A stretch of 64,000 bases of DNA. It comes from Candidatus Latescibacterota bacterium. Lineage in GTDB: Bacteria; Latescibacterota; UBA2968. Made by a program: the position numbers and the translations under genes. Shown one piece after another: positions 1 through 64,000 of this stretch (within the stretch, counting starts at the first letter, position 1; each line of letters opens with the position of its first letter). The stretch spans positions 192,001 through 256,000 of the forward strand of contig OZ242010.1 of the NCBI GenBank assembly GCA_965204745.1, given 5' to 3'. The notes beneath the pieces are model-generated. The model ran no database searches and was not told where the DNA came from. It saw only the letters and a program-made list of their open reading frames with translations.

Positions 1-741
1 GTGGTCAGCGGGGGTGACGTGTATCAACTCAAAGCCGATCAGTTGGCGGAATTGGGCAACCGCCTGTTGGATATCGACCACATTCGCCGGTTTCGGTTTG
101 CCACAAAAGGCCCGGCCGTGATGCCGCAAAAACTCGTCACCGATGACGCCTGGGTCGATGCCCTAACCCGCGTGGTGGATCGCGGGCGCGCCATGCACAA
201 AGACGTGGTTTTGCACACGCATTTCAATCACCCCGCGGAAATCACGGGCATCACGCAAGATGGGCTCAATCGGTTGCTGTCGCGCGGGATCACGATCCGC
301 AACCAAGCCGTGTTGCAACGCGGCGTGAATGACGACACAGAGACCATGACGCTCTTGGTCAAGCGGCTGAGTTATCTCAACGTGCAACCCTATTACGTGT
401 TTTTTCACGATCTCGTAAGCGGGGTCGAGGATTTACGCACCACCCTCGGCGATGGCCTCGCCCTTGAAAAAGCCATCCGCGGCGTCACGTCCGGGTTTAA
501 CATGCCCACGTTCATCGTAGATACCCTAGGCGGCGGCGGGAAGCGAGACGCGCATTCCTACGAGTATTACAACCGGGAAACCGGGATCGCCGTTTATATC
601 AGTCCCGTAGTCAAGCCCGACGCATTCTTTTTGTATTTTGATCCGCTTTGGCGATTGAGCGCAGACGTGCAAGCGCGATGGCAGGATGAGGCGGAGCGAG
701 AGAAGATGAAGGCAGAAGCGATAAAAGCGGCGGGAAGGTGA
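1..741 (+). CDS. KamA family radical-SAM (lysine 2,3-aminomutase-like) protein, 5' part outside window
   Basis: Motifs SGGD, HTHFNHPAE, NQAVLQRGVND, PYYVF and GGGGKR are typical of the KamA/EpmB C-terminal half. Confidence 0.85.
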   Translation: MVSGGDVYQLKADQLAELGNRLLDIDHIRRFRFATKGPAVMPQKLVTDDAWVDALTRVVDRGRAMHKDVVLHTHFNHPAEITGITQDGLNRLLSRGITIRNQAVLQRGVNDDTETMTLLVKRLSYLNVQPYYVFFHDLVSGVEDLRTTLGDGLALEKAIRGVTSGFNMPTFIVDTLGGGGKRDAHSYEYYNRETGIAVYISPVVKPDAFFLYFDPLWRLSADVQARWQDEAEREKMKAEAIKAAGR

Positions 742-760
742 GAGGCAAAAGGCGTGAGAG

Positions 761-865
761 GTAAGAGGTAAGACGTAAGACGTAAGACGTAAGACGTAAG
801 ACGTAAGACGTAAGACGTAAGACGTAAGACGTAAGACGTAAGACGTAAGACGTAAGACGTGAGAC
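761..865 (+). repeat. 7-bp tandem repeat array, (GTAAGAC)x13 with degenerate flanking units
   Basis: 13 perfect units at 768-858, with GTAAGAG before and GTGAGAC after; starts just after the KamA stop. Confidence 0.97.
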
Positions 866-929
866 GGTCACCGCGCTGTCTCTCTCGAGTTGTCAGTTGT
901 CAGTCCGCCCTCAACACAGGAGAAATGTC

Positions 930-1514
930 ATGGAAATCACCGTTACAGATGTCGCGCAAACGGAAATTGCCCGCTTGATGCACGAGCAAGAGCAGGTGAT
1001 TACGGGCGTGCGGATCGCCGCCGAGGCCACATCGCCCTTGCAGGCCAATTACCGCCTCGCCTTTGTCGCCGAAGGGCAGGATACGGACCGCGACACCGCG
1101 GTTCCATTCGATGGGTTCAACATTTACATCGACGAAGACAGCGTGCCTTATGCCCAAGACATCACGCTCGATTTTGTCGATGGCCTGATGGGGCGCGGCT
1201 TCAAAATTGACAACCCGCACAAAGTGCCGCCGCACCTCAAGGGTAGCGTGGCTGAAAAAATCCAACTGGTCATCGACGAAAAAATCAACCCGAGCATCGC
1301 CGCACATGGCGGGCATGTGGCATTGGTCGATGTGAAGGAAGACACGGCCTTTCTGCAATTTGGCGGCGGATGCCAGGGTTGCGGGATGGTCGACGTCACC
1401 CTCAAACAAGGCGTGGAAGTCATGATCAAAGAAGCCGTGCCCGAAATCGCGAGCGTCCGCGACATCACGGACCACGCCGAAGGCACAAACCCGTATTACC
1501 AGACGACGCAATAA
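930..1514 (+). CDS. nfuA: Fe-S biogenesis protein NfuA (ATC-like domain + NifU-C)
   Basis: INPSIAAHGG and GGGCQGCG...TLKQGVE motifs; C-terminal DITDHAEGTNPYY; AGGAG RBS upstream. Confidence 0.9.
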   Translation: MEITVTDVAQTEIARLMHEQEQVITGVRIAAEATSPLQANYRLAFVAEGQDTDRDTAVPFDGFNIYIDEDSVPYAQDITLDFVDGLMGRGFKIDNPHKVPPHLKGSVAEKIQLVIDEKINPSIAAHGGHVALVDVKEDTAFLQFGGGCQGCGMVDVTLKQGVEVMIKEAVPEIASVRDITDHAEGTNPYYQTTQ

Positions 1515-1540
1515 CAGCCGAATGATTGCCCCTACGCACA

Positions 1541-1578
1541 AGCACCCGATTCTCGCCTGCGGAATCGGGTGCTCTGTT
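1541..1578 (+). terminator. Hairpin/likely terminator after nfuA
   Basis: AGCACCCGATTC...GAATCGGGTGCT inverted repeat. Confidence 0.55.
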
Positions 1579-1657
1579 ATTAGACCCCGTCTTAATTTTC
1601 CTCCATTATATTTTTTCGCAGTTGTGTATATTTTGGGTTGGGATAGGAGAATAGGGC

Positions 1658-2032
1658 ATGAAAGTCACGAATTACTTCGTCACCGTGCTACTCGAAAAAC
1701 ACCCTGAGACCCTGCGAAATTTACGGGCGATTATCGATGCCGTAGATAGTGGAAAAATGGAAGGTTACGAAGTGGAATCTTCGGGGCGCATTCGCCGATG
1801 GGTGTATATTCCCGATGCAAAAAAATATTTTCGACTCGTCTTTCTGCCCGATCAAAAAACCGTCTTGAATGCCTTTCCAGATGCCGATACAAAAGGAGTA
1901 AATGATGAAAAAACCATTTATGTATTTCCCCGACTCGGACACGTTGGAAATCACGTTGGCCCATGGCCCGGTATCCAAAACCGAAAACGCAGGCATCGAT
2001 GGGGAACACGACAATATCCTCTTTTCTTATGA
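1658..2032 (+). CDS. Putative toxin of a DUF2283-associated TA pair (C-terminus reads through into partner gene)
   Basis: GRIRRW...FRLVFLPDQKTVLNAFPD pattern of small toxin-like proteins found upstream of DUF2283 genes; overlaps the next ORF by about 130 nt. Confidence 0.55.
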   Translation: MKVTNYFVTVLLEKHPETLRNLRAIIDAVDSGKMEGYEVESSGRIRRWVYIPDAKKYFRLVFLPDQKTVLNAFPDADTKGVNDEKTIYVFPRLGHVGNHVGPWPGIQNRKRRHRWGTRQYPLFL

Positions 2033-2360
2033 CGATCAGGGTCGGATCGTATCCATTACAATTGACGCGGCGACTCAGGCTGTGAATTTGTCGGACATCA
2101 CCCGGAATAAAGAGAACGCGATTGCGGGACAGGCTTCAGAAATTTTCACGGTATCGAGTCTGGCAAAATTGTGGAATATCTCCCCGCGCACCATTCAAAA
2201 AACCGTCCGATCCATGTTGGAAGCGGGCATCGCGGTTGGCGTCCAAAACAGTGGGCATATTGTGTTGACAGAAGCAGACGCCCACAAAATTGACCAATGG
2301 CGAAAAAAACATCCTCGTGACCGTCCAAAACGGTCGCACGCGTCGGAAGAAAAAAAATAA
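1902..2360 (+). CDS. DUF2283-domain putative antitoxin with C-terminal HTH
   Basis: YFPDSDTLEI...ILFSYDDQGRIVSITID (DUF2283-like), followed by TVSSLAKLWNISPRTIQK (HTH). Confidence 0.65.
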   Translation: MMKKPFMYFPDSDTLEITLAHGPVSKTENAGIDGEHDNILFSYDDQGRIVSITIDAATQAVNLSDITRNKENAIAGQASEIFTVSSLAKLWNISPRTIQKTVRSMLEAGIAVGVQNSGHIVLTEADAHKIDQWRKKHPRDRPKRSHASEEKK

Positions 2361-2399
2361 AAGGATGAGATATTCCCCGCTTTGGATTGCACCCCTCCC

Positions 2400-3377
2400 A
2401 TGTCCCACATCATCGTTGAAAATCTGACCAAAACCTTTCACATCGCCCAGCGGCAACCCGGGGTTTGGGGGGCGTTGCGCGGGGTCGTGCGGCGCACGTA
2501 TCGCCAGATCGCGGCCTTGGACGGGATCTCGTTTGCGATAGCGCCCGGGGAACTCGTGGGGTATATCGGGCCGAATGGCGCGGGGAAATCCACCACGGTC
2601 AAAGTCTTGTCCGGCATTCTCGTGCCGGATGCGGGGCGGTGTGAAATCCTCGGGCGCGTTCCGTGGAAAGAGCGCGTCGCGCATGTGGCGCAAATCGGCG
2701 TGGTCTTTGGGCAGCGCACGCAACTGTGGTGGGATTTGCCGGTCATGGAATCCTTTGACTTGTTGCGCGACATCTACCGAGTTGACCCGCGCCACTACGG
2801 GCAAACCCGCGATGAATTGATCGCCCTGCTCGCCCTCGAAGACCTCCTCGACATCCCGGTGCGCCAACTCAGTTTGGGGCAACGCACGCGCTGCGACCTG
2901 GCCGCGGCCCTCATCCATCGCCCGGCCATCCTGTTTTTGGACGAACCCACAATTGGCTTGGACGCAGTCGCCAAACTCGCGGTGCGCGACTTTGTCAAAC
3001 GCCTCAACCGGGAACGCGACATCACGGTCATCCTCACCACGCACGACATGGACGACATCGAAGCCCTTTGCACGCGGGTCATGGTCATCGCACAGGGGCA
3101 TATCTTGTCCGATGGCGCGTTGGAAGACCTCCGCGACCGGGTCACAAAAGAGCGGCGCCTCATCGTCGATCTCGAAGGCGCGGGGGACATCGCGGACCCG
3201 GACGCTCGCGTGGTCTTGCGAGACGGGCAGCGCGTGCATCTCGCGTTTGACCCGGACCGCATCGCCACCGCGGCATTGATCGCCCGCATCACAGCGCGGC
3301 ATCCGGTGCGCGATCTCTTTGTCGAAAACACACCTATCGAAGAAATCATCTCGCGCCTCTACGCCGAGAACCAATAG
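2400..3377 (+). CDS. ABC-2 transporter ATP-binding protein
   Basis: Walker A GPNGAGKST, LSLGQ signature, Walker B LFLDEPT. Confidence 0.93.
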   Translation: MSHIIVENLTKTFHIAQRQPGVWGALRGVVRRTYRQIAALDGISFAIAPGELVGYIGPNGAGKSTTVKVLSGILVPDAGRCEILGRVPWKERVAHVAQIGVVFGQRTQLWWDLPVMESFDLLRDIYRVDPRHYGQTRDELIALLALEDLLDIPVRQLSLGQRTRCDLAAALIHRPAILFLDEPTIGLDAVAKLAVRDFVKRLNRERDITVILTTHDMDDIEALCTRVMVIAQGHILSDGALEDLRDRVTKERRLIVDLEGAGDIADPDARVVLRDGQRVHLAFDPDRIATAALIARITARHPVRDLFVENTPIEEIISRLYAENQ

Positions 3378-3400
3378 CCACAAAGCCGAAGAGAAACCGC

Positions 3401-4216
3401 ATGAATCCCTCCAATTTGCCCGTTGTCAAAGCGTACGCAGCGGTTTGTTCGGCCAGGTTCCGCGCGCTCTTGCAATACCGCGCTGCGGCAGTTGCCGGGT
3501 TTGGCACGCAACTCTTTTGGGGCCTCATCCGCATCATGATCTTCGAGGCGTTTTTCCGATCCGCCACCGCGGCCCAGCCCATGACCTATCCGGAAGTCGC
3601 GACCTATATTTGGCTCAGTCAGGCATTTTTGGTGATCCTCCCTTTTACGCCCGATCCGGACATCCGCGGCATGGTGCGGTCGGGCAATGTGGTCTATGAA
3701 CTCCTGCGCCCGGCCAATTTGTATTTCTTCTGGTACAGCCGCGCCATCGCGCAACGCACCGCGCCCGGGGTGTTTCGCGCCCTCCCTTTGGTCATCACCG
3801 CGCTCGTCTTTTTTGAGCTGGATCTGCCGCCCGATTTTTTAGGCGCGGGGGCATGGTTCATCTCGATGATCTTCGCGATCCTCATCAGCGCGGCCCTCAC
3901 CAATCTTTTGAACATTTCCATCTTGTGGACCCTATCGGGCGAGGGCATCAGCGTCCTCGTCGCGGCCTCGGCGGGGTTGTTGAGCGGGCTCGTCATTCCC
4001 TTGGCGTTTTTCCCGGACTGGTCACAGGCGTTCATCGCCCTCCTCCCGTTTCGCTACATGATGGACATTCCCTTTCGCTTTTACCTCGGCCACCTCGCGC
4101 CGGGCCAAATTTGGACGCACTTGCCGGTTCAAATTGGACACCTCATCGCGCTGATCGCGGCGGGGCAGCTCATTCTCAACCGCGGGATTCGCCGGCTCGT
4201 GGCGCAAGGAGGGTAG
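3401..4216 (+). CDS. ABC-2 family permease (DUF990 type)
   Basis: Multi-TM; LQYR, SGNVVYELLRP and LSGLVIPLAFFP motifs. Confidence 0.88.
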   Translation: MNPSNLPVVKAYAAVCSARFRALLQYRAAAVAGFGTQLFWGLIRIMIFEAFFRSATAAQPMTYPEVATYIWLSQAFLVILPFTPDPDIRGMVRSGNVVYELLRPANLYFFWYSRAIAQRTAPGVFRALPLVITALVFFELDLPPDFLGAGAWFISMIFAILISAALTNLLNISILWTLSGEGISVLVAASAGLLSGLVIPLAFFPDWSQAFIALLPFRYMMDIPFRFYLGHLAPGQIWTHLPVQIGHLIALIAAGQLILNRGIRRLVAQGG

Positions 4217-4218
4217 TT

Positions 4219-5022
4219 GTGACCAACGCGCTCCGCCTGTACGCGCATTACTTGAGCCAATCGGTTCGCAGCCAAATGCAGTATCGCGCGTCGTTCATCA
4301 TGCTCTCGCTCGGGCATTTCGTCAATTCCGGCATCGAATTTCTCGCGGTTGCCGCGCTCTTTGCGCGATTTGAACACATTCACGGCTGGGCACTCCCGGA
4401 AGTCGCTTTTCTCTATGGCCTGATCAACATCGCCTTTGCGGTTGCCGATGCTGCATCTCGCGGGTTTGACACGTTTGGCATCATGGTCAAAAGCGGGGAT
4501 TTTGACCGCCTCTTGCTCCGGCCGCGCAGCACGGCCTTGCAACTCGCAGGGCAGGAACTCACCCTGCGCCGGGTCGGCCGCCTGCTTCAGGGCGCAATCG
4601 TCTTTTTCTGGGCGTGCCACACCTTGGATGTGGCGTGGTCGCTGCCCAAGGGCTGTCTCGCGTTGTTCGCCATCTTCGGCGGGGCGTGTTTGTTTGTGGG
4701 CCTGATGGTCATACAGGCCACAGTCGCGTTTTGGACCACGGAATCCCTCGAGCTGATGAACACCATGACGTATGGGGGCGTGCAGACCGCGCAGTATCCC
4801 ATGAGCATTTACCGCGCCTATTTCCGCAAATTTTTTACTTACGTCGTCCCCCTCGCGTGCGTAAATTACCTGCCCGCGCTGGCCATTCTCGACCGCAGCG
4901 ATCCCCTCGGCTTTCCCGTTGTCTCGCAGTGGATCGCGCCCCTCATCTGCATTGTCTTTCTCGTCGTTGCCCTCCAAGTCTGGAAAATCGGCGTGCGCCA
5001 TTATCGCTCCACCGGGAGTTGA
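4219..5022 (+). CDS. ABC-2 family permease (DUF990 type)
   Basis: MQYRASF, GDFDRLLLRP, QYPMSIY and terminal HYRSTGS; GTG start just after the previous stop. Confidence 0.88.
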   Translation: MTNALRLYAHYLSQSVRSQMQYRASFIMLSLGHFVNSGIEFLAVAALFARFEHIHGWALPEVAFLYGLINIAFAVADAASRGFDTFGIMVKSGDFDRLLLRPRSTALQLAGQELTLRRVGRLLQGAIVFFWACHTLDVAWSLPKGCLALFAIFGGACLFVGLMVIQATVAFWTTESLELMNTMTYGGVQTAQYPMSIYRAYFRKFFTYVVPLACVNYLPALAILDRSDPLGFPVVSQWIAPLICIVFLVVALQVWKIGVRHYRSTGS

Positions 5023-5033
5023 GGAGGTTCTCC

Positions 5034-6305
5034 GTGAACGACACCACCTTATTTGACCAGGCGTATGCAAGCCGCAAACGCCCGATCCTCGAAAGAGTCG
5101 TCGATCAAATTCGCCCGATTTACACGGCGGCAGAACTGACCGCCATGCGCGTTGACCCCATCAACCGCGCCATTCTCTCGCAGCGTTCGGGGCGCGGTTT
5201 TGTCAATCGGGACTTGCTCGAAACCGCGCTCGGCAACTTGCTCGAATGCGTGGCGCCCGGCTCGCACAATGCGTCTGAAGCCGCGCAAGCGACCCTGCTC
5301 GAGAACATCGAGGAAATCGTGGATCAGCTCTACGCGATGATCTACCAATCGCTTCAAGCCGCGCAGGGCGAAGGCGGTCCGATAGAAGAGGTCGCGCTCC
5401 AATCCGCGTTCGCGCTCGTGTCTCGGTTGCCCCGCCTGAAAACCCGCGCCCTGTGGAACCGGTTTGCATCCCTCAAAGACCCCGCGGTGTGGGACGCGTA
5501 CTTACGCAACGCGCACGGCTTGGACGAAGACGACCTCGCTTCTTGGACCTTTTCCCCGATCATCGACGAGGCCATTGAAGCGCGGTCTTTCGCGCCTTAC
5601 GAAGCCTTTCTCGCGGGCAAGGGCTTGGAATCGGCTTTGGCGTATCAGATGCAACTCGTCGCCAGTGCCTACCCCGGATGGCGCGTTTTGTTTTACCACG
5701 ACATCGCCCATGCCCTAACGCAACGAGGCGAGGTCGCGACGTTTGCCTGTACGCCCATTCCCCTGTTGCCGCGCGCCATCTCCGAACTCGGCGGACGCTA
5801 TTATCAGGCCGACATCCATCCGGAAACCACCCTAGCAGACGCCAATTTTCTCGAACACCCGCATCGCGGCCTCACCACGGGGCAAACCGGCGTGATCGGG
5901 TACGGTTGCATCATCTACCCCTGCACCCTCGGCGGGCTTACAGAACGGGCGCGACAACGGCATCCCACCATCGGCAATTTTGTCAAAATCGGCACAGACG
6001 CCACCTTGCTCGGCCCGGTGGTGATCGGTGACCGCTCCACCATTGGCAGCGGCACGGATATTTACGGCTTTGTGGAAACCGGCACCAGTTGTCAAATCGC
6101 GTCGTCCGTCGTCCTCGGCACCTTGCGGTCAGGCGCGCGCGACCCGGGCAAAATCATCTTGGGGGATCACGTCCGCGTAGGCGACGGCACCATAGTCGAA
6201 AACAGCACGGAACTCGATCTCATCATCCCCGACAAATCCGAAATCCCGGCCCGCTCCCACATCGTCAACGACGGCTTCGGCAATCCCAAATACGCACGGG
6301 AATAA
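5034..6305 (+). CDS. Serine O-acetyltransferase-like hexapeptide-repeat protein with long N-terminal region
   Basis: YPGWRVLFYHDIAH, DIHPET, TLGG...RHPTIGNFVKIG followed by left-handed beta-helix repeats (CysE-like). Confidence 0.7.
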   Translation: MNDTTLFDQAYASRKRPILERVVDQIRPIYTAAELTAMRVDPINRAILSQRSGRGFVNRDLLETALGNLLECVAPGSHNASEAAQATLLENIEEIVDQLYAMIYQSLQAAQGEGGPIEEVALQSAFALVSRLPRLKTRALWNRFASLKDPAVWDAYLRNAHGLDEDDLASWTFSPIIDEAIEARSFAPYEAFLAGKGLESALAYQMQLVASAYPGWRVLFYHDIAHALTQRGEVATFACTPIPLLPRAISELGGRYYQADIHPETTLADANFLEHPHRGLTTGQTGVIGYGCIIYPCTLGGLTERARQRHPTIGNFVKIGTDATLLGPVVIGDRSTIGSGTDIYGFVETGTSCQIASSVVLGTLRSGARDPGKIILGDHVRVGDGTIVENSTELDLIIPDKSEIPARSHIVNDGFGNPKYARE

Positions 6306-6368
6306 GCGAGATCCACAAAGGGCAAACGTCACGCTGGCGGGGTAGGGCGGGGACTGACCACTGACAAC

Positions 6369-6824
6369 GGCGTTGTTGCATAAATGTTGTCGTGGCTAAG
6401 TTCGTCCCTTTCCCGCGAGATTTAAGCCCCTCGCCTTCGCCATACCCTTTCAGGCCGGTGGAATCCACCACCAAGTGGATCGGCGCATGACGGGATTGGA
6501 CAGGTAAATCCACATTCAAATCGCCCTGTCGCCGGCAGAGGGTCGTGTGATCGGGCACGCGCAAATCCACCCCCATCAACGCCAAGATGGACGTGAGAAA
6601 CCCCTCGGTTTGACGCAGGGGCAAGGCAGAGACCAAGCGCAACATCAACGCCGTTTGAATAGCCAAATCTGAAAAGGTGTATGGCCTCCCCCGTTGCGTT
6701 GGCCCTTGATGGTACCACCCCCGAAGATCTTGCGGCATGATCCAAAACGTCAGACTGCCCCGCTGCTTGAGACCGGCCTCGTAGGCCGGCCAGTTCCGAA
6801 CCCGATAGACAGGCGCACAGCGCG
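6369..6824 (-). mobile_element. Internally deleted, left-truncated IS5 (IS903 group) copy, inverted relative to the full copy
   Basis: Right end (GGCGTTGTTGCATAAAT at 6369) is joined directly to the transposase 5' third at ...GEGE; close match to parts of 7164-8172. Confidence 0.85.
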
Positions 6825-6996
6825 CAAGGCCGTCTCGCAACCAACGTCCATTATGCAACCCACTTTGCAGGCCAACGCATGTCGTTCTGCTACAAAAGCG
6901 CTTTGCGCTGTGCAAGCCTCTCGGCGTTTGAGAGCGGCATTTTTGAACTGCTGGGGCAGTTGTACCCCGCTCGCCTACTTTTTTTGCCAAAAAAAG

Positions 6997-8172
6997 GGCG
7001 TTGTTGCATAAATAGCAATTTCCTGCAAGTTGGGATTGCAAAAAGACAGGCTCCTTCGTAGATTGGGCATATAGATCACCAAAACAACTCACCCTTTCTC
7101 ACCAGGAACCTGTCATGCCCAAGATAACCGCTTCCAAACCCGCCGTCAAGTCCCCGCGTCGCCCGCGCTGTGCGCCTGTCTATCGGGTTAGGAACTGGGC
7201 GGCCTACGAGGCCGGTCTCAAGCAGCGGGGCAGTCTGACGTTTTGGATCACGCCGCAAGCCCTTCGGAACTGGTACCATCAAGGGCCAACGCAACGGGGG
7301 CGGCAAAACACCTTTTCAGATTTGGCTATTCAAACGGCATTGATGGTGCGCTTGGTCTATGCCTTGCCCCTGCGTCAAACCGAGGGGTTTCTCAAGTCCA
7401 TCCTGGCATTGATGGGGGTGGATTTGCGTGTGCCCGATCACACGACCCTCTGCCGGCGACAGGGCGATTTGAACGTGGATTTACCTGTCCAATCCCGTCA
7501 CGAGCCGATCCACTTGGTGGTGGATTCTACCGGCCTGAAAGTGTATGGCGAAGGCGAATGGAAGGTGCGTCAACACGGCTTTTGCAAGCGCCGGACTTGG
7601 CGCAAATTGCACATCGGCGTCGATGAGGCCACCGGGGAGATTGTCGCACAGACCCTGACCTCGGCAAGCGTTGATGACGCTTCGCAGGTCAACCCCTTGC
7701 TCGATCAAGTCCCGGCCCCTGTCCATACGCTGGGCGCCGATGGCGGCTATGACAAACGCAAGGTCTTCAACACATGCGCCGCCCCCAAACAAGGAGCCCC
7801 CATCCGACCTCTGATTCCCCCGCGCCATGATGCCAAAATTGAACAACACGGAAACAGGAAGGCACCCCCCCTCGCCCGCGATGAAATCATCCGAGCCATC
7901 CGGCGTCAAGGCCGCCGACAGTGGAAACGCACCAGTGGCTATCATCGTCGCTCGGTCGTTGAAACCCACATAGGCCGCTACAAACAACTCATTGGGCGGC
8001 AGTTGCGCGCACGAAAAAAGAAGAACCAAGAAACGGAAGCACGGTTGGGATGTGCGGTGCTCAATCGCATGATGAGGATCGCGAAACCCGTGTCCTATCC
8101 CATAGAAAGAAGGGCTTAAATTTCGCGGGAAAGGGACGAACTTAGCCACGACAACATTTATGCAACAACGCC
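6997..8172 (+). mobile_element. Complete IS5-family (IS903 group) element with 9-bp target duplication
   Basis: 17-bp perfect IRs GGCGTTGTTGCATAAAT / ATTTATGCAACAACGCC; CAAAAAAAG duplicated at 6988-6996 and 8173-8181. Confidence 0.95.
7115..8119 (+). CDS. IS5 (IS903 group) DDE transposase
   Basis: NWAAYEAGLKQRGSLTFW, VVDSTGLKVYGEGEW, ADGGYD and YHRRSVVET motifs. Confidence 0.95.
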   Translation: MPKITASKPAVKSPRRPRCAPVYRVRNWAAYEAGLKQRGSLTFWITPQALRNWYHQGPTQRGRQNTFSDLAIQTALMVRLVYALPLRQTEGFLKSILALMGVDLRVPDHTTLCRRQGDLNVDLPVQSRHEPIHLVVDSTGLKVYGEGEWKVRQHGFCKRRTWRKLHIGVDEATGEIVAQTLTSASVDDASQVNPLLDQVPAPVHTLGADGGYDKRKVFNTCAAPKQGAPIRPLIPPRHDAKIEQHGNRKAPPLARDEIIRAIRRQGRRQWKRTSGYHRRSVVETHIGRYKQLIGRQLRARKKKNQETEARLGCAVLNRMMRIAKPVSYPIERRA

Positions 8173-8351
8173 CAAAAAAAGTATGAAAACGCGAATAATT
8201 TGAGCGTTTGACGCCGAAGGCATCGGAGGCAACCAACGAGGTTTTAGGATCAAACGCCTTAAATGAGCAAGCAACACATTTGCTAATCTGTGCGTAACGA
8301 TTAAAAAATGAAATGTCAACAGAACCTAGCAACGCGGGGTATGTCACCCGA

Positions 8352-9278
8352 TCACGCCTCTAGCACCATCTGCAACAGTGCCATGCGGATATAAACGCCG
8401 TTGTGCGCTTGGCGGAAGTACGCGGCGCGGGGGTCTTTGTCCACCGCCGGATCGATCTCATCCACCCGGGGCAAGGGGTGCATCACGATGGCGTCGTCCG
8501 AGAGCATGGACATCGCCGCCGAGTCGATGATGTATTTTCCCCGAACCGCTTCGTAGTCCGCGATGCGGTCGCCGAACCGCTCTCGCTGGATGCGCGTTTG
8601 GTACACCACATCCACGTCGGCCATGACCTTCATCAGGTCTTCTTCTTCTGCAAACGCGACCCCGTGTTCTGCCAAATACGCTTTGATATCGTCTTTCATC
8701 CGCACCATATCCGGCGCGACAAAGTAGAGTTTCACATCCTCGTACTTGGTCAACAAATAAGCCAGTGACCGCGCGGTGCGCCCATTGGCGAGATCGCCTA
8801 CCAATGCCACCCGAATCCCATCCAACCTGCCGATCTCTTTCTGAATTGTGTACACATCCAACAGGGCTTGTGTGGGGTGCTGCCCCGGCCCGTCGCCCGC
8901 GTTGATAATGGGAACCCCCGCCACATCTGCGGCGCGCTGTGCGGACCCGCTCTCGTAATGGCGCAACACGATCACGTCTGCGTACCCCTCGACAATGCGG
9001 ATCGTATCCTCGAGGGTTTCGCCCTTTGCCGCAGAGGAAAACTCCCGCGCGCTTTCCGTGGTGATCACCTCGCCGCCCAAGCGATACATCGCCGCTTCAA
9101 AAGACAACCGCGTGCGCGTGCTCGGTTCGTAAAACAGGGTTGCCATAATCCGTCGATTCAAGATATTCGACTCATAGTGGCTGACCACCTGCTCCATCTC
9201 GCGCGTGCGGTCAAAAATCCCCTTCATCACCTCGCGGCTAAATTGTTGCGCCTCAATCACATGAAACAGACCATCCAT
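8352..9278 (-). CDS. pyrB: Aspartate carbamoyltransferase catalytic subunit
   Basis: FYEPSTRTRLSF, HPTQALLD and MHPLPR motifs. Confidence 0.96.
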   Translation of the reverse strand: MDGLFHVIEAQQFSREVMKGIFDRTREMEQVVSHYESNILNRRIMATLFYEPSTRTRLSFEAAMYRLGGEVITTESAREFSSAAKGETLEDTIRIVEGYADVIVLRHYESGSAQRAADVAGVPIINAGDGPGQHPTQALLDVYTIQKEIGRLDGIRVALVGDLANGRTARSLAYLLTKYEDVKLYFVAPDMVRMKDDIKAYLAEHGVAFAEEEDLMKVMADVDVVYQTRIQRERFGDRIADYEAVRGKYIIDSAAMSMLSDDAIVMHPLPRVDEIDPAVDKDPRAAYFRQAHNGVYIRMALLQMVLEA

Positions 9279-9434
9279 CGTTGCCTCCCATGCACAAAAA
9301 AACGCCCCACCGGAGGAGCGTTTGGTATGCGATTCGCGTTTTCATTGCGCGAAAATATAGATTGAAAAACAAGCTCTTGCAAGCAGAAAAACGAGCGACG
9401 CCCTGCCGACCCGCGCCCATGTGCAGGATGCCAT

Positions 9435-9463
9435 TTGACAGAAATGGGAAATCAGGGTATTAT
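9435..9463 (+). promoter_or_regulatory. Sigma70-like promoter for glyQS
   Basis: TTGACA-N17-TATTAT. Confidence 0.6.
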
Positions 9464-9554
9464 GAGGGAACTTTACTGATTTGATTGCTGACCGCTTGGG
9501 GTGCTGGGCGGCCCTCTCCCGTCTTCCCTCTAACGTCTCACTTGCGGAAGGGCT

Positions 9555-9598
9555 GGGCGGGGACTGACCACTGACCACTGACCACTGACCACTGACAA
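9555..9598 (+). repeat. GGGCGGGGA leader + (CTGACCA)x4 CTGACAA heptamer array
   Basis: Direct reading; relatives at 6345, 34091, 38835, 52165 (reverse) and 889 (reverse). Confidence 0.9.
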
Positions 9599-9612
9599 CT
9601 GAGGAACATCCC

Positions 9613-12597
9613 GTGAACAACGCACTGAATTTCCAAGACTTAATCACGCGCCTCGAGCGATTTTGGGCGGACAATGGCTGCATCATCTGGCAACCGTACA
9701 GCGAAAAAGTGGGCGCGGGCACGATGAATGCCGCCACGGTTTTGCGCGTGCTCGGCCCGGAACCGTGGAACGTGGCTTATGTCGAACCCTCGTACCGCCC
9801 GGACGATGGGCGCTTTGGCGAAAATCCCAACCGCATGCAAATGCACACGCAGTATCAGGTCATCCTCAAGCCCGATCCCGGCGATCCCCAAGAACGGTAT
9901 CTCGACAGCCTCGCGGCACTCGGCCTCGACTGCAAAGCGCACGACATCCGCTTTGTGGAAGACAACTGGGAATCGCCCGCACTCGGCGCGTGGGGCCTGG
10001 GGTGGGAAGTGTGGTTGGATGGCATGGAGATCACGCAATTCACGTATTTCCAACAGGCCGGCGGCATGCAACTCGACCCGGTTGCGGTCGAAATCACGTA
10101 CGGCTTGGAGCGCATTGCCATGTATCTCCAGGGCGTGGATGAGGTTTGGCAGTTGCAGTGGAACGACTCGGTGACGTACGGCGACATGCTCAGAAAGCAG
10201 GAAATCGAATATTGCAACTACGAGTTCTACTGGGCCGATGTCAACCGACTCAAATCCATGTACGACATTTTCGCTGCCGAAGCGCAGGCGGCCATTGACA
10301 GAGACCTGGTCATTCCCGCGCACGACTACGTCATTCGCTGCTCGCACACGTTTAATTTGCTGGACACGCGCGGCGCGATAGGCGTGACCGAACGCGCGCG
10401 GTTTTTCGCCCGCATGCGCGATCTCTCTCGCCGAGTTGCCGAAGCCTTTGTCAAACAGCGCGAGGATCAGGGCTATCCCCTTTTGGCGTCAGCGCCGGAA
10501 AAAGCCGAATCCCGGACCGTCAAAGCCGACGACCTGCCCGAAGTCGCATCTGCGGATCTCTTGCTCGAAATCGGCACTGAAGAACTGCCGCCCGCCGATG
10601 TGACAAGCGCGATAGCACAACTTCAAAACCTGTTGCCCGAACACCTCGTAGCGGCCAATCTCGCGTACGACAGCATCGAAGTCAGCGGCACGCCGCGCAG
10701 GCAGTACGCGCTGGTCAAAAATCTGCTCGGCAGGCAACCGGATGAGGTCAGGCAAGTGCGCGGGCCGGCCATTCGCATCGCGTACGACGCAACGGGCAAC
10801 CCCACCCGAGCACTCGAGGGATTCGCGCGCGGGCAGGGCATCGAGCCGTCCGAGGTGGAACAGCGCGACGACTATGTTTGGGCCAACATCCCCATTTACG
10901 GCCGCGAAACTCGGGAACTGCTCGCCGAGTTGTTGCCCGAGGTCATCGGCAAACTCGGTTTTGGCAAGACCATGCGCTGGAACTCCGATGGGGTGGCGTA
11001 TCCGCGGCCCCTGCGCTGGATCGTGGCCCTGTTCGGGGATCGGGTCGTCCGATTTGATTACGGCCGCGCAAGCGTTGGGCGCATGAGTCGGGGGCTGCGT
11101 TCCGATGCGTCTCCGGAAATCGAAATCGCGTCTGCGGCCGATTATCACGCACGCATGCAAGACTATGGCATCGCGGTCAACCGCGACGCACGGCGCGAGG
11201 CCATCCGCCGACAAGTTGAGGCGCGCGCCCGAGAGATCGGTGGCATTGTGCCGCACGATCCGGACCTGCTCGACGAAGTGACGGATCTCGTAGAGGCGCC
11301 GCACGCGCTTTGCGGCCACTTTGAAGCAACGCGCCTGTCCCTGCCCCGCGAAGTGCTCATCTCCGTCATGAAAAAGCACCAGCGGTATTTCCCGGTGCTC
11401 GACGAACAGGGCGCCCTCAAGCCCAATTTCATCACCGTGTCCAATGGCGTGCCCGGGGATGCCGATCTCGTGGTCAAAGGCAATGAAAACGTCATTCGCG
11501 CGCGCTATGCGGATGCCGAATTCTTTTATCATGACGACACCAGCAAAAAACTCGGGGACTTTTTGCCCCGGCTCGACACCCTCATTTTTCAGGAAAAACT
11601 CGGCTCGATGCGCGACAAAACCCGCCGCACAGAAAAACTCGTGGGGGACTTGGCCGACACTTTCGGCCTCGGGGATGAAGACAAACGCACGGCCCTGCGC
11701 GCCGCCAAATTGTGCAAGGCGGACTTGGCGACCAGCATGGTCGTGGAAATGACCTCCCTGCAAGGCATCATGGGCCGGTACTACGCCTTGGCTTCCGGAG
11801 AAACAGAGGACGTGGCCCGCGCCATTGAAGACCATTACCACCCGCGCTTTCCGGGGGACGACCTGCCGCAAACCTGGCCCGGTGTGGCGGTTTCCATCGC
11901 GGATCGGCTCGACAGCTTGTCCGGCTTGTTCAGCGCGGGCATCGAGCCACGATCCAATGCGGATCCCTACGGTCTCAGGCGAGACGCACTCGGGTTGCTC
12001 GCAACGCTGCTCGGTCACGAAATCCCCTTTTCCCTGCGCGATGGCCTCGTTGCCGCGGCGCGCCATTTGCCCATTGTGGTCAACCGAGAAGCCCTCGACG
12101 AGGCGTTCGAGTACATCATCCGCCGTCTCGAGGTGGCGTTGCGCGACCATGGCCTACGCCACGACGCGATCTCTGCGGCGATTGCAGCGCGGTTGGACGA
12201 TCCCGATCAAATCCAGCGAATCGCCCGCGAGTTTAGCAGGTTGATCCAATCCGATCACTGGCTCGATATTTTGCACGCCCACGCGCGGTGCAAACGCATT
12301 GTGCGCGATCTCCCTGAACGCTATCCCCTCAATCCCGATGTCGATCCCGAAGAAGCCTCCCGCGCACTGCACAACGCCTATTTGGTCGCACGCGCCGAGA
12401 TGGACTCGACCGACGAAAAACTCGCCGCGCTCATTCCGGTCATGCACGACTTGCGCGATCCCATCAATCACTTCTTTGCAGACGTGCTCGTCATGGTCGA
12501 CGAACCCGCGCTTCGCCAATCGCGCCTCGCCCTCGTGCAACACATCGCGGCCCTGCCCGATGGCATCGTCGATCTCAGCGCGTTTGAGGGGTTCTAG
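9613..12597 (+). CDS. glyQS: Glycine--tRNA ligase, fused alpha/beta subunits
   Basis: Alpha motifs ([28 protein letters not shown]) fused to beta motifs ([17 protein letters not shown]); 994 aa. Confidence 0.96.
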
Positions 12598-12640
12598 ATT
12601 GTGTTGACATTTACGAATGCGAACTTGTCTTTTTGTTGGG

Positions 12641-12859
12641 GACCTACCCCCCTAACCCCCGTTACTCGCTACGCTTGTTGTAGGCTACGCCTGTGCCTTA
12701 GAGGAAGGGGGGAACAGTGAGCGGTTTTGCGAGGGTATTGATGAGGGATTTTTGATCGCTTTATGCCCTCGGTCAATGCCATCAGAGCCACCAGAGCGAG
12801 AAGCCATCAAAGGAACTTTACTCCCCTTTCCTCGTAGGAAAGGGGCCGGGGGATAGGTC
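12641..12859. repeat. About 215-bp MITE-like palindromic element
   Basis: Terminal IRs GACCTAYCCCC...GGGGATAGGTC with internal hairpins; near-identical inverted copy at 30190-30403. Confidence 0.85.
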
Positions 12860-12927
12860 CCCTCGTGCAACACATCGCGGCCCTGCCCGATGGCATCGTC
12901 GATCTCAGCGCGTTTGAAGGCTTTTAA
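12860..12927 (+). repeat. Duplicate of the glyQS 3' end
   Basis: 12860-12917 is identical to 12530-12587, then carries synonymous codons for EGF-stop. Confidence 0.92.
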
Positions 12928-12942
12928 TACCAAGAGGAAATT

Positions 12943-13446
12943 GTGACCGATGTGCTCTTGACAAGTTCTGACCAAGAAGAAGCCCTATCTCATGTCTATG
13001 CATGTGCTGTAGCAACGCGGGCCGGTTATACCACATCTAGTTGTAACCTGGATCGAGATGGTGTAGATTTGAGGATTCATGCCGGCGGGGCGATGCGCCC
13101 TGCGCTTGACTTACAGTTGAAGGCGACAGTCAATATGATGGGCAACCCGGCTGATGGGTATGTTCGATTCCCCCTGAAACGCAGAAATTACGATCTACTG
13201 CGTATGGAGACCCAAACGCCACGGTTGCTGATGGTACTCGATTTGCCGAAAGACGAAGATCTGTGGCTGACGATTACCGAAGACGCGCTTGTGCTGAGGC
13301 ATCGAGCCTATTGGCTGAATCTGAGAGGATTTGAAGAAACCACCAATAAGTATTCTGTCACTGTCCGTATTCCGCAACAAAACCTGTTCACTGTCGAAAG
13401 TCTGCGTGCCTTGATGGACCAGTCAAGAGGAGGTCGAATCCAATGA
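12943..13446 (+). CDS. DUF4365-family PD-(D/E)xK-like protein
   Basis: DRDGVDL...LDLQLKAT...NYDLLR...AYWLNL pattern. Confidence 0.75.
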   Translation: MTDVLLTSSDQEEALSHVYACAVATRAGYTTSSCNLDRDGVDLRIHAGGAMRPALDLQLKATVNMMGNPADGYVRFPLKRRNYDLLRMETQTPRLLMVLDLPKDEDLWLTITEDALVLRHRAYWLNLRGFEETTNKYSVTVRIPQQNLFTVESLRALMDQSRGGRIQ

Positions 13447-14393
13447 AAGTGGACATCCGAGACAGAGAAGCCTTGATCGCGGTTTCGCCTGCGGCCCTAT
13501 CGGCTTATGCTCGCGGTGTGGGTTGGATTAAGGGTGAGCCTTATGGCGACCATTCCGATGTGTATGATGCCGAGGGGTTGCCAGAAATCATTTTGCCGCG
13601 CACCCAATGCCTCGGCGACTACGCCCATGTCGTATCGCAACTCATCGAGATTTTTGCGCGTGTCGCCGAGGTGGATGAACTCGCGCTATACCGCGACTTG
13701 GTTACGGCGGATTACGATGTGATTCGGGTGCGTGCCGGCGGCAATGAAGGTGCAAAGGGCGATGTGTCCATAGACGCGGGAATCGACCTGATGTGCGGCG
13801 CACGCGATATGCTCGTAGCCACGGCCTGCTCGCTGGAGAAGCCACGTCCGCTCTATCGCACAAATACAATCAAAAAAGCCAGAGACGATTTGAGCCGCGT
13901 GCGCTTGGGGCAGACCGAACAAGGCAGTTTTGTCGTCACTTTGTTGATCCCTTGGACATCGCACTTTAAGCCTATTGAAAGGCGGATAACGAGACGCCTG
14001 TCAGATGCCTTGTCAGCTATCCAAAAAGCGACCAAAAGAACAAATGGCGGAGATGTAGAGGCGTTTTTCAATACCGTGTCTGATGGCGTAAGTGCCAATC
14101 TGTGCGAAGCACTCGTGAAACTCATTGAACCGTTCCCAACATTGGATATCAGCGTGGTTTGGGCACGCACGCGGCCGATGAAAACCGGGCGAGAGACCAT
14201 TCGTTTCGCCAAGGACGACGCGCCAATTTTGCGCGCGGTAGCACGGTCATTCCGACGAGAAACCGATTGGGAAACGTTGCCTCGCCACTTGCAGGATGCC
14301 GTTGACGCCAAGTTGATGGAAGAAGCGCGTGGGGAAAACAGCGCAACACTTCCTCTGAGAGGTCTCCTGCGTGAGACTGGAGAAGCACCGTAG
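13443..14393 (+). CDS. Hypothetical protein coupled to the DUF4365 gene
   Basis: ATGA overlap with the upstream gene; RLGQTEQGSFVVTL and GVSANLCEAL motifs. Confidence 0.7.
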   Translation: MKVDIRDREALIAVSPAALSAYARGVGWIKGEPYGDHSDVYDAEGLPEIILPRTQCLGDYAHVVSQLIEIFARVAEVDELALYRDLVTADYDVIRVRAGGNEGAKGDVSIDAGIDLMCGARDMLVATACSLEKPRPLYRTNTIKKARDDLSRVRLGQTEQGSFVVTLLIPWTSHFKPIERRITRRLSDALSAIQKATKRTNGGDVEAFFNTVSDGVSANLCEALVKLIEPFPTLDISVVWARTRPMKTGRETIRFAKDDAPILRAVARSFRRETDWETLPRHLQDAVDAKLMEEARGENSATLPLRGLLRETGEAP

Positions 14394-14408
14394 CAATGGA
14401 GTTCTTTC

Positions 14409-15248
14409 ATGCGTGTATATCTCGATCGGTTGCGATATATTCTCGACCACGGCATCAAAAAAAATGATCGCACAGGCGTGGGGACGATCTCGTGTTTTGG
14501 TCTGCAAGCGCGTTACGCGATGGCCGATGGATTTCCGGCCGTGACGACCAAGCGATTGGTTTGGAGATCCCTGCTCTCGGAACTGCTGTGGTTTGTGTCT
14601 GGGTCGGACAACATCCATGATTTGAAAGCCCATTTGAAAAGCAACCGGCTGTGGGATGGCAATTACGCGGACTATTTGAATCGCTTGGGACTGGATGCAA
14701 ACGACGGTGGCATGGGGCGCATTTACGGGGTGCAATGGCGGTGCTGGCAAGGGGCCAATGGCGAGGTGGTGGATCAACTTCAAGAGGCGATAGATTTGAT
14801 TAGACACAATCCCGAGTCCCGGCGCATTCTGGTCAATGCGTGGAATGCGGCTGAAGTAAGTCCGCAAGACGTGGCCCTGCCCCCGTGTCACAACTTGTTT
14901 CAATTTTACGTGGCAGAGGGCAAATTGTCTTTGCAGATGTATCAGCGGTCCTGCGACATGTTTTTGGGCGTGCCCCTCAACATCGCGTCCTATTCCACAT
15001 TGTTGCACATGGTCGCCAAAATCACAGGGCTTGTGCCGCACGAATTTATTCACGTCCTCGGCGACGCCCACATTTACCTCAACCACCTCGACGCGGTCAA
15101 AGCGCAACTGTCTCGCACGCCGTATCCCCTGCCCCAGTTGCAGATTGCAGACCGCGGTCAAACCGAGATCGATGATTTTGTGATGGACGATTTTGAACTG
15201 ATCGATTACCAGCACCATCCGACCATCCGAGCGAAAATGGCGGTGTGA
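14409..15248 (+). CDS. thyA: Thymidylate synthase
   Basis: DRTGVGT, ALPPCH, YQRSCDMFLGVPLN and GDAHIYLNH motifs. Confidence 0.96.
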   Translation: MRVYLDRLRYILDHGIKKNDRTGVGTISCFGLQARYAMADGFPAVTTKRLVWRSLLSELLWFVSGSDNIHDLKAHLKSNRLWDGNYADYLNRLGLDANDGGMGRIYGVQWRCWQGANGEVVDQLQEAIDLIRHNPESRRILVNAWNAAEVSPQDVALPPCHNLFQFYVAEGKLSLQMYQRSCDMFLGVPLNIASYSTLLHMVAKITGLVPHEFIHVLGDAHIYLNHLDAVKAQLSRTPYPLPQLQIADRGQTEIDDFVMDDFELIDYQHHPTIRAKMAV

Positions 15249-15288
15249 AGGCGGGGAGAGGGAAGAGGCAAGATACTCTCTTAAAAGG

Positions 15289-16296
15289 TCAAGGGGTTTT
15301 CGGGGTGATTCGATAGAATTTTTCGCCCTCAAAATCTTGGTCATGGCGCAACATGCCCCAGATCGAATGGAGCAACTTTCGCATCACCGCAACGATAGCC
15401 TGCAAAGGTTTCTTGCCGCGGGCGATGAGTTGGTCATAGAAGGCTTTGACATGGCCTTCGTGTCTGATGGCCACCCAGGCAGGCATATAGAGGGCATGGC
15501 GGAGGTACTTATTCCCGGTTTTCGAGATGCGTCTTTGTGGATTGGCGGTTCCGGATTGTTTGGGTTTGGGATCCAGGCCTGCATGTGCGACCCACTGGGG
15601 CGGTTGCATCTCCTCTGGCAAAAGGGTCAACTCGGCCAAGAGCCGCAAGGCACTCGTTTGCGCGATGCCAGGCGTCGAGCAGAGGCGTTGGTAGGCACGC
15701 TTGAGGGGCTCATCGTGCAAAACGAGATCGAGGGCTTGGCTTTCCAAGTATGCAATCCGGCGTTTGAAGTGTCGAATATTCACCTGAATATCGCGTGCGA
15801 TGAGACGTGTGCTGCGGATGTGGTAGCTCTGCGCGTGGTTGCGGCTCTGTTCGCGGATGATCTCCTGCTTGAGTTGGTCAATGCGTCTGGTGAGGGCTTG
15901 CAGTTGAAGCCGTTGCTCGCTCGGCGCTTGCCAAGGCACAAAAGGCATGCGCTCGGCATAGTCGAGGATCAACAACGCATCCTTCGCATCCGTCTTCGCC
16001 CGTTGCATGCAGGCTTGGGCGTACTTGCTCATCGCTTTGGGATTGACGACCATGACCTTTGTGTGGCGATGCCGATGCAAGGCCAAGGCCACCCCCAAAC
16101 TGTAAAGCCCGGTCGCTTCGAGGCACACAGAGACCATGTGCCCGCCCTTCGTGAGCCACTTCAGCAACCGCTTATGCGCTTGGGGATCATTGGCAAAGGT
16201 CGCTTGCATGACAGCTTGTCCGGGTCTGGACAGGGCAACGGACAACGTGCGGGCACTGACATCAATGCCGGCAAAAGCGGGGTGAGATTTCGACAT
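15289..16296 (-). CDS. IS110 DEDD recombinase (335 aa)
   Basis: GIDVS, CLEATG and KTDAKDA (DEDD); C-terminal AGLDP...QSG...ISKTGN...AVMRKL. Confidence 0.95.
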   Translation of the reverse strand: MSKSHPAFAGIDVSARTLSVALSRPGQAVMQATFANDPQAHKRLLKWLTKGGHMVSVCLEATGLYSLGVALALHRHRHTKVMVVNPKAMSKYAQACMQRAKTDAKDALLILDYAERMPFVPWQAPSEQRLQLQALTRRIDQLKQEIIREQSRNHAQSYHIRSTRLIARDIQVNIRHFKRRIAYLESQALDLVLHDEPLKRAYQRLCSTPGIAQTSALRLLAELTLLPEEMQPPQWVAHAGLDPKPKQSGTANPQRRISKTGNKYLRHALYMPAWVAIRHEGHVKAFYDQLIARGKKPLQAIVAVMRKLLHSIWGMLRHDQDFEGEKFYRITPKTP

Positions 16297-16309
16297 GGGG
16301 GCCTCCTGT

Positions 16310-16550
16310 GATGAGGGGGTTGTAAGGGATCTGGTGCGCGCTCGGGGTCGCGTCCCGACCATTGACGCCAAGTCTACCGGTCTTGTATATGCAGCCTCAA
16401 GGGGCTTAGATACTCTTCGGCATAGACCCGGCGGTCGGGGGGCCTATCTTACCTACAAGGTCATCGCCTTCAAGAGGGGCCGGCCTTCCCCGAGCCGGGC
16501 ATCAAGATGGCTTATCTCGATACGAGGGCGCAACTCCTAATTAACCCTTA
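16310..16550 (-). ncRNA. Predicted bridge RNA of IS110 copy 1 (limits approximate)
   Basis: Two stem-closed internal loops. Target guides at 16447-16454 and 16472-16479 match the flanks. Donor guides at 16381-16388 and 16408-16416 match the element ends. Confidence 0.85.
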
Positions 16551-16672
16551 CTTCCAAGATACAAGAGGGGAGACGCGAGAGGGGAGAGGGAAGTTTAGTC
16601 ACGAGCGGTACAACTGGCGACAGATTGAAGGAGATGACGAAATGAAAAAGAGCGATTTCGAGCAAACCAGCG

Positions 16673-16771
16673 AACTTCGATCCAAAATTTGACCTCGACA
16701 GCGACGGAGAGGTCGGCTTTTCCGATTTCATCATTTTTGTCGATTCTTTTGGCAAACCCGTCAATGGATAA
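16673..16771 (+). pseudogene. Orphan dockerin/EF-hand-like C-terminal fragment
   Basis: Reads NFDPKFDLDSDGEVGFSDFIIFVDSFGKPVNG* with no proper start; resembles 43350-43550. Confidence 0.6.
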
Positions 16772-16809
16772 TCCTTTCGCTTTATCGTCATCCCTTTGAG
16801 TGCGAAACC

Positions 16810-17379
16810 GTGGAACGCTTTCTCATTTTGGTCAAACACGCGATGCCTCGCATTGACGAGACGAAATCCGCCGCAGACTGGCACCTGTCTGAGCGCGGCC
16901 GGGCGAGTTGTCTCGATCTCGCCGAGGCGTTGCGTCCCTATAACCCCGACCTTTTTGTCACGAGCGACGAACCCAAAGCGCGAGAAACAGGTCAACGCGC
17001 CGCCGAACACCTTCGGCTTCCCTGTTCACCCGTCCCCAATCTGCATGAACACGACCGCAAAGGCGTTCCCTTTATGCGCCGAGAAATCTGGCATGCCACG
17101 CTAAAAACCTTCTTTGCTCGCCCCGACGACCTGATCTTGGGCAATGAAACGGCAAATCAAGCGCGGCTTCGGTTCAGCCGAGCGGTTGAAGCAGTTGTGA
17201 AAACGCACCCCCACAAAACCATCGCCATCGCCACACACGGCACGGTCATCTCTTTATTCGTCGCGCAAAAAACGCGAACCAATGGCTTCGATCTCTGGCA
17301 ACGCTTGGGCTTGCCCTCGTATGTGGTGCTCGACCTGCCGGACTACAACTTGCACGCCCTTGCAGAACGGATAGGATAA
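16810..17379 (+). CDS. Histidine phosphatase (phosphoglycerate mutase) family protein
   Basis: LVKHA, SDEPKARET, NLHEH and ATHG motifs. Confidence 0.85.
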   Translation: MERFLILVKHAMPRIDETKSAADWHLSERGRASCLDLAEALRPYNPDLFVTSDEPKARETGQRAAEHLRLPCSPVPNLHEHDRKGVPFMRREIWHATLKTFFARPDDLILGNETANQARLRFSRAVEAVVKTHPHKTIAIATHGTVISLFVAQKTRTNGFDLWQRLGLPSYVVLDLPDYNLHALAERIG

Positions 17380-17507
17380 CGCGCCGCATTCTCAACGGAA
17401 AAAAATCTCCTTCACTTGCTTTGCCTGTGCAACTCGACAAACAGGCCGGTATTTTGTAAAAAGCAAGCACATCGTAGCCATTTTGATATGAAAGGGGCCC
17501 CACGCCA

Positions 17508-17795
17508 ATGATCTACGCAATCATACCTTTTCAGCGGAGTAAAAAAGAAAAACTTCGCAACAAAGTAGAGACACTCGGGATTCCCGTCTATACTGACGAA
17601 GCCCCCACCGCTTACTTTGTGTCGTACAACGGGACGACGCGCGAATTGGCCGAAGCTATCGGGTTTAGCAATGGCGAGTCGGGTACGGGTATCGTCATAC
17701 CGGTCTCGAATTACTACGGTTATGCAGCCAAAGACCTCTGGGAGTGGATCAACATCCACGAACATGACTATGTAGTAGGATGGCCGCGGATATGA
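17508..17795 (+). CDS. Small hypothetical protein
   Basis: 95-aa ORF; apparently coupled to the next gene. Confidence 0.55.
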   Translation: MIYAIIPFQRSKKEKLRNKVETLGIPVYTDEAPTAYFVSYNGTTRELAEAIGFSNGESGTGIVIPVSNYYGYAAKDLWEWINIHEHDYVVGWPRI

Positions 17796-18160
17796 CACCT
17801 GACCAAAACAACAATGCAGAGAACGCTGAAAACCGGGAACTCAGCCCTCCGCCACGTCCAGAATCGCCATCCCATTCTCCTGGAGACACGAGTCAGTGGA
17901 TCATGCGGAGTCTCAACATGATTAACGACACACTCGACGAGATTAGAAAAGACATCAGCGATCTAAAAGACCGAGTCGCTCGCGTGGAAGAAAAGGTCGA
18001 ATCGATCTCACGGGTTGAAAGTGGATTGCAGAGCCTGGAAAAAAGAGTGCGGAAGCTTGAAAATCGCTTTTGGGTCGCCGTCGGAATTTTTGTGGTTATT
18101 ATCTTTTTGGCGCGCATATTTCTCCCCGATTTTGACATCGCGATCACACCAAAGCCATAA
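17780..18160 (+). CDS. Coiled-coil protein with C-terminal membrane anchor
   Basis: Heptad coiled coil followed by FWVAVGIFVVIIFLA. Confidence 0.6.
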   Translation: MAADMTPDQNNNAENAENRELSPPPRPESPSHSPGDTSQWIMRSLNMINDTLDEIRKDISDLKDRVARVEEKVESISRVESGLQSLEKRVRKLENRFWVAVGIFVVIIFLARIFLPDFDIAITPKP

Positions 18161-18331
18161 GGCAAGCGTCTATCGTAGGCAACGACTTGACGCGGGGAAA
18201 GGGAACGGAAAATCAGTGAGATAAATCAGCCCGAACCCGTAGGGATTATTCAGTAATCACTCAAACAGTCAGGAGTAGCGTGTCGAAAATAAATTGTCAA
18301 CATTTGTTCATAAAAGCCGAATGTTATTACT

Positions 18332-18925
18332 ATGGCTTATGTAAATACGCGCAAAGCAGTTGCTTTGCTTGGCGTTCATCCGAATACGTTGCGTAAGTGG
18401 GCGAATGACGGTCGGATTGAACATATCCGCAGTCCAGGTGGACGGAGACTTTACAATGTCGATGCGTTCTTGCGGGAAGAAGTTGGCGTTGCCGTTGTGT
18501 GCTATGCACGGGTTAGCAGTGATGCCCAAAAAGACGACTTGCGAGGGCAAGTTGCACTCTTGCGATCCCGTTATCCCGGAGCAGAGATCGTCAAAGACAT
18601 TGGCGGGGGCCTCAACTAAAAGCGGAAAGGACTTGTCGCCCTACTGGAACGCTTACACAGCGGAGAGAAGTTGCGAATTGTGGTTGCCCACCAAGACCGC
18701 CTTGCACGGTTCGGCTTTGAACTTATTGAGTGGTTGGCAAAGCAAAACGGGGGCGAGATCGTGGTTCTCGACGAGTCAAGTTGCAGTCCAGAACAAGAAC
18801 TCACGCAGGATATTTTGTCCATTCTCCATACGTTCTCTTGTCGGCTGTCCGGACTCCGCAAGTATCGTGACAAAATCGAGAAAGATAAGAGTCTCTCTGA
18901 CAAGCGAGCAGAAGGCGTTGGTTAA
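18332..18925 (+). pseudogene. tnpA: IS607 serine recombinase with in-frame nonsense codon
   Basis: MerR-like HTH, YARVSS, DIGGGLN*KRKGL (TAA at 18617-18619), then DRLARFG in the same frame. Confidence 0.88.
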
Positions 18926-20008
18926 GTTATGGATGGATGGTAGCCGTTGGTGGTATAACGAGGCGGTGTCTTTGTATCGTTTGGGATATGATTTGTCTGA
19001 GTATGAGATGCGTGCTATTGTTCGTGCGGTGAGTCCTGAGTGGTTTGCGGATGTTCCGAGCAAGATATTGTCTGGTGCGATAACGGATGCTCATAGGGCT
19101 AACCGTGCGGTAAAGAAGAAGCGTAAGCAGTTGAAGGATAGAGGTATAAAGCGTAAGGTTGAGTTGGATTTTCGTAATCGTAAGGATCCTATTCAGTCGT
19201 TTTCGTTGTGTAATGTGGCATGGAACAAGGCTTTGACGACGATCTATCCTCGCAGTCTTGGCGATATTCGTTTGTCCGAGCCTGTCTCTGTTGTACCGAG
19301 GGATGGTCGTTTGGTCAGTCACAATGGCAGGCCTATGTGACCGTGCCCTATTCAAGTCCACAACACGTAGCCGAGAACCAAGGGCGTGTTGTGGCACTTG
19401 ATCCAGGTATTCGCAGTTTTTTGACGTTCTTTTTTCAAACAGATTGTGGCAAGATTGGCGACGGTGACTTTGGTCGTATTCAGCGTTTGTGTGTTCATCT
19501 TGACGGGTTGATCGGTCGCATGACAAAGGCCATCGGCTTTCGCCAGGTGCGTTTGAAGCGTGCCTGCCATCGCATGCGGTGGCGCATCCGAGACTTGATC
19601 GATGAACGCCACAAACAGACTGCTCGCTGGCTGGTGGACAACTACGATGTGATTCTTCTGCCCACATTTGAGACCAGCGAGATGGTTGTGCGTGGCAAGC
19701 GTTGCCTTCGTCGTAAGTCTGTTCGCAGTCTGTTGACCTTTGCTCATTACCGCTTCAAGCAGTTCCTCAAGCACAAGGCGTTTGAAACTGGCAAGTTGGT
19801 CTTGGATGTGAACGAGGCATACACGTCCAAAACAGTCAGTTGGACAAGCGAGATTGTAAAGAACTTGGGCGGAGCGAAAGGCATTCGTAGCAGGAAAGAT
19901 GGTCAAGCGATGGATCGAGATATCAACGGCGCACGGGGTATTTTTCTCCGTGCTTTGGGGGATACACCCAAGTTGCGGAACTGTTTGGATGCAACTTGCA
20001 CTGGTTGA
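18867..20008 (+). pseudogene. tnpB: Frameshifted TnpB RNA-guided nuclease
   Basis: N-terminus KSRKIRV...SRWWYN in one frame; shift near 19330; RuvC motifs ALDPGIR and DRDINGARGI in another frame. Confidence 0.85.
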
Positions 20009-20068
20009 ACACTTATTGATTTGCTTAGGTTGTTAATAAGGGTCAACAGAAAGGTATCAGATAGGCAC

Positions 20069-20272
20069 ATGGACGACCGAATCTCCATCGATCCCAAAGT
20101 GTATCACGGTCAAGCATGCATTCGAGGAACGCGCCTTCCCGTGCATCAAATCCTCCGAATGCTCGCTAATGGGGATACTGTTGAAGACCTCCTTCGAGAA
20201 TATCCCTCTGTGACGTGGGAAGATATCCGCGCTTGCTTTGACTATGCAGCGTCATTGGCTGAAACCGCTTGA
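20069..20272 (+). CDS. DUF433 antitoxin
   Basis: RISIDPKVYHGQACIRGTRLPV...YPSVTWEDIRACFDYA. Confidence 0.9.
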   Translation: MDDRISIDPKVYHGQACIRGTRLPVHQILRMLANGDTVEDLLREYPSVTWEDIRACFDYAASLAETA

Positions 20273-20290
20273 TAGCCCCTTGGATGAGGT

Positions 20291-20653
20291 ATGAAAATCT
20301 TCGTCGACGAGCATATTCCCCTCATGACGGTCCAAGCCCTGCACCTGAGGGGGCATGATGTCCGTGATATTCGCGGTACCCCAAATGAAGGAATGCAAGA
20401 CGACGCATTGTGGGAAATGGCACAACGGGAAGCGCGTCTGTTGATTACGACTGACAAGGGCTTTATGCACTACCGCACAGTGTCGCACTATGGGGTGCTC
20501 ATCATCCTGCTACGACAACCGAACCGCCACGAGATTCACCAACGCATTATGCAAGCACTAGGACAGTTTGACGACGCGGAATGGCCCGATTTGCTGGTGG
20601 TCATGCGGGATATTGCCCAGCGTACATGGCACAGTACTACGCGCAGAAGTTGA
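20291..20653 (+). CDS. DUF5615 PIN-like toxin
   Basis: MKIFVDEHIP...GHDV...LLITTDKGF motifs. Confidence 0.88.
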   Translation: MKIFVDEHIPLMTVQALHLRGHDVRDIRGTPNEGMQDDALWEMAQREARLLITTDKGFMHYRTVSHYGVLIILLRQPNRHEIHQRIMQALGQFDDAEWPDLLVVMRDIAQRTWHSTTRRS

Positions 20654-20712
20654 AACGAATAGAGCGCGGGGAATGGCAACTGCACCACCGCCGCTTAAAA
20701 AAGGAAAACACT

Positions 20713-21516
20713 ATGCAACTGATAGAAATAGGGAGAAAGGACTGGGTCTTTCGAGATCCGACGATTACCGATGAGATCCAGCAAAAACTCGATCGAGCAT
20801 TGGATACCTGGGAAGCGGGTCAGGTTGAACGGGCAAAAAAAATGCTTCGCGCTATCATCGAGGAGTGTCCCAATCACATCGATGCGTGCCATCATTTATC
20901 GCTTATCTACGAGGAGCAAGGTAGAACATTGGAGGCTTACGTTTTCTGCCAAGCTGCCGTCAGCATCGGGTTGCAAGCGATTCCCGAGAAATTCAAATGG
21001 GAGCAATCAACAGTCACATGGGGTCTGTTGGATAATCGTCCATTCCTGAGAGCGTACCATAATCTTGGTTTGTGGCATTTCCATAACGATAGGTACGACG
21101 ATGCAATTGAGATTTTTGAGAGACTCCTATTTGTTAATCCAAACGACAATCAGGGAGTCAGATATCTGTTGCCGATCTGTTGGTTTGAAAAAGACGAATT
21201 ATCGGCAATTCTCGATCTCTGCCACCAATACTCGGATGATATTGGTCCCGCAATTCTCTACTCTGAGGCATTGGCACTTGCACTCCTTGGGCGAGGCGAG
21301 GAGGCGCGAGCGGCGCTGAAGAATTGTGTTCTTAAACTGCCGTTGGTCGGCAAGGAGCTTTTGAAGAAGCGACATCCCAAGCCGAAATTCCGAATAGAGG
21401 GTTATATTACTCATGGAGACCATGCTCAAGCCTATGAATATTGGAGAGATTTCGGCAAATACTGGTCAGATTCGGAATCCGCGATGAAACTTTTGAGACG
21501 GGCAATGAAACGATGA
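20713..21516 (+). CDS. TPR-containing protein
   Basis: WGLLDNRPFLRA and NPNDNQGVRYLL motifs; helical repeats; AAGGA RBS. Confidence 0.75.
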   Translation: MQLIEIGRKDWVFRDPTITDEIQQKLDRALDTWEAGQVERAKKMLRAIIEECPNHIDACHHLSLIYEEQGRTLEAYVFCQAAVSIGLQAIPEKFKWEQSTVTWGLLDNRPFLRAYHNLGLWHFHNDRYDDAIEIFERLLFVNPNDNQGVRYLLPICWFEKDELSAILDLCHQYSDDIGPAILYSEALALALLGRGEEARAALKNCVLKLPLVGKELLKKRHPKPKFRIEGYITHGDHAQAYEYWRDFGKYWSDSESAMKLLRRAMKR

Positions 21517-21594
21517 ATCGCACGGGTGAAAGCATCCTCGCAAAACCATCGCCATGTGCGGCACGGTCATCGCTTTCTTCGTCGCGCCAAAACC

Positions 21595-21626
21595 AAAACC
21601 CGACCACCTGAGTGGCCGGGTTTTTT
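21595..21626 (+). terminator. Rho-independent terminator
   Basis: AAAACCCGACCAC-loop-GTGGCCGGGTTTTTT. Confidence 0.65.
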
Positions 21627-21653
21627 GGATGATTCTCGATCTCTCTCTCGTGA

Positions 21654-21860
21654 ATACCAAATTGAATTGCTGTTGTCCTACTATACTGGAACACGTCAAC
21701 GAGTCACTGCTTCGGACAGGCACGGGGGCCTGTCTCTACGGGTGATGGCGGCGGGAGATGCAAAGGACATAGCGGAGTGGGAACGATGAAGCGGCGGCAG
21801 GGCGGTGTGGGGTAATCCGTGCAATCCCCTAATCCGCGAAAATCCGCGATTCAGACACGG
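21654..21860. repeat. Composite repeat cluster (MITE end + GTAG-type REP hairpin + AATCCG-rich element)
   Basis: 21654-21740 is repeated at 26134-26218; 21758-21860 is repeated at about 30420-30520 and 51992-52040, and inverted near 24560 and 26000. Confidence 0.8.
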
Positions 21861-21949
21861 CGGGGTGGGGAAGGGACGGGAACGCACGGGCGGGGGGTAA
21901 GGACGAAGCAGTGGATCGACTTGGCGGTGAAAAAATCGGGAGATGAGCC

Positions 21950-22744
21950 ATGGTCGCTGCGGCACACAAACACCTCAAAACGGTCGTCATGGTCGCCACG
22001 CGCTCGTTGGACGACAAGGGGTGGGTCATCGTTGGGGGATATGGGTTGCGCTTGTTGCGCGTGGTGTTCCTGCTTTCCCTGTGGCGCGTCTTGTTGCCCG
22101 AAACCGGTGAAGTCTCGGGCCTGACGCGCGATGCCGTGCTGACTTATACCCTCATTGCCGAAGTCTTTGCCGGGCAAATCTCCGTTCGCACGGGCCTCGA
22201 TGGCGCGCTTTGGCACGGGGATATCGCCAATCGCTTCTTGCGCCCGGTGGGCATCTACGGGCAATTCATCGCAGAGATGGTCGGCGCGGGCCTGCCCAAT
22301 CTGGTCATGTTCTCATTGCCCCTCTTTTGCCTGGCCCCGCTGTTGGGCGTCGATCCATTTCCGGAACATGCGATAGCCGGCGGTTTGTTTTTCGTCAGCC
22401 TGATTTTGGGCATTGCCATCGGCGCGGCATTTGACTTCATTTTTGCGAGCCTCATGGTTTTGTTAGAGCAAAGCGTTTACGCGCTGATGCAAATTCGAGA
22501 TGCGGTCAGCGTCTTGTTGTCCGGCGCGATCATTCCCCTCGCGCTGATGCCCTGGGGGGTTGGCGATATCCTCACTTACTTGCCCTTTGCGTCGCTGGCC
22601 TCTGCGCCCCTGCGGATTTACACGGGCACGGGCGATCCCGCGTTCCTCATCGGCCTTCAGGCCGTTTGGGCGGTCATCCTGTGGCCCGTTGCCCACCATT
22701 TCTGGAACGCCAATCGAGAACGCTTGGTCTCGCACGGAGGATAG
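21950..22744 (+). CDS. ABC-2 family permease (DUF990 type)
   Basis: GDIANRFLRP, LLSGAIIPL and terminal VSHGG; paralog of 3401-4216. Confidence 0.85.
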   Translation: MVAAAHKHLKTVVMVATRSLDDKGWVIVGGYGLRLLRVVFLLSLWRVLLPETGEVSGLTRDAVLTYTLIAEVFAGQISVRTGLDGALWHGDIANRFLRPVGIYGQFIAEMVGAGLPNLVMFSLPLFCLAPLLGVDPFPEHAIAGGLFFVSLILGIAIGAAFDFIFASLMVLLEQSVYALMQIRDAVSVLLSGAIIPLALMPWGVGDILTYLPFASLASAPLRIYTGTGDPAFLIGLQAVWAVILWPVAHHFWNANRERLVSHGG

Positions 22745-22748
22745 CGCG

Positions 22749-23579
22749 GTGAACACCTTGACCCAACTGATCGCCCGTTGGCGCGTGCAGGCGTATTTGG
22801 ACTTCATGTGGATGACGCGGGATTTTCGGTTCTTTCTGATCAACATCGTCTCGGACATCATTCTCAACCTCGCGGGGGTGATGGCGGTCTTTCTCTTGAC
22901 CGAACGCTTTGAGGGCATCGGCGCGTGGTCGCGCGATCAAATCGTCTTCATGCTCGGGTACGCGGCCTTGGTGCGCGGCCTGCTGGACGTGGGATTCAGC
23001 TACAACGTCCTCCACATCAGCCGCCGCATTGGCCGCGGGCAGATCGACCACCTCCTCGTGCAACCGCAACCCCTGTGGATGGGTCTTCTGACCGAGGGAT
23101 TTATGCCGTTCTCCGGATCGTGGTCTTTGCTCACCGGCATCGGCATTATGGCTTGGGCCATCCACCAACTCGGCATGGCGTCGACCACGTACTGGTTCGC
23201 GTTCGCCTGCAATCTCGCGGCCTCCTGCGCGATAGTGCTCGCATTCTCTTTTGCCTGGGGCAGTTTGGCATTTTGGGCGCCGGTCGCCGCCGAAGAAATC
23301 AGCAGCCGCGCGGTCAATTTTATGTACCAACTCAAATCGTTTCCCCTCGATGGTTTAAGCGCGTTTGTGCTCGCCAACATGCTCGCGGTCTTGCCAGTCG
23401 GGTTTGTCGCGTGGTATCCCTGCCGGCAATTGCTCGGCATCGCCCCGCCGAACCTGTGGCACACCCCGCTCGTCGCCATCGCCTTCTCGCTCATCGCGTG
23501 GGTCGCGTTCAAAAAAGGCATGCAACACTATGAACAAACCGGATCACAACGCTACCTCGGCTGGGGCCATCGCAGTTAA
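22749..23579 (+). CDS. ABC-2 family permease (DUF990 type)
   Basis: GQIDHLLVQP and HYEQTGS; paralog of 4219-5022. Confidence 0.85.
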   Translation: MNTLTQLIARWRVQAYLDFMWMTRDFRFFLINIVSDIILNLAGVMAVFLLTERFEGIGAWSRDQIVFMLGYAALVRGLLDVGFSYNVLHISRRIGRGQIDHLLVQPQPLWMGLLTEGFMPFSGSWSLLTGIGIMAWAIHQLGMASTTYWFAFACNLAASCAIVLAFSFAWGSLAFWAPVAAEEISSRAVNFMYQLKSFPLDGLSAFVLANMLAVLPVGFVAWYPCRQLLGIAPPNLWHTPLVAIAFSLIAWVAFKKGMQHYEQTGSQRYLGWGHRS

Positions 23580-24549
23580 ACTCCGCAAGGTCGATAAAAT
23601 TTTCTACCAACGCCAGCGGTCCGAAAAAATCCAAGACGTGTTCAAAAACCTGTTTCGCCCGAACATCCGGAAAATTCGCGCCTTGCAACAGGTCGATCTC
23701 AGCATTCGCCGAGGCGAAATCGTGGCGTATGCCGGCCCCAATGGCGCGGGCAAATCCACCACTGTCAAGTTGCTCTCCAGCGTTTTGGCCCCCACAGCCG
23801 GCAGCGTGGAATGCTTGGGCATGGATCCCATGAAAGACCGCGTGCAGTACGTCAAGCGCATCGGCGTGGTGTTTGGGCAGCGCACTGAATTGTGGTGGGA
23901 CCAACCCGTGGTCGCCAGCTTTGAGTGGAAGCGCGTGGTGTGGGAGATTCCCCGCAACCGGTATGACGCCATGCTCGGCTTTGTCAAAGACCTGCTCGGC
24001 ATCGACGAATTTTTCAACGCCCTGGCGCGGCAACTCAGCCTGGGACAAAAAATGCGCGCAGACCTCGCCCTGATGCTCATGCACGAACCGGAAATCCTCT
24101 TTTTGGACGAACCCACCATCGGCGTTGACGTGCTCGCCAAACGCAACATCCTCAACTTCATCAAAAACCTCAACCGGGAAAAAGGCGTCACAGTCCTGCT
24201 CACCAGCCACGACATGGACGAACTCGAGCAACTCGCCGGGCGCATCGTCATGATCGACAAGGGCCGCATCGCGTATGACGGGGATTTTCGACACCTGCGC
24301 CGGCAATTTGGCGACCACCGCCACCTCACCATTGAAACCGCGAGCGCGGACCCGCCAAAACTATCGGGCGTTCGATTCATCCGCAGCGAAGGCAACCGCC
24401 ACCACTTCACGTTCGACGCCGCGCAAACGCCCATTCCCACCCTGCTCGACCAAGTGCAAACTCCGATCCGAGATATCGAAACCCACCGCGCACCCATTGA
24501 CGACGTGATCGCAGATATGTACGAACACTGGGATGCAAGGGATCAGTAG
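23530..24549 (+). CDS. ABC transporter ATP-binding protein
   Basis: GPNGAGKST, LSLGQ and LFLDEPT motifs. Confidence 0.92.
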   Translation: MNKPDHNATSAGAIAVKLRKVDKIFYQRQRSEKIQDVFKNLFRPNIRKIRALQQVDLSIRRGEIVAYAGPNGAGKSTTVKLLSSVLAPTAGSVECLGMDPMKDRVQYVKRIGVVFGQRTELWWDQPVVASFEWKRVVWEIPRNRYDAMLGFVKDLLGIDEFFNALARQLSLGQKMRADLALMLMHEPEILFLDEPTIGVDVLAKRNILNFIKNLNREKGVTVLLTSHDMDELEQLAGRIVMIDKGRIAYDGDFRHLRRQFGDHRHLTIETASADPPKLSGVRFIRSEGNRHHFTFDAAQTPIPTLLDQVQTPIRDIETHRAPIDDVIADMYEHWDARDQ

Positions 24550-24692
24550 TCAGTCCATTGTCTGAATCGCGGATTAAACGGATTGCGCGGATTGCACGGA
24601 TTACCGCGCCGCCGCCCGTGCGTGCCCATCCCGTCCTACCGCAAGCCCTATCCCCAAGTAAGAGGCAAGAAGTAAGATACTCTCTTAAAAGG

Positions 24693-25700
24693 TCAAGGGG
24701 TTTTCGGGGTGATTCGATAGAATTTCTCGCCCTCAAAATCTTGGTCATGCCGCAACATGCCCCAGATCGCATGGAGCAATTTTCGCATCACCGCAACGAT
24801 AGCCTGCAAAGGTTTCTTGCCCCTGGCGATGAGTTTGTCATAAAAGGCTTTGACATGGACTTCGTGCCTGCAGGCCACCCAAGCAGGCATGTAGAGGGCA
24901 TGGCGGAGATATTTATTTCCGGTTTTCGAGATGCGTCTTTGTGGATTGGCAGTCCCGGATTGTTTGGGTTTGGGATCCAGGCCTGCATGAGCGACCCATT
25001 GGGGCGGTTCCATCCCGTCTGGCAAGGAGGCCAGCTCGGCCAAGAGCCGCAAGGCACTCGTTTGGGCGATACCGGGCACCGAGCAGAGGTGCTGGTAGGC
25101 ACGCTTTTGGGGCTCGTCCTGCAAAACGAGTTTGAGGGCTTGGTCTTCCAAGTAGGCAATGCGGCGTTTGAGGTGTCGAATATTCACCTGAATATCGCGT
25201 GTGATGAGGCGGGCACGCTTGACGGGGTAGTCCTGCGCGTGGTGCCGGTTCTGTTCGCGGCTGACCTCCTGTTTGAGTTGGTCAATGCGTCTGGTCAGCG
25301 TTTGCAGTTGCAGGACGTGCTCGCTCGGCACTTGCCAAGGCACAAAGGGCATGCGCTCGGCATCATCGAGGATCAACAACGCATCCTTCGCATCTGTCTT
25401 TGCCCGTTGCATGCAGGCTTGAGCGTACTTGCTCATCGCTTTGGGATTGACGACCATGACCTGCGTGCAGCGATGCTGATGCAAGGCCAAGGCCACCCCC
25501 AAGCTATAACGCCCGGTCGCTTCGAGACAGACCGAGACCATGCGCCCGCCCTTGGTGAGCCACTTCAACAGGTGCTTGTGCGCCCGAGGCGCGTTGTCAA
25601 AGGTGGCTTGCATGACCCCTTGTCCGGGTCTGGACAGGGCAACGGACAACGTGTGGGCACTGACATCAATGCCGGCAAAAGCGGGTTGAGTGTTCGACAT
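24693..25700 (-). CDS. IS110 DEDD recombinase (335 aa), diverged paralog of copy 1
   Basis: Same DEDD and QSG motifs as copy 1; intact ORF. Confidence 0.95.
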   Translation of the reverse strand: MSNTQPAFAGIDVSAHTLSVALSRPGQGVMQATFDNAPRAHKHLLKWLTKGGRMVSVCLEATGRYSLGVALALHQHRCTQVMVVNPKAMSKYAQACMQRAKTDAKDALLILDDAERMPFVPWQVPSEHVLQLQTLTRRIDQLKQEVSREQNRHHAQDYPVKRARLITRDIQVNIRHLKRRIAYLEDQALKLVLQDEPQKRAYQHLCSVPGIAQTSALRLLAELASLPDGMEPPQWVAHAGLDPKPKQSGTANPQRRISKTGNKYLRHALYMPAWVACRHEVHVKAFYDKLIARGKKPLQAIVAVMRKLLHAIWGMLRHDQDFEGEKFYRITPKTP

Positions 25701-25713
25701 CGGGGCCTCCTGT

Positions 25714-25955
25714 GATGAGGGGTTTGTAAGGGATCTGGTGTGCGCTCGGGTTCGCGTCCCGACTGTTTGCCCAGTCTACCGGTCTTGTATATGCAGCCTC
25801 GATGGACTTAGATACTCTTCGGTATCAACTCGGCGGTCGGGGGGCCTATCTTACTTACAAGGTCATAGCCTTCAAGAGGCACCGGCCTTCCCCGAGCAGG
25901 GCATCAAGATGGCGTGTCTCGATGCGAGGGCGCAACACCTAAATTAACCCTTTCT
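25714..25955 (-). ncRNA. Predicted bridge RNA of IS110 copy 2 (limits approximate)
   Basis: Target guides at 25849-25856 and 25874-25881; donor guides at 25783-25790 and 25810-25818. Confidence 0.85.
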
Positions 25956-26132
25956 GACAACATACAAGAGGTAAGATCCACCCACCGCCCCGCCGTGTCT
26001 GAATCGCGGATTTGCGCGGATTAGGAGATTGCGCGGATTACCCCTCTCCGCCCGTGCGTGCCCGTCCGCACTACCTCTCCACCCGTGCGTGCCCAGCCCA
26101 TCTCCGCCCTGCCATGTGCGTTAGCCCCATCT

Positions 26133-26283
26133 TATACCAAATTGAATTGCTGTTGTCCTATATACTGGAACACTTCAACTATCACTGCTTCGGACAGGCA
26201 CGGGGGCCTGTCCCTACGATACGCCTGTGCGCGCTTTTGTCGTGTATTAGAAAAATTAGGACAACGAAAAATCACATTGGTAT
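26133..26283. repeat. Short MITE-like element with ATACCAA/TTGGTAT ends and an internal REP-like hairpin
   Basis: Terminal inverted repeats; internal GGACAGGCACGGGGGCCTGTCCCTAC. Confidence 0.6.
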
Positions 26284-26567
26284 TATATCCTGCGGTTGGG
26301 GATTGCGCGGTTACTCCCCACCATCCTACCGCCGCTTCATCGTTCTCCTGGCTATGTCCTTCGCATCCCCTGCCACAAGCAGTGGTCAGCGGCTTTGGGA
26401 ACATCGCCCGCCATTGCCCTCTGTACGCACAAGCCCTCGCAACAGGCTCCTACCTTCAGGGGCCGTTGCGAGGGCTTGTGTCGTTATCGGCTCTTTCTTT
26501 GCACCAACCGGTTAGGGAAGCGCGTCAATCCTGTAATCGTCGCCCACCCTACTCCCTCTAAATCCGT

Positions 26568-26750
26568 TCAAATTGAAGTTGCGACCAATGCAAAACCTGC
26601 CGCTACCAAGACGATTTCGATTTTGACATGGGCGACGCCCTCGTCGACCATATCCAACTTTTTCGCCGCGCCCAACGACAGGTCAAGGATGCGCCAGCCG
26701 ACGAATGGCCCGCGGTCATTGACCTTCACCACAACGGATTTGCCATCTTC
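26568..26750 (-). pseudogene. RlpA (DPBB) C-terminal fragment
   Basis: GKSVVVKVNDRGPF...RILDLSLGAAKKL; the N-terminal half is absent. Confidence 0.7.
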
Positions 26751-26775
26751 GCGCCTCTTCGCGGCGGCCGCGGTC

Positions 26776-27882
26776 TCAAGGTTGCAAGTCGTCGAGCCAG
26801 CGGGCGACAAGTTGGCTGCCTTTTTGAATTTCGGCAATGGCTTCTCGGTCGGGTTGTTCGCGTTCGTCGATCAGCCCTTTTCGCCGGAAGCGGTTGCGAA
26901 CATAACCCCCGCAAAGATGCGCGCCGATAGCGCCGGGATTTTTGAGCAGATCGCAGAGGGCATCGACATACCATTTGCCATCCGCGAGGTAGTACTCCCC
27001 ATCGAGATACTTTCCGCTGTCATCCGCGATGGTTGCCCGCGGGCGAGAGCCATCTGCCCACAAAACCGCCTTGCCCGTGGTCGCATACCAGTCGCGCAGG
27101 TGTTCGACCGGGTTTGAGAAGTCCTGAAAGCTGAGGACATCAACGTAGGGATCGGCGGCTTGGACAATCTCTATCGGGAGGGGTGCATTGGCTTCGTAGC
27201 GGTCGCCGAGGATCAAGTGGTGGGGATCGTAGCGGCGAATCGCGTCGTGCGTGACTCGGTAGTAGCGCGACGCCATCTCGAACAGGTCGGATCGCCCGGC
27301 TTTTGACGAGAGTCGCTCGGGGTCGAACATGGGGCCGCGCCAGGCATTGGGCGGCCGGACGTGAACCCAGGTCGGGCAGTCCGAGTAAAAATAGCCGATC
27401 AAATTCGGTTCATTTCTCAAGCGCGAGCATTGGGATCGCGCGACATAATCGCACCAGTCCTCAAAATCCTCGCTGAAGATATCGGGATTGGCGTGCCATT
27501 GGTTCCACTGATGGGTTTCGATGAACGGGAGCAGGTGGCAGTAGGGCAACGATAGGGCGCGGTATTCCTCCAGCGAGAAGCTCGGGGTGTGCGCGTGGTG
27601 CTTGATGCTCACGTCCTGCACCCAGCCGACGGTGTTAAACCCCCACGATTTCAGGTTGGGCGACACGGATTCGCGGATCCACTTGTGGCTATCATTGCCG
27701 TATTTTTGTTCCCAGCGCGGCAGGTTTTCCGGGTAATGCAATGGGGAAGAATCGATGTGGTTTAGCCCGACCGAGAAAAATGGCTCCCGATCTGGCGTGA
27801 GGAGAATCCAGTGCCCGCCGCGTTTGGCGAGGGTGAAGAACCCTTTGGACGATGTCTGCGTTGTTTGGATCGCGTTGGACAT
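26776..27882 (-). CDS. Agarase-like glycoside hydrolase (TIM barrel)
   Basis: PFFSVGLNH, LKSWGFNTVG, LIGYF and IRRYDPHHLILGDR resemble GH50-like catalytic domains. Confidence 0.65.
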   Translation of the reverse strand: MSNAIQTTQTSSKGFFTLAKRGGHWILLTPDREPFFSVGLNHIDSSPLHYPENLPRWEQKYGNDSHKWIRESVSPNLKSWGFNTVGWVQDVSIKHHAHTPSFSLEEYRALSLPYCHLLPFIETHQWNQWHANPDIFSEDFEDWCDYVARSQCSRLRNEPNLIGYFYSDCPTWVHVRPPNAWRGPMFDPERLSSKAGRSDLFEMASRYYRVTHDAIRRYDPHHLILGDRYEANAPLPIEIVQAADPYVDVLSFQDFSNPVEHLRDWYATTGKAVLWADGSRPRATIADDSGKYLDGEYYLADGKWYVDALCDLLKNPGAIGAHLCGGYVRNRFRRKGLIDEREQPDREAIAEIQKGSQLVARWLDDLQP

Positions 27883-27935
27883 GTTCTTTCCTTAGTCCTC
27901 AATGGGGACACCTGAGCAGATCCCGAAAAGCGAAG

Positions 27936-28484
27936 TCAGGCGTCCTCGCCCCGTTGCAAATTCGTTTCAAACGCCAGGGTATCGGCCACGGCTTTTATCG
28001 TGGTGGCGATGCGCGCGATGTCTGCGATTTGTCGGGCGTCTATGCCCAAGTTATTCAACTGCGACGCGTGGGCATTCACACACAGACCACACGCATTGAC
28101 CACGCTCGCCGAGAGGCTCCACGCCTCGAACAGGGCGCGGTCAACGCCGCCGTGGTTCAGCACGGCATTCATCCGCAATTTGGGCGGTTGTTTTTTGACC
28201 TCGGCGTCCCGAATGAGATCGGTGAACTTGTACCACACATTGGTCATGCTCATCATCGCTGCCGCGGATTTCACGGCTTTGAGCTGCGCCTCGTCCAGAA
28301 ATGCCTGCGCGTCTTCGGCAACATGCCCAATGACCCGCGCATTTTTCGACACCAGTGCCGCGGCGAGCGCGGACCCCCATGCCATTGCGGGGTCGAGGAG
28401 CGATGCCGACATGACCGATCCCAAATTCAGCCGCAGATCCCGTGCATAGTCGGGCATTTCGGACCGCAAAGTGTCTATACCCAT
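27936..28484 (-). CDS. ahpD: Alkyl hydroperoxide reductase AhpD
   Basis: PDYARDLRLNL, MSMTNVWY and NACGLCVNAH (CxxC). Confidence 0.88.
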   Translation of the reverse strand: MGIDTLRSEMPDYARDLRLNLGSVMSASLLDPAMAWGSALAAALVSKNARVIGHVAEDAQAFLDEAQLKAVKSAAAMMSMTNVWYKFTDLIRDAEVKKQPPKLRMNAVLNHGGVDRALFEAWSLSASVVNACGLCVNAHASQLNNLGIDARQIADIARIATTIKAVADTLAFETNLQRGEDA

Positions 28485-28568
28485 AACCATCTCCCTCCGC
28501 AAAAGCGCGAAGCGCAGAGAGCAAACCACGCCCTCTGCGCTCTTGTGTGGATCGTCGATGCAACGCCA

Positions 28569-30032
<1,464 letters not shown>

Positions 30033-30189
30033 GACAACGCTCCTTTTGAATGGGGTGAAAATTGGCGTGACCCGCGTAAAATAAAAAATTCGCGCCTTTT
30101 TACAAGTAAATTTTAAGCGCATGTGCTGAAATGTTTTTATTTTGTAGGACTACAGATGGGTGTCTTGCATCTTGTATCTTTGGGCATGG

Positions 30190-30403
30190 GACCTATCCCC
30201 CGGCCCCTTTCCTAACGAGGAAAGGGGAGTAAAGTTCCTTTGATGGCTTATATCTATGGCTACTCTAGTGGCATTGACCGAGGGCATAAAGCGATTAAAA
30301 ATCCCTCATCAATACCCTCGCAAAACCGCTCACAGTTCTCCCTTCCTCACAGGCACAGGCGTAGCCTACAACGAAGCGAGTAACGGTGGTTAGGGGGATA
30401 GGT
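30190..30403. repeat. MITE-like element, inverted copy of 12641-12859
   Basis: Direct comparison of the two sequences. Confidence 0.85.
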
Positions 30404-30556
30404 CTATAGGCGGCGGGGGATGCGAAGGACATAGCGGATGAGAACGATGAAGCGGTGGTGGGGATGTGGGGGGTAATCCGCGCAATCCCCTAATCCGTTT
30501 AATCCGCGATTCAGACACGGGCGGTTGGGTGGCTCTCGCCTCTTACTTCTCCTCTC

Positions 30557-31012
30557 TTACTTGGAGAGAGGGCTTGCAAGGATGTCTTTCAGCGAGTCAA
30601 ATCCGCCTTGGAAGACCCCGTTGCCGATAAAATCGACGAGTTCCTCTTCTTCGTCTGGTGGACAGGCAAATTCCGCGGTCCATTGGATGTACGTGCGATT
30701 GCCGTCTGTAATCGGGGTCAATCGCAAGGTCGCCACGTAGTTTTCAACGGCCATGGGCGATTCGAGGATGGAATACGTACACGTAAAGGTGGCGTCGCTC
30801 AGGGTGAGCAGTTGTTCGCGGATATTGCCACCATCTTTGAGATTGAAATTGCGGATGCAACCCACTTTGTCGCTGGGTTGGTCGCCTTCGATGTGGCTGT
30901 CTGCAATTGCGGGATGCCATTCGGGAAGGGCATTAAAATCGCGGATTTTCGCCCACACGTCGTCGATAGTTGCGTCGAGAACCGAACTGACAAAAACACT
31001 GGCCTTCGCCAT
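30557..31012 (-). CDS. SRPBCC/START-fold (MxaD-like) protein
   Basis: VWAKIRDFNALPEWHP and IREQLL motifs. Confidence 0.85.
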   Translation of the reverse strand: MAKASVFVSSVLDATIDDVWAKIRDFNALPEWHPAIADSHIEGDQPSDKVGCIRNFNLKDGGNIREQLLTLSDATFTCTYSILESPMAVENYVATLRLTPITDGNRTYIQWTAEFACPPDEEEELVDFIGNGVFQGGFDSLKDILASPLSK

Positions 31013-31032
31013 CTCATCCTCCTTTGCGTGCG

Positions 31033-31377
31033 TCACGGGCTATTTTGAATGACTTCGAGATGTTTCAAAATTTGCCACAAGATCGCAAGTGCGCCGATGA
31101 CACTGGTCACGATTAACCCGTTAAACCATCGCCTATCGGTTTTGAGTTCATTTTCCAAGCGGTGGATGTCGGCTTTCAACGCACCAAAACCCGCATCCAT
31201 GCGATCAATTAGCATTTCAAAACGATTGATGGATTGCGTCTCCACGCGGTCGATGTTCTTCTCGTTTTGTTCGGTTTTGGTTTCGACCACAACCACGCTT
31301 TTTTCCGCGTTCTGGATTCGCTGGTCTTGTTGGGCAACGGCTTTTTCAACCCGCGCCACCTTTTCATGATCGGTCAT
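31033..31377 (-). CDS. Coiled-coil protein with C-terminal membrane anchor
   Basis: Same architecture as 17780-18160; AGGAG RBS. Confidence 0.6.
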   Translation of the reverse strand: MTDHEKVARVEKAVAQQDQRIQNAEKSVVVVETKTEQNEKNIDRVETQSINRFEMLIDRMDAGFGALKADIHRLENELKTDRRWFNGLIVTSVIGALAILWQILKHLEVIQNSP

Positions 31378-31475
31378 GCCAAGTCTCCTTTCTCGGGTGG
31401 GTAAAGTGAGAAAAAAAGAATACGGCATTTGGGTTGCCGCGTCAAGGGGTGGAAGACGGTAGGGCGGTGGTCCGG

Positions 31476-31580
31476 TCTCACCTCTCGCCTCTCACCTCTC
31501 ACCTCTCGCTTCTCACCTCTCACCTCTCGCTTCTCACCTCTCACCTCTCGCCTCTCACCTCTCACCTCTCGCCTCTCACT
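31476..31580 (-). repeat. Degenerate heptamer array (GTGAGAG/GCGAGAG/GTGAGAA on the minus strand)
   Basis: About 15 units; overlaps the phoR stop codon. Confidence 0.95.
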
Positions 31581-33367
31581 TGCAGGGTCAAGCCAAATGT
31601 CGATCCCTTGCCCTGTTCGCTTTTCACATAGACGCGCTCGCCGTGGGCGTCCATGATATGCCGCACGATAGACAAGCCCAAGCCCGTGCCGCCCATGGCG
31701 CGGGAACGGCCTTTATCGACCCGGTAGAACCGCTCAAAAATGCGGTCCATCGCCGAAAGCGGAATCCCGATGCCCGTGTCTTTGACCTCTAAGGCGATGC
31801 GTTGCTTTTTCGTTTGTGCGGGCGGCGGTGAGGAATGGCTGACTTCGTCGCGTGCCTGGTTTGGATCGCGCATCTGAATCCAGATTTGACCGCCTTTGGC
31901 CGTGTATTTGATGGCGTTGTCGAGCAGGTTGAGCAATGCCTGTTCGATGAGTTTTCGGTCGCACTGCACGCGGATGTTTTCAGGGAGATCGACCGCGATG
32001 CCGAGTGTCTTTTCCGCGGCCAGCGGCCGGATTTGCCCGACAACCGAATCGACTACTTCACGGATGGGATGGACGTGGATTTCGAGCGGGACCGTGCCGG
32101 ATTCGATGCGGGACAAATCCAGAATGTCTTCGACCAGGTTGTGCAGGCGGTCCGCGTGGTTGTTGATCATCTGCACAAAGCGGCGCGCGGCTTCTTTGTC
32201 GTCTAAGGCGCCGTCTGCCAGCGTGGCCGCACATCCCTTAATGGTGGTCAGCGGGGTTCGCAATTCGTGCGACACATTGGCGACGAAATCCTTGCGGACG
32301 CGCTCTAGGCGGCGCAGTTCCGTGATGTCGTAGAAGATCGTGACCGAACCCGTGCAACTATTGTCGTCTTGCAAAATGGGTGCGACCTGCACGTCGAGAT
32401 GGCGTTCTCGGTCGTCGGAGTGGATCAGGTCTAAAAACACCACTCGCCCGGTTTTCAGGGCTTGTTCTATCGCGTCTTGCACATCCCGATGGCGCACGAG
32501 TTCGATGGGCATGCGCCCTTTGGTGGCCCGAGACGCGCCAAATAATTTTTCAAACGTGCGGTTGCCCATGAGGACGCGCCCGCTTTGATCTGTGACCAAA
32601 ACCGCTTCTGTGATGCTCGTCAAAACCGCTTCCAACCGCGATTTTTCGAGGGTCATTTGCCCGGTGTGCATTTGGATTTGCCCGCGCATCTCGTCTAAGG
32701 CCACGCCCAACTCGCGCAGTTCCCGCGTGCTGCCAAGGCGCGGCGCAGGGCGTTCATACATCCCCAACGCGACATTGCGGACGACGCCGATCACATCTAA
32801 AATCGGGCGCGAGACATAGCGCGCAGTGCCATAAGCCACCAGCAAAGCCAAGCCCAAGCCGAGTAGGGATGCCATCCAAACGGCCCGGGAAATCAGGCGT
32901 GTAAGATGCCCATCGCGCAAGGGCAGGGCCAGGCGCAGGACAAACTGACTATCGCCAAGTTCTGGCACCGCAGTCGCCACGTACAATATCTCGTCGCCGA
33001 GGTGAGACCGCACCTGGCTTCCGCTATCCTGTTGCCGTGCGGCCATAATCTCTGGGTGATCGGCGAAATTTTCCAATGCGGGATGATCGGCTTCGGAATC
33101 GCCCAATACCCGGCCCGAGGCGTCTATTAGGGTTGCGCGCACGCCCAAGCGCACGCCCACTTCATTGACGAGTGGGCCGAGGGCTTCGCCGGAACTCGCC
33201 GAGTCGCTGAACTGGGCGCGTGCAAGCCGCACTTCTCGCAAAAGCGTCTGCTCGAGGTGAGCGACCCAAAAGTCGCGCATGGCGCGGTTGAGATAGAGGT
33301 GAAGAGATGTGAGCACCAGGGCCAGTACACCGAGGCAGGCGAGCATCCCTTTCCAGTGCAAACGCAT
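31562..33367 (-). CDS. phoR: PhoR-like sensor histidine kinase (HAMP-PAS-HisKA-HATPase)
   Basis: [15 protein letters not shown] and [14 protein letters not shown]...GTGLGL motifs. Confidence 0.85.
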
Positions 33368-34066
33368 CTATGCACGCCCCCTGCGAAAGCGATAGCCAAT
33401 GCCCCGCACGGTTTCGATCCAGTTGCTCGCGTCGCCGAGTTTTTCGCGCAACCGCCTGATATGCGTATCGACCGTGCGCCCGTAGCCGCTGTATTCATAT
33501 CCCCAAACCGTGTCGAGCAATTCGTCTCGCGTTTGCACGCGGCCCTTGCGCTCGATTAAGGTCAGGAGCAACCGAAACTCCGTGCCGGTCAATTCCAAGG
33601 GCGCGCCGTTTAGCAGGGCCTGATGCGCGCCCTTGTCTATTGAAAGTGGCCCTGAGCGCAACGAAACTTCGGCATGGGGCGGCAAGTGCCCGTTGCTCTG
33701 ACTGCGCTTGAGAATTGCACGCACCCGCAACACGAGTTCGCGGGGGGAAAAGGGTTTGACGACGTAGTCATCCGCGCCCAATTCCAATCCCACAATGCGA
33801 TCCACTTCCTCTTTGCGCGCGGTCAACATCAAGATGGGCACGGGGCGCGTCCGCGCATCTTGTTTTAATTGACGGCACATGTCCAGCCCATCGATCCCCG
33901 GCAACATCAGATCCAGGACGATCAAATCCGGCAACACATCTCGGATGTACTGGAGGGCAGACTCGGCGTCTTCTGCTGTCTCTATGTCCAACCCCGCCTG
34001 CGCGAGATTGTAGCGCACCATTTCCAAGATATCGGGTTCGTCTTCAACCACCAGAATTTTATTCAT
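33368..34066 (-). CDS. phoB: PhoB-like response regulator
   Basis: REC domain plus winged helix (RTVDTHIRRLREKL, IETVRGIGY). Confidence 0.85.
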   Translation of the reverse strand: MNKILVVEDEPDILEMVRYNLAQAGLDIETAEDAESALQYIRDVLPDLIVLDLMLPGIDGLDMCRQLKQDARTRPVPILMLTARKEEVDRIVGLELGADDYVVKPFSPRELVLRVRAILKRSQSNGHLPPHAEVSLRSGPLSIDKGAHQALLNGAPLELTGTEFRLLLTLIERKGRVQTRDELLDTVWGYEYSGYGRTVDTHIRRLREKLGDASNWIETVRGIGYRFRRGRA

Positions 34067-34090
34067 GGATTTCTCCTTTCTGCGATTCTG

Positions 34091-34132
34091 CTGACAACTG
34101 ACAACTGACAACTGACAACTGACAACTGACAA
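34091..34132 (+). repeat. (CTGACAA)x6 heptamer array upstream of phoB
   Basis: Direct reading. Confidence 0.93.
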
Positions 34133-34229
34133 GCGCGGTGGCCTTCTCGCCTGTTGTACCACTTTTGTGCCTTTGAACTGTCTGTCGCCAGTTGTACCCC
34201 GCTCGTGCCTTTTGTGGCTAACCTCCATC

Positions 34230-35132
34230 TCACCTGTAGTTGATTGGCGTGCCGAACAGCGCGAACGCGAAATTCGGGGCGGGCGCGACCACGTCGGGTC
34301 TGTTTTGCAGATAGCGGTGCTGTTGTGCGTCGGCCGGGAGGGTTTCCATTTCGACGAAGCCGATGCGCGCCATCTCGTCATTCAATTCCTCGGGCGTGAA
34401 CTCGGAGACCATGGGTTCGCCGAGGCGGGCCACGAAGCGGTCCAACTTGTCGGCGAGGGGCAAGCCGCGTTCCGGGATGAGGTGTTTGGGGAGTTTGTAA
34501 TCAAAAACGAGGCGACTGCCCGGCGCGGCAACATCTGCAACACAGGCGAGGGTTTCTCGGATCGCGTCCTTTGTGAGGTAATACGTCGTCCCAAGCCAAG
34601 AAAAGAAGGCGGGTTGTTGCGGATCGAAACCCGCACGGGCAAGGACGTCGTTCAAGCGGTCCGTCTCAAAGTCGATGGGGACGAACACCAAGTTGGGCGG
34701 GATGTCCCCATGGGCGCGGCGCACGCGCACTCGTTTCATCGCTTGGGTCGCGGGATGGTCCAACTCGAAGATCCGCACGCGATCCGCGAGTGCCTTGTGG
34801 CGCAGGGAGAACGTATCGAGCCCCGCGCCGAGGATCGCGTATTGGCCGATGCCTTCGGCTATTGCCGCCAGCAGATGGTCTTCGGCATAGCGCGTCCGCA
34901 AGATGATCTCGGTGTGGATGGGGTGAAACGCGCCGAGCAGTTTGTGAACCACGAGCCAGTTGAGCGGTCGATTTTTCACGATGAGACGCCAAAAAAATGA
35001 CACCATATCAACCGCGTAATCATCGGCCAAGATCGGCGCGTTGTTCCACTGCCAATGGTGGGCGCGGATGCCGGCCGCGAGCGTCGCTGTCGCGCTCGTC
35101 CCGCGCTTCGATGTGGATTTGGTAGTAGCCAT
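34230..35132 (-). CDS. SAM-dependent methyltransferase (LCM/TIGR00027 type)
   Basis: ILGAGLDT, FELDHPAT and WLGTTYYL motifs. Confidence 0.88.
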   Translation of the reverse strand: MATTKSTSKRGTSATATLAAGIRAHHWQWNNAPILADDYAVDMVSFFWRLIVKNRPLNWLVVHKLLGAFHPIHTEIILRTRYAEDHLLAAIAEGIGQYAILGAGLDTFSLRHKALADRVRIFELDHPATQAMKRVRVRRAHGDIPPNLVFVPIDFETDRLNDVLARAGFDPQQPAFFSWLGTTYYLTKDAIRETLACVADVAAPGSRLVFDYKLPKHLIPERGLPLADKLDRFVARLGEPMVSEFTPEELNDEMARIGFVEMETLPADAQQHRYLQNRPDVVAPAPNFAFALFGTPINYR

Positions 35133-35134
35133 CG

Positions 35135-36304
35135 TCACGCTGTTTTCTCGATGCCCTCTCGCGTTTCTGCGATCACCAAATCGACCACAGAGCGCAGGGC
35201 TTGCGCGTCTGTATCGCCCTCCAAACGGCGGAGGCGGAAATGGTCGATCTGTCGGTCTGCACCGCTGCCATTGCGGATGATGGACAAGGCGTGGCGCAAC
35301 TCTTTCTCACACCCCAGAGCGCGAGCGTCGCCGGATAATGCCTCCACGAGTTCAGCCGCGTAATCTTCGATGTCCATCCGCCCGCCATAGCGCGTGTCGC
35401 CGAAGAAGCCAAACACGCCATAGCGCTGGGCGATCCACCGGTTTTCGGCGATGATCTCGGTGTGCGGTTCGGGCGGCAACGCGCCTTCTCGGTCTCGCCG
35501 CAAAAGATAGCGAATGAGGGCGGCGTAGAGCGCCGCGATGCACAGTGCGTCCTCGATGCGCGGGCAGATGTCGCAGATCCGCAATTCGATAGTCGGATAG
35601 TCCTGAGACGGCCGGATGTCCCACCACAATTCGCTGCCATCATAGAGAAATGCCATGCGCTGGTAGTCGGTCAAGAGTCGGTCAAATTCCGCCCGCGACC
35701 ACAATGGGCCGGGCAGGCTGGTGCGCGGAAGGCTGCCGATGAGGTTCAGGCGGTAGGACTTGAACCCGGTCTCGCGCCCGTCATTGAACGGCGAGGATGT
35801 GGAGAGCGCGTGGAGCAGGGGAAGATAGCGCCGAAGCGCGGTCATGACCCGGATGCGCGAATCCGGATCCCCAAAGCCCGCGTGGATGTGCATGCCGCCG
35901 ATGAGGAAGCGGCGCAAGGTCTCTTGGTAGAGGACCACAAAGTGTTCGTAGCGTTCCTTGGGCGTGGTCAACTGCGCCCCCCATTCCGCAAAGGGATGGG
36001 TCGAGGCAGCCATCAGCGCGGCCCCGTACTGCTCGGCGGTGCCGACCACCAACCGCCGAGTCTCGCAGAGCACGGCGCGCAACTCGCCGACCGACTTGCA
36101 GACCCGGGTATTGGTCTCGATCTGGCTGCGAATGAGTTCCCGCATGACCTTGTGCGGCCCGCTGTTCTGTTCGCATGTCTCGAAAATGCCCATGTCGGGA
36201 TCGACGAGCAGGTCGCGGGATTCGGGATCGACGAGGAAAAACTCCTCTTCGATGCCGAGGGTGATCTCGCTGTCGCTCGGCATGTGCAGATGGTTGGATG
36301 CCAT
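35135..36304 (-). CDS. Carboxylate-amine ligase (YbdK/GCS2 family)
   Basis: TLGIEEEFFLVD, GMHIH and WWDIRPS...TIELRICD motifs. Confidence 0.92.
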   Translation of the reverse strand: MASNHLHMPSDSEITLGIEEEFFLVDPESRDLLVDPDMGIFETCEQNSGPHKVMRELIRSQIETNTRVCKSVGELRAVLCETRRLVVGTAEQYGAALMAASTHPFAEWGAQLTTPKERYEHFVVLYQETLRRFLIGGMHIHAGFGDPDSRIRVMTALRRYLPLLHALSTSSPFNDGRETGFKSYRLNLIGSLPRTSLPGPLWSRAEFDRLLTDYQRMAFLYDGSELWWDIRPSQDYPTIELRICDICPRIEDALCIAALYAALIRYLLRRDREGALPPEPHTEIIAENRWIAQRYGVFGFFGDTRYGGRMDIEDYAAELVEALSGDARALGCEKELRHALSIIRNGSGADRQIDHFRLRRLEGDTDAQALRSVVDLVIAETREGIEKTA

Positions 36305-36340
36305 GTCCCACCTCTTGGGTTACGGGGGTTTGTAACTGCA

Positions 36341-37312
36341 TCAATCCTTCCAGACCAACACCACGGCCATTGCTTCGTGGAGGCGCGTGTAGAGTAGGTC
36401 AAATGCGGTTGCGGCGTCTTCAAAATCGAAGCGGTGCGTCACCATCGCCTCGGTTTGGATTTTTCCCTCCATCAACAGTTGAAGGGCCAAATCCGACCCG
36501 TGGGGACGGCGCGCCCTGTCCAGATACCCGCCCACCAAGCGTTTGCCCTGAATTTTTGACGAGTTCAAAGGCAGGGGTTCATCCTCGTACAAGCCCACAA
36601 CCTGTAACAACCCGCCTCGCCGCACCATGTCTTGGGCTTGCAAAAACGCCTGCACGCCTGCGCGCCCGCCCACGGCTTCAACCACGATATCCGCGCCTAT
36701 GCCCTCGGTGAGGGCGCGCACCGCGGCAATCGGATCGGTCTGGCTGGCATTTACCACGGCATCTGCGCCCAACTGCGCGGCCAACTCGCAACGCAGGGCC
36801 AACGCATCGACCGCAATCACGCGGCACTCGTGCAACTGTCGGGCGACTTGCATGCAACAACTGCCCACCAATCCCTGTCCCAGGATCGCCATTGTATCGC
36901 TCGGCCCCGCACTCGTTTCCCGCATCCACAATACCGAACTCGTGAGCAGGGGCCAAAAGGTCGCGGCTTCGGCTGTGATCGCGTCTGGCAACGAAACCAC
37001 GGAGGGCTCGTTGCGCGCATGGACGACTTCGACCGCCACGTACTCGGCGTGTGGCGCGAGCGCGGCGACCCGCTCGCCCATTGAAAACGCATCGACCTGC
37101 GCGCCCACTTGCACGATTGTGCCGGCCAGCGAATAGCCCATAATTCGCGGATCAATCGCTTCTTCCCGCACGTACCGCCGCCAAATTTCAGACCCGCGGC
37201 TGATCAGGGTGCGTTCCGTTTTGATGAGCACTTCCGTTTGTCGAATCTCTGGCAAGGGCACGTCTTCAATTTCGATGTGACACGCGCCTTCGGGTTTGAT
37301 CACGCGCTTCAT
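36341..37312 (-). CDS. Zinc-binding (MDR) dehydrogenase family protein
   Basis: ISRGSE, GYSLAG, GQGLVG and GADIVVEAVG motifs. Confidence 0.85.
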   Translation of the reverse strand: MKRVIKPEGACHIEIEDVPLPEIRQTEVLIKTERTLISRGSEIWRRYVREEAIDPRIMGYSLAGTIVQVGAQVDAFSMGERVAALAPHAEYVAVEVVHARNEPSVVSLPDAITAEAATFWPLLTSSVLWMRETSAGPSDTMAILGQGLVGSCCMQVARQLHECRVIAVDALALRCELAAQLGADAVVNASQTDPIAAVRALTEGIGADIVVEAVGGRAGVQAFLQAQDMVRRGGLLQVVGLYEDEPLPLNSSKIQGKRLVGGYLDRARRPHGSDLALQLLMEGKIQTEAMVTHRFDFEDAATAFDLLYTRLHEAMAVVLVWKD

Positions 37313-37556
37313 TTTTTCTCCTAATTTTGTACAAACCAAAAATACCCACAGCGATCAATACGACCGCTATGGGACCCGCTCGATCCAGCCCCAACCAAAA
37401 GCCTTCTTCCCACTCGATGCTCTCGGTGCCGAACAAATCATCTACCACGACGACCTGTTGCTTGTTCTTCGTAAAAATCTGCGCGCCATCTATGGCCCAC
37501 CTCGCACCCACACCGATGACGAGGACAAATGCAACCGCGCTGATGATTTTCCACAT
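37266..37556 (-). CDS. Small two-TM membrane protein
   Basis: Two hydrophobic segments; GAGG RBS; 3' end overlaps the next gene. Confidence 0.6.
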   Translation of the reverse strand: MWKIISAVAFVLVIGVGARWAIDGAQIFTKNKQQVVVVDDLFGTESIEWEEGFWLGLDRAGPIAVVLIAVGIFGLYKIRRKNEARDQTRRRVSHRN

Positions 37557-37664
37557 GGCTCACCCCTCAACTATCGGCTGTTTTGAAAATGCCCTTGCCC
37601 ATCCGCAATCGAAATAGTAAATTAACCACGGGAATTTGCAAACATATCTCAAAGGGAATCCGTG

Positions 37665-38075
37665 ATGCAGATATTTATCAGCCATTCTCACAATGACGAA
37701 AATGTTGCCCAAAAAGTCGCCTCTTGGCTTCGCGCTTATGGGTTGGATGTTTGGGAAGCGAGCAACGAGATTTTACCCGGCGACAACTGGGCCGCCAAAA
37801 TCTCTCAGGGATTGCAAGAATCCAATGCGATGGTTGTCTTGCTGACGCCTGAATCCCTGAAATCCACTTGGGTTCGGCGCGATATAGAATACGCTTTGGG
37901 TTCAAAAAGGTATCGCCAACGTCTGATCCCCGTGCTCGTTGATCCAGATCAAGCGATTGCAGAAACTGATATACCTTGGATTCTAAAGCGTTTGAACATC
38001 ATCAATTTGACCAAACACGAAACAGAAGAAGACGGCATTCGCAGAATTGCCGATACCCTCCTCGAAGTCGCCTAA
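37665..38075 (+). CDS. Stand-alone TIR-domain protein 1
   Basis: IFISHSH box 1, ILPGDNW, SLKSTWVRRDIEYAL and LIPVL. Confidence 0.88.
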   Translation: MQIFISHSHNDENVAQKVASWLRAYGLDVWEASNEILPGDNWAAKISQGLQESNAMVVLLTPESLKSTWVRRDIEYALGSKRYRQRLIPVLVDPDQAIAETDIPWILKRLNIINLTKHETEEDGIRRIADTLLEVA

Positions 38076-38195
38076 CGCCTCGCCAAACCAACGCTCCCAT
38101 CCAATATTCCATCAAAAAATGTAGATATGCACCGGCTCCCTGCATATCTTTCCCATACACGTTTCTTTTTTCGCAACCCATCCGGAATGCCCTCC

Positions 38196-38609
38196 ATGAT
38201 ACCCAAAGAAGTCTTTCTTTCCCACTCTGACCATGATCGAGAATTTGTTACACTATTAGCGCGTATCCTACGCAATCACGGTATTCCAGCGTGGTATAGC
38301 CGCACCGATATTGTAGGCGGGTTGCGATGGCATGACGAAATCGGTAGCGCGCTAAACCGATGCGATTGGTTTGTGCTCGTGCTCTCTCCATACTCTGTCA
38401 CATCGCGTTGGGTCAAATCAGAACTGATGTTCGCGCTCGATCAATCTCATTTTGAAGAAAGAATTGTCCCTTTGTTATACCGCGAATGTGACTATGTAGC
38501 ACTATCGTGGACATTGCCTAGCTTTCAAATGGTGGATTTTACGAAAAATTTTGATGATGGGTTTCGCAATTTGTTCCGCGTATGGGGTCTGGGATACAAA
38601 GACCCGTGA
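38196..38609 (+). CDS. Stand-alone TIR-domain protein 2
   Basis: VFLSHS, LVLSPYSVTSRWVKSEL and IVPLL. Confidence 0.88.
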   Translation: MIPKEVFLSHSDHDREFVTLLARILRNHGIPAWYSRTDIVGGLRWHDEIGSALNRCDWFVLVLSPYSVTSRWVKSELMFALDQSHFEERIVPLLYRECDYVALSWTLPSFQMVDFTKNFDDGFRNLFRVWGLGYKDP

Positions 38610-38672
38610 ATGATTCCAGTTACCAGCCTCTCTGCATCTTTGGGCGAGGCACAGGAGCATCGCCCCTACGTT

Positions 38673-38878
38673 TCTTGCCTCTTGCCTCTTGCCTCTTGCC
38701 TTTCGCCTCTTGCCTCTCACCTCTTGCCTTTCGCCTCTTGCCTTTCGCCTTTCGCTTCTTGCCTCTTGCCTTTTGCCTCTTGCCTCTTGCCTCTTGCCTC
38801 TTGCCTCTCACCTCTTACTTGTGGATGGGTTGTTGGGCGGGGACTGACTACTGACAACTGACTACTGACAACTGACAA
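38673..38878. repeat. Degenerate (CCTCTTG/CCTTTCG) heptamer array followed by a leader + CTGACTA/CTGACAA array
   Basis: About 21 units at 38673-38820; second family at 38835-38878. Confidence 0.95.
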
Positions 38879-39556
38879 TTATGCTTGTATTCTGATTGCG
38901 ACGAGTTCCGTCGTCTTGCCCCCGGCCCATTCGTCTGCGCGGGCGATCAAATCCCCGAGTTGAGCCTGGGTCGTTTTTAACAAGACCACTGCCTCTGATG
39001 CTTCGCGCACGTCATCTCCCCTGCGGTAGATCGACCGCGTGCTCGGCGCGACGGTTCCGCCTGTCGCCAGATGTTCTGCGATGAGGAGTTGTCCGAGGTT
39101 GCGTGCCTGCGCTTCTGTGCGCGTGGCGATTAGCACGCCCAAGGGCGCGTCTGCGGAGTTTCCGCCCCTGCCCATCGCGCGAATCGCAGAGCGCAATGCG
39201 ATGAGGGCGACGAGGATGGCGATTCCAATGGCGATGTAGCTGGCGATGTTGACGATGGTCTCGTTTCGTTTTTGCCGCAATGCCTCTGCGCGCTGTTTTT
39301 GTGCTTCCAAAAAAGCCATGTCTCCGGCCAGTTGCACGGTTAGGCGTTTGACCAATGCCACTTGCTCGGCGGTGAGGGAATCCCCCTCTGTCAAGACCGC
39401 CCGCGCCACATGTCGCACCATGCCTTCGACCCGCTCGACTTTCACTTGCTCCTGCCCCGCAGCGGGCGTGGTGATGGCGACAAATAGAAAGACGAATGCG
39501 AGCGCGACTTTCGGATGTTTAGGCCACTGGTTCGGAGATGGGGTAAGGTTTGACAT
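38879..39556 (-). CDS. Membrane protein with C-terminal CutA-like domain
   Basis: Signal/TM, coiled coil, TM, then a CutA-like region (RSIYR...EAVVLLKTT...ELVAIRI). Confidence 0.65.
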   Translation of the reverse strand: MSNLTPSPNQWPKHPKVALAFVFLFVAITTPAAGQEQVKVERVEGMVRHVARAVLTEGDSLTAEQVALVKRLTVQLAGDMAFLEAQKQRAEALRQKRNETIVNIASYIAIGIAILVALIALRSAIRAMGRGGNSADAPLGVLIATRTEAQARNLGQLLIAEHLATGGTVAPSTRSIYRRGDDVREASEAVVLLKTTQAQLGDLIARADEWAGGKTTELVAIRIQA

Positions 39557-39562
39557 ACACAC

Positions 39563-39591
39563 AGAGTAACTCAAAATATTCCAAATGTCAA
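39563..39591 (-). promoter_or_regulatory. Sigma70-like promoter, probably leaderless
   Basis: TTGACA-N17-TACTCT ends 6 nt before the ATG at 39556. Confidence 0.5.
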
Positions 39592-39654
39592 CCAACCTAG
39601 TACACATCACAGCTATGCGTCTTGCCTCTGGCGATCAACACACTTTTCGCCCGC

Positions 39655-39684
39655 TTGACAGCGCGGGGTTTTATTTTATATTAT
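39655..39684 (+). promoter_or_regulatory. Sigma70-like promoter for peroxiredoxin
   Basis: TTGACA-N18-TATTAT. Confidence 0.5.
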
Positions 39685-39731
39685 CGCCTGACGCGACAAA
39701 TCCTCCACACTCCAACAGAAAGGGCTATGTT

Positions 39732-40364
39732 ATGGCATTGCAACTGGGCGATGTTGCCCCCGATTTTACCGCAGAGACCACAGAGGGGCGCATCCGGTTT
39801 CACGACTGGTTGGCCGATGATTGGGGCATTTTGTTTTCTCATCCGGCCGATTTTACGCCCGTGTGTACCACCGAATTGGGCGCGATGGCAAATATCAAGG
39901 GCGAATTTGAAAAGCGCGGCGTCAAGGTTTTGGCGATCAGCGTCGATCCCCTCGAATCGCACGAGGGCTGGATTCACGACATCAACGAAACGCAAAACGC
40001 CACCGTGAATTACCCGATGATCGCCGATCCCAACCGCGAAGTCGCCGATTTGTATGGGATGATCCACCCCAATGCAGACAATACCCTGACCGTGCGCTCG
40101 GTCTTTGTGATCGGCCCGGACAAGACGATCAAACTGATGCTGACGTACCCGGCATCCACGGGCCGCAACTTCGACGAGATTTTGCGCGTGGTCGATTCCC
40201 TGCAACTGACCGCCAAGCACAGTTTGGCGACGCCGGTCAACTGGCGCCCGGGCGAGGATGTGATCATCGCGCCCGCGGTTTCAGACGAAGAAGCCGCCGA
40301 ACGCTTCCCCGGCTACACAGCGGTCAAACCCTATCTCCGCGTGACCCAACAACCCGCCGACTAA
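39732..40364 (+). CDS. 1-Cys peroxiredoxin (Prx6 family)
   Basis: FSHPADFTPVCTTE and TGRNFDEILRV motifs. Confidence 0.94.
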   Translation: MALQLGDVAPDFTAETTEGRIRFHDWLADDWGILFSHPADFTPVCTTELGAMANIKGEFEKRGVKVLAISVDPLESHEGWIHDINETQNATVNYPMIADPNREVADLYGMIHPNADNTLTVRSVFVIGPDKTIKLMLTYPASTGRNFDEILRVVDSLQLTAKHSLATPVNWRPGEDVIIAPAVSDEEAAERFPGYTAVKPYLRVTQQPAD

Positions 40365-40386
40365 CCGCACCCGCAACCAAAACGCA

Positions 40387-40423
40387 AAAGGTCTGAGACG
40401 CGCATCGTCCCAGACCTTTTTTT
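40387..40423. terminator. Likely bidirectional terminator between convergent genes
   Basis: AAAAGGTCTG..GACG / CGTC..CAGACCTTTTTTT. Confidence 0.7.
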
Positions 40424-40437
40424 GTACGAGTTTGACG

Positions 40438-42873
40438 CTATTCATGCCGCAGGGCTTCTACCGGGTTCGTCAGTGCGGCGCGGAAGGCGTGATAGCCCAC
40501 GGTGAGCAGGGCGATCAGCAATGTGACCGCGCCGCTCCCCGCGAATATCCACCACGAGAGGTCCGTGCGGTACGCAAAGCCGTCCAGCCAGTTTCGCATG
40601 GCAAAATAGGCGATGGGGCAGGCCAACACGCTGGCGATCACGACCATCGCGGCAAATGTTCTGCAAATCAAAATCGCGATTTGAAACGCGCTCGCACCCA
40701 AAACTTTCCGCACCCCAATCTCTTTCACGCGCTGCTCAATCGCAAAAGCCGACAAGCCGAACAGGCCCATACACGCCAGCAAAATCGCCATACCCGCCGA
40801 GACCGCGGTCAGGGCTTGCGCCCGTCGCTCTCGATTGTACATGTCTTCAAAATGCTGGTCCCACATGGCGTGCTCAAAGGGCTGATCCGCAGGGGCGAAT
40901 CGCTTCCAAGTCTTTTCAAAAAACGCGAGCGTCTCTTCTATGTTTTCCGCTTTGACGCGCACGCCCAAGTTGTAAAACTGCTGTGACCGCAGGGTCAGCG
41001 CGACCGGGCCGATCTTCTCCCGCAATGGGCTGTAATGAAAATCTCGCACGACGCCGATCACGGTTCCCTTGCGATTGCGGGATCGATCCACCCACTCAAA
41101 GGTTTTGCCGATGGGATCGTCCCAGCCGAGTTTGGCAACCGCTGTTTCATTGATGACAAAAGCTGTTGACGTGTCTGTGGGAAAGGCGATGGGGTCGAAT
41201 TTGCGGCCTTGTACCAGTTCGATTTGAAACACATCCAAATAGTCCTCATCCACCTCCAAAAGGGGCATGCGCCAGTCCGTGCCGGCGTGTCCCTCTGCCC
41301 GAATGGTTCGGAGGATGCCCCCGCCCCAGCCGACCCACCAGCGATAGGCCGTGGCTTCGAGTGCATTTGGATGCGCGAGGAATGCTCGTTTCACCGTGGC
41401 ATAACGCGCCGCGAGCCGTCGCCCCACATCCGGTTCCGTCTCTTGATCGAGCACGAATATCGGCATCAGCACCATCTGATCCACATTGAATCCCAGGCGT
41501 TTGTCGGCGAGGTAATCGAGTTGCCGATAGATCGCTCCGGTGCTCGCGAGCAAGATGATCGAGATAGCAAATTGCGCGACCACCAGGCCCTTGCGGATCC
41601 ATTGCCCACGCGACCCTGCGCGAAACGCCCCCTTGAGCGTTTCCGTGGCTTCGTACGCGGACAGGAAAAACGCGGGATAGGCGCCTGCCAACAGCCCGAC
41701 GAGGATGGCGATGCCGAGCAGGGCAAAGGCAAAACCGCCCGTCAACTCGAGCGCGAGTTGACGGAAAAAGAACGCATTGAACGCGGGCAACGCGACTCGC
41801 ACCGCAATCAGCGCGAGCGCCAGCGCGACCAGGGCCGTGAGCATGGCCTCGCCCAAAAATTGCCCCATCAGTTGCAGGCGGTGCGCGCCGACCACTTTTC
41901 GCAACCCCACCTCGCGCGCCCTGCCCGCGGCCCGCGCCGTCGTCAGATTGGCGAAATTGATACCGCCTATCGCCAGCACCAAAAACGCAACCGCGCCAAA
42001 TTGATAGACGCGGTCGATATCCCCGTACCAGTCCAAATTGTAGTCCTTGCCCGAATACAAGTAGATGCGATGGAGCGGTTGCAGGTGGTACGCATTGGTG
42101 CGCGCGATCTCCGCGCCCATGTGGCGGTCGATAAATTCGGGCAATTTGGCGGCCAGCGCTTTTGGATCGGCCCCCTTGCGAAGCAGAAAATACGTATTGA
42201 CGGGCCGCCAGCCATCGGTGGGGATCCAATCTTCCCAAGCGTATTTCGATTCTTCAGCGATGCCGCCCGTTGCGATATAATCAATTTGATCGAATCCGAG
42301 CGTGGAATTGCGGGGCACATCTTTCAATACCGCCGCGACAACGCGCTCCCCGCCGAGGTGGTTGCTATCTACTGTGAATGACTTGCCGATGGGATCGCCA
42401 TCCCCAAACAATTGCTTTGCCGTCGATTCGGTGATGGCAATGGCGTTGGGATTGGGAAACGCGGTTTTGTGGTTGCCCCGCACAAATGGCAAATCGAAAA
42501 TCTCAAACAGTTCCGGATCGACGATGCAGGCGGACACTTGGAACTTTTTTTGATCCACGCGCACGTCAACCTCTCCTTGCCATAAGCGCGTGGCCTTTTC
42601 CACTTCCGGAAAATCCCGTGCGAGTGCCCCTGCAAGCGCGCCCGACGTGAAGGGCAAATAATCCGAGTGCCCCCCGGCGCGGGTCTCCCGAAGAACCCGA
42701 TAGATCCGATCCCCTTTCGCATGCCACCCGTCAAAGCTCAACTCATTCTGAATGTAGAGCACGATCAAAATGCAGGTGCCCAACCCAATGGCAAGCCCCA
42801 AAATATTGATCGCCCCAAAGGACTTTTGCCGCTTCAGATTCCGCAACGCGACGACCCAATAATTCCAAAACAT
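40438..42873 (-). CDS. Duplicated MacB/FtsX-family ABC permease (orphan)
   Basis: Two MacB-PCD/FtsX halves; REVGLRKVVGA, KEIGVRKVLGA and NPVEALRHE motifs. Confidence 0.92.
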   Translation of the reverse strand: MFWNYWVVALRNLKRQKSFGAINILGLAIGLGTCILIVLYIQNELSFDGWHAKGDRIYRVLRETRAGGHSDYLPFTSGALAGALARDFPEVEKATRLWQGEVDVRVDQKKFQVSACIVDPELFEIFDLPFVRGNHKTAFPNPNAIAITESTAKQLFGDGDPIGKSFTVDSNHLGGERVVAAVLKDVPRNSTLGFDQIDYIATGGIAEESKYAWEDWIPTDGWRPVNTYFLLRKGADPKALAAKLPEFIDRHMGAEIARTNAYHLQPLHRIYLYSGKDYNLDWYGDIDRVYQFGAVAFLVLAIGGINFANLTTARAAGRAREVGLRKVVGAHRLQLMGQFLGEAMLTALVALALALIAVRVALPAFNAFFFRQLALELTGGFAFALLGIAILVGLLAGAYPAFFLSAYEATETLKGAFRAGSRGQWIRKGLVVAQFAISIILLASTGAIYRQLDYLADKRLGFNVDQMVLMPIFVLDQETEPDVGRRLAARYATVKRAFLAHPNALEATAYRWWVGWGGGILRTIRAEGHAGTDWRMPLLEVDEDYLDVFQIELVQGRKFDPIAFPTDTSTAFVINETAVAKLGWDDPIGKTFEWVDRSRNRKGTVIGVVRDFHYSPLREKIGPVALTLRSQQFYNLGVRVKAENIEETLAFFEKTWKRFAPADQPFEHAMWDQHFEDMYNRERRAQALTAVSAGMAILLACMGLFGLSAFAIEQRVKEIGVRKVLGASAFQIAILICRTFAAMVVIASVLACPIAYFAMRNWLDGFAYRTDLSWWIFAGSGAVTLLIALLTVGYHAFRAALTNPVEALRHE

Positions 42874-42976
42874 CGCATCCCTCCGTCAAAAGCAGTGCGT
42901 ATTGCCCGCCCATCGCCTATTGGACACATCCAAATCCCCCTGGGTTTCTCTCGCCTCTCGCCTCTTGTATCTTCCT

Positions 42977-43278
42977 CGTAGGCACAGGCGTAGCCTACAA
43001 CGAAGCGTAGCGAGTAACGGGGCCAGGGGGTAGGTTCCACCTCGCAAAACCTATCCCCCCGGCCCCCTTTCCTACAAGGAAAGGGGGAGCACATGGCTTT
43101 CTTAAAGGTTTGTATCCATGGTTGTTCTGATGGCTTTGAGCGAATGGATAATGCCATAGAAACCCAAACCCCGCTCGCGCAAGCCCTCGCAAGACCTATC
43201 GCCATTTCCCCCTTCCTCGTAGGCACAGGCGTAGCCTACAACGAAGCGTAGCGAGTAACGGGGCTAGGGGGTAGGTTC
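42977..43278. repeat. Cluster of palindromic MITE/REP-like units
   Basis: GTAGGCACAGGCGTAGCCTACAACGAAGCGTAGCGAGTAACGGGG occurs twice; related to 12641, 30190 and 51620-51972. Confidence 0.85.
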
Positions 43279-43285
43279 CAATTTC

Positions 43286-43335
43286 AAAAAGTAAAGCCCG
43301 AGTTCCCTGTGAACCCGGGCTTTACTTTGTTTTTT
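43286..43335. terminator. Terminator downstream of the giant surface-protein operon
   Basis: AAAGTAAAGCCCG...CGGGCTTTACTTT with A/T tails on both sides. Confidence 0.7.
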
Positions 43336-43349
43336 GCGTCTTTCGTCGT

Positions 43350-43550
43350 TCAGCCTGTCGAGCCAAAGTCGGCGACGAAGATGAGGAAATCGGAGAATCC
43401 AATCTCGCCATCGCCATTGAGATCGCACCGGGCGTCATATCGCTCCTGTCCGAGCCGCGATCCAAACTTATCCGCAAAGGTCAAGAAGTCGGCGAAATTC
43501 ACATTGCCATCGCCATTGCCATCTGTGGCGGTCAAGGAATAGGCTTTCAT
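43350..43550 (-). CDS. Stand-alone dockerin/EF-hand-like mini-protein (or detached C-terminus)
   Basis: DGNGDGNVNFADFL...DLNGDGEIGFSDFL; ATGA overlap with the upstream gene. Confidence 0.6.
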   Translation of the reverse strand: MKAYSLTATDGNGDGNVNFADFLTFADKFGSRLGQERYDARCDLNGDGEIGFSDFLIFVADFGSTG

Positions 43551-46500
43551 TGGAAGTGGGAGGCGGGATAGAGGCTTCGGATGTAGGGTTCAATTTCTTG
43601 AGCGGTCGTGCGCGTGGCAGTTGGCTCGATGACGTTCCCTCTGAGGAGGGCCTCGTTCCGGAAGAAGAGGACATATCGAATGATCAGGATTATATCCGAG
43701 AACAGCCTCACATCGCCATCGCCATCCACATCGAGAATGTTCTGACCGACCAACGTGTCGAGGTAGGGGGTAATGGTTTGCGGGGTCGTGCGCGTGGCAT
43801 CTGGCTCGATGACGTTCCCTCTGACGAGGGCCTCTTCCCGGAAGAAGAGGACGTATCGAATGACCAGGATTATATCCGAGAACAATCTCACCCGGCCATC
43901 GCCATCCACATCCAAGTTGGCACTCGGGGTTTCGTCATCGGTCAGGGTCAGGGTCACGGGTGCGGGTGCGGTGATGCCTTGGGCGTTGTTTGCGGTTGCA
44001 GACACCGTGACCGTCTTCTCGTCTGCCTGGTCGTTGTTGTCCTCTGCGGTGATCGTCACGGTGCCCGTGCTCGTTGTGGTCGTCACCGCGATGATCAGGG
44101 TGTCTGCACTCGATAGCGTGAAGTCGCTCGCAGTCGCAGGGGACACAGGCGTAGCAGAGACCGTGATCGTCGTGATCGCGCTCGATGGATGCGATAGGGT
44201 CGCCGTGATCGTGGAAACCTCGGCGTTTTCCGAGATGGACGAGGGCATCAGCACCAACGTCACGGTCGGCGCATCTTCATCGTCGGTCGTCGTCACTGGA
44301 ACATCCTCATCCGAAAGGGTGTTGTAGTTGGCATCGCCGCTTGACGAGGCGAGTCGCACCGTCCAGGTGACGTTCCCGTCGTCGATGATGTCGTCTTGCC
44401 CGGTCACGGTCACGGTTTGTGCCGTGTTATAGCCTGACGTCGTGAAGGTCAGCATCGCAGGCTCAACCCGCCCCTCGCTCGGGTCTTGGCTCGTCACCGA
44501 AATCGTCACCGCCGCCGTGGGTTGCGTCAGCAGGGCCACCGTGAAGGTCGCCGAGCCACCGGCCTCTGTGGCCTGCCCGGTCACCGCGCTGATGTCCAAG
44601 CCGAAATCGTTATCGCGGTTGACCATGTACACGATGATCGCGGAGAGCGCGTCGTAGTTGGTGTCCTGCGTATCCGTCTGGTTCACCGAAAGGGTGACCG
44701 TATAGTTCTGGTTGCCATCGACGTTGTTGGCGGGGGCATCGTCCTGTCCGGTCACGGTCACGGTTTGTGCCGTGTTCCATGTTGTCGATGAGAAGGTCAG
44801 CACCGAGGGCGATACAGTACCTTCCGTCGTGTCTGAACTGACCACCGAGAGTGCCACATTTCCGGTTGGCTCGGAGGCGAGCGTGACCGTGAAGGTCTCT
44901 GCCCTGCCCGACTCTGTCGTGTGGAGCCTGACCGTCGTCGTGGTCATCGCCGACACCTCAATCGCCGCCTCGTCGTCATCGGTGATCGTCAGCGTCACAG
45001 CCTGCACGGTGCCCGCGCCGTGGTCGTTCTCCACAGCAGCGGTCTGCACCATCACCGCGTTGTCTGATGCGTCTATGTCGTTGTCCACGGCGGTGAGTGC
45101 CACCGTGTCCGTCGCGTTCGCCGTGCTCCCAGCCGCGATGGTGATCGTCGAATCCGACCCTACGGTATAAGCATTCGCCACCGGGCGTACCGTGATCGTT
45201 GTCGCCGCGCTCGATGGGTGTGTCAGCGTCGCGCTCACCGTGCTCACGCCGCCGGCCTCCGAGATGGACGCGGGCGACAGCATTAGTGTCACGTCCGGCG
45301 CGGCGTCATCGTCTGTGATCGTCAAAGCCGTGCCGGTCACACTGCCTGCGCCTTGGTCATTGCTCACCGCAACAGACACGGTCACGTCGCGATTAGGCGC
45401 GTCTTGGGTGTTGTTCACCGCTGTAATGACCACGGTATCCGACGCGTTCGCCGTGCTCCCGGCCGCGATGGTGATCGTCGAATCCGACCCCACCGTGTAA
45501 GCACCGGTCACAGGGCGCACCGTGATCGTCGTTGCCGCGCTCGACTTGTGAGACAGCGTCGCTGTCACCGTCGAAACACCGCCGTTCTCTGCAATCGACG
45601 CGGGCGACAGCGTCAGTGCCACATCCGGCGCGGCCTCATCATCGGTGATCGTCAGCGTCACGTTAGACGATAGCACCGCCCCATTGCCACCTGCCACCGT
45701 TGCAGACACGGTCACGCGCTTGTCCGGTGCATCGGTCGTATCGTTCACCGATGTGATCGTCACGGTGCCCGTGCTCGTCGTCACATTCGCCGCGAAGGTC
45801 AGCGTGGTCGCGGTCGATAGCGTAAAATCGCCCGCAACCGCAGGGGCCACCGCGGTCGCTGAAACCGTGACCGTCGTCGCCATGTTTGTGATGCGATCCA
45901 GCGTCGCCGTGATCGTGGAAACCTGGGCATTCTCCGTAATCGACGAAGGAGTCAAAACCAACGTCACGTTCGGCACGTCGTCATCGGTCAGCGTCAGCGT
46001 CACATCAGTGACCGATCCCGTGCCTACGCTGTTGGTTAGCGTACTCGACACGGTCACCGTCTTGTTCCCCGTAGCATCGGCGTTATCCTCCCCTGTGATC
46101 GTCACGGTGCCCGCGCTCATCGTTTGCCCCGCCGCGACGGTCAGCGTGGGCGGCGTACTCAGCATGTAGTCGGCCGGAACCGCAGGTGACACAGGCGCCA
46201 CTGTCACCGTAATCGTCGTCGGATGGCTCGACGTGTGAGACAGCCTCGCGGTCACGGTCGAGACACCGCCGTTCTCCGTAATTGACCCATCAGACAAAAC
46301 CATCGTCACGTCCGGCGCAGCGTCGTCGTCCGTCAGCATTATAGTGCCGGTCACACTACCCGCGCCTTGGGCGTTGCGCGACACAGCGGATATGGTCACG
46401 GTGCGAGCAAGCTCGTCTCGGGTGTTGTCCAACGTTGTGATGACCACCGTGTCCGACGCGTTTATCGTGTCCCCGGCCGCGATAGTGATCGTCGTATCCG

Positions 46501-49500
46501 CCGATATCACCGCGTAAGCACCGGTCACCGAGCGCACCGTGATCGTCGTCGCCGCGCTCGATGGACGCGAGAGCGACGCCGTGACCGTCGCCGCCTCGCC
46601 GTTCTCCGAAATCGACGCGGGATTCGGCGTCAGCGTCACCATCGGCGCAAGGTCGTCGTCGGTGATCGTCAAAGTGCCGGTCACCCTGCCCGAGACTTGG
46701 CTGTTGTGCATCACAGCGGACATGGTCACGTCGCGATTAGGCTCGTCTTGGGTGTTGTCCACCGCTGTGATGACCACCGTATCCGACGCGTTCGCAGTGC
46801 TCCCGGCCGGTATGGTGATCGTCGAATCCGCACCCACCGTGTAAGCATCCGCCACTGGGCGCACCGTGATCGTCGTTGCCGCGCTCAACGACCGTGACAG
46901 CGTCGCGGTCACGGTGCTCATCCCACCGCTTTCCGAGATCGACGAGGGCGTCAGTGCCAACGTCACGACCGCGGGTTGGAGCTGAAATTGCACGGTGGTG
47001 TCCAGGCCGGCATACTTCAAGGCCGGATACTGATCCATCGCGCCAAAGGTCCACGGATCGTCGTTGCCGGGTTGTCCGTCTATGTTGGCGTTCCAGCCGT
47101 AGTAGGTGTCGTTGGTGGTGGCACCGTAGGTGGTGGGGCTCTGGAGCTCGCTGGTCGTCTTGCCCGCCGCGCCGCTACCGCCGAAGCTCGTTGGGCGCCC
47201 GCTGGTTGTGGTGTCCCAGTAGCTATCGGTAACCGTGCCCGTGCCGGCATTCGACTCGCCCAACAACCCGCCGATAGATGTCATCGACCCGCTGGAGAGG
47301 CTGACCGCGCCGGTGGAGTAGGAGTTTGTTATGGAGCCGGCGGCGGCTTTTGAGCCTACCAGCCCACCGAGGTTCTGAGTCGCGCTGACGGATGCGAGGG
47401 AGTAGCTTGTAGAAATGGAGCCTCCGGTCCAGCCGACCAGACCGCCGACGACATTGTCGCCCGTCATGCGACCGGTGGTGTAGCAGGCGACGATTTCGCC
47501 GCGATTGCCGCCGACCAGAATGGCACTAAAGTCGTCTGCCGTAACATCGGCGTCGGTTACGCCCAGCGACTCGATGCGGGAGTTGGTGCCGGTGCCGCCG
47601 AACAGTGCTTGGTAGCTAACGGTGTTGCGGCTGATGAACAGGTTTTGGACGGTGTAGCCGTTGCCTTTGAAATCGCCTGTGTATCGTAACGCTGGGCTGG
47701 CGTCGGAGCCGATGGGCATCCAGCCTTGGCCGCTATTCCAGTAGGCGGCGTCTGCTGAGGTGATTGCGCCATCGTTGTTCTCGTCAAAGTCCAGGTTGTT
47801 GAGCAGTTCGTAGCCAGTGCAACCGCTGGAAGGGCAACCCTTGCTCGCTGACAAGTTCCCGTTGGGAAAGGCGGCGTTGTAGGTGGTCGTATCGGCGGTC
47901 GTGGCACTTGAGTCTATGGCACCATCGCCATTGATATCCCAGCGCATGGCATGCAGTTGGGCCAAGGTCGAGACCTCGAGGAGGCCATCGCTATCCGTGT
48001 CGTAATTCACGGGTTGGGCAGCGTACTGCGCCGTGGTGTCCAGGCCGGCAAACGTCAAGACCGGATACTGCTTTGTCGTGCCAAAGGTCCAGGGATCATC
48101 ATCGTTGGTCCCCGAAGCATCTATGGTCAGATCGTCCCAGTTGGCATAGATGCCGCTCGCAGACGTGATCGATTGTAAGTCGGAGGTCAGCTTGCCCTCC
48201 GGCGCAACAGTATCGCTATCATCGGCAATGTCGCTTGTTTGCGTGTCCCAGTAGCTATCGGTCACTGTACCAGCCGAACTGCCCACCAACCCGCCTTTCG
48301 TGCCGGCACCCGTGACTGCGCCCGTCGCGTAACTGGCGGTCACGCCACCGCCGCTCGCGATTTGACCCACCAACCCGCCGGCCACCGCGTTGCTGTGTCC
48401 CGCGAACACAGAGCCCAGCGCGTAAGACGCCACCACCTCGGTCTGATCGGTCAGCCAACCCACCAAACCGCCGGCCAATCCGTCACTCGTCACATGTGCA
48501 GGAACCCGCACAGAGACGAGCGCGTAGCTGCTCACAATGCGATTAGTGCCCGAAGTGCGATAAGACCGACCAACCAAACCACCCACACCCCACCGCGACC
48601 CCGAAACGCGACCCGTCACATAACACGACGAGATGGTGCCCCCACCACCTTGATTACCGGTCAGACCACCCACGCGGTCAGCACCGGTCACATTCACATT
48701 CAACAACCCCAACCCCGAAACATCGCCATCAACCGCATGGAACAATCCTGTATTATGCCGAGACCCCCGGTTGATGTACAAGTGGGAGATCGTCTTGTTG
48801 TTGCCTTTGAACGTGCCGCCGTAAGGCCCCACAGGGTCCCAGCCGGCGCCGCCATTCCAGTAGGTGGCGTCTGCTTGGGTGATCGCGCCGTCGTTGTTCT
48901 CGTCAAAGTCCAAGTTGTTGAGCAACTCGTAGCCGATGCAACCTGTGGAAGGGCAACCCTTGCTCGCTGACAAGTTCCCGTTGGGAAAGGCGGCGTTGTA
49001 GGTCATGGCATCACTATCGGCGACGACCCCATCGCCATTGAGATCCCAGCGCATGGCATGCAGTTGGGCCAAGGTCGAGACCTCGAGGAGGCCATCGCTA
49101 TCCGTGTCGTAATGCACGGGTTGGGTAGCGAACTGCGCCGTGGTGTCCAGGCCGGCAAACTTCAAGGCCGGATACTGCTTTGTCGTGCCAAAGGTCCAGG
49201 GATCATCATTGTTGGTCCCCGAAGCATCTATGGTCAGATCGTCCCAGTTGGCATAGATGCCGCTCGCAGACGTGACCGATTGTAAGTCGGAGGTCAACTT
49301 GCCCTCCGGCGCAACAGTATCGCTATCATCGGCAATGTCGCTTGTTTGCGTGTCCCAGTAGCTATCGGTCACTGTACCTGAGTTTTCCGCCAGCCCATGC
49401 TTGTGCAGGCAGGCCCCCGTCACTGATCCCAGCGAGTAGCTCGACGCGATCGTCGCACCCGAACCATTGGCACCTACCAACCCTCCGCCAGTGCCCCACG

Positions 49501-51184
49501 GCCCCGACTGATTGCACACCACAGACGCCGTGGCGTAACTCGCCACGATGTACGACCCCCTCTGAGCGGCGCCCACCAACCCGCCGACATTGGTGTTCGC
49601 CGTGACCGACCCCGTGACGTAACTCGCCGCGATCCGACCCTTGTTCAGACCCACCAGCGCGCCCACCGTGCCCTGACCCGTATTGATCACCGCGTTGACC
49701 AACCCCAAAGAGCGGATGTGGGCAGTGGTATCCGTGCTTGCGAAAAATCCCGAATAGTTGGTGTAGCGGTTGATGTACAGGTGGGAGATCCTCTTGCCGT
49801 TGCCCTCAAATGTGGCGGTGTATGGGGCGGTGTTGCTACTGCCGATGGGTGCCCAGCCCGCGCCGCCATTCCAGTAGGTGGTGTCTGCTTGGGTGATTGC
49901 GCCGTCGTTGTTCTCGTCAAAATCCAAGTTGTTGAGCAACTCGTAGCCGGTGCAGGTCCCGGACGGGCAACCCATCCGGCCGCTACTGGTGGTGTCGTGG
50001 CTGGGAAAGGCGGCGGCATAATCGGCGTGGGTAGCGTCGCCATTGCCGTTGAGGTCGTGGCGAATGGCGTTGAGTTGCGCCAAGGTGGTGATGTCAATCA
50101 GGCCGTCGTTGTCGTCGTCGTAGTCAATCCCAACCACGGAAGGACTGACGTACTTCAGTACCGGGTACTGACTACTGGTGCCGAAGTTCCACGGATCGTC
50201 TCTGCCTTGGCTATCGCCGGTGGCAGTATTGCCATCCAAGTTCAGGTTCCAGTTGGCGTAGATGCCGGTGTAGCCAGTGGGATTTTGGAGATTGCTGGTG
50301 GACTGACCGCTACCTATTAAGATTGACCCTGAAGCTTTTGAGGAGTCCCAGTAGCTGTTCGACGCGCTACCTCCGGCTTCGTCCCCGACTAATCCGCCGG
50401 GAGAACCACCGGTGCTGAGGGTACCTGCGAAGTACGAATTTGTTATAGTGACATCGCCCCACACCTCGCCTACCAAACCGCCGATTGAGCTTTGGTTGTT
50501 GGTGGATGTAACGGATGCATGGGAGTAGCTAGTTGAGATACTTCCTGTGCCAGCCCGGCCGACTAATCCAGAAAGTCTTCCTCCGCCCGTCAGTGTGCCG
50601 GTGGTGTAGCAGGCGACGATTGTGCCGGAATTTTGGGATACCAGAATGCCGCCCCGGTTTTTTAACGTAACATTGGCGTTGATGATGCCGAGGGTTTCGA
50701 CGCGGGAGCTGGATCCAAATTGGGAGAACAGTCCGATATAGTTGGTGGAGCTACGGTTGATGAACAGGTTGTCGATAGTGTGGCTATTGCCCTTGAAATT
50801 GCCCGTGTAGGTACCACCTATGGGTAGCCATCCGGCGCCGCTGTTGTAGTAGGCGTCGCCGGAGTCTGTGCCGATGGTGCCGTCGCCGTCGGTGTCTAGG
50901 TCAATGTTGGCGGTGAGTTCGTAGCCGACGCAGGTAGTGAGGCAACCCATGCCTGTGGCGGCGTTGGGGAATGCGGCGTTGTAGTTCGCAGTATCCGTAG
51001 CGGCTACGACCCCATCGCCGTTGAGGTCCCAGCGAATGGCGTTGAGTTGGGCGTGGCCGGACACCTCAATGTAGTTGTCGTTGTCCGTGTCGTAGTCGAC
51101 GGTGGTTTGGGCAAAAGCAGGCCCTGATGCCACCAGCATGCCCAACGCGACCAGGGCCAACAAGCGAGCGTAGCGGGGCATCAT
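43547..51184 (-). CDS. Giant secreted repeat protein (4 GLUG-type modules, about 9 Calx-beta-like repeats, dockerin-like end)
   Basis: Signal peptide ending AFA/Q; four YDxDxD-initiated modules with GGLVG motifs; repeats ending TDDD/E; terminal LDVDGDG repeats; 2545 aa. Confidence 0.88.
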   Translation of the reverse strand: MMPRYARLLALVALGMLVASGPAFAQTTVDYDTDNDNYIEVSGHAQLNAIRWDLNGDGVVAATDTANYNAAFPNAATGMGCLTTCVGYELTANIDLDTDGDGTIGTDSGDAYYNSGAGWLPIGGTYTGNFKGNSHTIDNLFINRSSTNYIGLFSQFGSSSRVETLGIINANVTLKNRGGILVSQNSGTIVACYTTGTLTGGGRLSGLVGRAGTGSISTSYSHASVTSTNNQSSIGGLVGEVWGDVTITNSYFAGTLSTGGSPGGLVGDEAGGSASNSYWDSSKASGSILIGSGQSTSNLQNPTGYTGIYANWNLNLDGNTATGDSQGRDDPWNFGTSSQYPVLKYVSPSVVGIDYDDDNDGLIDITTLAQLNAIRHDLNGNGDATHADYAAAFPSHDTTSSGRMGCPSGTCTGYELLNNLDFDENNDGAITQADTTYWNGGAGWAPIGSSNTAPYTATFEGNGKRISHLYINRYTNYSGFFASTDTTAHIRSLGLVNAVINTGQGTVGALVGLNKGRIAASYVTGSVTANTNVGGLVGAAQRGSYIVASYATASVVCNQSGPWGTGGGLVGANGSGATIASSYSLGSVTGACLHKHGLAENSGTVTDSYWDTQTSDIADDSDTVAPEGKLTSDLQSVTSASGIYANWDDLTIDASGTNNDDPWTFGTTKQYPALKFAGLDTTAQFATQPVHYDTDSDGLLEVSTLAQLHAMRWDLNGDGVVADSDAMTYNAAFPNGNLSASKGCPSTGCIGYELLNNLDFDENNDGAITQADATYWNGGAGWDPVGPYGGTFKGNNKTISHLYINRGSRHNTGLFHAVDGDVSGLGLLNVNVTGADRVGGLTGNQGGGGTISSCYVTGRVSGSRWGVGGLVGRSYRTSGTNRIVSSYALVSVRVPAHVTSDGLAGGLVGWLTDQTEVVASYALGSVFAGHSNAVAGGLVGQIASGGGVTASYATGAVTGAGTKGGLVGSSAGTVTDSYWDTQTSDIADDSDTVAPEGKLTSDLQSITSASGIYANWDDLTIDASGTNDDDPWTFGTTKQYPVLTFAGLDTTAQYAAQPVNYDTDSDGLLEVSTLAQLHAMRWDINGDGAIDSSATTADTTTYNAAFPNGNLSASKGCPSSGCTGYELLNNLDFDENNDGAITSADAAYWNSGQGWMPIGSDASPALRYTGDFKGNGYTVQNLFISRNTVSYQALFGGTGTNSRIESLGVTDADVTADDFSAILVGGNRGEIVACYTTGRMTGDNVVGGLVGWTGGSISTSYSLASVSATQNLGGLVGSKAAAGSITNSYSTGAVSLSSGSMTSIGGLLGESNAGTGTVTDSYWDTTTSGRPTSFGGSGAAGKTTSELQSPTTYGATTNDTYYGWNANIDGQPGNDDPWTFGAMDQYPALKYAGLDTTVQFQLQPAVVTLALTPSSISESGGMSTVTATLSRSLSAATTITVRPVADAYTVGADSTITIPAGSTANASDTVVITAVDNTQDEPNRDVTMSAVMHNSQVSGRVTGTLTITDDDLAPMVTLTPNPASISENGEAATVTASLSRPSSAATTITVRSVTGAYAVISADTTITIAAGDTINASDTVVITTLDNTRDELARTVTISAVSRNAQGAGSVTGTIMLTDDDAAPDVTMVLSDGSITENGGVSTVTARLSHTSSHPTTITVTVAPVSPAVPADYMLSTPPTLTVAAGQTMSAGTVTITGEDNADATGNKTVTVSSTLTNSVGTGSVTDVTLTLTDDDVPNVTLVLTPSSITENAQVSTITATLDRITNMATTVTVSATAVAPAVAGDFTLSTATTLTFAANVTTSTGTVTITSVNDTTDAPDKRVTVSATVAGGNGAVLSSNVTLTITDDEAAPDVALTLSPASIAENGGVSTVTATLSHKSSAATTITVRPVTGAYTVGSDSTITIAAGSTANASDTVVITAVNNTQDAPNRDVTVSVAVSNDQGAGSVTGTALTITDDDAAPDVTLMLSPASISEAGGVSTVSATLTHPSSAATTITVRPVANAYTVGSDSTITIAAGSTANATDTVALTAVDNDIDASDNAVMVQTAAVENDHGAGTVQAVTLTITDDDEAAIEVSAMTTTTVRLHTTESGRAETFTVTLASEPTGNVALSVVSSDTTEGTVSPSVLTFSSTTWNTAQTVTVTGQDDAPANNVDGNQNYTVTLSVNQTDTQDTNYDALSAIIVYMVNRDNDFGLDISAVTGQATEAGGSATFTVALLTQPTAAVTISVTSQDPSEGRVEPAMLTFTTSGYNTAQTVTVTGQDDIIDDGNVTWTVRLASSSGDANYNTLSDEDVPVTTTDDEDAPTVTLVLMPSSISENAEVSTITATLSHPSSAITTITVSATPVSPATASDFTLSSADTLIIAVTTTTSTGTVTITAEDNNDQADEKTVTVSATANNAQGITAPAPVTLTLTDDETPSANLDVDGDGRVRLFSDIILVIRYVLFFREEALVRGNVIEPDATRTTPQTITPYLDTLVGQNILDVDGDGDVRLFSDIILIIRYVLFFRNEALLRGNVIEPTATRTTAQEIEPYIRSLYPASHFQ

Positions 51185-51200
51185 TTTGTCCCCCTCTCGA

Positions 51201-51222
51201 GGGGGGGGGGGGGGGGGGGGGG
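51201..51222. repeat. 22-nt poly-G/C homopolymer beside the RBS of the giant gene
   Basis: Direct reading. Confidence 0.8.
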
Positions 51223-51619
51223 TACACTGTACTGATCATCCTAACAGACTGCTTTGCAATGAAATAGAAGCACACGCCAAGACGAGAATGGGCACCATGA
51301 ACCGCTCTTTTCGCGGAAAAAACATAGGACCAAATGAGGTTCAAACAGCGGCTGAAAATGGCGGTGATCATCCGGAGCCTCCTTTGCAAAAGCACTGTCG
51401 CACAGACCGGGCGCGGCTTTTCCTCCGCGCTCAAAATCGAAATAGCGAATGGGTAAAAAATTAAAAATTACGCTATTGTTTGTCAAGTGGTAAAATGACG
51501 ATGGGACCGGTGGCCAGTCAAGCGAGAAGGACAGGCACAGGGGCCTGTGCCTGCGACGGATGGCGACAGGGCGTGCGATTAGCCACAAAAGGCACAAAAA
51601 CACAAAAGGGCGATGGGTC

Positions 51620-52040
51620 TTCCGAGGGATTGTGCGAGGGGGGTTGGGGTTTCTATGGCGTGATCCATTCGCCCAAAGCCATCAAAACAGCCAGGGATAC
51701 AACCCTTTAAGAAAGCCATGCGCTCCCCCTTTCCTCGTAGGAAAGGGGGCCGGGGGGATAGGTCCTGCGAGGAAGGGGGAATGGCGAGAGGTTGTGCGAG
51801 GGATTGTGTGTAAGGGTTTTTGGATTTTCATGGCGTGATCCACTCGCTCAAAGCCATCAAAACAGCTAGGGATACAAACCTTTAAGAAAGCCATGCGCTC
51901 CCCCTTTCCGCGTAGGCACAGGCGTAGCCTACAATGAGCGAAGCGAATAACGGGGGCCGGGGGGATAGGTCTATGGCGGTAGGGTGGTGTGGGGTAATCC
52001 GCGCAATCCTCTAATCCGTTTAATCCGCGATTCAGACACG
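51620..52040. repeat. Tandem MITE-like units plus an AATCCG-rich element
   Basis: Two copies of an about 180-bp unit (AAAGCCATCAAAACAGC...AAGAAAGCCATGCGCTCCCCCTTTCC), inverted relative to 43049-43215. Confidence 0.8.
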
Positions 52041-52461
52041 GGTGGCAGGGCGGCGAGGATGGCCACGCTCATCGCTCTAAAACAAAATGTCAACAGAACC
52101 TCGTTCATGTCTTTGGATGATGGGTTGCGGCTTGCTTCTTACTCGCTTTCTACTCTTAATTCGCATTGTCAGTTGTCAGTCCGCCCCGCCCAATCCCCGT
52201 CGTAGGGGCGATGCCCCCGTGCTCGCCCAAAGATACAAGACGGAGAGGGATTGGGCGGAAAGGGGGCCTGTCCCTACGATTCATTCCTCGCATTTTGGGG
52301 TAGTCGGGCGGCCCTCTTACCTCTCCCGTCTTACTTCTTACCCCCGGGCCGGGCGGCTGGGTGGGGACTGACCACTACCCCAAAAAAAATTTGACTTTTA
52401 GGCGGGAATTGTAATATATTGGCACGCAAACAAATCAACAGTCCCAACCTCACATCAGGAA

Positions 52462-52800
52462 ATGGTACCTATGGAGATCAAAACCGAACGACAAAACAGC
52501 ACTTTAATCGCAAAGGTGGAGGGCCGGGTTGACAGTGCCAATGCCCGCGAGTTCGAGAACGCCCTCAGCGCGACGATCACCGACGACGATACGTACGTGA
52601 TCGTGGATTTTGCGGGGCTTTCCTACATCAGCAGTTCGGGCCTTCGGGTCATTTTGCTGATCGCCAAAAACCTTCGGAGTCGCAACGCGAAATTCGCGCT
52701 CTGCTCGCTCTCTGGCCCAATTGGCGAGGTCTTCAAGATCAGCGGCTTTGACAAGATCATTTCGATCTACGGCTCGCAAGACGAGGCCCTCGCCGGGTAA
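52462..52800 (+). CDS. STAS anti-anti-sigma factor (RsbV/SpoIIAA-like)
   Basis: GRVDS, YISSSGLRV and VFKISGF motifs. Confidence 0.92.
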   Translation: MVPMEIKTERQNSTLIAKVEGRVDSANAREFENALSATITDDDTYVIVDFAGLSYISSSGLRVILLIAKNLRSRNAKFALCSLSGPIGEVFKISGFDKIISIYGSQDEALAG

Positions 52801-53148
52801 ATCCCGCTCGCCGGGCCAACAGCATCGCACACCTATCGCTGGCGAAAGTCGAGGTATGGATCTCGACCTTCGATGATCTGTTGGCCCAAGCGCAGACCGC
52901 CACCAACATCCCTTCAAAGAAGGCATTGGTAGAGCGGAAAAACGTGCGACTGCTTCTATACTTCGGTATGGATTGGGCGTTTGCCCAACAACGATCATTA
53001 TCCATCCCGAACAACTACCTTCCCGTCTCGCCCCGTGCTCCTCGCGTCGAAGCGAAGGGGCCGGGGCTTTCGTCCCTCAATACGCTCCGCTTCCAACCCT
53101 TCCCAAAATACCGTCCCCCTTTCATCCCACAAACCATTTGAGGAATCT

Positions 53149-54318
53149 ATGGCGCAAGCGCAATACAAAATCCTAGTGGTTGACGATGAACCCGACCTCG
53201 AACACTTGGTGCGGCAACGCATGCGCCGCTATGTGCGTGCCGGGCAGTACTTGTTCACCTTTGCCCACAATGGCATCGAAGCCCTCGAGAAACTCAATGA
53301 GGATTCCGACATCGACATGGTGCTCACAGACATCAACATGCCTCAGATGGACGGCCTCACCCTGCTCGAACAAATTCCAAAAGTCGATCCCAACATCCGC
53401 TCTGTCATCGTCTCGGCGTATGGCGACATGAAAAACATCCGCACGGCCATGAACCGGGGCGCGTTTGACTTTGTCACCAAACCCATCGACTTCAAGGATC
53501 TACAGATCACTATCGACCGCACCTTGCGCCACATGACCTTGTGGCGCGAGGCCCTGGCTTCGAGGGACAAACTGGTGGCATTGCAGAACGAGTTGCACGT
53601 CGCCAGCGAAATGCAGCAGTCGATTTTGCCGACCGAATTCCCGGATCGACCGAACTGTCAGTTGTTTGGCAACATGGCGCCTGCGCGCGAAGTGGGCGGC
53701 GACTTTTTCGATATCGTCAACTTAGAACAAGGGCGCATCGGCTTGGCTATCGCCGATGTCTCTGACAAAGGCGTACCGGCCGCTTTGTTCATGATGTCTA
53801 GCCGCACCCTGTTGAAGGGCACCGCCATTGGCAGCCCAAACCCGGGCGAGGTGTTGCAAGAAGTCAACGAACTACTCGAGCAAGACAACGAAGCGGCGAT
53901 GTTCGTCACCATGTTTTACGCGGTATTCAATCCGGAAAATGGGCGACTCATTTACGCCAATGGGGGGCATAACCCCCCGATCATCGTCCACCCAGATGGC
54001 AGTTCGACCGTGCTTCCGCAGACCGATGGGATCGCCTTGGGCATTATGCCAGACATCGACTTCACGCAGAACGAGATCACCCTGTCGCCCGGGGATATTC
54101 TCGTGTTTTACACGGATGGCGTTACCGAAGCCATGAACAGCCGCGGCGAGGAATTCGAAATGGATCGCCTGCGCGCCGTTTTTGCCGGCGCGCAATGGGA
54201 CGATGCCCGCCGCGCAAATCAAGCGGTTTTCGATGCCGTGCATGCGTTTGCGGGCGAAACGCCGCAGTTTGACGACATCACCTGCCTGACGCTTCTGTAC
54301 CGCGGGAGAGAGCCATGA
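53149..54318 (+). CDS. Response regulator fused to a SpoIIE/PP2C phosphatase (RsbU-like)
   Basis: REC domain, then VGGDFFD, ADVSDKGVPAAL, YTDGVTEA and DDIT. Confidence 0.92.
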   Translation: MAQAQYKILVVDDEPDLEHLVRQRMRRYVRAGQYLFTFAHNGIEALEKLNEDSDIDMVLTDINMPQMDGLTLLEQIPKVDPNIRSVIVSAYGDMKNIRTAMNRGAFDFVTKPIDFKDLQITIDRTLRHMTLWREALASRDKLVALQNELHVASEMQQSILPTEFPDRPNCQLFGNMAPAREVGGDFFDIVNLEQGRIGLAIADVSDKGVPAALFMMSSRTLLKGTAIGSPNPGEVLQEVNELLEQDNEAAMFVTMFYAVFNPENGRLIYANGGHNPPIIVHPDGSSTVLPQTDGIALGIMPDIDFTQNEITLSPGDILVFYTDGVTEAMNSRGEEFEMDRLRAVFAGAQWDDARRANQAVFDAVHAFAGETPQFDDITCLTLLYRGREP

Positions 54319-54737
54319 GCGCGAAACGATTGTTGCGCTTTGCAACGCACCTCGACGAGTTGGCGCGCCTCAGCACAGCCATAGAGGAAATCGGGGAGGC
54401 GGAAGATTGGCCGCTCGACCTCGTCTTTCAAATCAATCTCGTTCTCGAGGAATTGGTCGTCAATATCGTCAACCACGGGCACGGCGGCGATCCCAACCAC
54501 GAGATCGAGATCGCATTCACCTCAGAGGCAGACGCCCTGACCATCGAATTGATAGACGACGGGCGCGCCTTCAATCCCTTGGACGACGCCCCGGAACCCG
54601 ATCTGGACTCGGAAGTCGAGGATCGGCCCATCGGCGGGCTCGGCGTCCATCTGGTGCGTACGGTCATCGACGCGATGATCTACAAGCGCGAGAACGGCAA
54701 GAACCACCTGACCATGATCAAGCGGAGGGATGGATGA
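54315..54737 (+). CDS. RsbW-like anti-sigma/serine kinase
   Basis: EELVVNIVNHG, DDGRAFNP and GGLGVHLV motifs. Confidence 0.9.
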   Translation: MSAKRLLRFATHLDELARLSTAIEEIGEAEDWPLDLVFQINLVLEELVVNIVNHGHGGDPNHEIEIAFTSEADALTIELIDDGRAFNPLDDAPEPDLDSEVEDRPIGGLGVHLVRTVIDAMIYKRENGKNHLTMIKRRDG

Positions 54738-55900
54738 GACGCTCCCTGTGCGCCATCGTGTTGGTCGCCATGGCGATAGCGGACCTCCGCGCAGAAGAAT
54801 CCGGCATTTCCGACCAGCGCATCCTGTTCGGGCAGTCCGCCGCCTTTAGTGGCCCGGTCAGCGAACTGGGCAAAAACATGCGGATCGGCATCAAAGCGGC
54901 TTTTCAAGAGGTCAACGATCGAGGCGGCGTCCACGGCCGCCGCCTGGAGTTGCTGTCTCTCGACGACGCGTATGAACCCGAAGTCGCCATTGCCAACACC
55001 GCCGAGTTGATCGACCGAGAAGGGGTTTTCGCGCTCATCGGCGCGGTTGGCACGCCCACCTCGCTCTCTGCTGCTCCCGTAGCCGCTGCCGCGCGCGTTC
55101 CCTATATCGCGCCTTTTACCGGCGCGGCTTTTTTGCGTGAACCCAAGTGGCAAAACGTGATCAACCTGCGCGCTTCCTACGACCAAGAGACCGAGGCGAT
55201 GGTCGCGCGCTTGACCGCGGACTTGGGCATCTCGCGCATCGCGGTGATGTACCAAGACGATTCCTTTGGTCGGGCCGGCTATCGGGGCGTGTTGCAAGCA
55301 CTCGAGCAGCGCGCCATGGCCCCTGTGGCCGTGGGGGTGTACCCGCGCAATACCACGGCTGTGAAAACCGGGTTGCTCGACATACGCAATGCGAATCCCG
55401 GCGCCGTGATCCTCATCGGCGCGTACCAGCCCGTGGCAACGCTGATCCTTTGGGCGCGGCACACGGGCCTCAATCCCGTGTTTATGACCCTCTCCTTTGT
55501 GGGGAGCAACGCGCTGAGCAACGCACTCGGGCGCGCGGGCGCGGGCGTTTTCGTCACCCAAGTCGTGCCCTTTCCAATGGGCAACGCACCCCGCGTCGTC
55601 GCGGCCTATCGCAGCGCATTGGCGGCCCACATGCCCAAAGCAATGCCCGGGTTCGTTTCCCTCGAAGGCTATCTGGCCGGGCGCTTGGCAATTGACGCCC
55701 TCCAACGTTGCGGCAGAGAGGTCACGCGCGCTCGGTTTCTCGACAGCTTGCGCGAGGCAGATGCCATCGATCTCGACGGCTTTCAACTGCGCTATGGCGA
55801 GCGCGACAATCAGGGTTCAGACGCCATCTTTCTCACCGTGATCGGCAACGATGGGCACTATCGCGCCATCGACACACTTCGGGATGTCATGCAGCCATGA
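54734..55900 (+). CDS. Periplasmic ligand-binding protein (LIV-BP type)
   Basis: Signal peptide; GGVHGR, LDDAYEP and VGTPT motifs. Confidence 0.88.
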   Translation: MRRSLCAIVLVAMAIADLRAEESGISDQRILFGQSAAFSGPVSELGKNMRIGIKAAFQEVNDRGGVHGRRLELLSLDDAYEPEVAIANTAELIDREGVFALIGAVGTPTSLSAAPVAAAARVPYIAPFTGAAFLREPKWQNVINLRASYDQETEAMVARLTADLGISRIAVMYQDDSFGRAGYRGVLQALEQRAMAPVAVGVYPRNTTAVKTGLLDIRNANPGAVILIGAYQPVATLILWARHTGLNPVFMTLSFVGSNALSNALGRAGAGVFVTQVVPFPMGNAPRVVAAYRSALAAHMPKAMPGFVSLEGYLAGRLAIDALQRCGREVTRARFLDSLREADAIDLDGFQLRYGERDNQGSDAIFLTVIGNDGHYRAIDTLRDVMQP

Positions 55901-58029
55901 CCGATTTCTTAAAACGCCTCCTCGAAAGTCGCTTCCGAATCTCCTCGCAGCTCTATATGAGCATCGGCGGCGCAGTCATGCTCACGATGGGCGCGAGTTT
56001 GGTCGGTTGGTTTTCCTTCGACCGAGTGGGCGACGCCCAAAGCCGCGTGAACGAGGGCAGCGTGCCCGGGATGGCGGCCGCTTTCGGGGTCGCACAACAA
56101 AGCGGTGCATTGGTGGCCGCCGCGCCGCGCGTGGCCTCTGCTGTCTCGCCCGAAGCCTTTGCCCTCGTAACCGCTGAAATCGCCAAAGAGCGCGACACTT
56201 TTGAAGCGCAATTGGCCGCCCTGGCACAGCAAAGCGGCGACGAGGAACGCTTCAGTCGCATTCGCGCCCATGCCAACACCTTGATCTCCAATATCGCGGC
56301 CATCGAACAATCGGTGGCCGAGCGTTTTGTGCTGATCGAGCGCAGCGAAGCCCTGCGCGCAGAACTCGCCGAAGTCCGCGATGTGTTGGTCGGCGCGTTG
56401 GTGCCGGTCATCGACGATCAGTTGTTCTACGCCATGACGGGCTACCGCAGCTTGGGCGAAGTGCCCGCGCCGCGCGAGAAACACTTCTCGGAAGCGGAGT
56501 TTGACCGCTATCGCCATTTGTCCGAGTTGCAATCCGATGTGACTATCGCCATCCAACTTCTCGCAAGCGCGTTCAACCTGTCGGACGCGCCCCTCATCTC
56601 GCCCCTGCGCGAGCGATTCGAAGCGGCCAAGGGCAGAATTGAGCGGAGCTTGTCCGCACTCGAAACCGTTCCCTCGCGCGATCAAGTCGCCCAAATTTGC
56701 GCGCAGTTGTTCAAATTGGGCCTAGGCGAGCAAAGTGGCTTTGACCTGCGTGCCCGAGAACTCGAGTTGGTCGCGCACCAGCGGGAGTTGCTCGCCATGA
56801 ACAACCGCCTCGCCATCGACCTGATCGCAGATATCGAGGGGCTCGTGAGCGAGGCCCGCGTGAGCGTGCAGGAAGCCACGCAGGCTTCTACGCAAACCAT
56901 CAGCACGGGCCGCCGTTTTCTCCTCGCTTTGAATATCATCAGCATCGCTGGAGCCGTGCTGATCGCCTATTTGTTTGTGGGCAGGGTGTTGTTGCGCCGC
57001 CTCGAACGGCTCTCGGATCGCATGCGCGGCATGGCCGATGGCGATTTGGAGGCCAAAGTCGATATCGACGGCCGGGACGAGGTGGCAGATATGGCCGCGG
57101 CCCTCGAGGTTTTCCGCCGTCACGCCCTCGAGGTGCAACGCTTAAATCTGGTGGAAAAGTTGGCCGAAGAGTTGCAAGACAAGAACGCAGAACTCGAAAA
57201 TGTGCTGGCTGACTTGCAGCGCGCACAGGATCAGATCGTCATGCGCGAAAAATTGGCTGCGCTGGGCGAACTCACCGCGGGCGTGGCCCACGAGATCAAA
57301 AACCCGCTGAATTTTGTGAAAAACTTCGCGGAGGTGTCCGCGGAGCTCATCGAGGAATTGGGCGAGATTCTCGAAGAGACCGGCGAGGCCATCAGCGAAG
57401 ATCAGCGCGGTTGGATCGACGAAATCTGCCAAGACCTCACGGACAACCTCGGGCGCATCCGAGAACACGGCACCCGCGCGGACCGCATCGTTCACGACAT
57501 GCTCATGATGGGGCGTGGCGCGGGCGAATCACAGCTCACCAACATCAACAACCTGCTCGACGAACACGCCCGCCTCGCCTATCACAGCGCGCGCGCGGCG
57601 GATCCGAATTTCAATTTGACTATCGAGTCGAATCTCGATCCAAACGCGGGAGAGATCGATATCGTCCCGCAAGACATGGGCCGCGTCTTCCTCAACATGG
57701 TGAGCAATGCCTGCTATGCCACCGACGAGAAGCGGCGCGAATCGACCGCCTCGGGCAAGGCAGGCTACATGCCGATCCTGTCGCTTTCCACGCGGCGCGA
57801 AGATGATCGTCTCGAGGTCAGCATCAAAGACAATGGCAACGGGATTCCACCCGAGGTCGTGGATAAAATTTTCAACCCATTTTTCACCACCAAACCCACG
57901 GATCAAGGCACTGGGCTCGGCCTTGCCCTGTCCAACGACATCGTGCGCGAACACGGCGGAACCATCCACGTCACATCCGAACCCGGCGAATACACCGAGA
58001 TGACGGTTGAGTTGCCATTGAACAAATAA
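55897..58029 (+). CDS. Sensor histidine kinase with a TorS-like helical sensor domain
   Basis: TM, long helical region, TM, HAMP; AGVAHEIKNPLNF and FFTTK...GTGLGL motifs. Confidence 0.85.
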   Translation: MTDFLKRLLESRFRISSQLYMSIGGAVMLTMGASLVGWFSFDRVGDAQSRVNEGSVPGMAAAFGVAQQSGALVAAAPRVASAVSPEAFALVTAEIAKERDTFEAQLAALAQQSGDEERFSRIRAHANTLISNIAAIEQSVAERFVLIERSEALRAELAEVRDVLVGALVPVIDDQLFYAMTGYRSLGEVPAPREKHFSEAEFDRYRHLSELQSDVTIAIQLLASAFNLSDAPLISPLRERFEAAKGRIERSLSALETVPSRDQVAQICAQLFKLGLGEQSGFDLRARELELVAHQRELLAMNNRLAIDLIADIEGLVSEARVSVQEATQASTQTISTGRRFLLALNIISIAGAVLIAYLFVGRVLLRRLERLSDRMRGMADGDLEAKVDIDGRDEVADMAAALEVFRRHALEVQRLNLVEKLAEELQDKNAELENVLADLQRAQDQIVMREKLAALGELTAGVAHEIKNPLNFVKNFAEVSAELIEELGEILEETGEAISEDQRGWIDEICQDLTDNLGRIREHGTRADRIVHDMLMMGRGAGESQLTNINNLLDEHARLAYHSARAADPNFNLTIESNLDPNAGEIDIVPQDMGRVFLNMVSNACYATDEKRRESTASGKAGYMPILSLSTRREDDRLEVSIKDNGNGIPPEVVDKIFNPFFTTKPTDQGTGLGLALSNDIVREHGGTIHVTSEPGEYTEMTVELPLNK

Positions 58030-58082
58030 ACGAGGTTAGCCACAAAAGGCACAAAAGCGACAGTCCGTTCAGGAGAGAACAA

Positions 58083-60308
58083 ATGACACAACAATCGGAT
58101 ATCATCCAAGAGATACTCAAAGACAGCGATTATCATCTCGACTTGTTCAGAGAACGGGAAATCGCCACCCTGCGGGAAAAGGTCTTTGTCAAAACGAGCA
58201 GAGGCAGAGAAGTCCCGCATGTGAAGTGCATTGTGCGGGACAAGGATATTCAACTCAAGCCCGAAGAAATCGTCCGCCAACTCTACGCGGCGCGGCTTAT
58301 TGAGCAGTACGGCTATCCCAAAAACCGGTTGGGCTTTGAATACTCGGTCAACTTTGGCAGAGAAAAGAAAAAGGCCGATATCGTCATTTTTGACAAAGAC
58401 CGTTTTGATGCGACCTATATCATCGTGGAGGTCAAAAAGCCCAAGCTCAAAGATGGCAAGGCACAACTCAAGTCCTATTGCAACGCCACGGGCGCGCCGA
58501 TAGGCGTGTGGACAAATGGCGAGCAAATTTCCCATTACCACCGCAAAGACCCCAATTATTTTGAGAACATCACCGACATTCCAAACCGGGATCAAAGCCT
58601 TGAAGATGTCCTCAACCAACGCTTTACCCTGAAAAACCTGATCCTCAAGGATAAGGTCGTCAATAATCAAAAACCTCTGAAAGACATCATTTTGGAAATG
58701 GAAGACGAAGTGCTGGCAAATGCCGGGGTGGATGTATTCGAGGAGGTTTTCAAACTCATATTCACCAAGCTATACGACGAATTTTGCAGTCAGCAGGACA
58801 AAATAGCCATCAATTCTATCGTGCGACAAAAGACAAAAACGGCTGTCAGTGAGCCAAGGTCGGACTATTCCAATGGACAGGATTACGAAGCGATCAAAAA
58901 AGAGGTCAAAAAAATTGACGACGAGGACTTTCGCCCCATGTCGTTTAGGAATACCGGGCAGACCGATGCGGAACTGAAAGCCAAAATCCAAGCCCTGTTC
59001 GATCAGGCCAAAAGCGAGTGGCCCGGGGTTTTTGGGAAAGACGCGACTTTTGAACTCTCCGACAGCCACTTGTCCATTTGCGTGTCCAGCTTGCAGGACG
59101 TGAAGTTGTTCAACTCCAATCTGCTGGTGGTGGATGAAGCCTTTGAGTATCTCGTCAGCAAATCCGCCAAAGGCGAAAAGGGGCAGTATTTCACGCCGCG
59201 CCATGTCATTGATATGTGCGTGCAGATGCTGAATCCCCAACCCGGCGAATACATGATCGACACCGCGTCCGGCAGTTGCGGTTTTCCAGTGCATACCATT
59301 TTCAAACTCACGGGCCATCTGTTCAGCAACGCGGAGATTAAGCCAGAGGAAAAGGCGCATGTCCTGAAAGTGTTCGGCATTGACTTTGATGAAAAAACCG
59401 TTCGCGTCGCCCGCACCTTGAACCTGATCGCCGGCGATGGCGAGACCAATGTGCTGCATTTGAACACGCTGGATTTTGAACGCTGGAGCGACAGAACAGA
59501 AAAAGACAAGCAGTGGATCAGAACTTATGGCGCTGGCTTTGAACGGCTGGAAGAACGGAGAGCCGAAAGAGGTCAGAACAAGCGGTTTAACTTCGATATT
59601 CTGATGGCAAATCCGCCCTTTGCCGGCGACATCAAGGATGGACGTATGTTGCATCAATACGAACTCGGGTTTAAGGCAAACGGCAAGGCGCAAAGCAAAG
59701 TCGGGCGCGACATTCTGTTTATCGAGCGCAATCTGGACTTTCTAAAGCCCGGCGGGCGCATGGCGATAGTGTTGCCGCAAGGCAGATTTAATAACACAAC
59801 CGACGAATACATCAGGGAATTTATCGCCGAGCGCGGGCGCATCCTCGCCGTGGTTGGGCTACACGGCAACACGTTCAAACCGCACACGGGCACCAAAACC
59901 AGCGTGTTGTTCGTGCAGAAATGGGACGATGAACTTTGCCCCCAAGTGGATGACTACCCCATCTTTTTTGCCGTGAGCGAACAGGGAGGGAAAGACAACT
60001 CCGGCGATTATATCCATCTCAAAAACGAGAAAGGGCGGGGCAAGCTGGACAAAAACGGCCATCTGATTGTGGAACATGATTTGCACAACCACGCTGGCGA
60101 ACTGCCCGACGGCATCGCCGAAGCCTTTATCGAATGGGCAAAGGATGAGGGATTGAGTTTTTGGAGAGGTGCAGAAGATGAGCAGAGAACTGATCGCCGC
60201 AACGCATGGCGGGACTTTGTTCGCAACAATCGCAAGCGGGAATTACATGTCGATCCAGATGCCGATATTACTCGTCTGTGCGATGAAGTGAACGTAGCAA
60301 CATCGTAA
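58083..60308 (+). CDS. Fused restriction endonuclease (HsdR_N-like) / N6-adenine methyltransferase
   Basis: ADIV...IVEVKK nuclease motif; GQYFTPR, DTASGSCGF and NPPF. Confidence 0.9.
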   Translation: MTQQSDIIQEILKDSDYHLDLFREREIATLREKVFVKTSRGREVPHVKCIVRDKDIQLKPEEIVRQLYAARLIEQYGYPKNRLGFEYSVNFGREKKKADIVIFDKDRFDATYIIVEVKKPKLKDGKAQLKSYCNATGAPIGVWTNGEQISHYHRKDPNYFENITDIPNRDQSLEDVLNQRFTLKNLILKDKVVNNQKPLKDIILEMEDEVLANAGVDVFEEVFKLIFTKLYDEFCSQQDKIAINSIVRQKTKTAVSEPRSDYSNGQDYEAIKKEVKKIDDEDFRPMSFRNTGQTDAELKAKIQALFDQAKSEWPGVFGKDATFELSDSHLSICVSSLQDVKLFNSNLLVVDEAFEYLVSKSAKGEKGQYFTPRHVIDMCVQMLNPQPGEYMIDTASGSCGFPVHTIFKLTGHLFSNAEIKPEEKAHVLKVFGIDFDEKTVRVARTLNLIAGDGETNVLHLNTLDFERWSDRTEKDKQWIRTYGAGFERLEERRAERGQNKRFNFDILMANPPFAGDIKDGRMLHQYELGFKANGKAQSKVGRDILFIERNLDFLKPGGRMAIVLPQGRFNNTTDEYIREFIAERGRILAVVGLHGNTFKPHTGTKTSVLFVQKWDDELCPQVDDYPIFFAVSEQGGKDNSGDYIHLKNEKGRGKLDKNGHLIVEHDLHNHAGELPDGIAEAFIEWAKDEGLSFWRGAEDEQRTDRRNAWRDFVRNNRKRELHVDPDADITRLCDEVNVATS

Positions 60309-60427
60309 GGACAACCCCCTGTGCCTGTCCGATAGGAATCGGATGCACACAACCCGCGCAATTTTGACCGACTAGCAAGGCCAAATCTTCATAATTTAAG
60401 CACCGTCGTTTGAAAGATGGGGGAAGG

Positions 60428-61906
60428 ATGCGGTATTCAGTCGTCAACCTACAAGACATTTCTTTAGAATCGACCATATTTCGGTTGGACTCAGAATTTT
60501 TTCATCCAGAGATATTGAGCACAAAAAAATGGATACGCTCAAAGGCGCATTCTACTTTAAGAAAAATTGGGTCAACCATAATTCATCCATCAGAAGTTAA
60601 AAGAAAATACGAAGAAACGGGCATTCAGATTTTACTGGCCCAAAACATCAGAGATAATTTTCTGGATTTCTCTATCAGGGTCTTCATGGCTAAAAAATTA
60701 GAGAACCTGCTAAAAAAAAACAGACTCGAATATGGAGACATAGCACTCACGAGGTCAGGGGCAAATTATGGACAATGCGCGCCATATCTCGGGTTGCCAT
60801 CGAAAATATTTGCCTGTGCTGACGATTTGGTGATAAAAAATATAAAAATTCCCGGCACGTATTTATCCACTTACCTGAATACATCCTTTGGCAAAAATCT
60901 AATTGAAAGTTGTAAATACGGTGGTTCACAACCCCATATAGCACCGCAAACGCTCTACGATATTCCTATTTACACACCATCGGATAAACTGATTCGCAAA
61001 ATTGATAGGCAAATAAAAAACGCATTTGAGTTGACAAAAAAATCAGAGGCCACATATCGCCAAGCCCAAACCCTCCTCCTCTCTGAACTCGGCCTTGCCA
61101 ACTGGAAGCCCAAGCATCAACTGACCTTTGTCAGAAACTACTCCGATACCCAGCGAGCGGGGCGCATGGACGCCGATTACTTTCAACCCAAATACGAAGA
61201 AATCATCAATGCCATCCTAAGCTACTCCGGTGGATGGGATACGCTGGGGAATTTGGCTTACTTAAAAAACGAGAATTTCAAACCAAAAAGTAAAACAGAG
61301 TACAGATACATTGAACTTGCCAATATCGCAGGCAACGGAGAAATAACCGACTGCATGACAACACGAGGCCGAGATTTGCCAAGCAGAGCAAGACGCAAGG
61401 TGTCAGCGGGAGATGTGATTGTTTCATCTATCGAAGGTTCATTGGATAGCAGTGCCTTAATCAAAAAAGAATATGACGAAGCCCTTTGTTCTACGGGTTT
61501 CCATGTGATCAACTCAGGGGTGTTTAATTCCGAAACGCTGCTTGTGCTGATGAAAAGCATAGTTGGGCAGTTGCAACTCAAGAAGGGGTGTAGTGGTACC
61601 ATTCTAACCGCCATCAACAAGGACGAATTTACTCAGATCGTTTTACCGATAATTGCACAAGAAAAACAGACGCGAATCTCGGAAAAAGTGACCGAGTCCT
61701 TCAACTCGCGAAAGCAATCCAAGCACCTGCTTGAATGCGCCAAGCGAGCGGTGGAACTGGCGATAGAGCAGGACGAACAAACCGCGATTGACTGGTTGGA
61801 AAATGAAAGGAATTGTTATGTTCCGCAAAACCATTGCCGAACCCAAATGCACGCCCAAGGCACAGGTGCTTGCCAGAGCACAAAAGAAAATTTGGGCGAT
61901 CAATGA
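60428..61906 (+). CDS. R-M specificity (S) subunit with two TRDs
   Basis: Repeated RLDSEFF/RMDADYF starts; GGSQPHI and PSRARR motifs; lower GC. Confidence 0.85.
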   Translation: MRYSVVNLQDISLESTIFRLDSEFFHPEILSTKKWIRSKAHSTLRKIGSTIIHPSEVKRKYEETGIQILLAQNIRDNFLDFSIRVFMAKKLENLLKKNRLEYGDIALTRSGANYGQCAPYLGLPSKIFACADDLVIKNIKIPGTYLSTYLNTSFGKNLIESCKYGGSQPHIAPQTLYDIPIYTPSDKLIRKIDRQIKNAFELTKKSEATYRQAQTLLLSELGLANWKPKHQLTFVRNYSDTQRAGRMDADYFQPKYEEIINAILSYSGGWDTLGNLAYLKNENFKPKSKTEYRYIELANIAGNGEITDCMTTRGRDLPSRARRKVSAGDVIVSSIEGSLDSSALIKKEYDEALCSTGFHVINSGVFNSETLLVLMKSIVGQLQLKKGCSGTILTAINKDEFTQIVLPIIAQEKQTRISEKVTESFNSRKQSKHLLECAKRAVELAIEQDEQTAIDWLENERNCYVPQNHCRTQMHAQGTGACQSTKENLGDQ

Positions 61907-62105
61907 AGATGTGCTCAACGCCGAGGGACTGACCGAAGATGAGGCTGACGTTGCAATTGAGGCAGGGCTAATCGACCCAGATCAAAAGTACTGGTGGCTC
62001 GAGGACTGGCAGAAGCGTCACCGCAAAGCTGAAGCGGATATTCGAGAAGGACGCATCCGTGCGTTTAATAGTCCCAAAGCATTCCTCGATGCCCTACCCT
62101 CATGA
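61818..62105 (+). CDS. Antitoxin-like protein
   Basis: IDPDQKYWWLEDWQ...AEADIREGRIRAF...FLDAL is typical of antitoxin C-termini; ATGA overlap with the next ORF. Confidence 0.6.
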   Translation: MFRKTIAEPKCTPKAQVLARAQKKIWAINEDVLNAEGLTEDEADVAIEAGLIDPDQKYWWLEDWQKRHRKAEADIREGRIRAFNSPKAFLDALPS

Positions 62106-62200
62106 GATATATCCAGACCGACCAATTCAGGGAAGCATTTGCAAAGCTCCCGCAAAGCATCCAACGGCGAGCAAAAAAACAGAGAGAATCGGGAACTTGA
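62102..62200 (+). pseudogene. Truncated RelE/ParE-like toxin
   Basis: MRYIQTDQFREAFAKLPQSIQRRAKK then a stop after 32 aa. Confidence 0.6.
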
Positions 62201-62212
62201 CAGGAGGAAGAG

Positions 62213-63154
62213 ATGAAAAATTTAATTGACTTGAAATCCTTAACCAAACCCGTAGAGATGCTGATCGAAAAAATCTCTAATGTCGTGGGGGTTCTCTATG
62301 AACCTAAGCGGATCGAAAGAGAAGCAGAGGCTCAGGCAAAGGCTGATGTAATAAAGGCTAAGTCTGAAAATGAGATAACTGCTTTACGACAAAGATCCGA
62401 GCACCGACGGATGATGGAGGAGATGAGACATCAAAAAAATATGGAAAGTATTACTGCTAAAGCATTGCCACAATTGAATGACAATGCAGATGCTAGCCAA
62501 ATGGATGATGATTGGCTAGCCAACTTTTTTGCTAAATGCCGTATTGTCTCTAACGATGAGATGCAAACCCTGTGGTCGCGTATTTTAGCTGGCGAAGCAA
62601 ATACCCCTGGTGCTTACTCAAAAAGGACTGTTAATTGTCTTTCGGAGATGGACAAAGACGAAGCTGAGTTCTTTAAGAAGCTTTGCGGGTTTTGCTGGAG
62701 ATGCAAGATAACAAAAGATTTTCTGCCAACAAATTCTTTTGCTATCTCAAATCAAGTGTATCAAGAAGTTGTAAATGATCCAGATTTAGTGTCTCCGCTG
62801 ATATTTGATTCTAGCGATGCGATCTACAACAAACACGGCATAAGATTTGAGATTTTAGAACACTTCGATAGTATTGGACTTATCAAATTTTTTATGTCGG
62901 TGGATGATAATTTTATATGGACATTTAACGAAGATATTGGAATTTTGGGGATATACCAGGACAAGACCTTTTTTCTCTCGCCAAGTTCTATCGAAAAAGC
63001 TCAGCGCACTGTGAGACTTGGGGTGGTCTCTTTTACAGCAGTAGGAGAAGAACTTGCGACCTTGTGTGAAACTGAACCTGTTGATGGTTTTTATGACTAT
63101 GTGAAAACACAGTGGAAAGAGTATTCGCCCCTGGATATTGCTATTGAATCCTGA
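62213..63154 (+). CDS. DUF2806-like protein
   Basis: QKNMESI, DDDWLANFF and MQTLWSRILAGEANTPGAYSKRT motifs; low GC. Confidence 0.8.
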   Translation: MKNLIDLKSLTKPVEMLIEKISNVVGVLYEPKRIEREAEAQAKADVIKAKSENEITALRQRSEHRRMMEEMRHQKNMESITAKALPQLNDNADASQMDDDWLANFFAKCRIVSNDEMQTLWSRILAGEANTPGAYSKRTVNCLSEMDKDEAEFFKKLCGFCWRCKITKDFLPTNSFAISNQVYQEVVNDPDLVSPLIFDSSDAIYNKHGIRFEILEHFDSIGLIKFFMSVDDNFIWTFNEDIGILGIYQDKTFFLSPSSIEKAQRTVRLGVVSFTAVGEELATLCETEPVDGFYDYVKTQWKEYSPLDIAIES

Positions 63155-63190
63155 CGTTACGCAGTATGTCAATCCCGAACAGGAAACGAA

Positions 63191-64000
63191 ATGGCGACGA
63201 TTCACACCCAAAATATCGAAGACGAGAGCGGTCTTGAAATTGAACGGGAAGATCCGGAAGAGAAGATCATACATCCATTCGATCCCGATCAGATCAAGAT
63301 CAATACGCGCCATATCCTCGTCGAGCAACTCGTCGCACGCATCAAGCACAGTGAGATTGATCTCGCGCCCGATTTTCAGCGTCACAGCAATCTCTGGAAA
63401 GATGAGAACAGGAGCCGCCTTATCGAGTCACTTCTGCTACGTATTCCCATCCCAGTGTTCTATGTCGCTGCTGACGAGGATGATAACTGGTCTGTCGTCG
63501 ATGGCGTTCAGCGTATGTCAACCATTTATGATTACGTGACGGGTGTGTTTCCCTTGACGCGACTTGAATACTTGAGACTGGACGGACAGAAGTACGATGC
63601 ACTTCGGCGACCCTTGCAGCGGCGAATCAGCGAGACCCAATTCATCGTCAACGTCATTGAACCGGGTACACCGCAGGAGGTTATGTTTAATGTTTTTCGC
63701 AGAATCAATACCGGGGGCATGATGCTGAACGCGCAGGAGATTCGCCACGCGCTCAACCCAGGTCACGTCCGGGATTACCTAAAAACACTCGCCGAATCCG
63801 CCGAGTTCATCACAGCTACAAAGGGGAATATCAAGCCAATCCGGATGGCTGACCGCGAGTGCGTGTTGCGCTTTTTGGCTTTTTATATCGATTCCCCAGG
63901 GGAATATACCACCGACGATCTCGATGGTTTTCTGGGAAATGCAATGCAAAAGATCAACAAAATGAGTCATGAGGAGCGCGATGCGTGTAGCGCGGCTTTC
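63191..64000 (+). CDS. DUF262 (ParB-like) protein, runs off the window and is absent from the ORF track
   Basis: Manual translation from ATG 63191 gives PDFQR, SRLIESLLLRIPIP, VVDGVQR and VFRRINTGG. Confidence 0.88.
   Translation, partial: MATIHTQNIEDESGLEIEREDPEEKIIHPFDPDQIKINTRHILVEQLVARIKHSEIDLAPDFQRHSNLWKDENRSRLIESLLLRIPIPVFYVAADEDDNWSVVDGVQRMSTIYDYVTGVFPLTRLEYLRLDGQKYDALRRPLQRRISETQFIVNVIEPGTPQEVMFNVFRRINTGGMMLNAQEIRHALNPGHVRDYLKTLAESAEFITATKGNIKPIRMADRECVLRFLAFYIDSPGEYTTDDLDGFLGNAMQKINKMSHEERDACSAAF

Follow-up and report, generated by a model that had tools for sequence, protein, structure and literature searches.

IS621-like IS110 insertion sequences whose predicted bridge-RNA guides match two adjacent units of a 7-bp tandem repeat in a Latescibacterota genome

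Introduction

IS621 of Escherichia coli is among the closest described counterparts of the elements reported here. It shares with them the same two Pfam domains, a CT core, a two-loop bridge RNA at the left end, predicted in the present elements, and, according to the excerpted text of PMC11208160, the same guide strands. Two kinds of natural target of bridge-RNA recombinases are named in that text, REP elements and Tn21-type transposon ends; the statement in the initial annotation of this DNA that IS621 targets REP sequences agrees with it. ISPpu9 and ISPpu10 of Pseudomonas putida are likewise IS110 elements that enter many copies of one conserved intergenic repeat, according to the portions consulted of PMC12288879 and the preprint 10.64898/2026.03.19.712850. 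Their targets are of REP type with a stem-loop, whereas the targets here are non-palindromic and owe their multiplicity to tandem repetition.

The window, a 64,000-nucleotide stretch of a Candidatus Latescibacterota genome (G000, 5.48 Mb), carries two IS621-like IS110 elements, both on the minus strand and about 1291 bp each. Cyanobacterial genomes hold intergenic 7-bp arrays genome-wide, the short tandemly repeated repetitive (STRR) heptamers, in several sequence families. The arrays described below differ from these in phylum and in unit sequences, and our literature search found no link between STRR heptamers and IS110. As with IS621, the target is a repeated intergenic sequence; in contrast to the palindromic REP given as the IS621 target in the excerpted PMC11208160, it consists of two units of a 7-bp tandem array. 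A further difference from IS621 is the far higher copy number (52), with several guide classes in one genome.

Results

Two elements in the window and 52 copies in the genome

15273-16563, minus strand: e1, IS110 element of guide class A, ends TGTAT...GAGAGTAT, CT core on each side
15289-16296, minus strand: e1 recombinase coding sequence, 335 aa, identified by Pfam and PDB sequence matches
24677-25966, minus strand: e2, IS110 element of guide class B2 (TGCCTCT / AAGTAAG), 88.9% identical to e1
24693-25700, minus strand: e2 recombinase coding sequence, 335 aa, identified by Pfam

Both proteins match PF01548 (E 1.2e-24 for e1 and 1.5e-24 for e2) and PF02371, the C-terminal Transposase_20 domain with the conserved serine region (4.8e-20 and 7.7e-20). 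Among PDB sequences, the best solved-structure match of the e1 recombinase is ISCro4 (9t56, E 7.6e-40), whose GIDVS, EAT, KTDA.DA and SK.G motifs align with it in a protein-only comparison; IS621 (8wt6) matches at E 5.8e-36, with residues 8-326 alignable. By these matches the elements belong to the bridge recombinase type of the IS110 family. The host is a sponge-associated bacterium.

Searching the genome by blastn gave 73 pieces, 52 of them full-length copies, and e1 aligns end to end with the 51 others. The ends TGTAT...GAGAGTAT are common to all 52. The CT core is present on both sides in 51; in the remaining copy the left end carries one additional base. Apart from this short core at both junctions, the copies show neither terminal inverted repeats nor a duplicated target. 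Scanning metagenome contigs with the recombinase returned two distant loci only, which were left out of the comparisons below.

A predicted bridge RNA at the left end

16365-16545, minus strand: e1 left-end non-coding region, predicted bridge RNA with target-binding and donor-binding loops, from its fold and a consensus structure
16467-16474, minus strand: e1 left target guide CCCCTCT(T), which reads like the top strand across left target and core and matches the left flank CCCCT-CT-T
16435-16441, minus strand: AGGTAAG, the right target guide of e1, the complement of CT+TACCT and, if one G·U pair is allowed, of CT+TGCCT

The left-end consensus of 14 homologues predicts two stems with large internal loops, with 47 pairs, 6 of which show compensatory changes, and the variable columns of that alignment are the guide positions, inside the loops. 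In all copies read, the donor loop AGAGTATCT equals the right-end terminus plus CT, and the donor loop ATATACAAG is the reverse complement of CT+TGTATAT. The joined ends (AGAGTAT-CT-TGTAT) are similar to the IS621 donor. We assign the left guide to the bottom strand and the right guide to the top strand, which agrees with the strand rule in the excerpted PMC11208160. A gathering-score Rfam search of the whole window returned nothing, in a release (Rfam 15) that may lack any bridge-RNA family, and a permissive search of the left end gave chance-level matches only (E about 1). Because no Rfam family was found and blastn of the element against E. coli genomes gave no match, the likeness to the IS621 bridge RNA is one of architecture and protein only. 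A promoter scan of the integrated left end found no promoter-like site.

Of the 14 bases in a pair of neighbouring heptamer units, the guides span 12, in line with the nearly two consecutive units that the initial annotation had described. Four guide classes occur among the 52 copies: CCCCTCT/AGGTAAG (class A, 45 copies), CGCCTCT/AAGTAAG (class B1, 4), TGCCTCT/AAGTAAG (class B2, 2) and TCCCTCT(C)/AGGTGAG (class C, 1). Over the 10 non-core positions, with G·U wobble counted as pairing, guide and own site agree throughout in 43 of 52 copies and differ by one to three mismatches in 9; for 45 of 52 the copy's own guides pair best or tie for best. G·U wobble at one right-guide position is found in 17 of the 45 class A copies, and the wobble positions coincide, as first noticed from the window, with the place in the unit where T and C (A and G) alternate. 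Only one half matches in six class A copies, four at TACCT-TACCT and two at CCCCT-CCCGT. They parallel the half-match off-target insertion of IS621 described in the excerpted preprint 10.64898/2026.08.31.748434, where the cases are assay reads, whereas those here are natural fixed copies. Copy 602782 carries class B2 guides, yet is located in a class C target.

Most insertions lie inside heptamer arrays, in one phase and orientation

16564-16593, minus strand: left target flank of e1, in which the CT core is followed by CTCCCCT CTCGCGT CTCCCCT ..., with a 4-unit array at 16566-16593
15255-15272, minus strand: right target flank of e1, core CT, then TGCCT CTTCCCT CTCCCC
24656-24676, minus strand: right flank of e2, made up of three heptamer units; TGCCTCTTACTT at 24656-24667 is a second, intact target matching the guides of e2 itself

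That both elements sit inside heptamer runs was read correctly from the window: the plus-strand flanks are GGAAGAG GCAAGA/G GGGAGAC and GTAAGAG GCAAGAA GTAAGA/G GTAAGAT, with the element at the slash. The 7-bp tandem arrays noted earlier at 761, 31476 and 38673, which a repeat search delimits as 749-866, 31476-31579 and 38673-38816, belong to the same family as these flanks, with units in CT phase of CTTACGT, CTCACCT and CTTGCCT. The right flank of e1 lies 25 bp past the stop codon of thymidylate synthase. In five other species the thyA 3' flank is not syntenic and has no array, which points to an array specific to the G000 lineage at this place.

Enrichment of all genomic copies in arrays had been set beforehand as a test. 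Defining an array as at least three in-phase units CT[CT]N-C[CGT]-T, we find 45 of 52 junctions inside arrays, although arrays account for just 0.23% of all combinations of position and strand (P about 1e-111, binomial). No array occurred in a shuffled control of 2 Mb. All 45 array insertions point one way, none the opposite way, and their phase is fixed in every case. The seven junctions outside the strict definition lie, by eye, mostly in degenerate runs or a tandem pair. A 13-mer search gave 9 matches against 0.11 expected. Each of the four guide classes sits in its matching unit pair: CCCCT-CT-T[A/G]CCT, i.e. CCCCTCTT[A/G]CCT, for class A; [C/T][G/A]CCT-CT-TACTT for B1 and B2; and TCCCT-CT-CACCT for C. 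The target units are direct 7-bp tandem repeats with no palindrome, in contrast to REP elements.

The genome holds about 600 arrays, mostly between genes, and about 560 are without an IS. A guide for a common unit pair thus finds dozens of sites, which would account for the 52 copies reached. Arrays and insertions are both depleted from long ORFs, a crude longest-ORF proxy for genes that also underlies the term intergenic here; by this proxy 18 of 52 junctions fall in ORFs. Beyond this depletion, the arrays may serve as safe harbours, as proposed earlier, and the sites may be neutral for the host.

Empty targets and an unoccupied allele

30537-30548, plus strand: empty target CGCCTCTTACTT, exact match to class B1 guides
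38809-38820, plus strand: empty target CACCTCTTACTT, fitting class B1 guides through a single G·T wobble and closing the array 38673-38816
52311-52322, plus strand: GCCCTCTTACCT, agreeing with the class A guide at 11/12 positions and opening a 3-unit array
749-866, minus strand: unoccupied array in the target family, with 15 heptamers in phase, most of them CTTACGT
31476-31581, plus strand: unoccupied array in the target family, with 15 heptamers, CTCACCT/CTCGCCT
38673-38820, plus strand: unoccupied array in the target family, with about 20 heptamers, most of them CTTGCCT

The three 12-mers named earlier as empty targets are present as written; the guides that the first two match, those of class B1, are carried by paralogues outside the window. 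Across the genome, unoccupied 12-mer targets number about 70 for class A, 37 for B1, 34 for B2 and 7 for C; after removal of all IS copies from the genome, class A sites number 106. Occupied and empty alleles, which the initial annotation proposed to compare, are both seen at e1: in two further metagenome studies of sponges, contigs of X3 (1517 nt) and X10 (852 nt) carry the locus without the element, and the target is intact in one case. A joint in X1 skips exactly 1293 bases and has only 25 letters on one side; it was left out of the empty-allele count.

Shared flanks could also reflect common descent, the copies having spread by duplication of IS plus flank or by homologous recombination between arrays. 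Class B copies do have about 40 nt of right flank in common, and copy 602782 resembles a recombinant. However, the class B shared flank belongs to a composite repeat found across the genome, also in places with no IS. One such place is 30480-30620 in the window: the target at 30537-30548 is part of a paralogue of the composite repeat into which e2 is inserted. Class A flanks, moreover, diverge within 14-30 nt of their junctions, and each copy has different sequence next to it. We regard spread by these routes as very improbable.

Relatives in other genomes

The second array-rich species, G020, carries a relative aimed at another unit pair, with 17 of 18 loci at arrays, guides CTCGCCTCT/AGGGAG and flanks c[gat]cct-CT/CT-cccgt. 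The array-poor species G018 has 7 copies aimed at non-heptamer sequence, and the guides of the G032 lineage also aim at non-heptamer sequence. The initial suggestion that this clade uses tandem repeats is therefore too broad: among the relatives compared, it applies only to the lineages in the two array-rich genomes and not to those of G018 and G032. Its companion, that guide drift lets paralogues partition repeat variants, fits the 52 copies and the second species, with four classes in different unit pairs. Four-unit windows number 1566 in G000, 1288 in G020 and 5 in G018. Only G000 and G020, among 19 same-genus genomes searched, exceed 1000, and both carry array-aimed copies; abundance of arrays tracks array targeting among the compared genomes. 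The tree leaves the order of the three host clades unsettled, so heptamer targeting may be ancestral or convergent.

This co-occurrence, together with the similarity of the flanks of different copies over 10-40 nt, is what would be seen if the heptamers belonged to the IS or were made by it, carried on its ends, left behind as footprints or accumulated through repeated insertion and excision, so that arrays are product and not target. Several observations run against such an origin. The number and order of units vary between copies, about 560 arrays lack an IS, and a second, untargeted heptamer family has expanded equally in G000. The genome G003 has 70 four-unit windows but no match to the recombinase, in X3 the e1 locus without the element reads as one uninterrupted, plain array, and IS110 recombination is scarless according to the excerpted PMC11208160. 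Arrays as a product of the IS thus appear highly unlikely.

The recombinase might instead be drawn to slipped-strand or unusual DNA at tandem repeats, the guide match being incidental. For ISPpu10, a stem-loop in the target DNA adds specificity (excerpted preprint 10.64898/2026.03.19.712850), and the half-matched sites of the six class A copies would be compatible with such a preference. The single phase and orientation of the 45 array insertions would not be, nor would the choice among arrays: about 320 arrays of ACTGAC type are never used, and the commonest pair, CTTGCCT-CTTGCCT (220 occurrences), is unused while guide-matched pairs are used. Guides and flanks covary, furthermore, in four classes and three species. 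We give a preference independent of the guides very little credence.

Discussion

We propose that these are IS621-like IS110 insertion sequences whose bridge RNA is set to recognise a pair of neighbouring units in a 7-bp tandem repeat specific to the host, a reading to which we assign a probability of roughly 90%. The element would leave its site as a circle, in which the joined right and left ends are predicted from their sequences to form a TTGACC-N18-TATCTT promoter, and the left end would then be transcribed to yield the bridge RNA. Its donor-binding loop (AGAGTATCT / ATATACAAG) would hold the joined ends and its target-binding loop the 12-nt window. The DEDD/Ser recombinase would catalyse strand exchange at the CT core, giving scarless insertion in one orientation and one repeat phase. 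Point changes in the guides would produce classes that land in different unit pairs.

Beyond this reading, element and arrays may feed each other, if the recombinase also acts on the units themselves (target-target or half-match) and so drives array expansion and turnover. Such feedback would explain why arrays are super-abundant only in the two genomes with array-aimed copies, and the IS would then be a generator of hypervariable intergenic DNA. We consider it rather unlikely.

Our literature search found no account of IS110 insertion into short tandem repeats, although the supplementary target tables of PMC11208160 may contain cases. With the elements described here, short tandem repeats join the known natural targets of bridge-RNA recombinases. 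One genome supplies a large natural data set, with 52 insertions in four guide classes and about 150 cognate sites still empty, in which one to three base changes are enough to retarget the guides, G·U wobble is tolerated in natural copies, and about one copy in eight uses a half-matched site. These data show that the expansion of a host-specific repeat can direct the evolution of IS guides and permit very high copy numbers.

Two IS110 elements with a predicted bridge RNA

The window holds two IS110 elements, e1 and e2. Among proteins of solved structure, the best sequence matches to their recombinases are two bridge recombinases, ISCro4 at E 7.6e-40 and IS621 at E 5.8e-36.

15289-16296, minus strand: e1 recombinase ORF, 335 aa, PF01548 + PF02371
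16563 down to 15273, minus strand: e1 element, 1291 bp, ends and CT core on both sides
24693-25700, minus strand: e2 recombinase ORF, 335 aa, PF01548 + PF02371
25966 down to 24677, minus strand: e2 element, ends and CT core on both sides

On the element strand both start with TGTAT and end with GAGAGTAT, with CT flanking each side; e1 lies 25 bp past a thymidylate synthase gene and e2 ~130 bp past an ABC ATPase gene. The recombinase gene is preceded by a non-coding left end of ~260 nt. Across 14 aligned left ends, taken from the genome holding the window (G000), a Gemmatimonadota contig and two further genomes of the same genus, there is almost no variation outside two short blocks, and the consensus is predicted to form two stems, both interrupted by a large internal loop.

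First loop, e1: 5' side CCCCTCT(T), 3' side AGGTAAG
First loop, e2: 5' side TGCCTCT(T), 3' side AAGTAAG
Second loop: AGAGTATCT (right-end terminus + CT) and ATATACAAG (reverse complement of CT + left-end terminus)

These predicted loops match the bridge-RNA layout described for IS621, and a search of the window and the left end returned no Rfam family. We infer that the elements express a bridge RNA, form circles and are catalytically active.

Insertions concentrate in heptamer arrays

In the single-contig, metagenome-derived assembly of G000 (5.48 Mb), blastn recovered 73 pieces of the element, 52 of them full length; many copies are identical, and others are ~96%, 95% or 88-89% identical to e1. 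The element-strand flank is of the CCTCT type in 52/52 copies and its complement in none. After removing IS copies in silico, we defined arrays as at least three in-phase units CT[CT]N-C[CGT]-T, which gave 606 arrays with a combined length of 24,059 bp that cover 0.23% of (position, strand) pairs; a shuffled 2-Mb sample gave 0. The initial annotation had proposed that these elements target a genome-wide heptamer repeat, and the census bears this out: 45/52 junctions fall inside or at the edge of a same-orientation array and none in the opposite orientation (binomial P ~1e-111). The seven outside the array definition lie mostly in runs that appear degenerate by eye, and include two elements with 9 bp between them and a copy whose left end carries an additional base. 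The former, at G000:C1:1121593-1124180, are full elements arranged head to tail around CTTACCTCT, and occupy adjacent unit junctions of a single array. The extra base, in copy G000:C1:5198951-5200241, sits just inside the left end (TGCTATCTT in place of TGTATCTT) and changes the right-donor sequence.

Within the window, the flanks of both elements are exactly the plus-strand heptamer runs first described, and the arrays at 749-866, 31476-31579 and 38673-38816, confirmed by Tandem Repeats Finder, belong to the same unit family (phase CTNNNNT). That program also returned 606 period-7 rows for G000; because these take in a second family, ACTGAC[A/C/T], the agreement with our array count is a coincidence. 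This second family, unrelated to the CCTCT type, forms ~320 arrays in G000 and is used by none of the 52 IS copies. Its four-unit windows number 891 in G000 vs 0-45 in four relatives, an expansion confined to G000 among the five genomes searched. Its arrays often adjoin CCTCT-type arrays across a conserved linker of ~25 nt. The window also holds a long ORF with an internal repeat.

9563-9602, 34091-34132 and 38843-38878: ACTGAC[A/C/T] arrays
43547-51184, minus strand: ORF, 2545 aa, with a 330-bp tandem repeat at 45100-45716 (1.9 copies, 78% matches)
51201-51222: run of 22 G, just upstream of the start of this ORF

Coding sequence was approximated by a crude tiling of the longest ORFs, which marks 87.5% of G000 as coding; only 199/606 array midpoints and 18/52 IS junctions fall inside proxy ORFs; arrays have no stop codons and tend to lengthen ORFs, and these counts are therefore upper bounds. 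Arrays can reasonably be read as a "safe harbour" in which insertion is presumably neutral.

Guides correspond to the occupied sites

The target comprises a left half (5 nt), the CT core and a right half (5 nt), spanning 12 of the 14 bases in a pair of neighboring units, and the guides fall into four classes.

Guide classes and occupied sites in G000
Class A (includes e1): guides CCCCTCT / AGGTAAG; 45 copies; left half CCCCT in 41; right halves TACCT 24, TGCCT 17 (one G·U pair), TACTT 1, TGCCC 1, CCCGT 2
Class B1: guides CGCCTCT / AAGTAAG; 4 copies; CGCCT or CACCT with TACTT (3) or TACCT (1)
Class B2: guides TGCCTCT / AAGTAAG; 2 copies (e2, copy 602782); e2 site TACCT + TACTT, one wobble
Class C: guides TCCCTCT(C) / AGGTGAG; 1 copy; TCCCT + CACCT, perfect including the extra base after the core

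Pairing is free of mismatches at the 10 non-core positions in 43/52 copies, with 1-3 mismatches to their own guides in the other 9, and a copy's own guides give the best or tied pairing in 45/52. Wobbles fall, as anticipated, on the A/G position (T/C on the other strand) that varies between units. In six class A copies a single half-site matches the guides, which resembles the half-match insertions that 10.64898/2026.08.31.748434 reports for IS621. Copy 602782 (G000:C1:602782-604072, locus L028) carries class B2 guides in a class C target, TCCCT + CACCT, with 3 mismatches; the first part of its left end resembles e2 and the remainder resembles the 96% subfamily, and recombination between paralogues may have produced it.

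Empty targets and empty alleles

Intact G000 retains unoccupied 12-mers for every class (A 70, B1 37, B2 34, C 7), where simple arithmetic gives a chance level of ~1 per pair of random 12-mers. With the IS copies removed, G000 has 106 class A sites, about a third of them occupied. No guide class targets the most frequent unit pair, CTTGCCT-CTTGCCT (220 occurrences); the classes aim at junctions of unlike units. All three empty sites named by the initial annotation were found as written, and e2's own flank holds an intact target.

24656-24667: intact class B2 target in e2's right flank
30537-30548: empty target, exact class B1; the composite repeat around it is paralogous to the one holding e2
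38809-38820: empty target, class B1, one wobble
52311-52322: empty site, 11/12 match to the class A guide

The composite interspersed repeat in which e2 and the other class B copies are sited reads taatccgcg...attcagaca...ggtgg, a few heptamers, then cttacttggggatagggcttgcgg. It has >100 partial copies in G000 and occurs in the window at 24520-24676, 25967-26100 and 30480-30620, the last being an empty paralogue.

At least part of the window occurs in 20 public runs, nine of which hold at least half its words; where a run carries a plain organism label, that label is sponge, marine or just metagenome. In a population comparison based on contigs at low depth, a 1517-nt contig of metagenome run X3 spans 13902-15273 and 16564-16666, 11 other letters standing where the element would be, and an 852-nt contig of run X10 joins 15260 to 16575. 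The X3 allele is a continuous array, two units longer than the rejoined G000 flanks, with the class A target intact; in the shorter X10 allele the target is missing. Insertion at the e1 locus is therefore polymorphic, and arrays vary in length. Five other genomes of the genus (L036-L040) lack the array that follows thymidylate synthase here (15249-15272), and their genes downstream of that position also differ.

Array abundance across hosts

A scan of genome contigs found close relatives in two complete genomes labeled Latescibacteria/Latescibacterota and a distant one (48% identity) on a Gemmatimonadota contig. Among 31 genomes, the recombinase was found at E <= 1e-60 only in G000, G018, G020 and G032, the last of a different family of the same order.

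IS copies examined in other genomes
G020: 18 copies; 76-78% to e1 protein; guides CTCGCCTCT / AGGGAG; 17/18 at arrays; flanks c[g/a/t]cct-CT and CT-cccgt
G018: 7 copies; 80-84% to e1 protein; guides ATCC[T/C]CCTT / AGAAAAG or AGGAAAG; 0/7 at arrays; flanks cc[c/t]cc-CT and CT-tttct
G032: 3 copies; 54% to e1 protein; guides ATTGCGCAT / (G)ACGTTAG; non-heptamer site

Four-unit windows number 1566 in G000, 1288 in G020 and 70 in G003; each of the remaining 15 same-genus genomes searched has 0-12, G018 having 5. A quick tree places each host's copies in one clade, the order of the three clades not being settled. Array abundance is therefore a host trait, and the guides of resident elements follow it. 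Retargeting among unit variants took place within G000.

At three G020 loci (L017, L022, L024), a lone TGTATCTT, identical to the element's first 8 nt, lies ~100 nt upstream of the IS; next come a hairpin repeat (GGACAGGC...GCCTGTCC) and an array that runs up to the full element. The lone octamer may be a vestige of a left end or may have arisen by one-sided recombination. The window carries the same gggggcctgtccctacgatt motif at 52262-52281.

IS110 elements are known to use a programmable RNA to target repeated intergenic sequences (PMC11208160). Our literature searches, supplementary tables aside, turned up no description of IS110 targeting of short tandem repeats; passages of two preprints mention tandem repeats in other senses and no such targeting. 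The G000 copies provide unusually rich natural data on drifting guides, wobble pairing and half-matched sites.

Follow-up and report, generated by a model that had tools for sequence, protein, structure and literature searches.

IS621-like insertion sequences with putative bridge RNAs and diverse target guides in the heptamer repeats of a Candidatus Latescibacterota genome

Background

Insertion sequences of the IS110 family, as exemplified by IS621 of E. coli (PDB 8wt6), include elements in which the recombinase is directed to its site by a bridge RNA, and natural covariation between guides and targets is described in PMC11208160 as the route by which bridge RNAs were discovered. The catalytic residues of the IS621 recombinase are D11, E60, D102, D105 and S241-G242 (PMC11208158). 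In its RNA, a variable target-binding loop precedes the donor-binding loop, with a handshake dinucleotide 3' of the right-target guide (PMC11208158 and PMC11208160); the latter also describes 5' sides of the loops reading the bottom strand, 3' sides reading the top strand and a core that falls within all four pairings.

Other members of the family show variations on this theme. ISPpu10 and ISPpu9 of Pseudomonas putida are described in the preprint 10.64898/2026.03.19.712850 as multi-copy elements inserted in repeated intergenic sequence, with G-U and G-T wobbles tolerated at defined guide positions and a junction promoter whose -35 is supplied by the right end and whose -10 lies in the left end; they target REP sequences and reportedly also need a stem-loop in the target. 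Half-match insertion is described in the preprint 10.64898/2026.08.31.748434. Elements of the IS1111 group, to which the seekRNA systems relate, share the recombinase family and the RNA-guided principle; according to PMC11208160 their left end is short and their right end long, and it is this right end that carries the guide RNA in the group. Published work already covers the junction promoter, the tolerance of wobbles, insertion at half-matched sites and the covariation seen among natural IS110 elements; because the mechanism is known, the locus described here is a good natural example and not a new system, and no new mechanism is added.

A first-pass annotation of a window of 64,000 nucleotides from a Candidatus Latescibacterota bacterium (contig OZ242010.1, positions 192,001 to 256,000) had proposed, from the sequence alone, a naturally reprogrammed pair of intact bridge recombinases in the interval 15266-25973. 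Coordinates below are those of the window, and the features lie on the minus strand. The interval does hold both elements, but about 8 kb of unrelated genes separate copy 1 from copy 2. The reading preferred here, with a probability of about 0.9, is that the two are copies of a single IS110-group insertion sequence with the mode of action of IS621.

Results and discussion

Organisation of the two elements

The ends of the elements were set from a comparison of 53 genomic copies. Copy 1 extends over 15273..16563 (1291 bp without the cores) and carries the guide variant V1 of the main subfamily, while copy 2 extends over 24677..25966 (1290 bp) and carries the variant V3 of the 89% subfamily. The elements alone are 88.8% identical; when about 40 nt of flank per side are aligned along with them, the mean column identity is 92%. 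The left ends measure 267-270 nt in both copies (267 nt, 16297-16563, in copy 1) and the right end of copy 1 only 16 nt (15273-15288), an arrangement of long left end and short right end that is shared with IS621, the RNA of which is 177 nt in length. Membership of the IS1111 group was rejected because the guides lie in a non-coding RNA region that precedes the gene, and the right end measures 16 nt.

Each element is bordered on both sides by a CT core, as is IS621. In copy 1, the core at 16564-16565 on the LE side is followed by the left target CCCCT at 16566-16570 (plus-strand flank AGGGG), and the core at 15271-15272 on the RE side adjoins the right target TGCCT at 15266-15270 (plus-strand flank AGGCA). 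The corresponding features of copy 2 are the core at 25967-25968 with the left target TACCT at 25969-25973 (plus-strand AGGTA) and the core at 24675-24676 with the right target TACTT at 24670-24674 (plus-strand AAGTA).

The recombinase

The recombinase genes at 15289..16296 (copy 1) and 24693..25700 (copy 2) are intact and encode 335 aa each. Both proteins match the Pfam pair DEDD_Tnp_IS110 and Transposase_20, as does IS621, over the curated cut-offs (87 and 72 bits), with E-values of 1.2e-24 (PF01548) and 4.8e-20 (PF02371) for copy 1. Among proteins of solved structure, the best-scoring relative is that of ISCro4 (PDB 9t56; E 7.6e-40 for copy 1 and 3.4e-36 for copy 2), a likeness judged from the protein alone, followed by IS621 8wt6 (E 5.8e-36 for copy 1); the matches to the two range overall from E 1e-33 to 1e-40, and the recombinase is only a distant relative of that of IS621 (E 6e-36). 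The catalytic D, E, D and D and the Ser-Gly pair are identical in the alignments of copy 2 with 8wt6 and of both copies with 9t56. The earlier description of intact bridge recombinases stands as regards the reading frames and the catalytic residues, while the word "bridge" derives from homology and covariation.

Fold of the left end

A consensus fold was computed with RNAalifold from 13 sequences of 10 genomes and consists of two internal-loop stem-loops and a closing helix. Pairing is possible in 91.1% of cells, as compared to 83.2% after shuffling and 25-51% in slid controls, and compensatory changes occur at 13 of the 31 pairs, a result equalled by none of 500 shuffles; the two-stem-loop fold is supported because of this covariation. 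Helix 4, in the donor loop, has compensatory changes at eight of its 13 pairs. The 5' side of loop 1 is the least conserved segment, with 0.73 bits per column against 1.46-1.53 in loop 2 and 1.88 in the stems of loop 1, and the first loop is the variable one, as in IS621. The published consensus has a further stem-loop on the 5' side of the two loops; here a hairpin in the first 70 nt appears in single-sequence folds, but columns 1-71 are unpaired in the 13-sequence consensus, which does not recover that stem-loop. A search with Rfam cmscan (E up to 1, positions 14000-27500) returned no family match for the region, the only hit being a chance snoRNA match elsewhere.

Target-binding loop and match to the insertion site

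The target-binding loop of copy 1, predicted from the consensus fold (alignment A2) as an outer stem, an internal loop and an inner hairpin, lies at 16441..16485. It contains the LTG-like segment CCCCUCUU at 16472-16479 (plus-strand letters AAGAGGGG) and the RTG-like segment AGGUAAGA at 16447-16454 (plus-strand letters TCTTACCT), the last A of which starts the putative handshake dinucleotide. In copy 2, the consensus fold and the guide-flank match place the loop at 25843..25887, with the LTG-like segment UGCCUCUU at 25874-25881 (plus-strand AAGAGGCA) and the RTG-like segment AAGUAAGA at 25849-25856 (plus-strand TCTTACTT). The three guide differences between the copies sit within sequence that is conserved otherwise.

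On the plus strand, the flanks of copy 1 restore the 12-mer target AGGCA + AG + AGGGG given in the first-pass annotation, and those of copy 2 restore AAGTA + AG + AGGTA. The right target of copy 1 pairs with its guide with one rU-dG wobble; in copy 2, the left target pairs with one rG-dT wobble and the right target perfectly. The guide strings and flanks reported earlier agreed letter for letter in both copies, as did the single wobble-compatible mismatch in each. When the flank of copy 2 is read with its own V3 guides, eight Watson-Crick pairs and one wobble are formed, as compared to six pairs, one wobble and two mismatches with V1 guides. As in IS621, the 5' side of the loop reads the bottom strand and the 3' side the top strand, with the core in each. 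The right-target guide is longer than that of IS621, extending 5 nt past the core as against positions 10-11, and the matching left-target guide is shorter, with 5 nt, the core and one further base.

Donor-binding loop and candidate junction promoter

The donor-binding loop, which contains helix 4, is placed at 16367..16432 in copy 1, where LDG AGAGUAUCU at 16408-16416 (plus-strand AGATACTCT) and RDG AUACAAGA at 16381-16388 (plus-strand TCTTGTAT) match the RE-LE junction. The loop of copy 2 (25769..25834) carries the same guides at 25810-25818 and 25783-25790, so that the earlier statement of identical donor guides matching the junction was correct, as was the minus-strand order of target loop, donor loop and recombinase. 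Donor guides and ends are identical across all subfamilies in the genome; the V4 copy narrows the common junction letters to TCT.

Two hexamers were noted by eye at the element ends. In the right end, TTGACC (15287..15292) overlaps the stop codon of the recombinase gene; TATCTT (16556-16561) belongs to the left end, and relatives retain the two hexamers by the same inspection. Across the junction they would be separated by 18 nt in copy 1 and by 17 nt in both the same-genus relatives and the 96% subfamily. They are candidate -35 and -10 elements of a circle-junction promoter, comparable to that described in PMC11208160 and similar in arrangement to that of ISPpu10 and ISPpu9. A promoter scan of the linear locus found nothing within the left end.

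Taken together, the Pfam domains, catalytic residues, ends, CT core, two loops and strand order bear out the IS621-type layout recognised in the first-pass annotation, and support the assignment of both elements, as judged from sequence, to the IS110 group of the IS110 family as IS621-like bridge-RNA insertion sequences. By homology, the element would excise as a circle, the RE-LE junction of which would set the -35-like TTGACC 17-18 nt upstream of the -10-like TATCTT, and the resulting promoter would drive transcription of the left end into an RNA of about 200 nt. Covariation shows the fold of this RNA into the two internal-loop stem-loops, the second of which, by its complementarity, reads the joined ends of the element itself. 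A DEDD/Ser recombinase tetramer would then exchange strands at the CT core, as homology to IS621 suggests. The targets in this genome are the junctions between heptamer tandem-repeat units, each variant sitting where its own guides match, and the family has grown to 53 members and diverged into four guide variants, two of which include copies 1 and 2.

Copies and guide variants across the genome

The genome holds 53 near-full copies with four guide variants, V1 to V4, a multiplicity that differs from IS621 and resembles ISPpu10 and ISPpu9. V1 accounts for 45 of the 52 parsable copies, V3 guides occur in two copies only and V4 in one. Every copy is inserted in arrays of heptamer tandem repeats (for example, at the junction CTCCCCT|CTTACCT), and the CT core is present on both sides in 52/52 of these copies and in 24/24 parsed loci of two related genomes. 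IS621 targets REP elements, and in contrast to the REP targets of ISPpu10 and ISPpu9, the repeats here are non-palindromic with no structural requirement evident.

The copies might be recently dead relics, in which case the covariation would reflect past activity with no present movement. The one empty site found, in a single contig (run X2) that omits 1293 bp between 15268 and 16562, is weak, with a shorter side of 25 nt, and is in keeping with this account. However, the full 335-aa reading frame with its catalytic residues is kept in 51 of the 53 copies, 11 copies, copy 1 among them, show 100% identity across the 1301-nt query, 37 reach an identity of 99% or more, and the patchy presence of the element (2 of the 20 further genomes from the genus carry it) fits a recent spread, making the relic account improbable.

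Guides and flanks fit perfectly in 23 of the 52 parsable copies and with a single wobble in another 20 (43/52 together). When guide sets were shuffled among the 52 copies, the 428 Watson-Crick pairs observed exceeded all of 20000 shuffles (mean 407.7, maximum 420); for 76 copies from three genomes, 581 pairs were observed against a mean of 470 and a maximum of 510 (0/20000). The three changed guide letters of the V4 copy all match its own flank. Beyond this genome, seven guide pairs in nine related genomes match their flanks, an eighth being not placeable on the left side, and at 10 loci in seven more distant genomes (52-64% aa identity, pairs counted by eye) the right-target guide forms 45 Watson-Crick pairs, three wobbles and two mismatches in 50 positions. 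The proposed checks by fold and by guide-flank covariation have thus turned out in favour of the earlier claim that guide changes follow the flank, and the term "naturally reprogrammed" holds beyond the pair, for the four variants and the guide pairs of related genomes.

Such matches could in principle be a by-product of composition, pyrimidine- or purine-rich words of the left end resembling the repeats while the protein alone picks the site. The targets are indeed low-complexity heptamers that look alike, and non-cognate guide sets still match 5-7 of the nine variable positions. Yet the guide changes follow flank changes in V1 to V4 and in the nine other genomes, which have unrelated target words, and the observed match is outside the range of the shuffles. 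Moreover, the segments face each other across an internal loop supported by covariation and read opposite strands across the core, exactly as in the model of PMC11208160. This explanation, which is also opposed by the site occupancy given below, is considered extremely improbable.

Cis and trans placement

It may also be that the guide RNA of another copy, acting in trans, directed the insertion of copy 2 and perhaps that of copy 1, or that guides changed after insertion, the match to the own flank being partly coincidental. Since donor guides and ends are common to all subfamilies, any bridge RNA could move any circle, and trans action is shown for IS621 (PMC11208160). The scarcity of V3 guides is likewise compatible with this account, as is the copy at genome position 602779, whose V3 guides face a V4-type site and form three mismatches with it. 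However, 602779 is a mosaic, the first 100 nt of which resemble the copy-2 subfamily, and therefore gene conversion of that stretch would also explain its V3 guides. Copy 2 fits V3 guides better than V1 guides, and six of the seven non-V1 copies match their own guides no worse than V1 guides. None of the seven is found at a canonical V1 site in spite of the predominance of V1, which argues for mainly cis coupling. This account of trans placement or later guide change is considered rather unlikely, though for any single copy the inserting guide may derive from another copy.

The fit is poorer in nine of the 52 copies. Apart from 602779, these comprise four V1 copies with two left-target mismatches, two copies with three right-target mismatches, one V1 copy with a wobble and a mismatch, and one V2 copy with a single mismatch. 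They might be explained by half-match insertion as described in 10.64898/2026.08.31.748434 or, for 602779, by its mosaic origin.

Site occupancy and guide diversification

Perfect V1 sites are occupied at 20 positions and empty at five (80% occupied), and single-wobble sites are occupied at 18 and empty at 70 (20% occupied), while none of the 149 sites with a non-wobble single mismatch is occupied (Fisher p 5e-9). The tolerance of wobbles is shared with ISPpu10 and ISPpu9. A tentative interpretation, which we would place somewhat short of even odds, is a radiation of target guides inside one genome over a microsatellite landscape: after about 80% of perfect sites for the main guides were filled, insertion may have spilled over to single-wobble sites only, and daughter subfamilies may then have been reprogrammed to other heptamer junctions, each copy being inserted mainly by its own RNA through cis coupling by the circle-junction promoter despite common donor ends. 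In that case, running out of target sites would be what selects for natural reprogramming, and the genome would supply near-identical recombinases with four orthogonal, field-tested guide sets.

The closed genome provides a clean natural data set for a system now in use for genome engineering: four guide variants account for 52 independent insertions, among them half-matched exceptions and one mosaic copy. It has a built-in specificity profile, in which perfect sites are preferred to single-wobble sites and those with any other single mismatch stay unused. It adds heptamer tandem repeats to the landing sites of bridge-RNA elements, in an uncultured lineage, and gives rise to a testable idea on guide diversification, namely site saturation. 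Recombinase-RNA pairs with the longer five-base right-target guide may be candidates for engineering.

Handshake dinucleotide

As in IS621, a putative handshake dinucleotide, apparently complementary to positions 6-7 of the left donor, is located 3' of the right-target guide. In 11 of the 13 aligned sequences, the dinucleotide next to the core-binding AG is AU, and 10 of these have a left donor with AT at its end; in the remaining one, L032, the donor ends in TT and the second position is unpaired, as it also is in G128. Covariation is seen in one lineage only, G097, which combines a left donor ending in AC with GU as the dinucleotide.

Anatomy and genomic setting of the two elements

The two insertion sequences which the first-pass annotation had interpreted as IS110 bridge recombinases of the IS621 type are real, and the interpretation is correct with respect to their anatomy, their catalytic residues, a covarying fold and guides that track the flanks. 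They belong to an already known kind of system. Copy 1 (15273-16563) and copy 2 (24677-25966) both lie on the minus strand and carry intact coding sequences for proteins of 335 aa (15289-16296 and 24693-25700, respectively), in which the Pfam domains DEDD_Tnp_IS110 and Transposase_20 score above the curated cut-offs. The best relatives of known structure are ISCro4 and IS621, with E-values of 7.6e-40 and 5.8e-36 for copy 1 and of 3.4e-36 and 4.8e-33 for copy 2. Alignment to IS621 revealed conservation of D, E, D, D and Ser-Gly at its positions D11, E60, D102, D105 and S241-G242, which are the catalytic residues of the IS621 recombinase (PMC11208158; the PDB chain is numbered two higher than the residue names of that paper). 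The elements alone are 88.8% identical, and the mean column identity is 92% in an alignment that includes about 40 nt of flank per side. In element orientation, both start with TGTAT after a CT and end with AGAGTAT before a CT, with 267-270 nt of non-coding sequence upstream of the gene (the left end) and 16 nt past the stop codon. On re-reading of the sequence, all the strings quoted for the guides and flanks were found in their places and the reconstituted 12-mer targets of both copies were as written. Wherever a feature that defines the IS110 group with an IS621-type bridge RNA could be clearly assessed, it is present; assignment to the IS1111 group was rejected, as these elements do not have the IS1111 layout.

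Both insertions are intergenic, copy 1 being 24 bp past the stop codon of a thymidylate synthase gene (14409-15248, plus strand) and copy 2 about 125 bp past an ABC-transporter ATPase gene (23365-24549, plus strand). A composite transposon made of the two copies was rejected, as each is flanked by matching target halves of its own and the intervening 8 kb contain ordinary genes as well as a TnpB-like gene. The latter is split over two overlapping plus-strand frames (18360-19340 and 19220-20008), the first encoding an IS605 OrfB helix-turn-helix and the second a Cas12f1-like TNB domain, and probably represents a further RNA-guided mobile element in frameshifted form. A complex intergenic repeat of ~144 bp that includes 9-bp sub-repeats is duplicated in tandem around copy 2 (24559-24635 and 25996-26102); the repeat spacings around it, 1436-1437 bp, equal 1293 + ~144.

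When contigs of four public DNA runs (X1, X2, X5 and X6) were aligned to the window, one contig of X2 was found to skip exactly 1293 bp at copy 1, with 5 shared letters, and is a weak hint of an empty site, because its shorter side spans only 25 nt. The thyA gene and the left flank of copy 1 are present in all 21 genomes of the genus; beyond the thyA stop codon the relatives have an unrelated intergenic sequence and show no synteny with the right flank, and no orthologous empty site was found among the 21 genomes.

Copies in the genome

The window belongs to a closed 5.48-Mb genome in which BLAST identified 53 near-full-length copies, together accounting for 1.26% of the genome, with the full ORF kept in 51 of them. 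Relative to copy 1, 37 copies are at least 99% identical (11 of them 100%), 8 are at 96%, 5 are at 88-89% and constitute the group of copy 2, and single copies are at 95.8%, 94.8% and 98.9%, the last being truncated. CT is present on both sides in all 52 copies with both junctions parsable. All 57 PF01548 matches in the genome come from this one element. By a crude and unreliable longest-ORF heuristic, no orientation bias relative to the neighbouring genes was seen (28 opposite, 24 same, on each side). Two copies of different subfamilies (96% and 99.9%) form a head-to-tail pair at 1121586-1124183 of the genome, their spacer consisting only of core, five bases and core, so that a right end lies next to a left end.

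Predicted fold of the left-end RNA

The first-pass annotation had proposed folding and aligning the left ends with homologues, and the resulting two-loop fold is backed by covariation. For the alignment (13 sequences, 10 genomes), which covered both copies and eleven relatives, RNAalifold predicted a closing helix and two stem-loops of one design, in which a large internal loop is followed by a 4-bp inner hairpin. Standard pairs occupy 91.1% of the cells compared with 83.2% on shuffling (0/500 as high), and only 25-51% when the partners are displaced by 1-3 columns; changes on both sides were found in 13 of the 31 pairs (0/500 shuffles). This support is uneven, as the outer helix of the donor loop holds 8 of the 13 compensatory pairs and the target loop has two short helices that hardly vary, so that covariation gives no evidence on them either way. 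Conservation is lowest on the 5' side of the first, target loop (0.73 bits per column), against 1.53 and 1.46 for the two sides of the second, donor loop and 1.88 for the first-loop stems. A variable first and a conserved second loop is also the pattern of bridge RNAs described in PMC11208160. No Rfam model matched the left end, and the 5' stem-loop of the published consensus appears only in single-sequence folds.

Just upstream of the recombinase start codon, a minus-strand hairpin pairs the GGAGG ribosome-binding site with CCUC (about 16303-16317 in copy 1 and 25707-25721 in copy 2). It is invariant in 33/33 sequences spanning three genomes of the genus and absent from distant orthologues, and may act as a translational brake on the recombinase.

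Guide variants and their flanks

Four variants of the target guide pair occur in this genome. V1 (5' guide CCCCUCUU, 3' guide AGGUAAGA) is carried by 45 copies, copy 1 among them; V2 (CGCCUCUU and AAGUAAGA) by 4; V3 (UGCCUCUU and again AAGUAAGA) by 2, copy 2 among them; and V4 (UCCCUCUC and AGGUGAGA) by a single copy. Scored over nine variable target positions in 52 copies, guides and flanks match perfectly in 23 and are off by one wobble in 20. The other nine are four V1 copies in which the right target is perfect and the left has two mismatches, two V1 copies in which the left target is perfect and the right has three mismatches, one V1 copy with a wobble and a mismatch, one V2 copy with a single mismatch, and the copy at genome position 602779 with V3 guides in a V4-type site. 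The copies matched in one arm resemble the half-match insertions reported for IS621 in a preprint (10.64898/2026.08.31.748434). The V4 copy differs from V1 in three guide letters, all fitting its own flank, two of which read one target base from both strands.

The first-pass annotation had staked its reading on covariation of guides and flanks in other copies, and such covariation is present: on shuffling of the guide sets the observed match was reached in 0/20000 trials, both among the 52 copies of this genome and among 76 copies of three genomes. Contigs of the four public runs carry further letter changes in both target-guide segments (window 16446-16454 and 16475-16479), pointing to more guide variants in related populations.

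Heptamer targets and site occupancy

The flanks are arrays of heptamer units such as CTTGCCT, CTTACCT, CTCCCCT and CTCGCCT, the CT core being the first two bases of a unit. Seven is the commonest tandem-repeat period in the genome (606 of 1762 TRF rows), and merging of the TRF arrays of period 7, 14 or 21 gave 722 arrays totalling ~37 kb, which are touched by 34 of the 53 copies. Period-7 arrays in the window lie at 749-866, 9512-9602, 16564-16590, 31476-31579, 34091-34132 and 38673-38878. Two heptamer families occur in the genome, the purine/pyrimidine-rich targets of the element and an ACTGAC type; no other IS110 family that might target the latter was present among the 57 PF01548 matches.

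The tolerance of V1 to natural mismatches was scanned by counting uninterrupted 12-mers, occupied and empty. Perfect sites are 20 occupied and 5 empty, and rU-dG wobble sites 17 and 65 (Fisher p 1e-7); all single-wobble sites together are 18 and 70, and all other single-mismatch sites 0 and 149 (wobble versus non-wobble, Fisher p 5e-9). Low mismatch tolerance has already been reported for IS621 (PMC11208160) and tolerance of G-U and G-T wobbles for ISPpu10 (preprint 10.64898/2026.03.19.712850).

Proposed mechanism and comparison with IS621

The anatomy, the conserved catalytic residues and the covariation-backed fold are directly supported here, and guide complementarity to two strands tracks the flanks within and between genomes. 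The steps of transposition are modelled on IS621 (PMC11208160, PMC11208158 and PMC13626964). The element would excise to a circle, whose joined ends would carry a candidate promoter with a spacing of 17-18 nt between TTGACC from the right end, where it overlaps the stop codon, and TATCTT from the left end; the left-end RNA would bridge target and donor; and a recombinase tetramer would exchange strands at CT.

Action in trans is possible because donor guides and ends are common to all the subfamilies. None of the seven minority-variant copies occupies a canonical V1 site, which suggests that the coupling of guides to insertions is mainly in cis. The exception at 602779-604074 has flanks that fit the V4 guides and not its own, and is a mosaic: the 100 nt at its start, extending into the target loop and covering the left-target guide, are like the copy-2 subfamily and the remainder is like the 96% subfamily. 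Insertion in trans and gene conversion of the target loop are therefore equally likely here.

The differences from IS621 are of degree. The right-target guide is longer here and the left-target guide shorter, reaching past the core by one base; heptamer repeats take the place of REP elements as targets; copy number is high; and one genome holds four guide variants. Natural concordance of guides and targets was itself the discovery route of bridge RNAs, with 5,511 target pairs and natural elements binned by guide (PMC11208160). Among the IS110 papers listed in the literature searched, none describes heptamer-repeat targeting or this lineage; the family may already be listed in the supplementary data of PMC11208160.

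Distribution and guides in relatives

The element is patchily distributed, with matches at E 1e-40 or better in 12 of the 168 genomes of the phylum sample, its own included, and, within the genus, in only 2 of the 20 other genomes. The most closely related loci, in two sets, are on MAG chromosomes titled Latescibacteria/Latescibacterota. In one of the two same-genus genomes the guides specify a pyrimidine-rich site that is not a heptamer; the other has one guide pair, for a different heptamer junction, with a left guide that matches seven flank bases and the core and a right guide shorter by one base.

Seven more distant genomes, at 52-64% aa identity, contributed ten loci in which the five right-target bases, counted by eye, comprise 45 Watson-Crick pairs, 3 wobbles and 2 mismatches out of 50. 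In the seven of these loci whose register could be assigned, the left guide, also counted by eye, agrees at 5-9 of 9 letters; the other three loci (L063, L073 and L078) belong to genome G041. In this G041 orthologue (54% identical), CT is missing from the left junction in two of the three copies, and the left guide has no CT before the stem.

Of the 13 sequences, 11 have the dinucleotide AU after the AG with which the right-target guide binds the core; in 10 of these the left donor ends in AT, the remaining one (locus L032) ending in TT. Genome G097 has GU in this place, with a left donor ending in AC. The pairing of dinucleotide and donor, with one covarying lineage only, fits the handshake guides described in PMC11208158.
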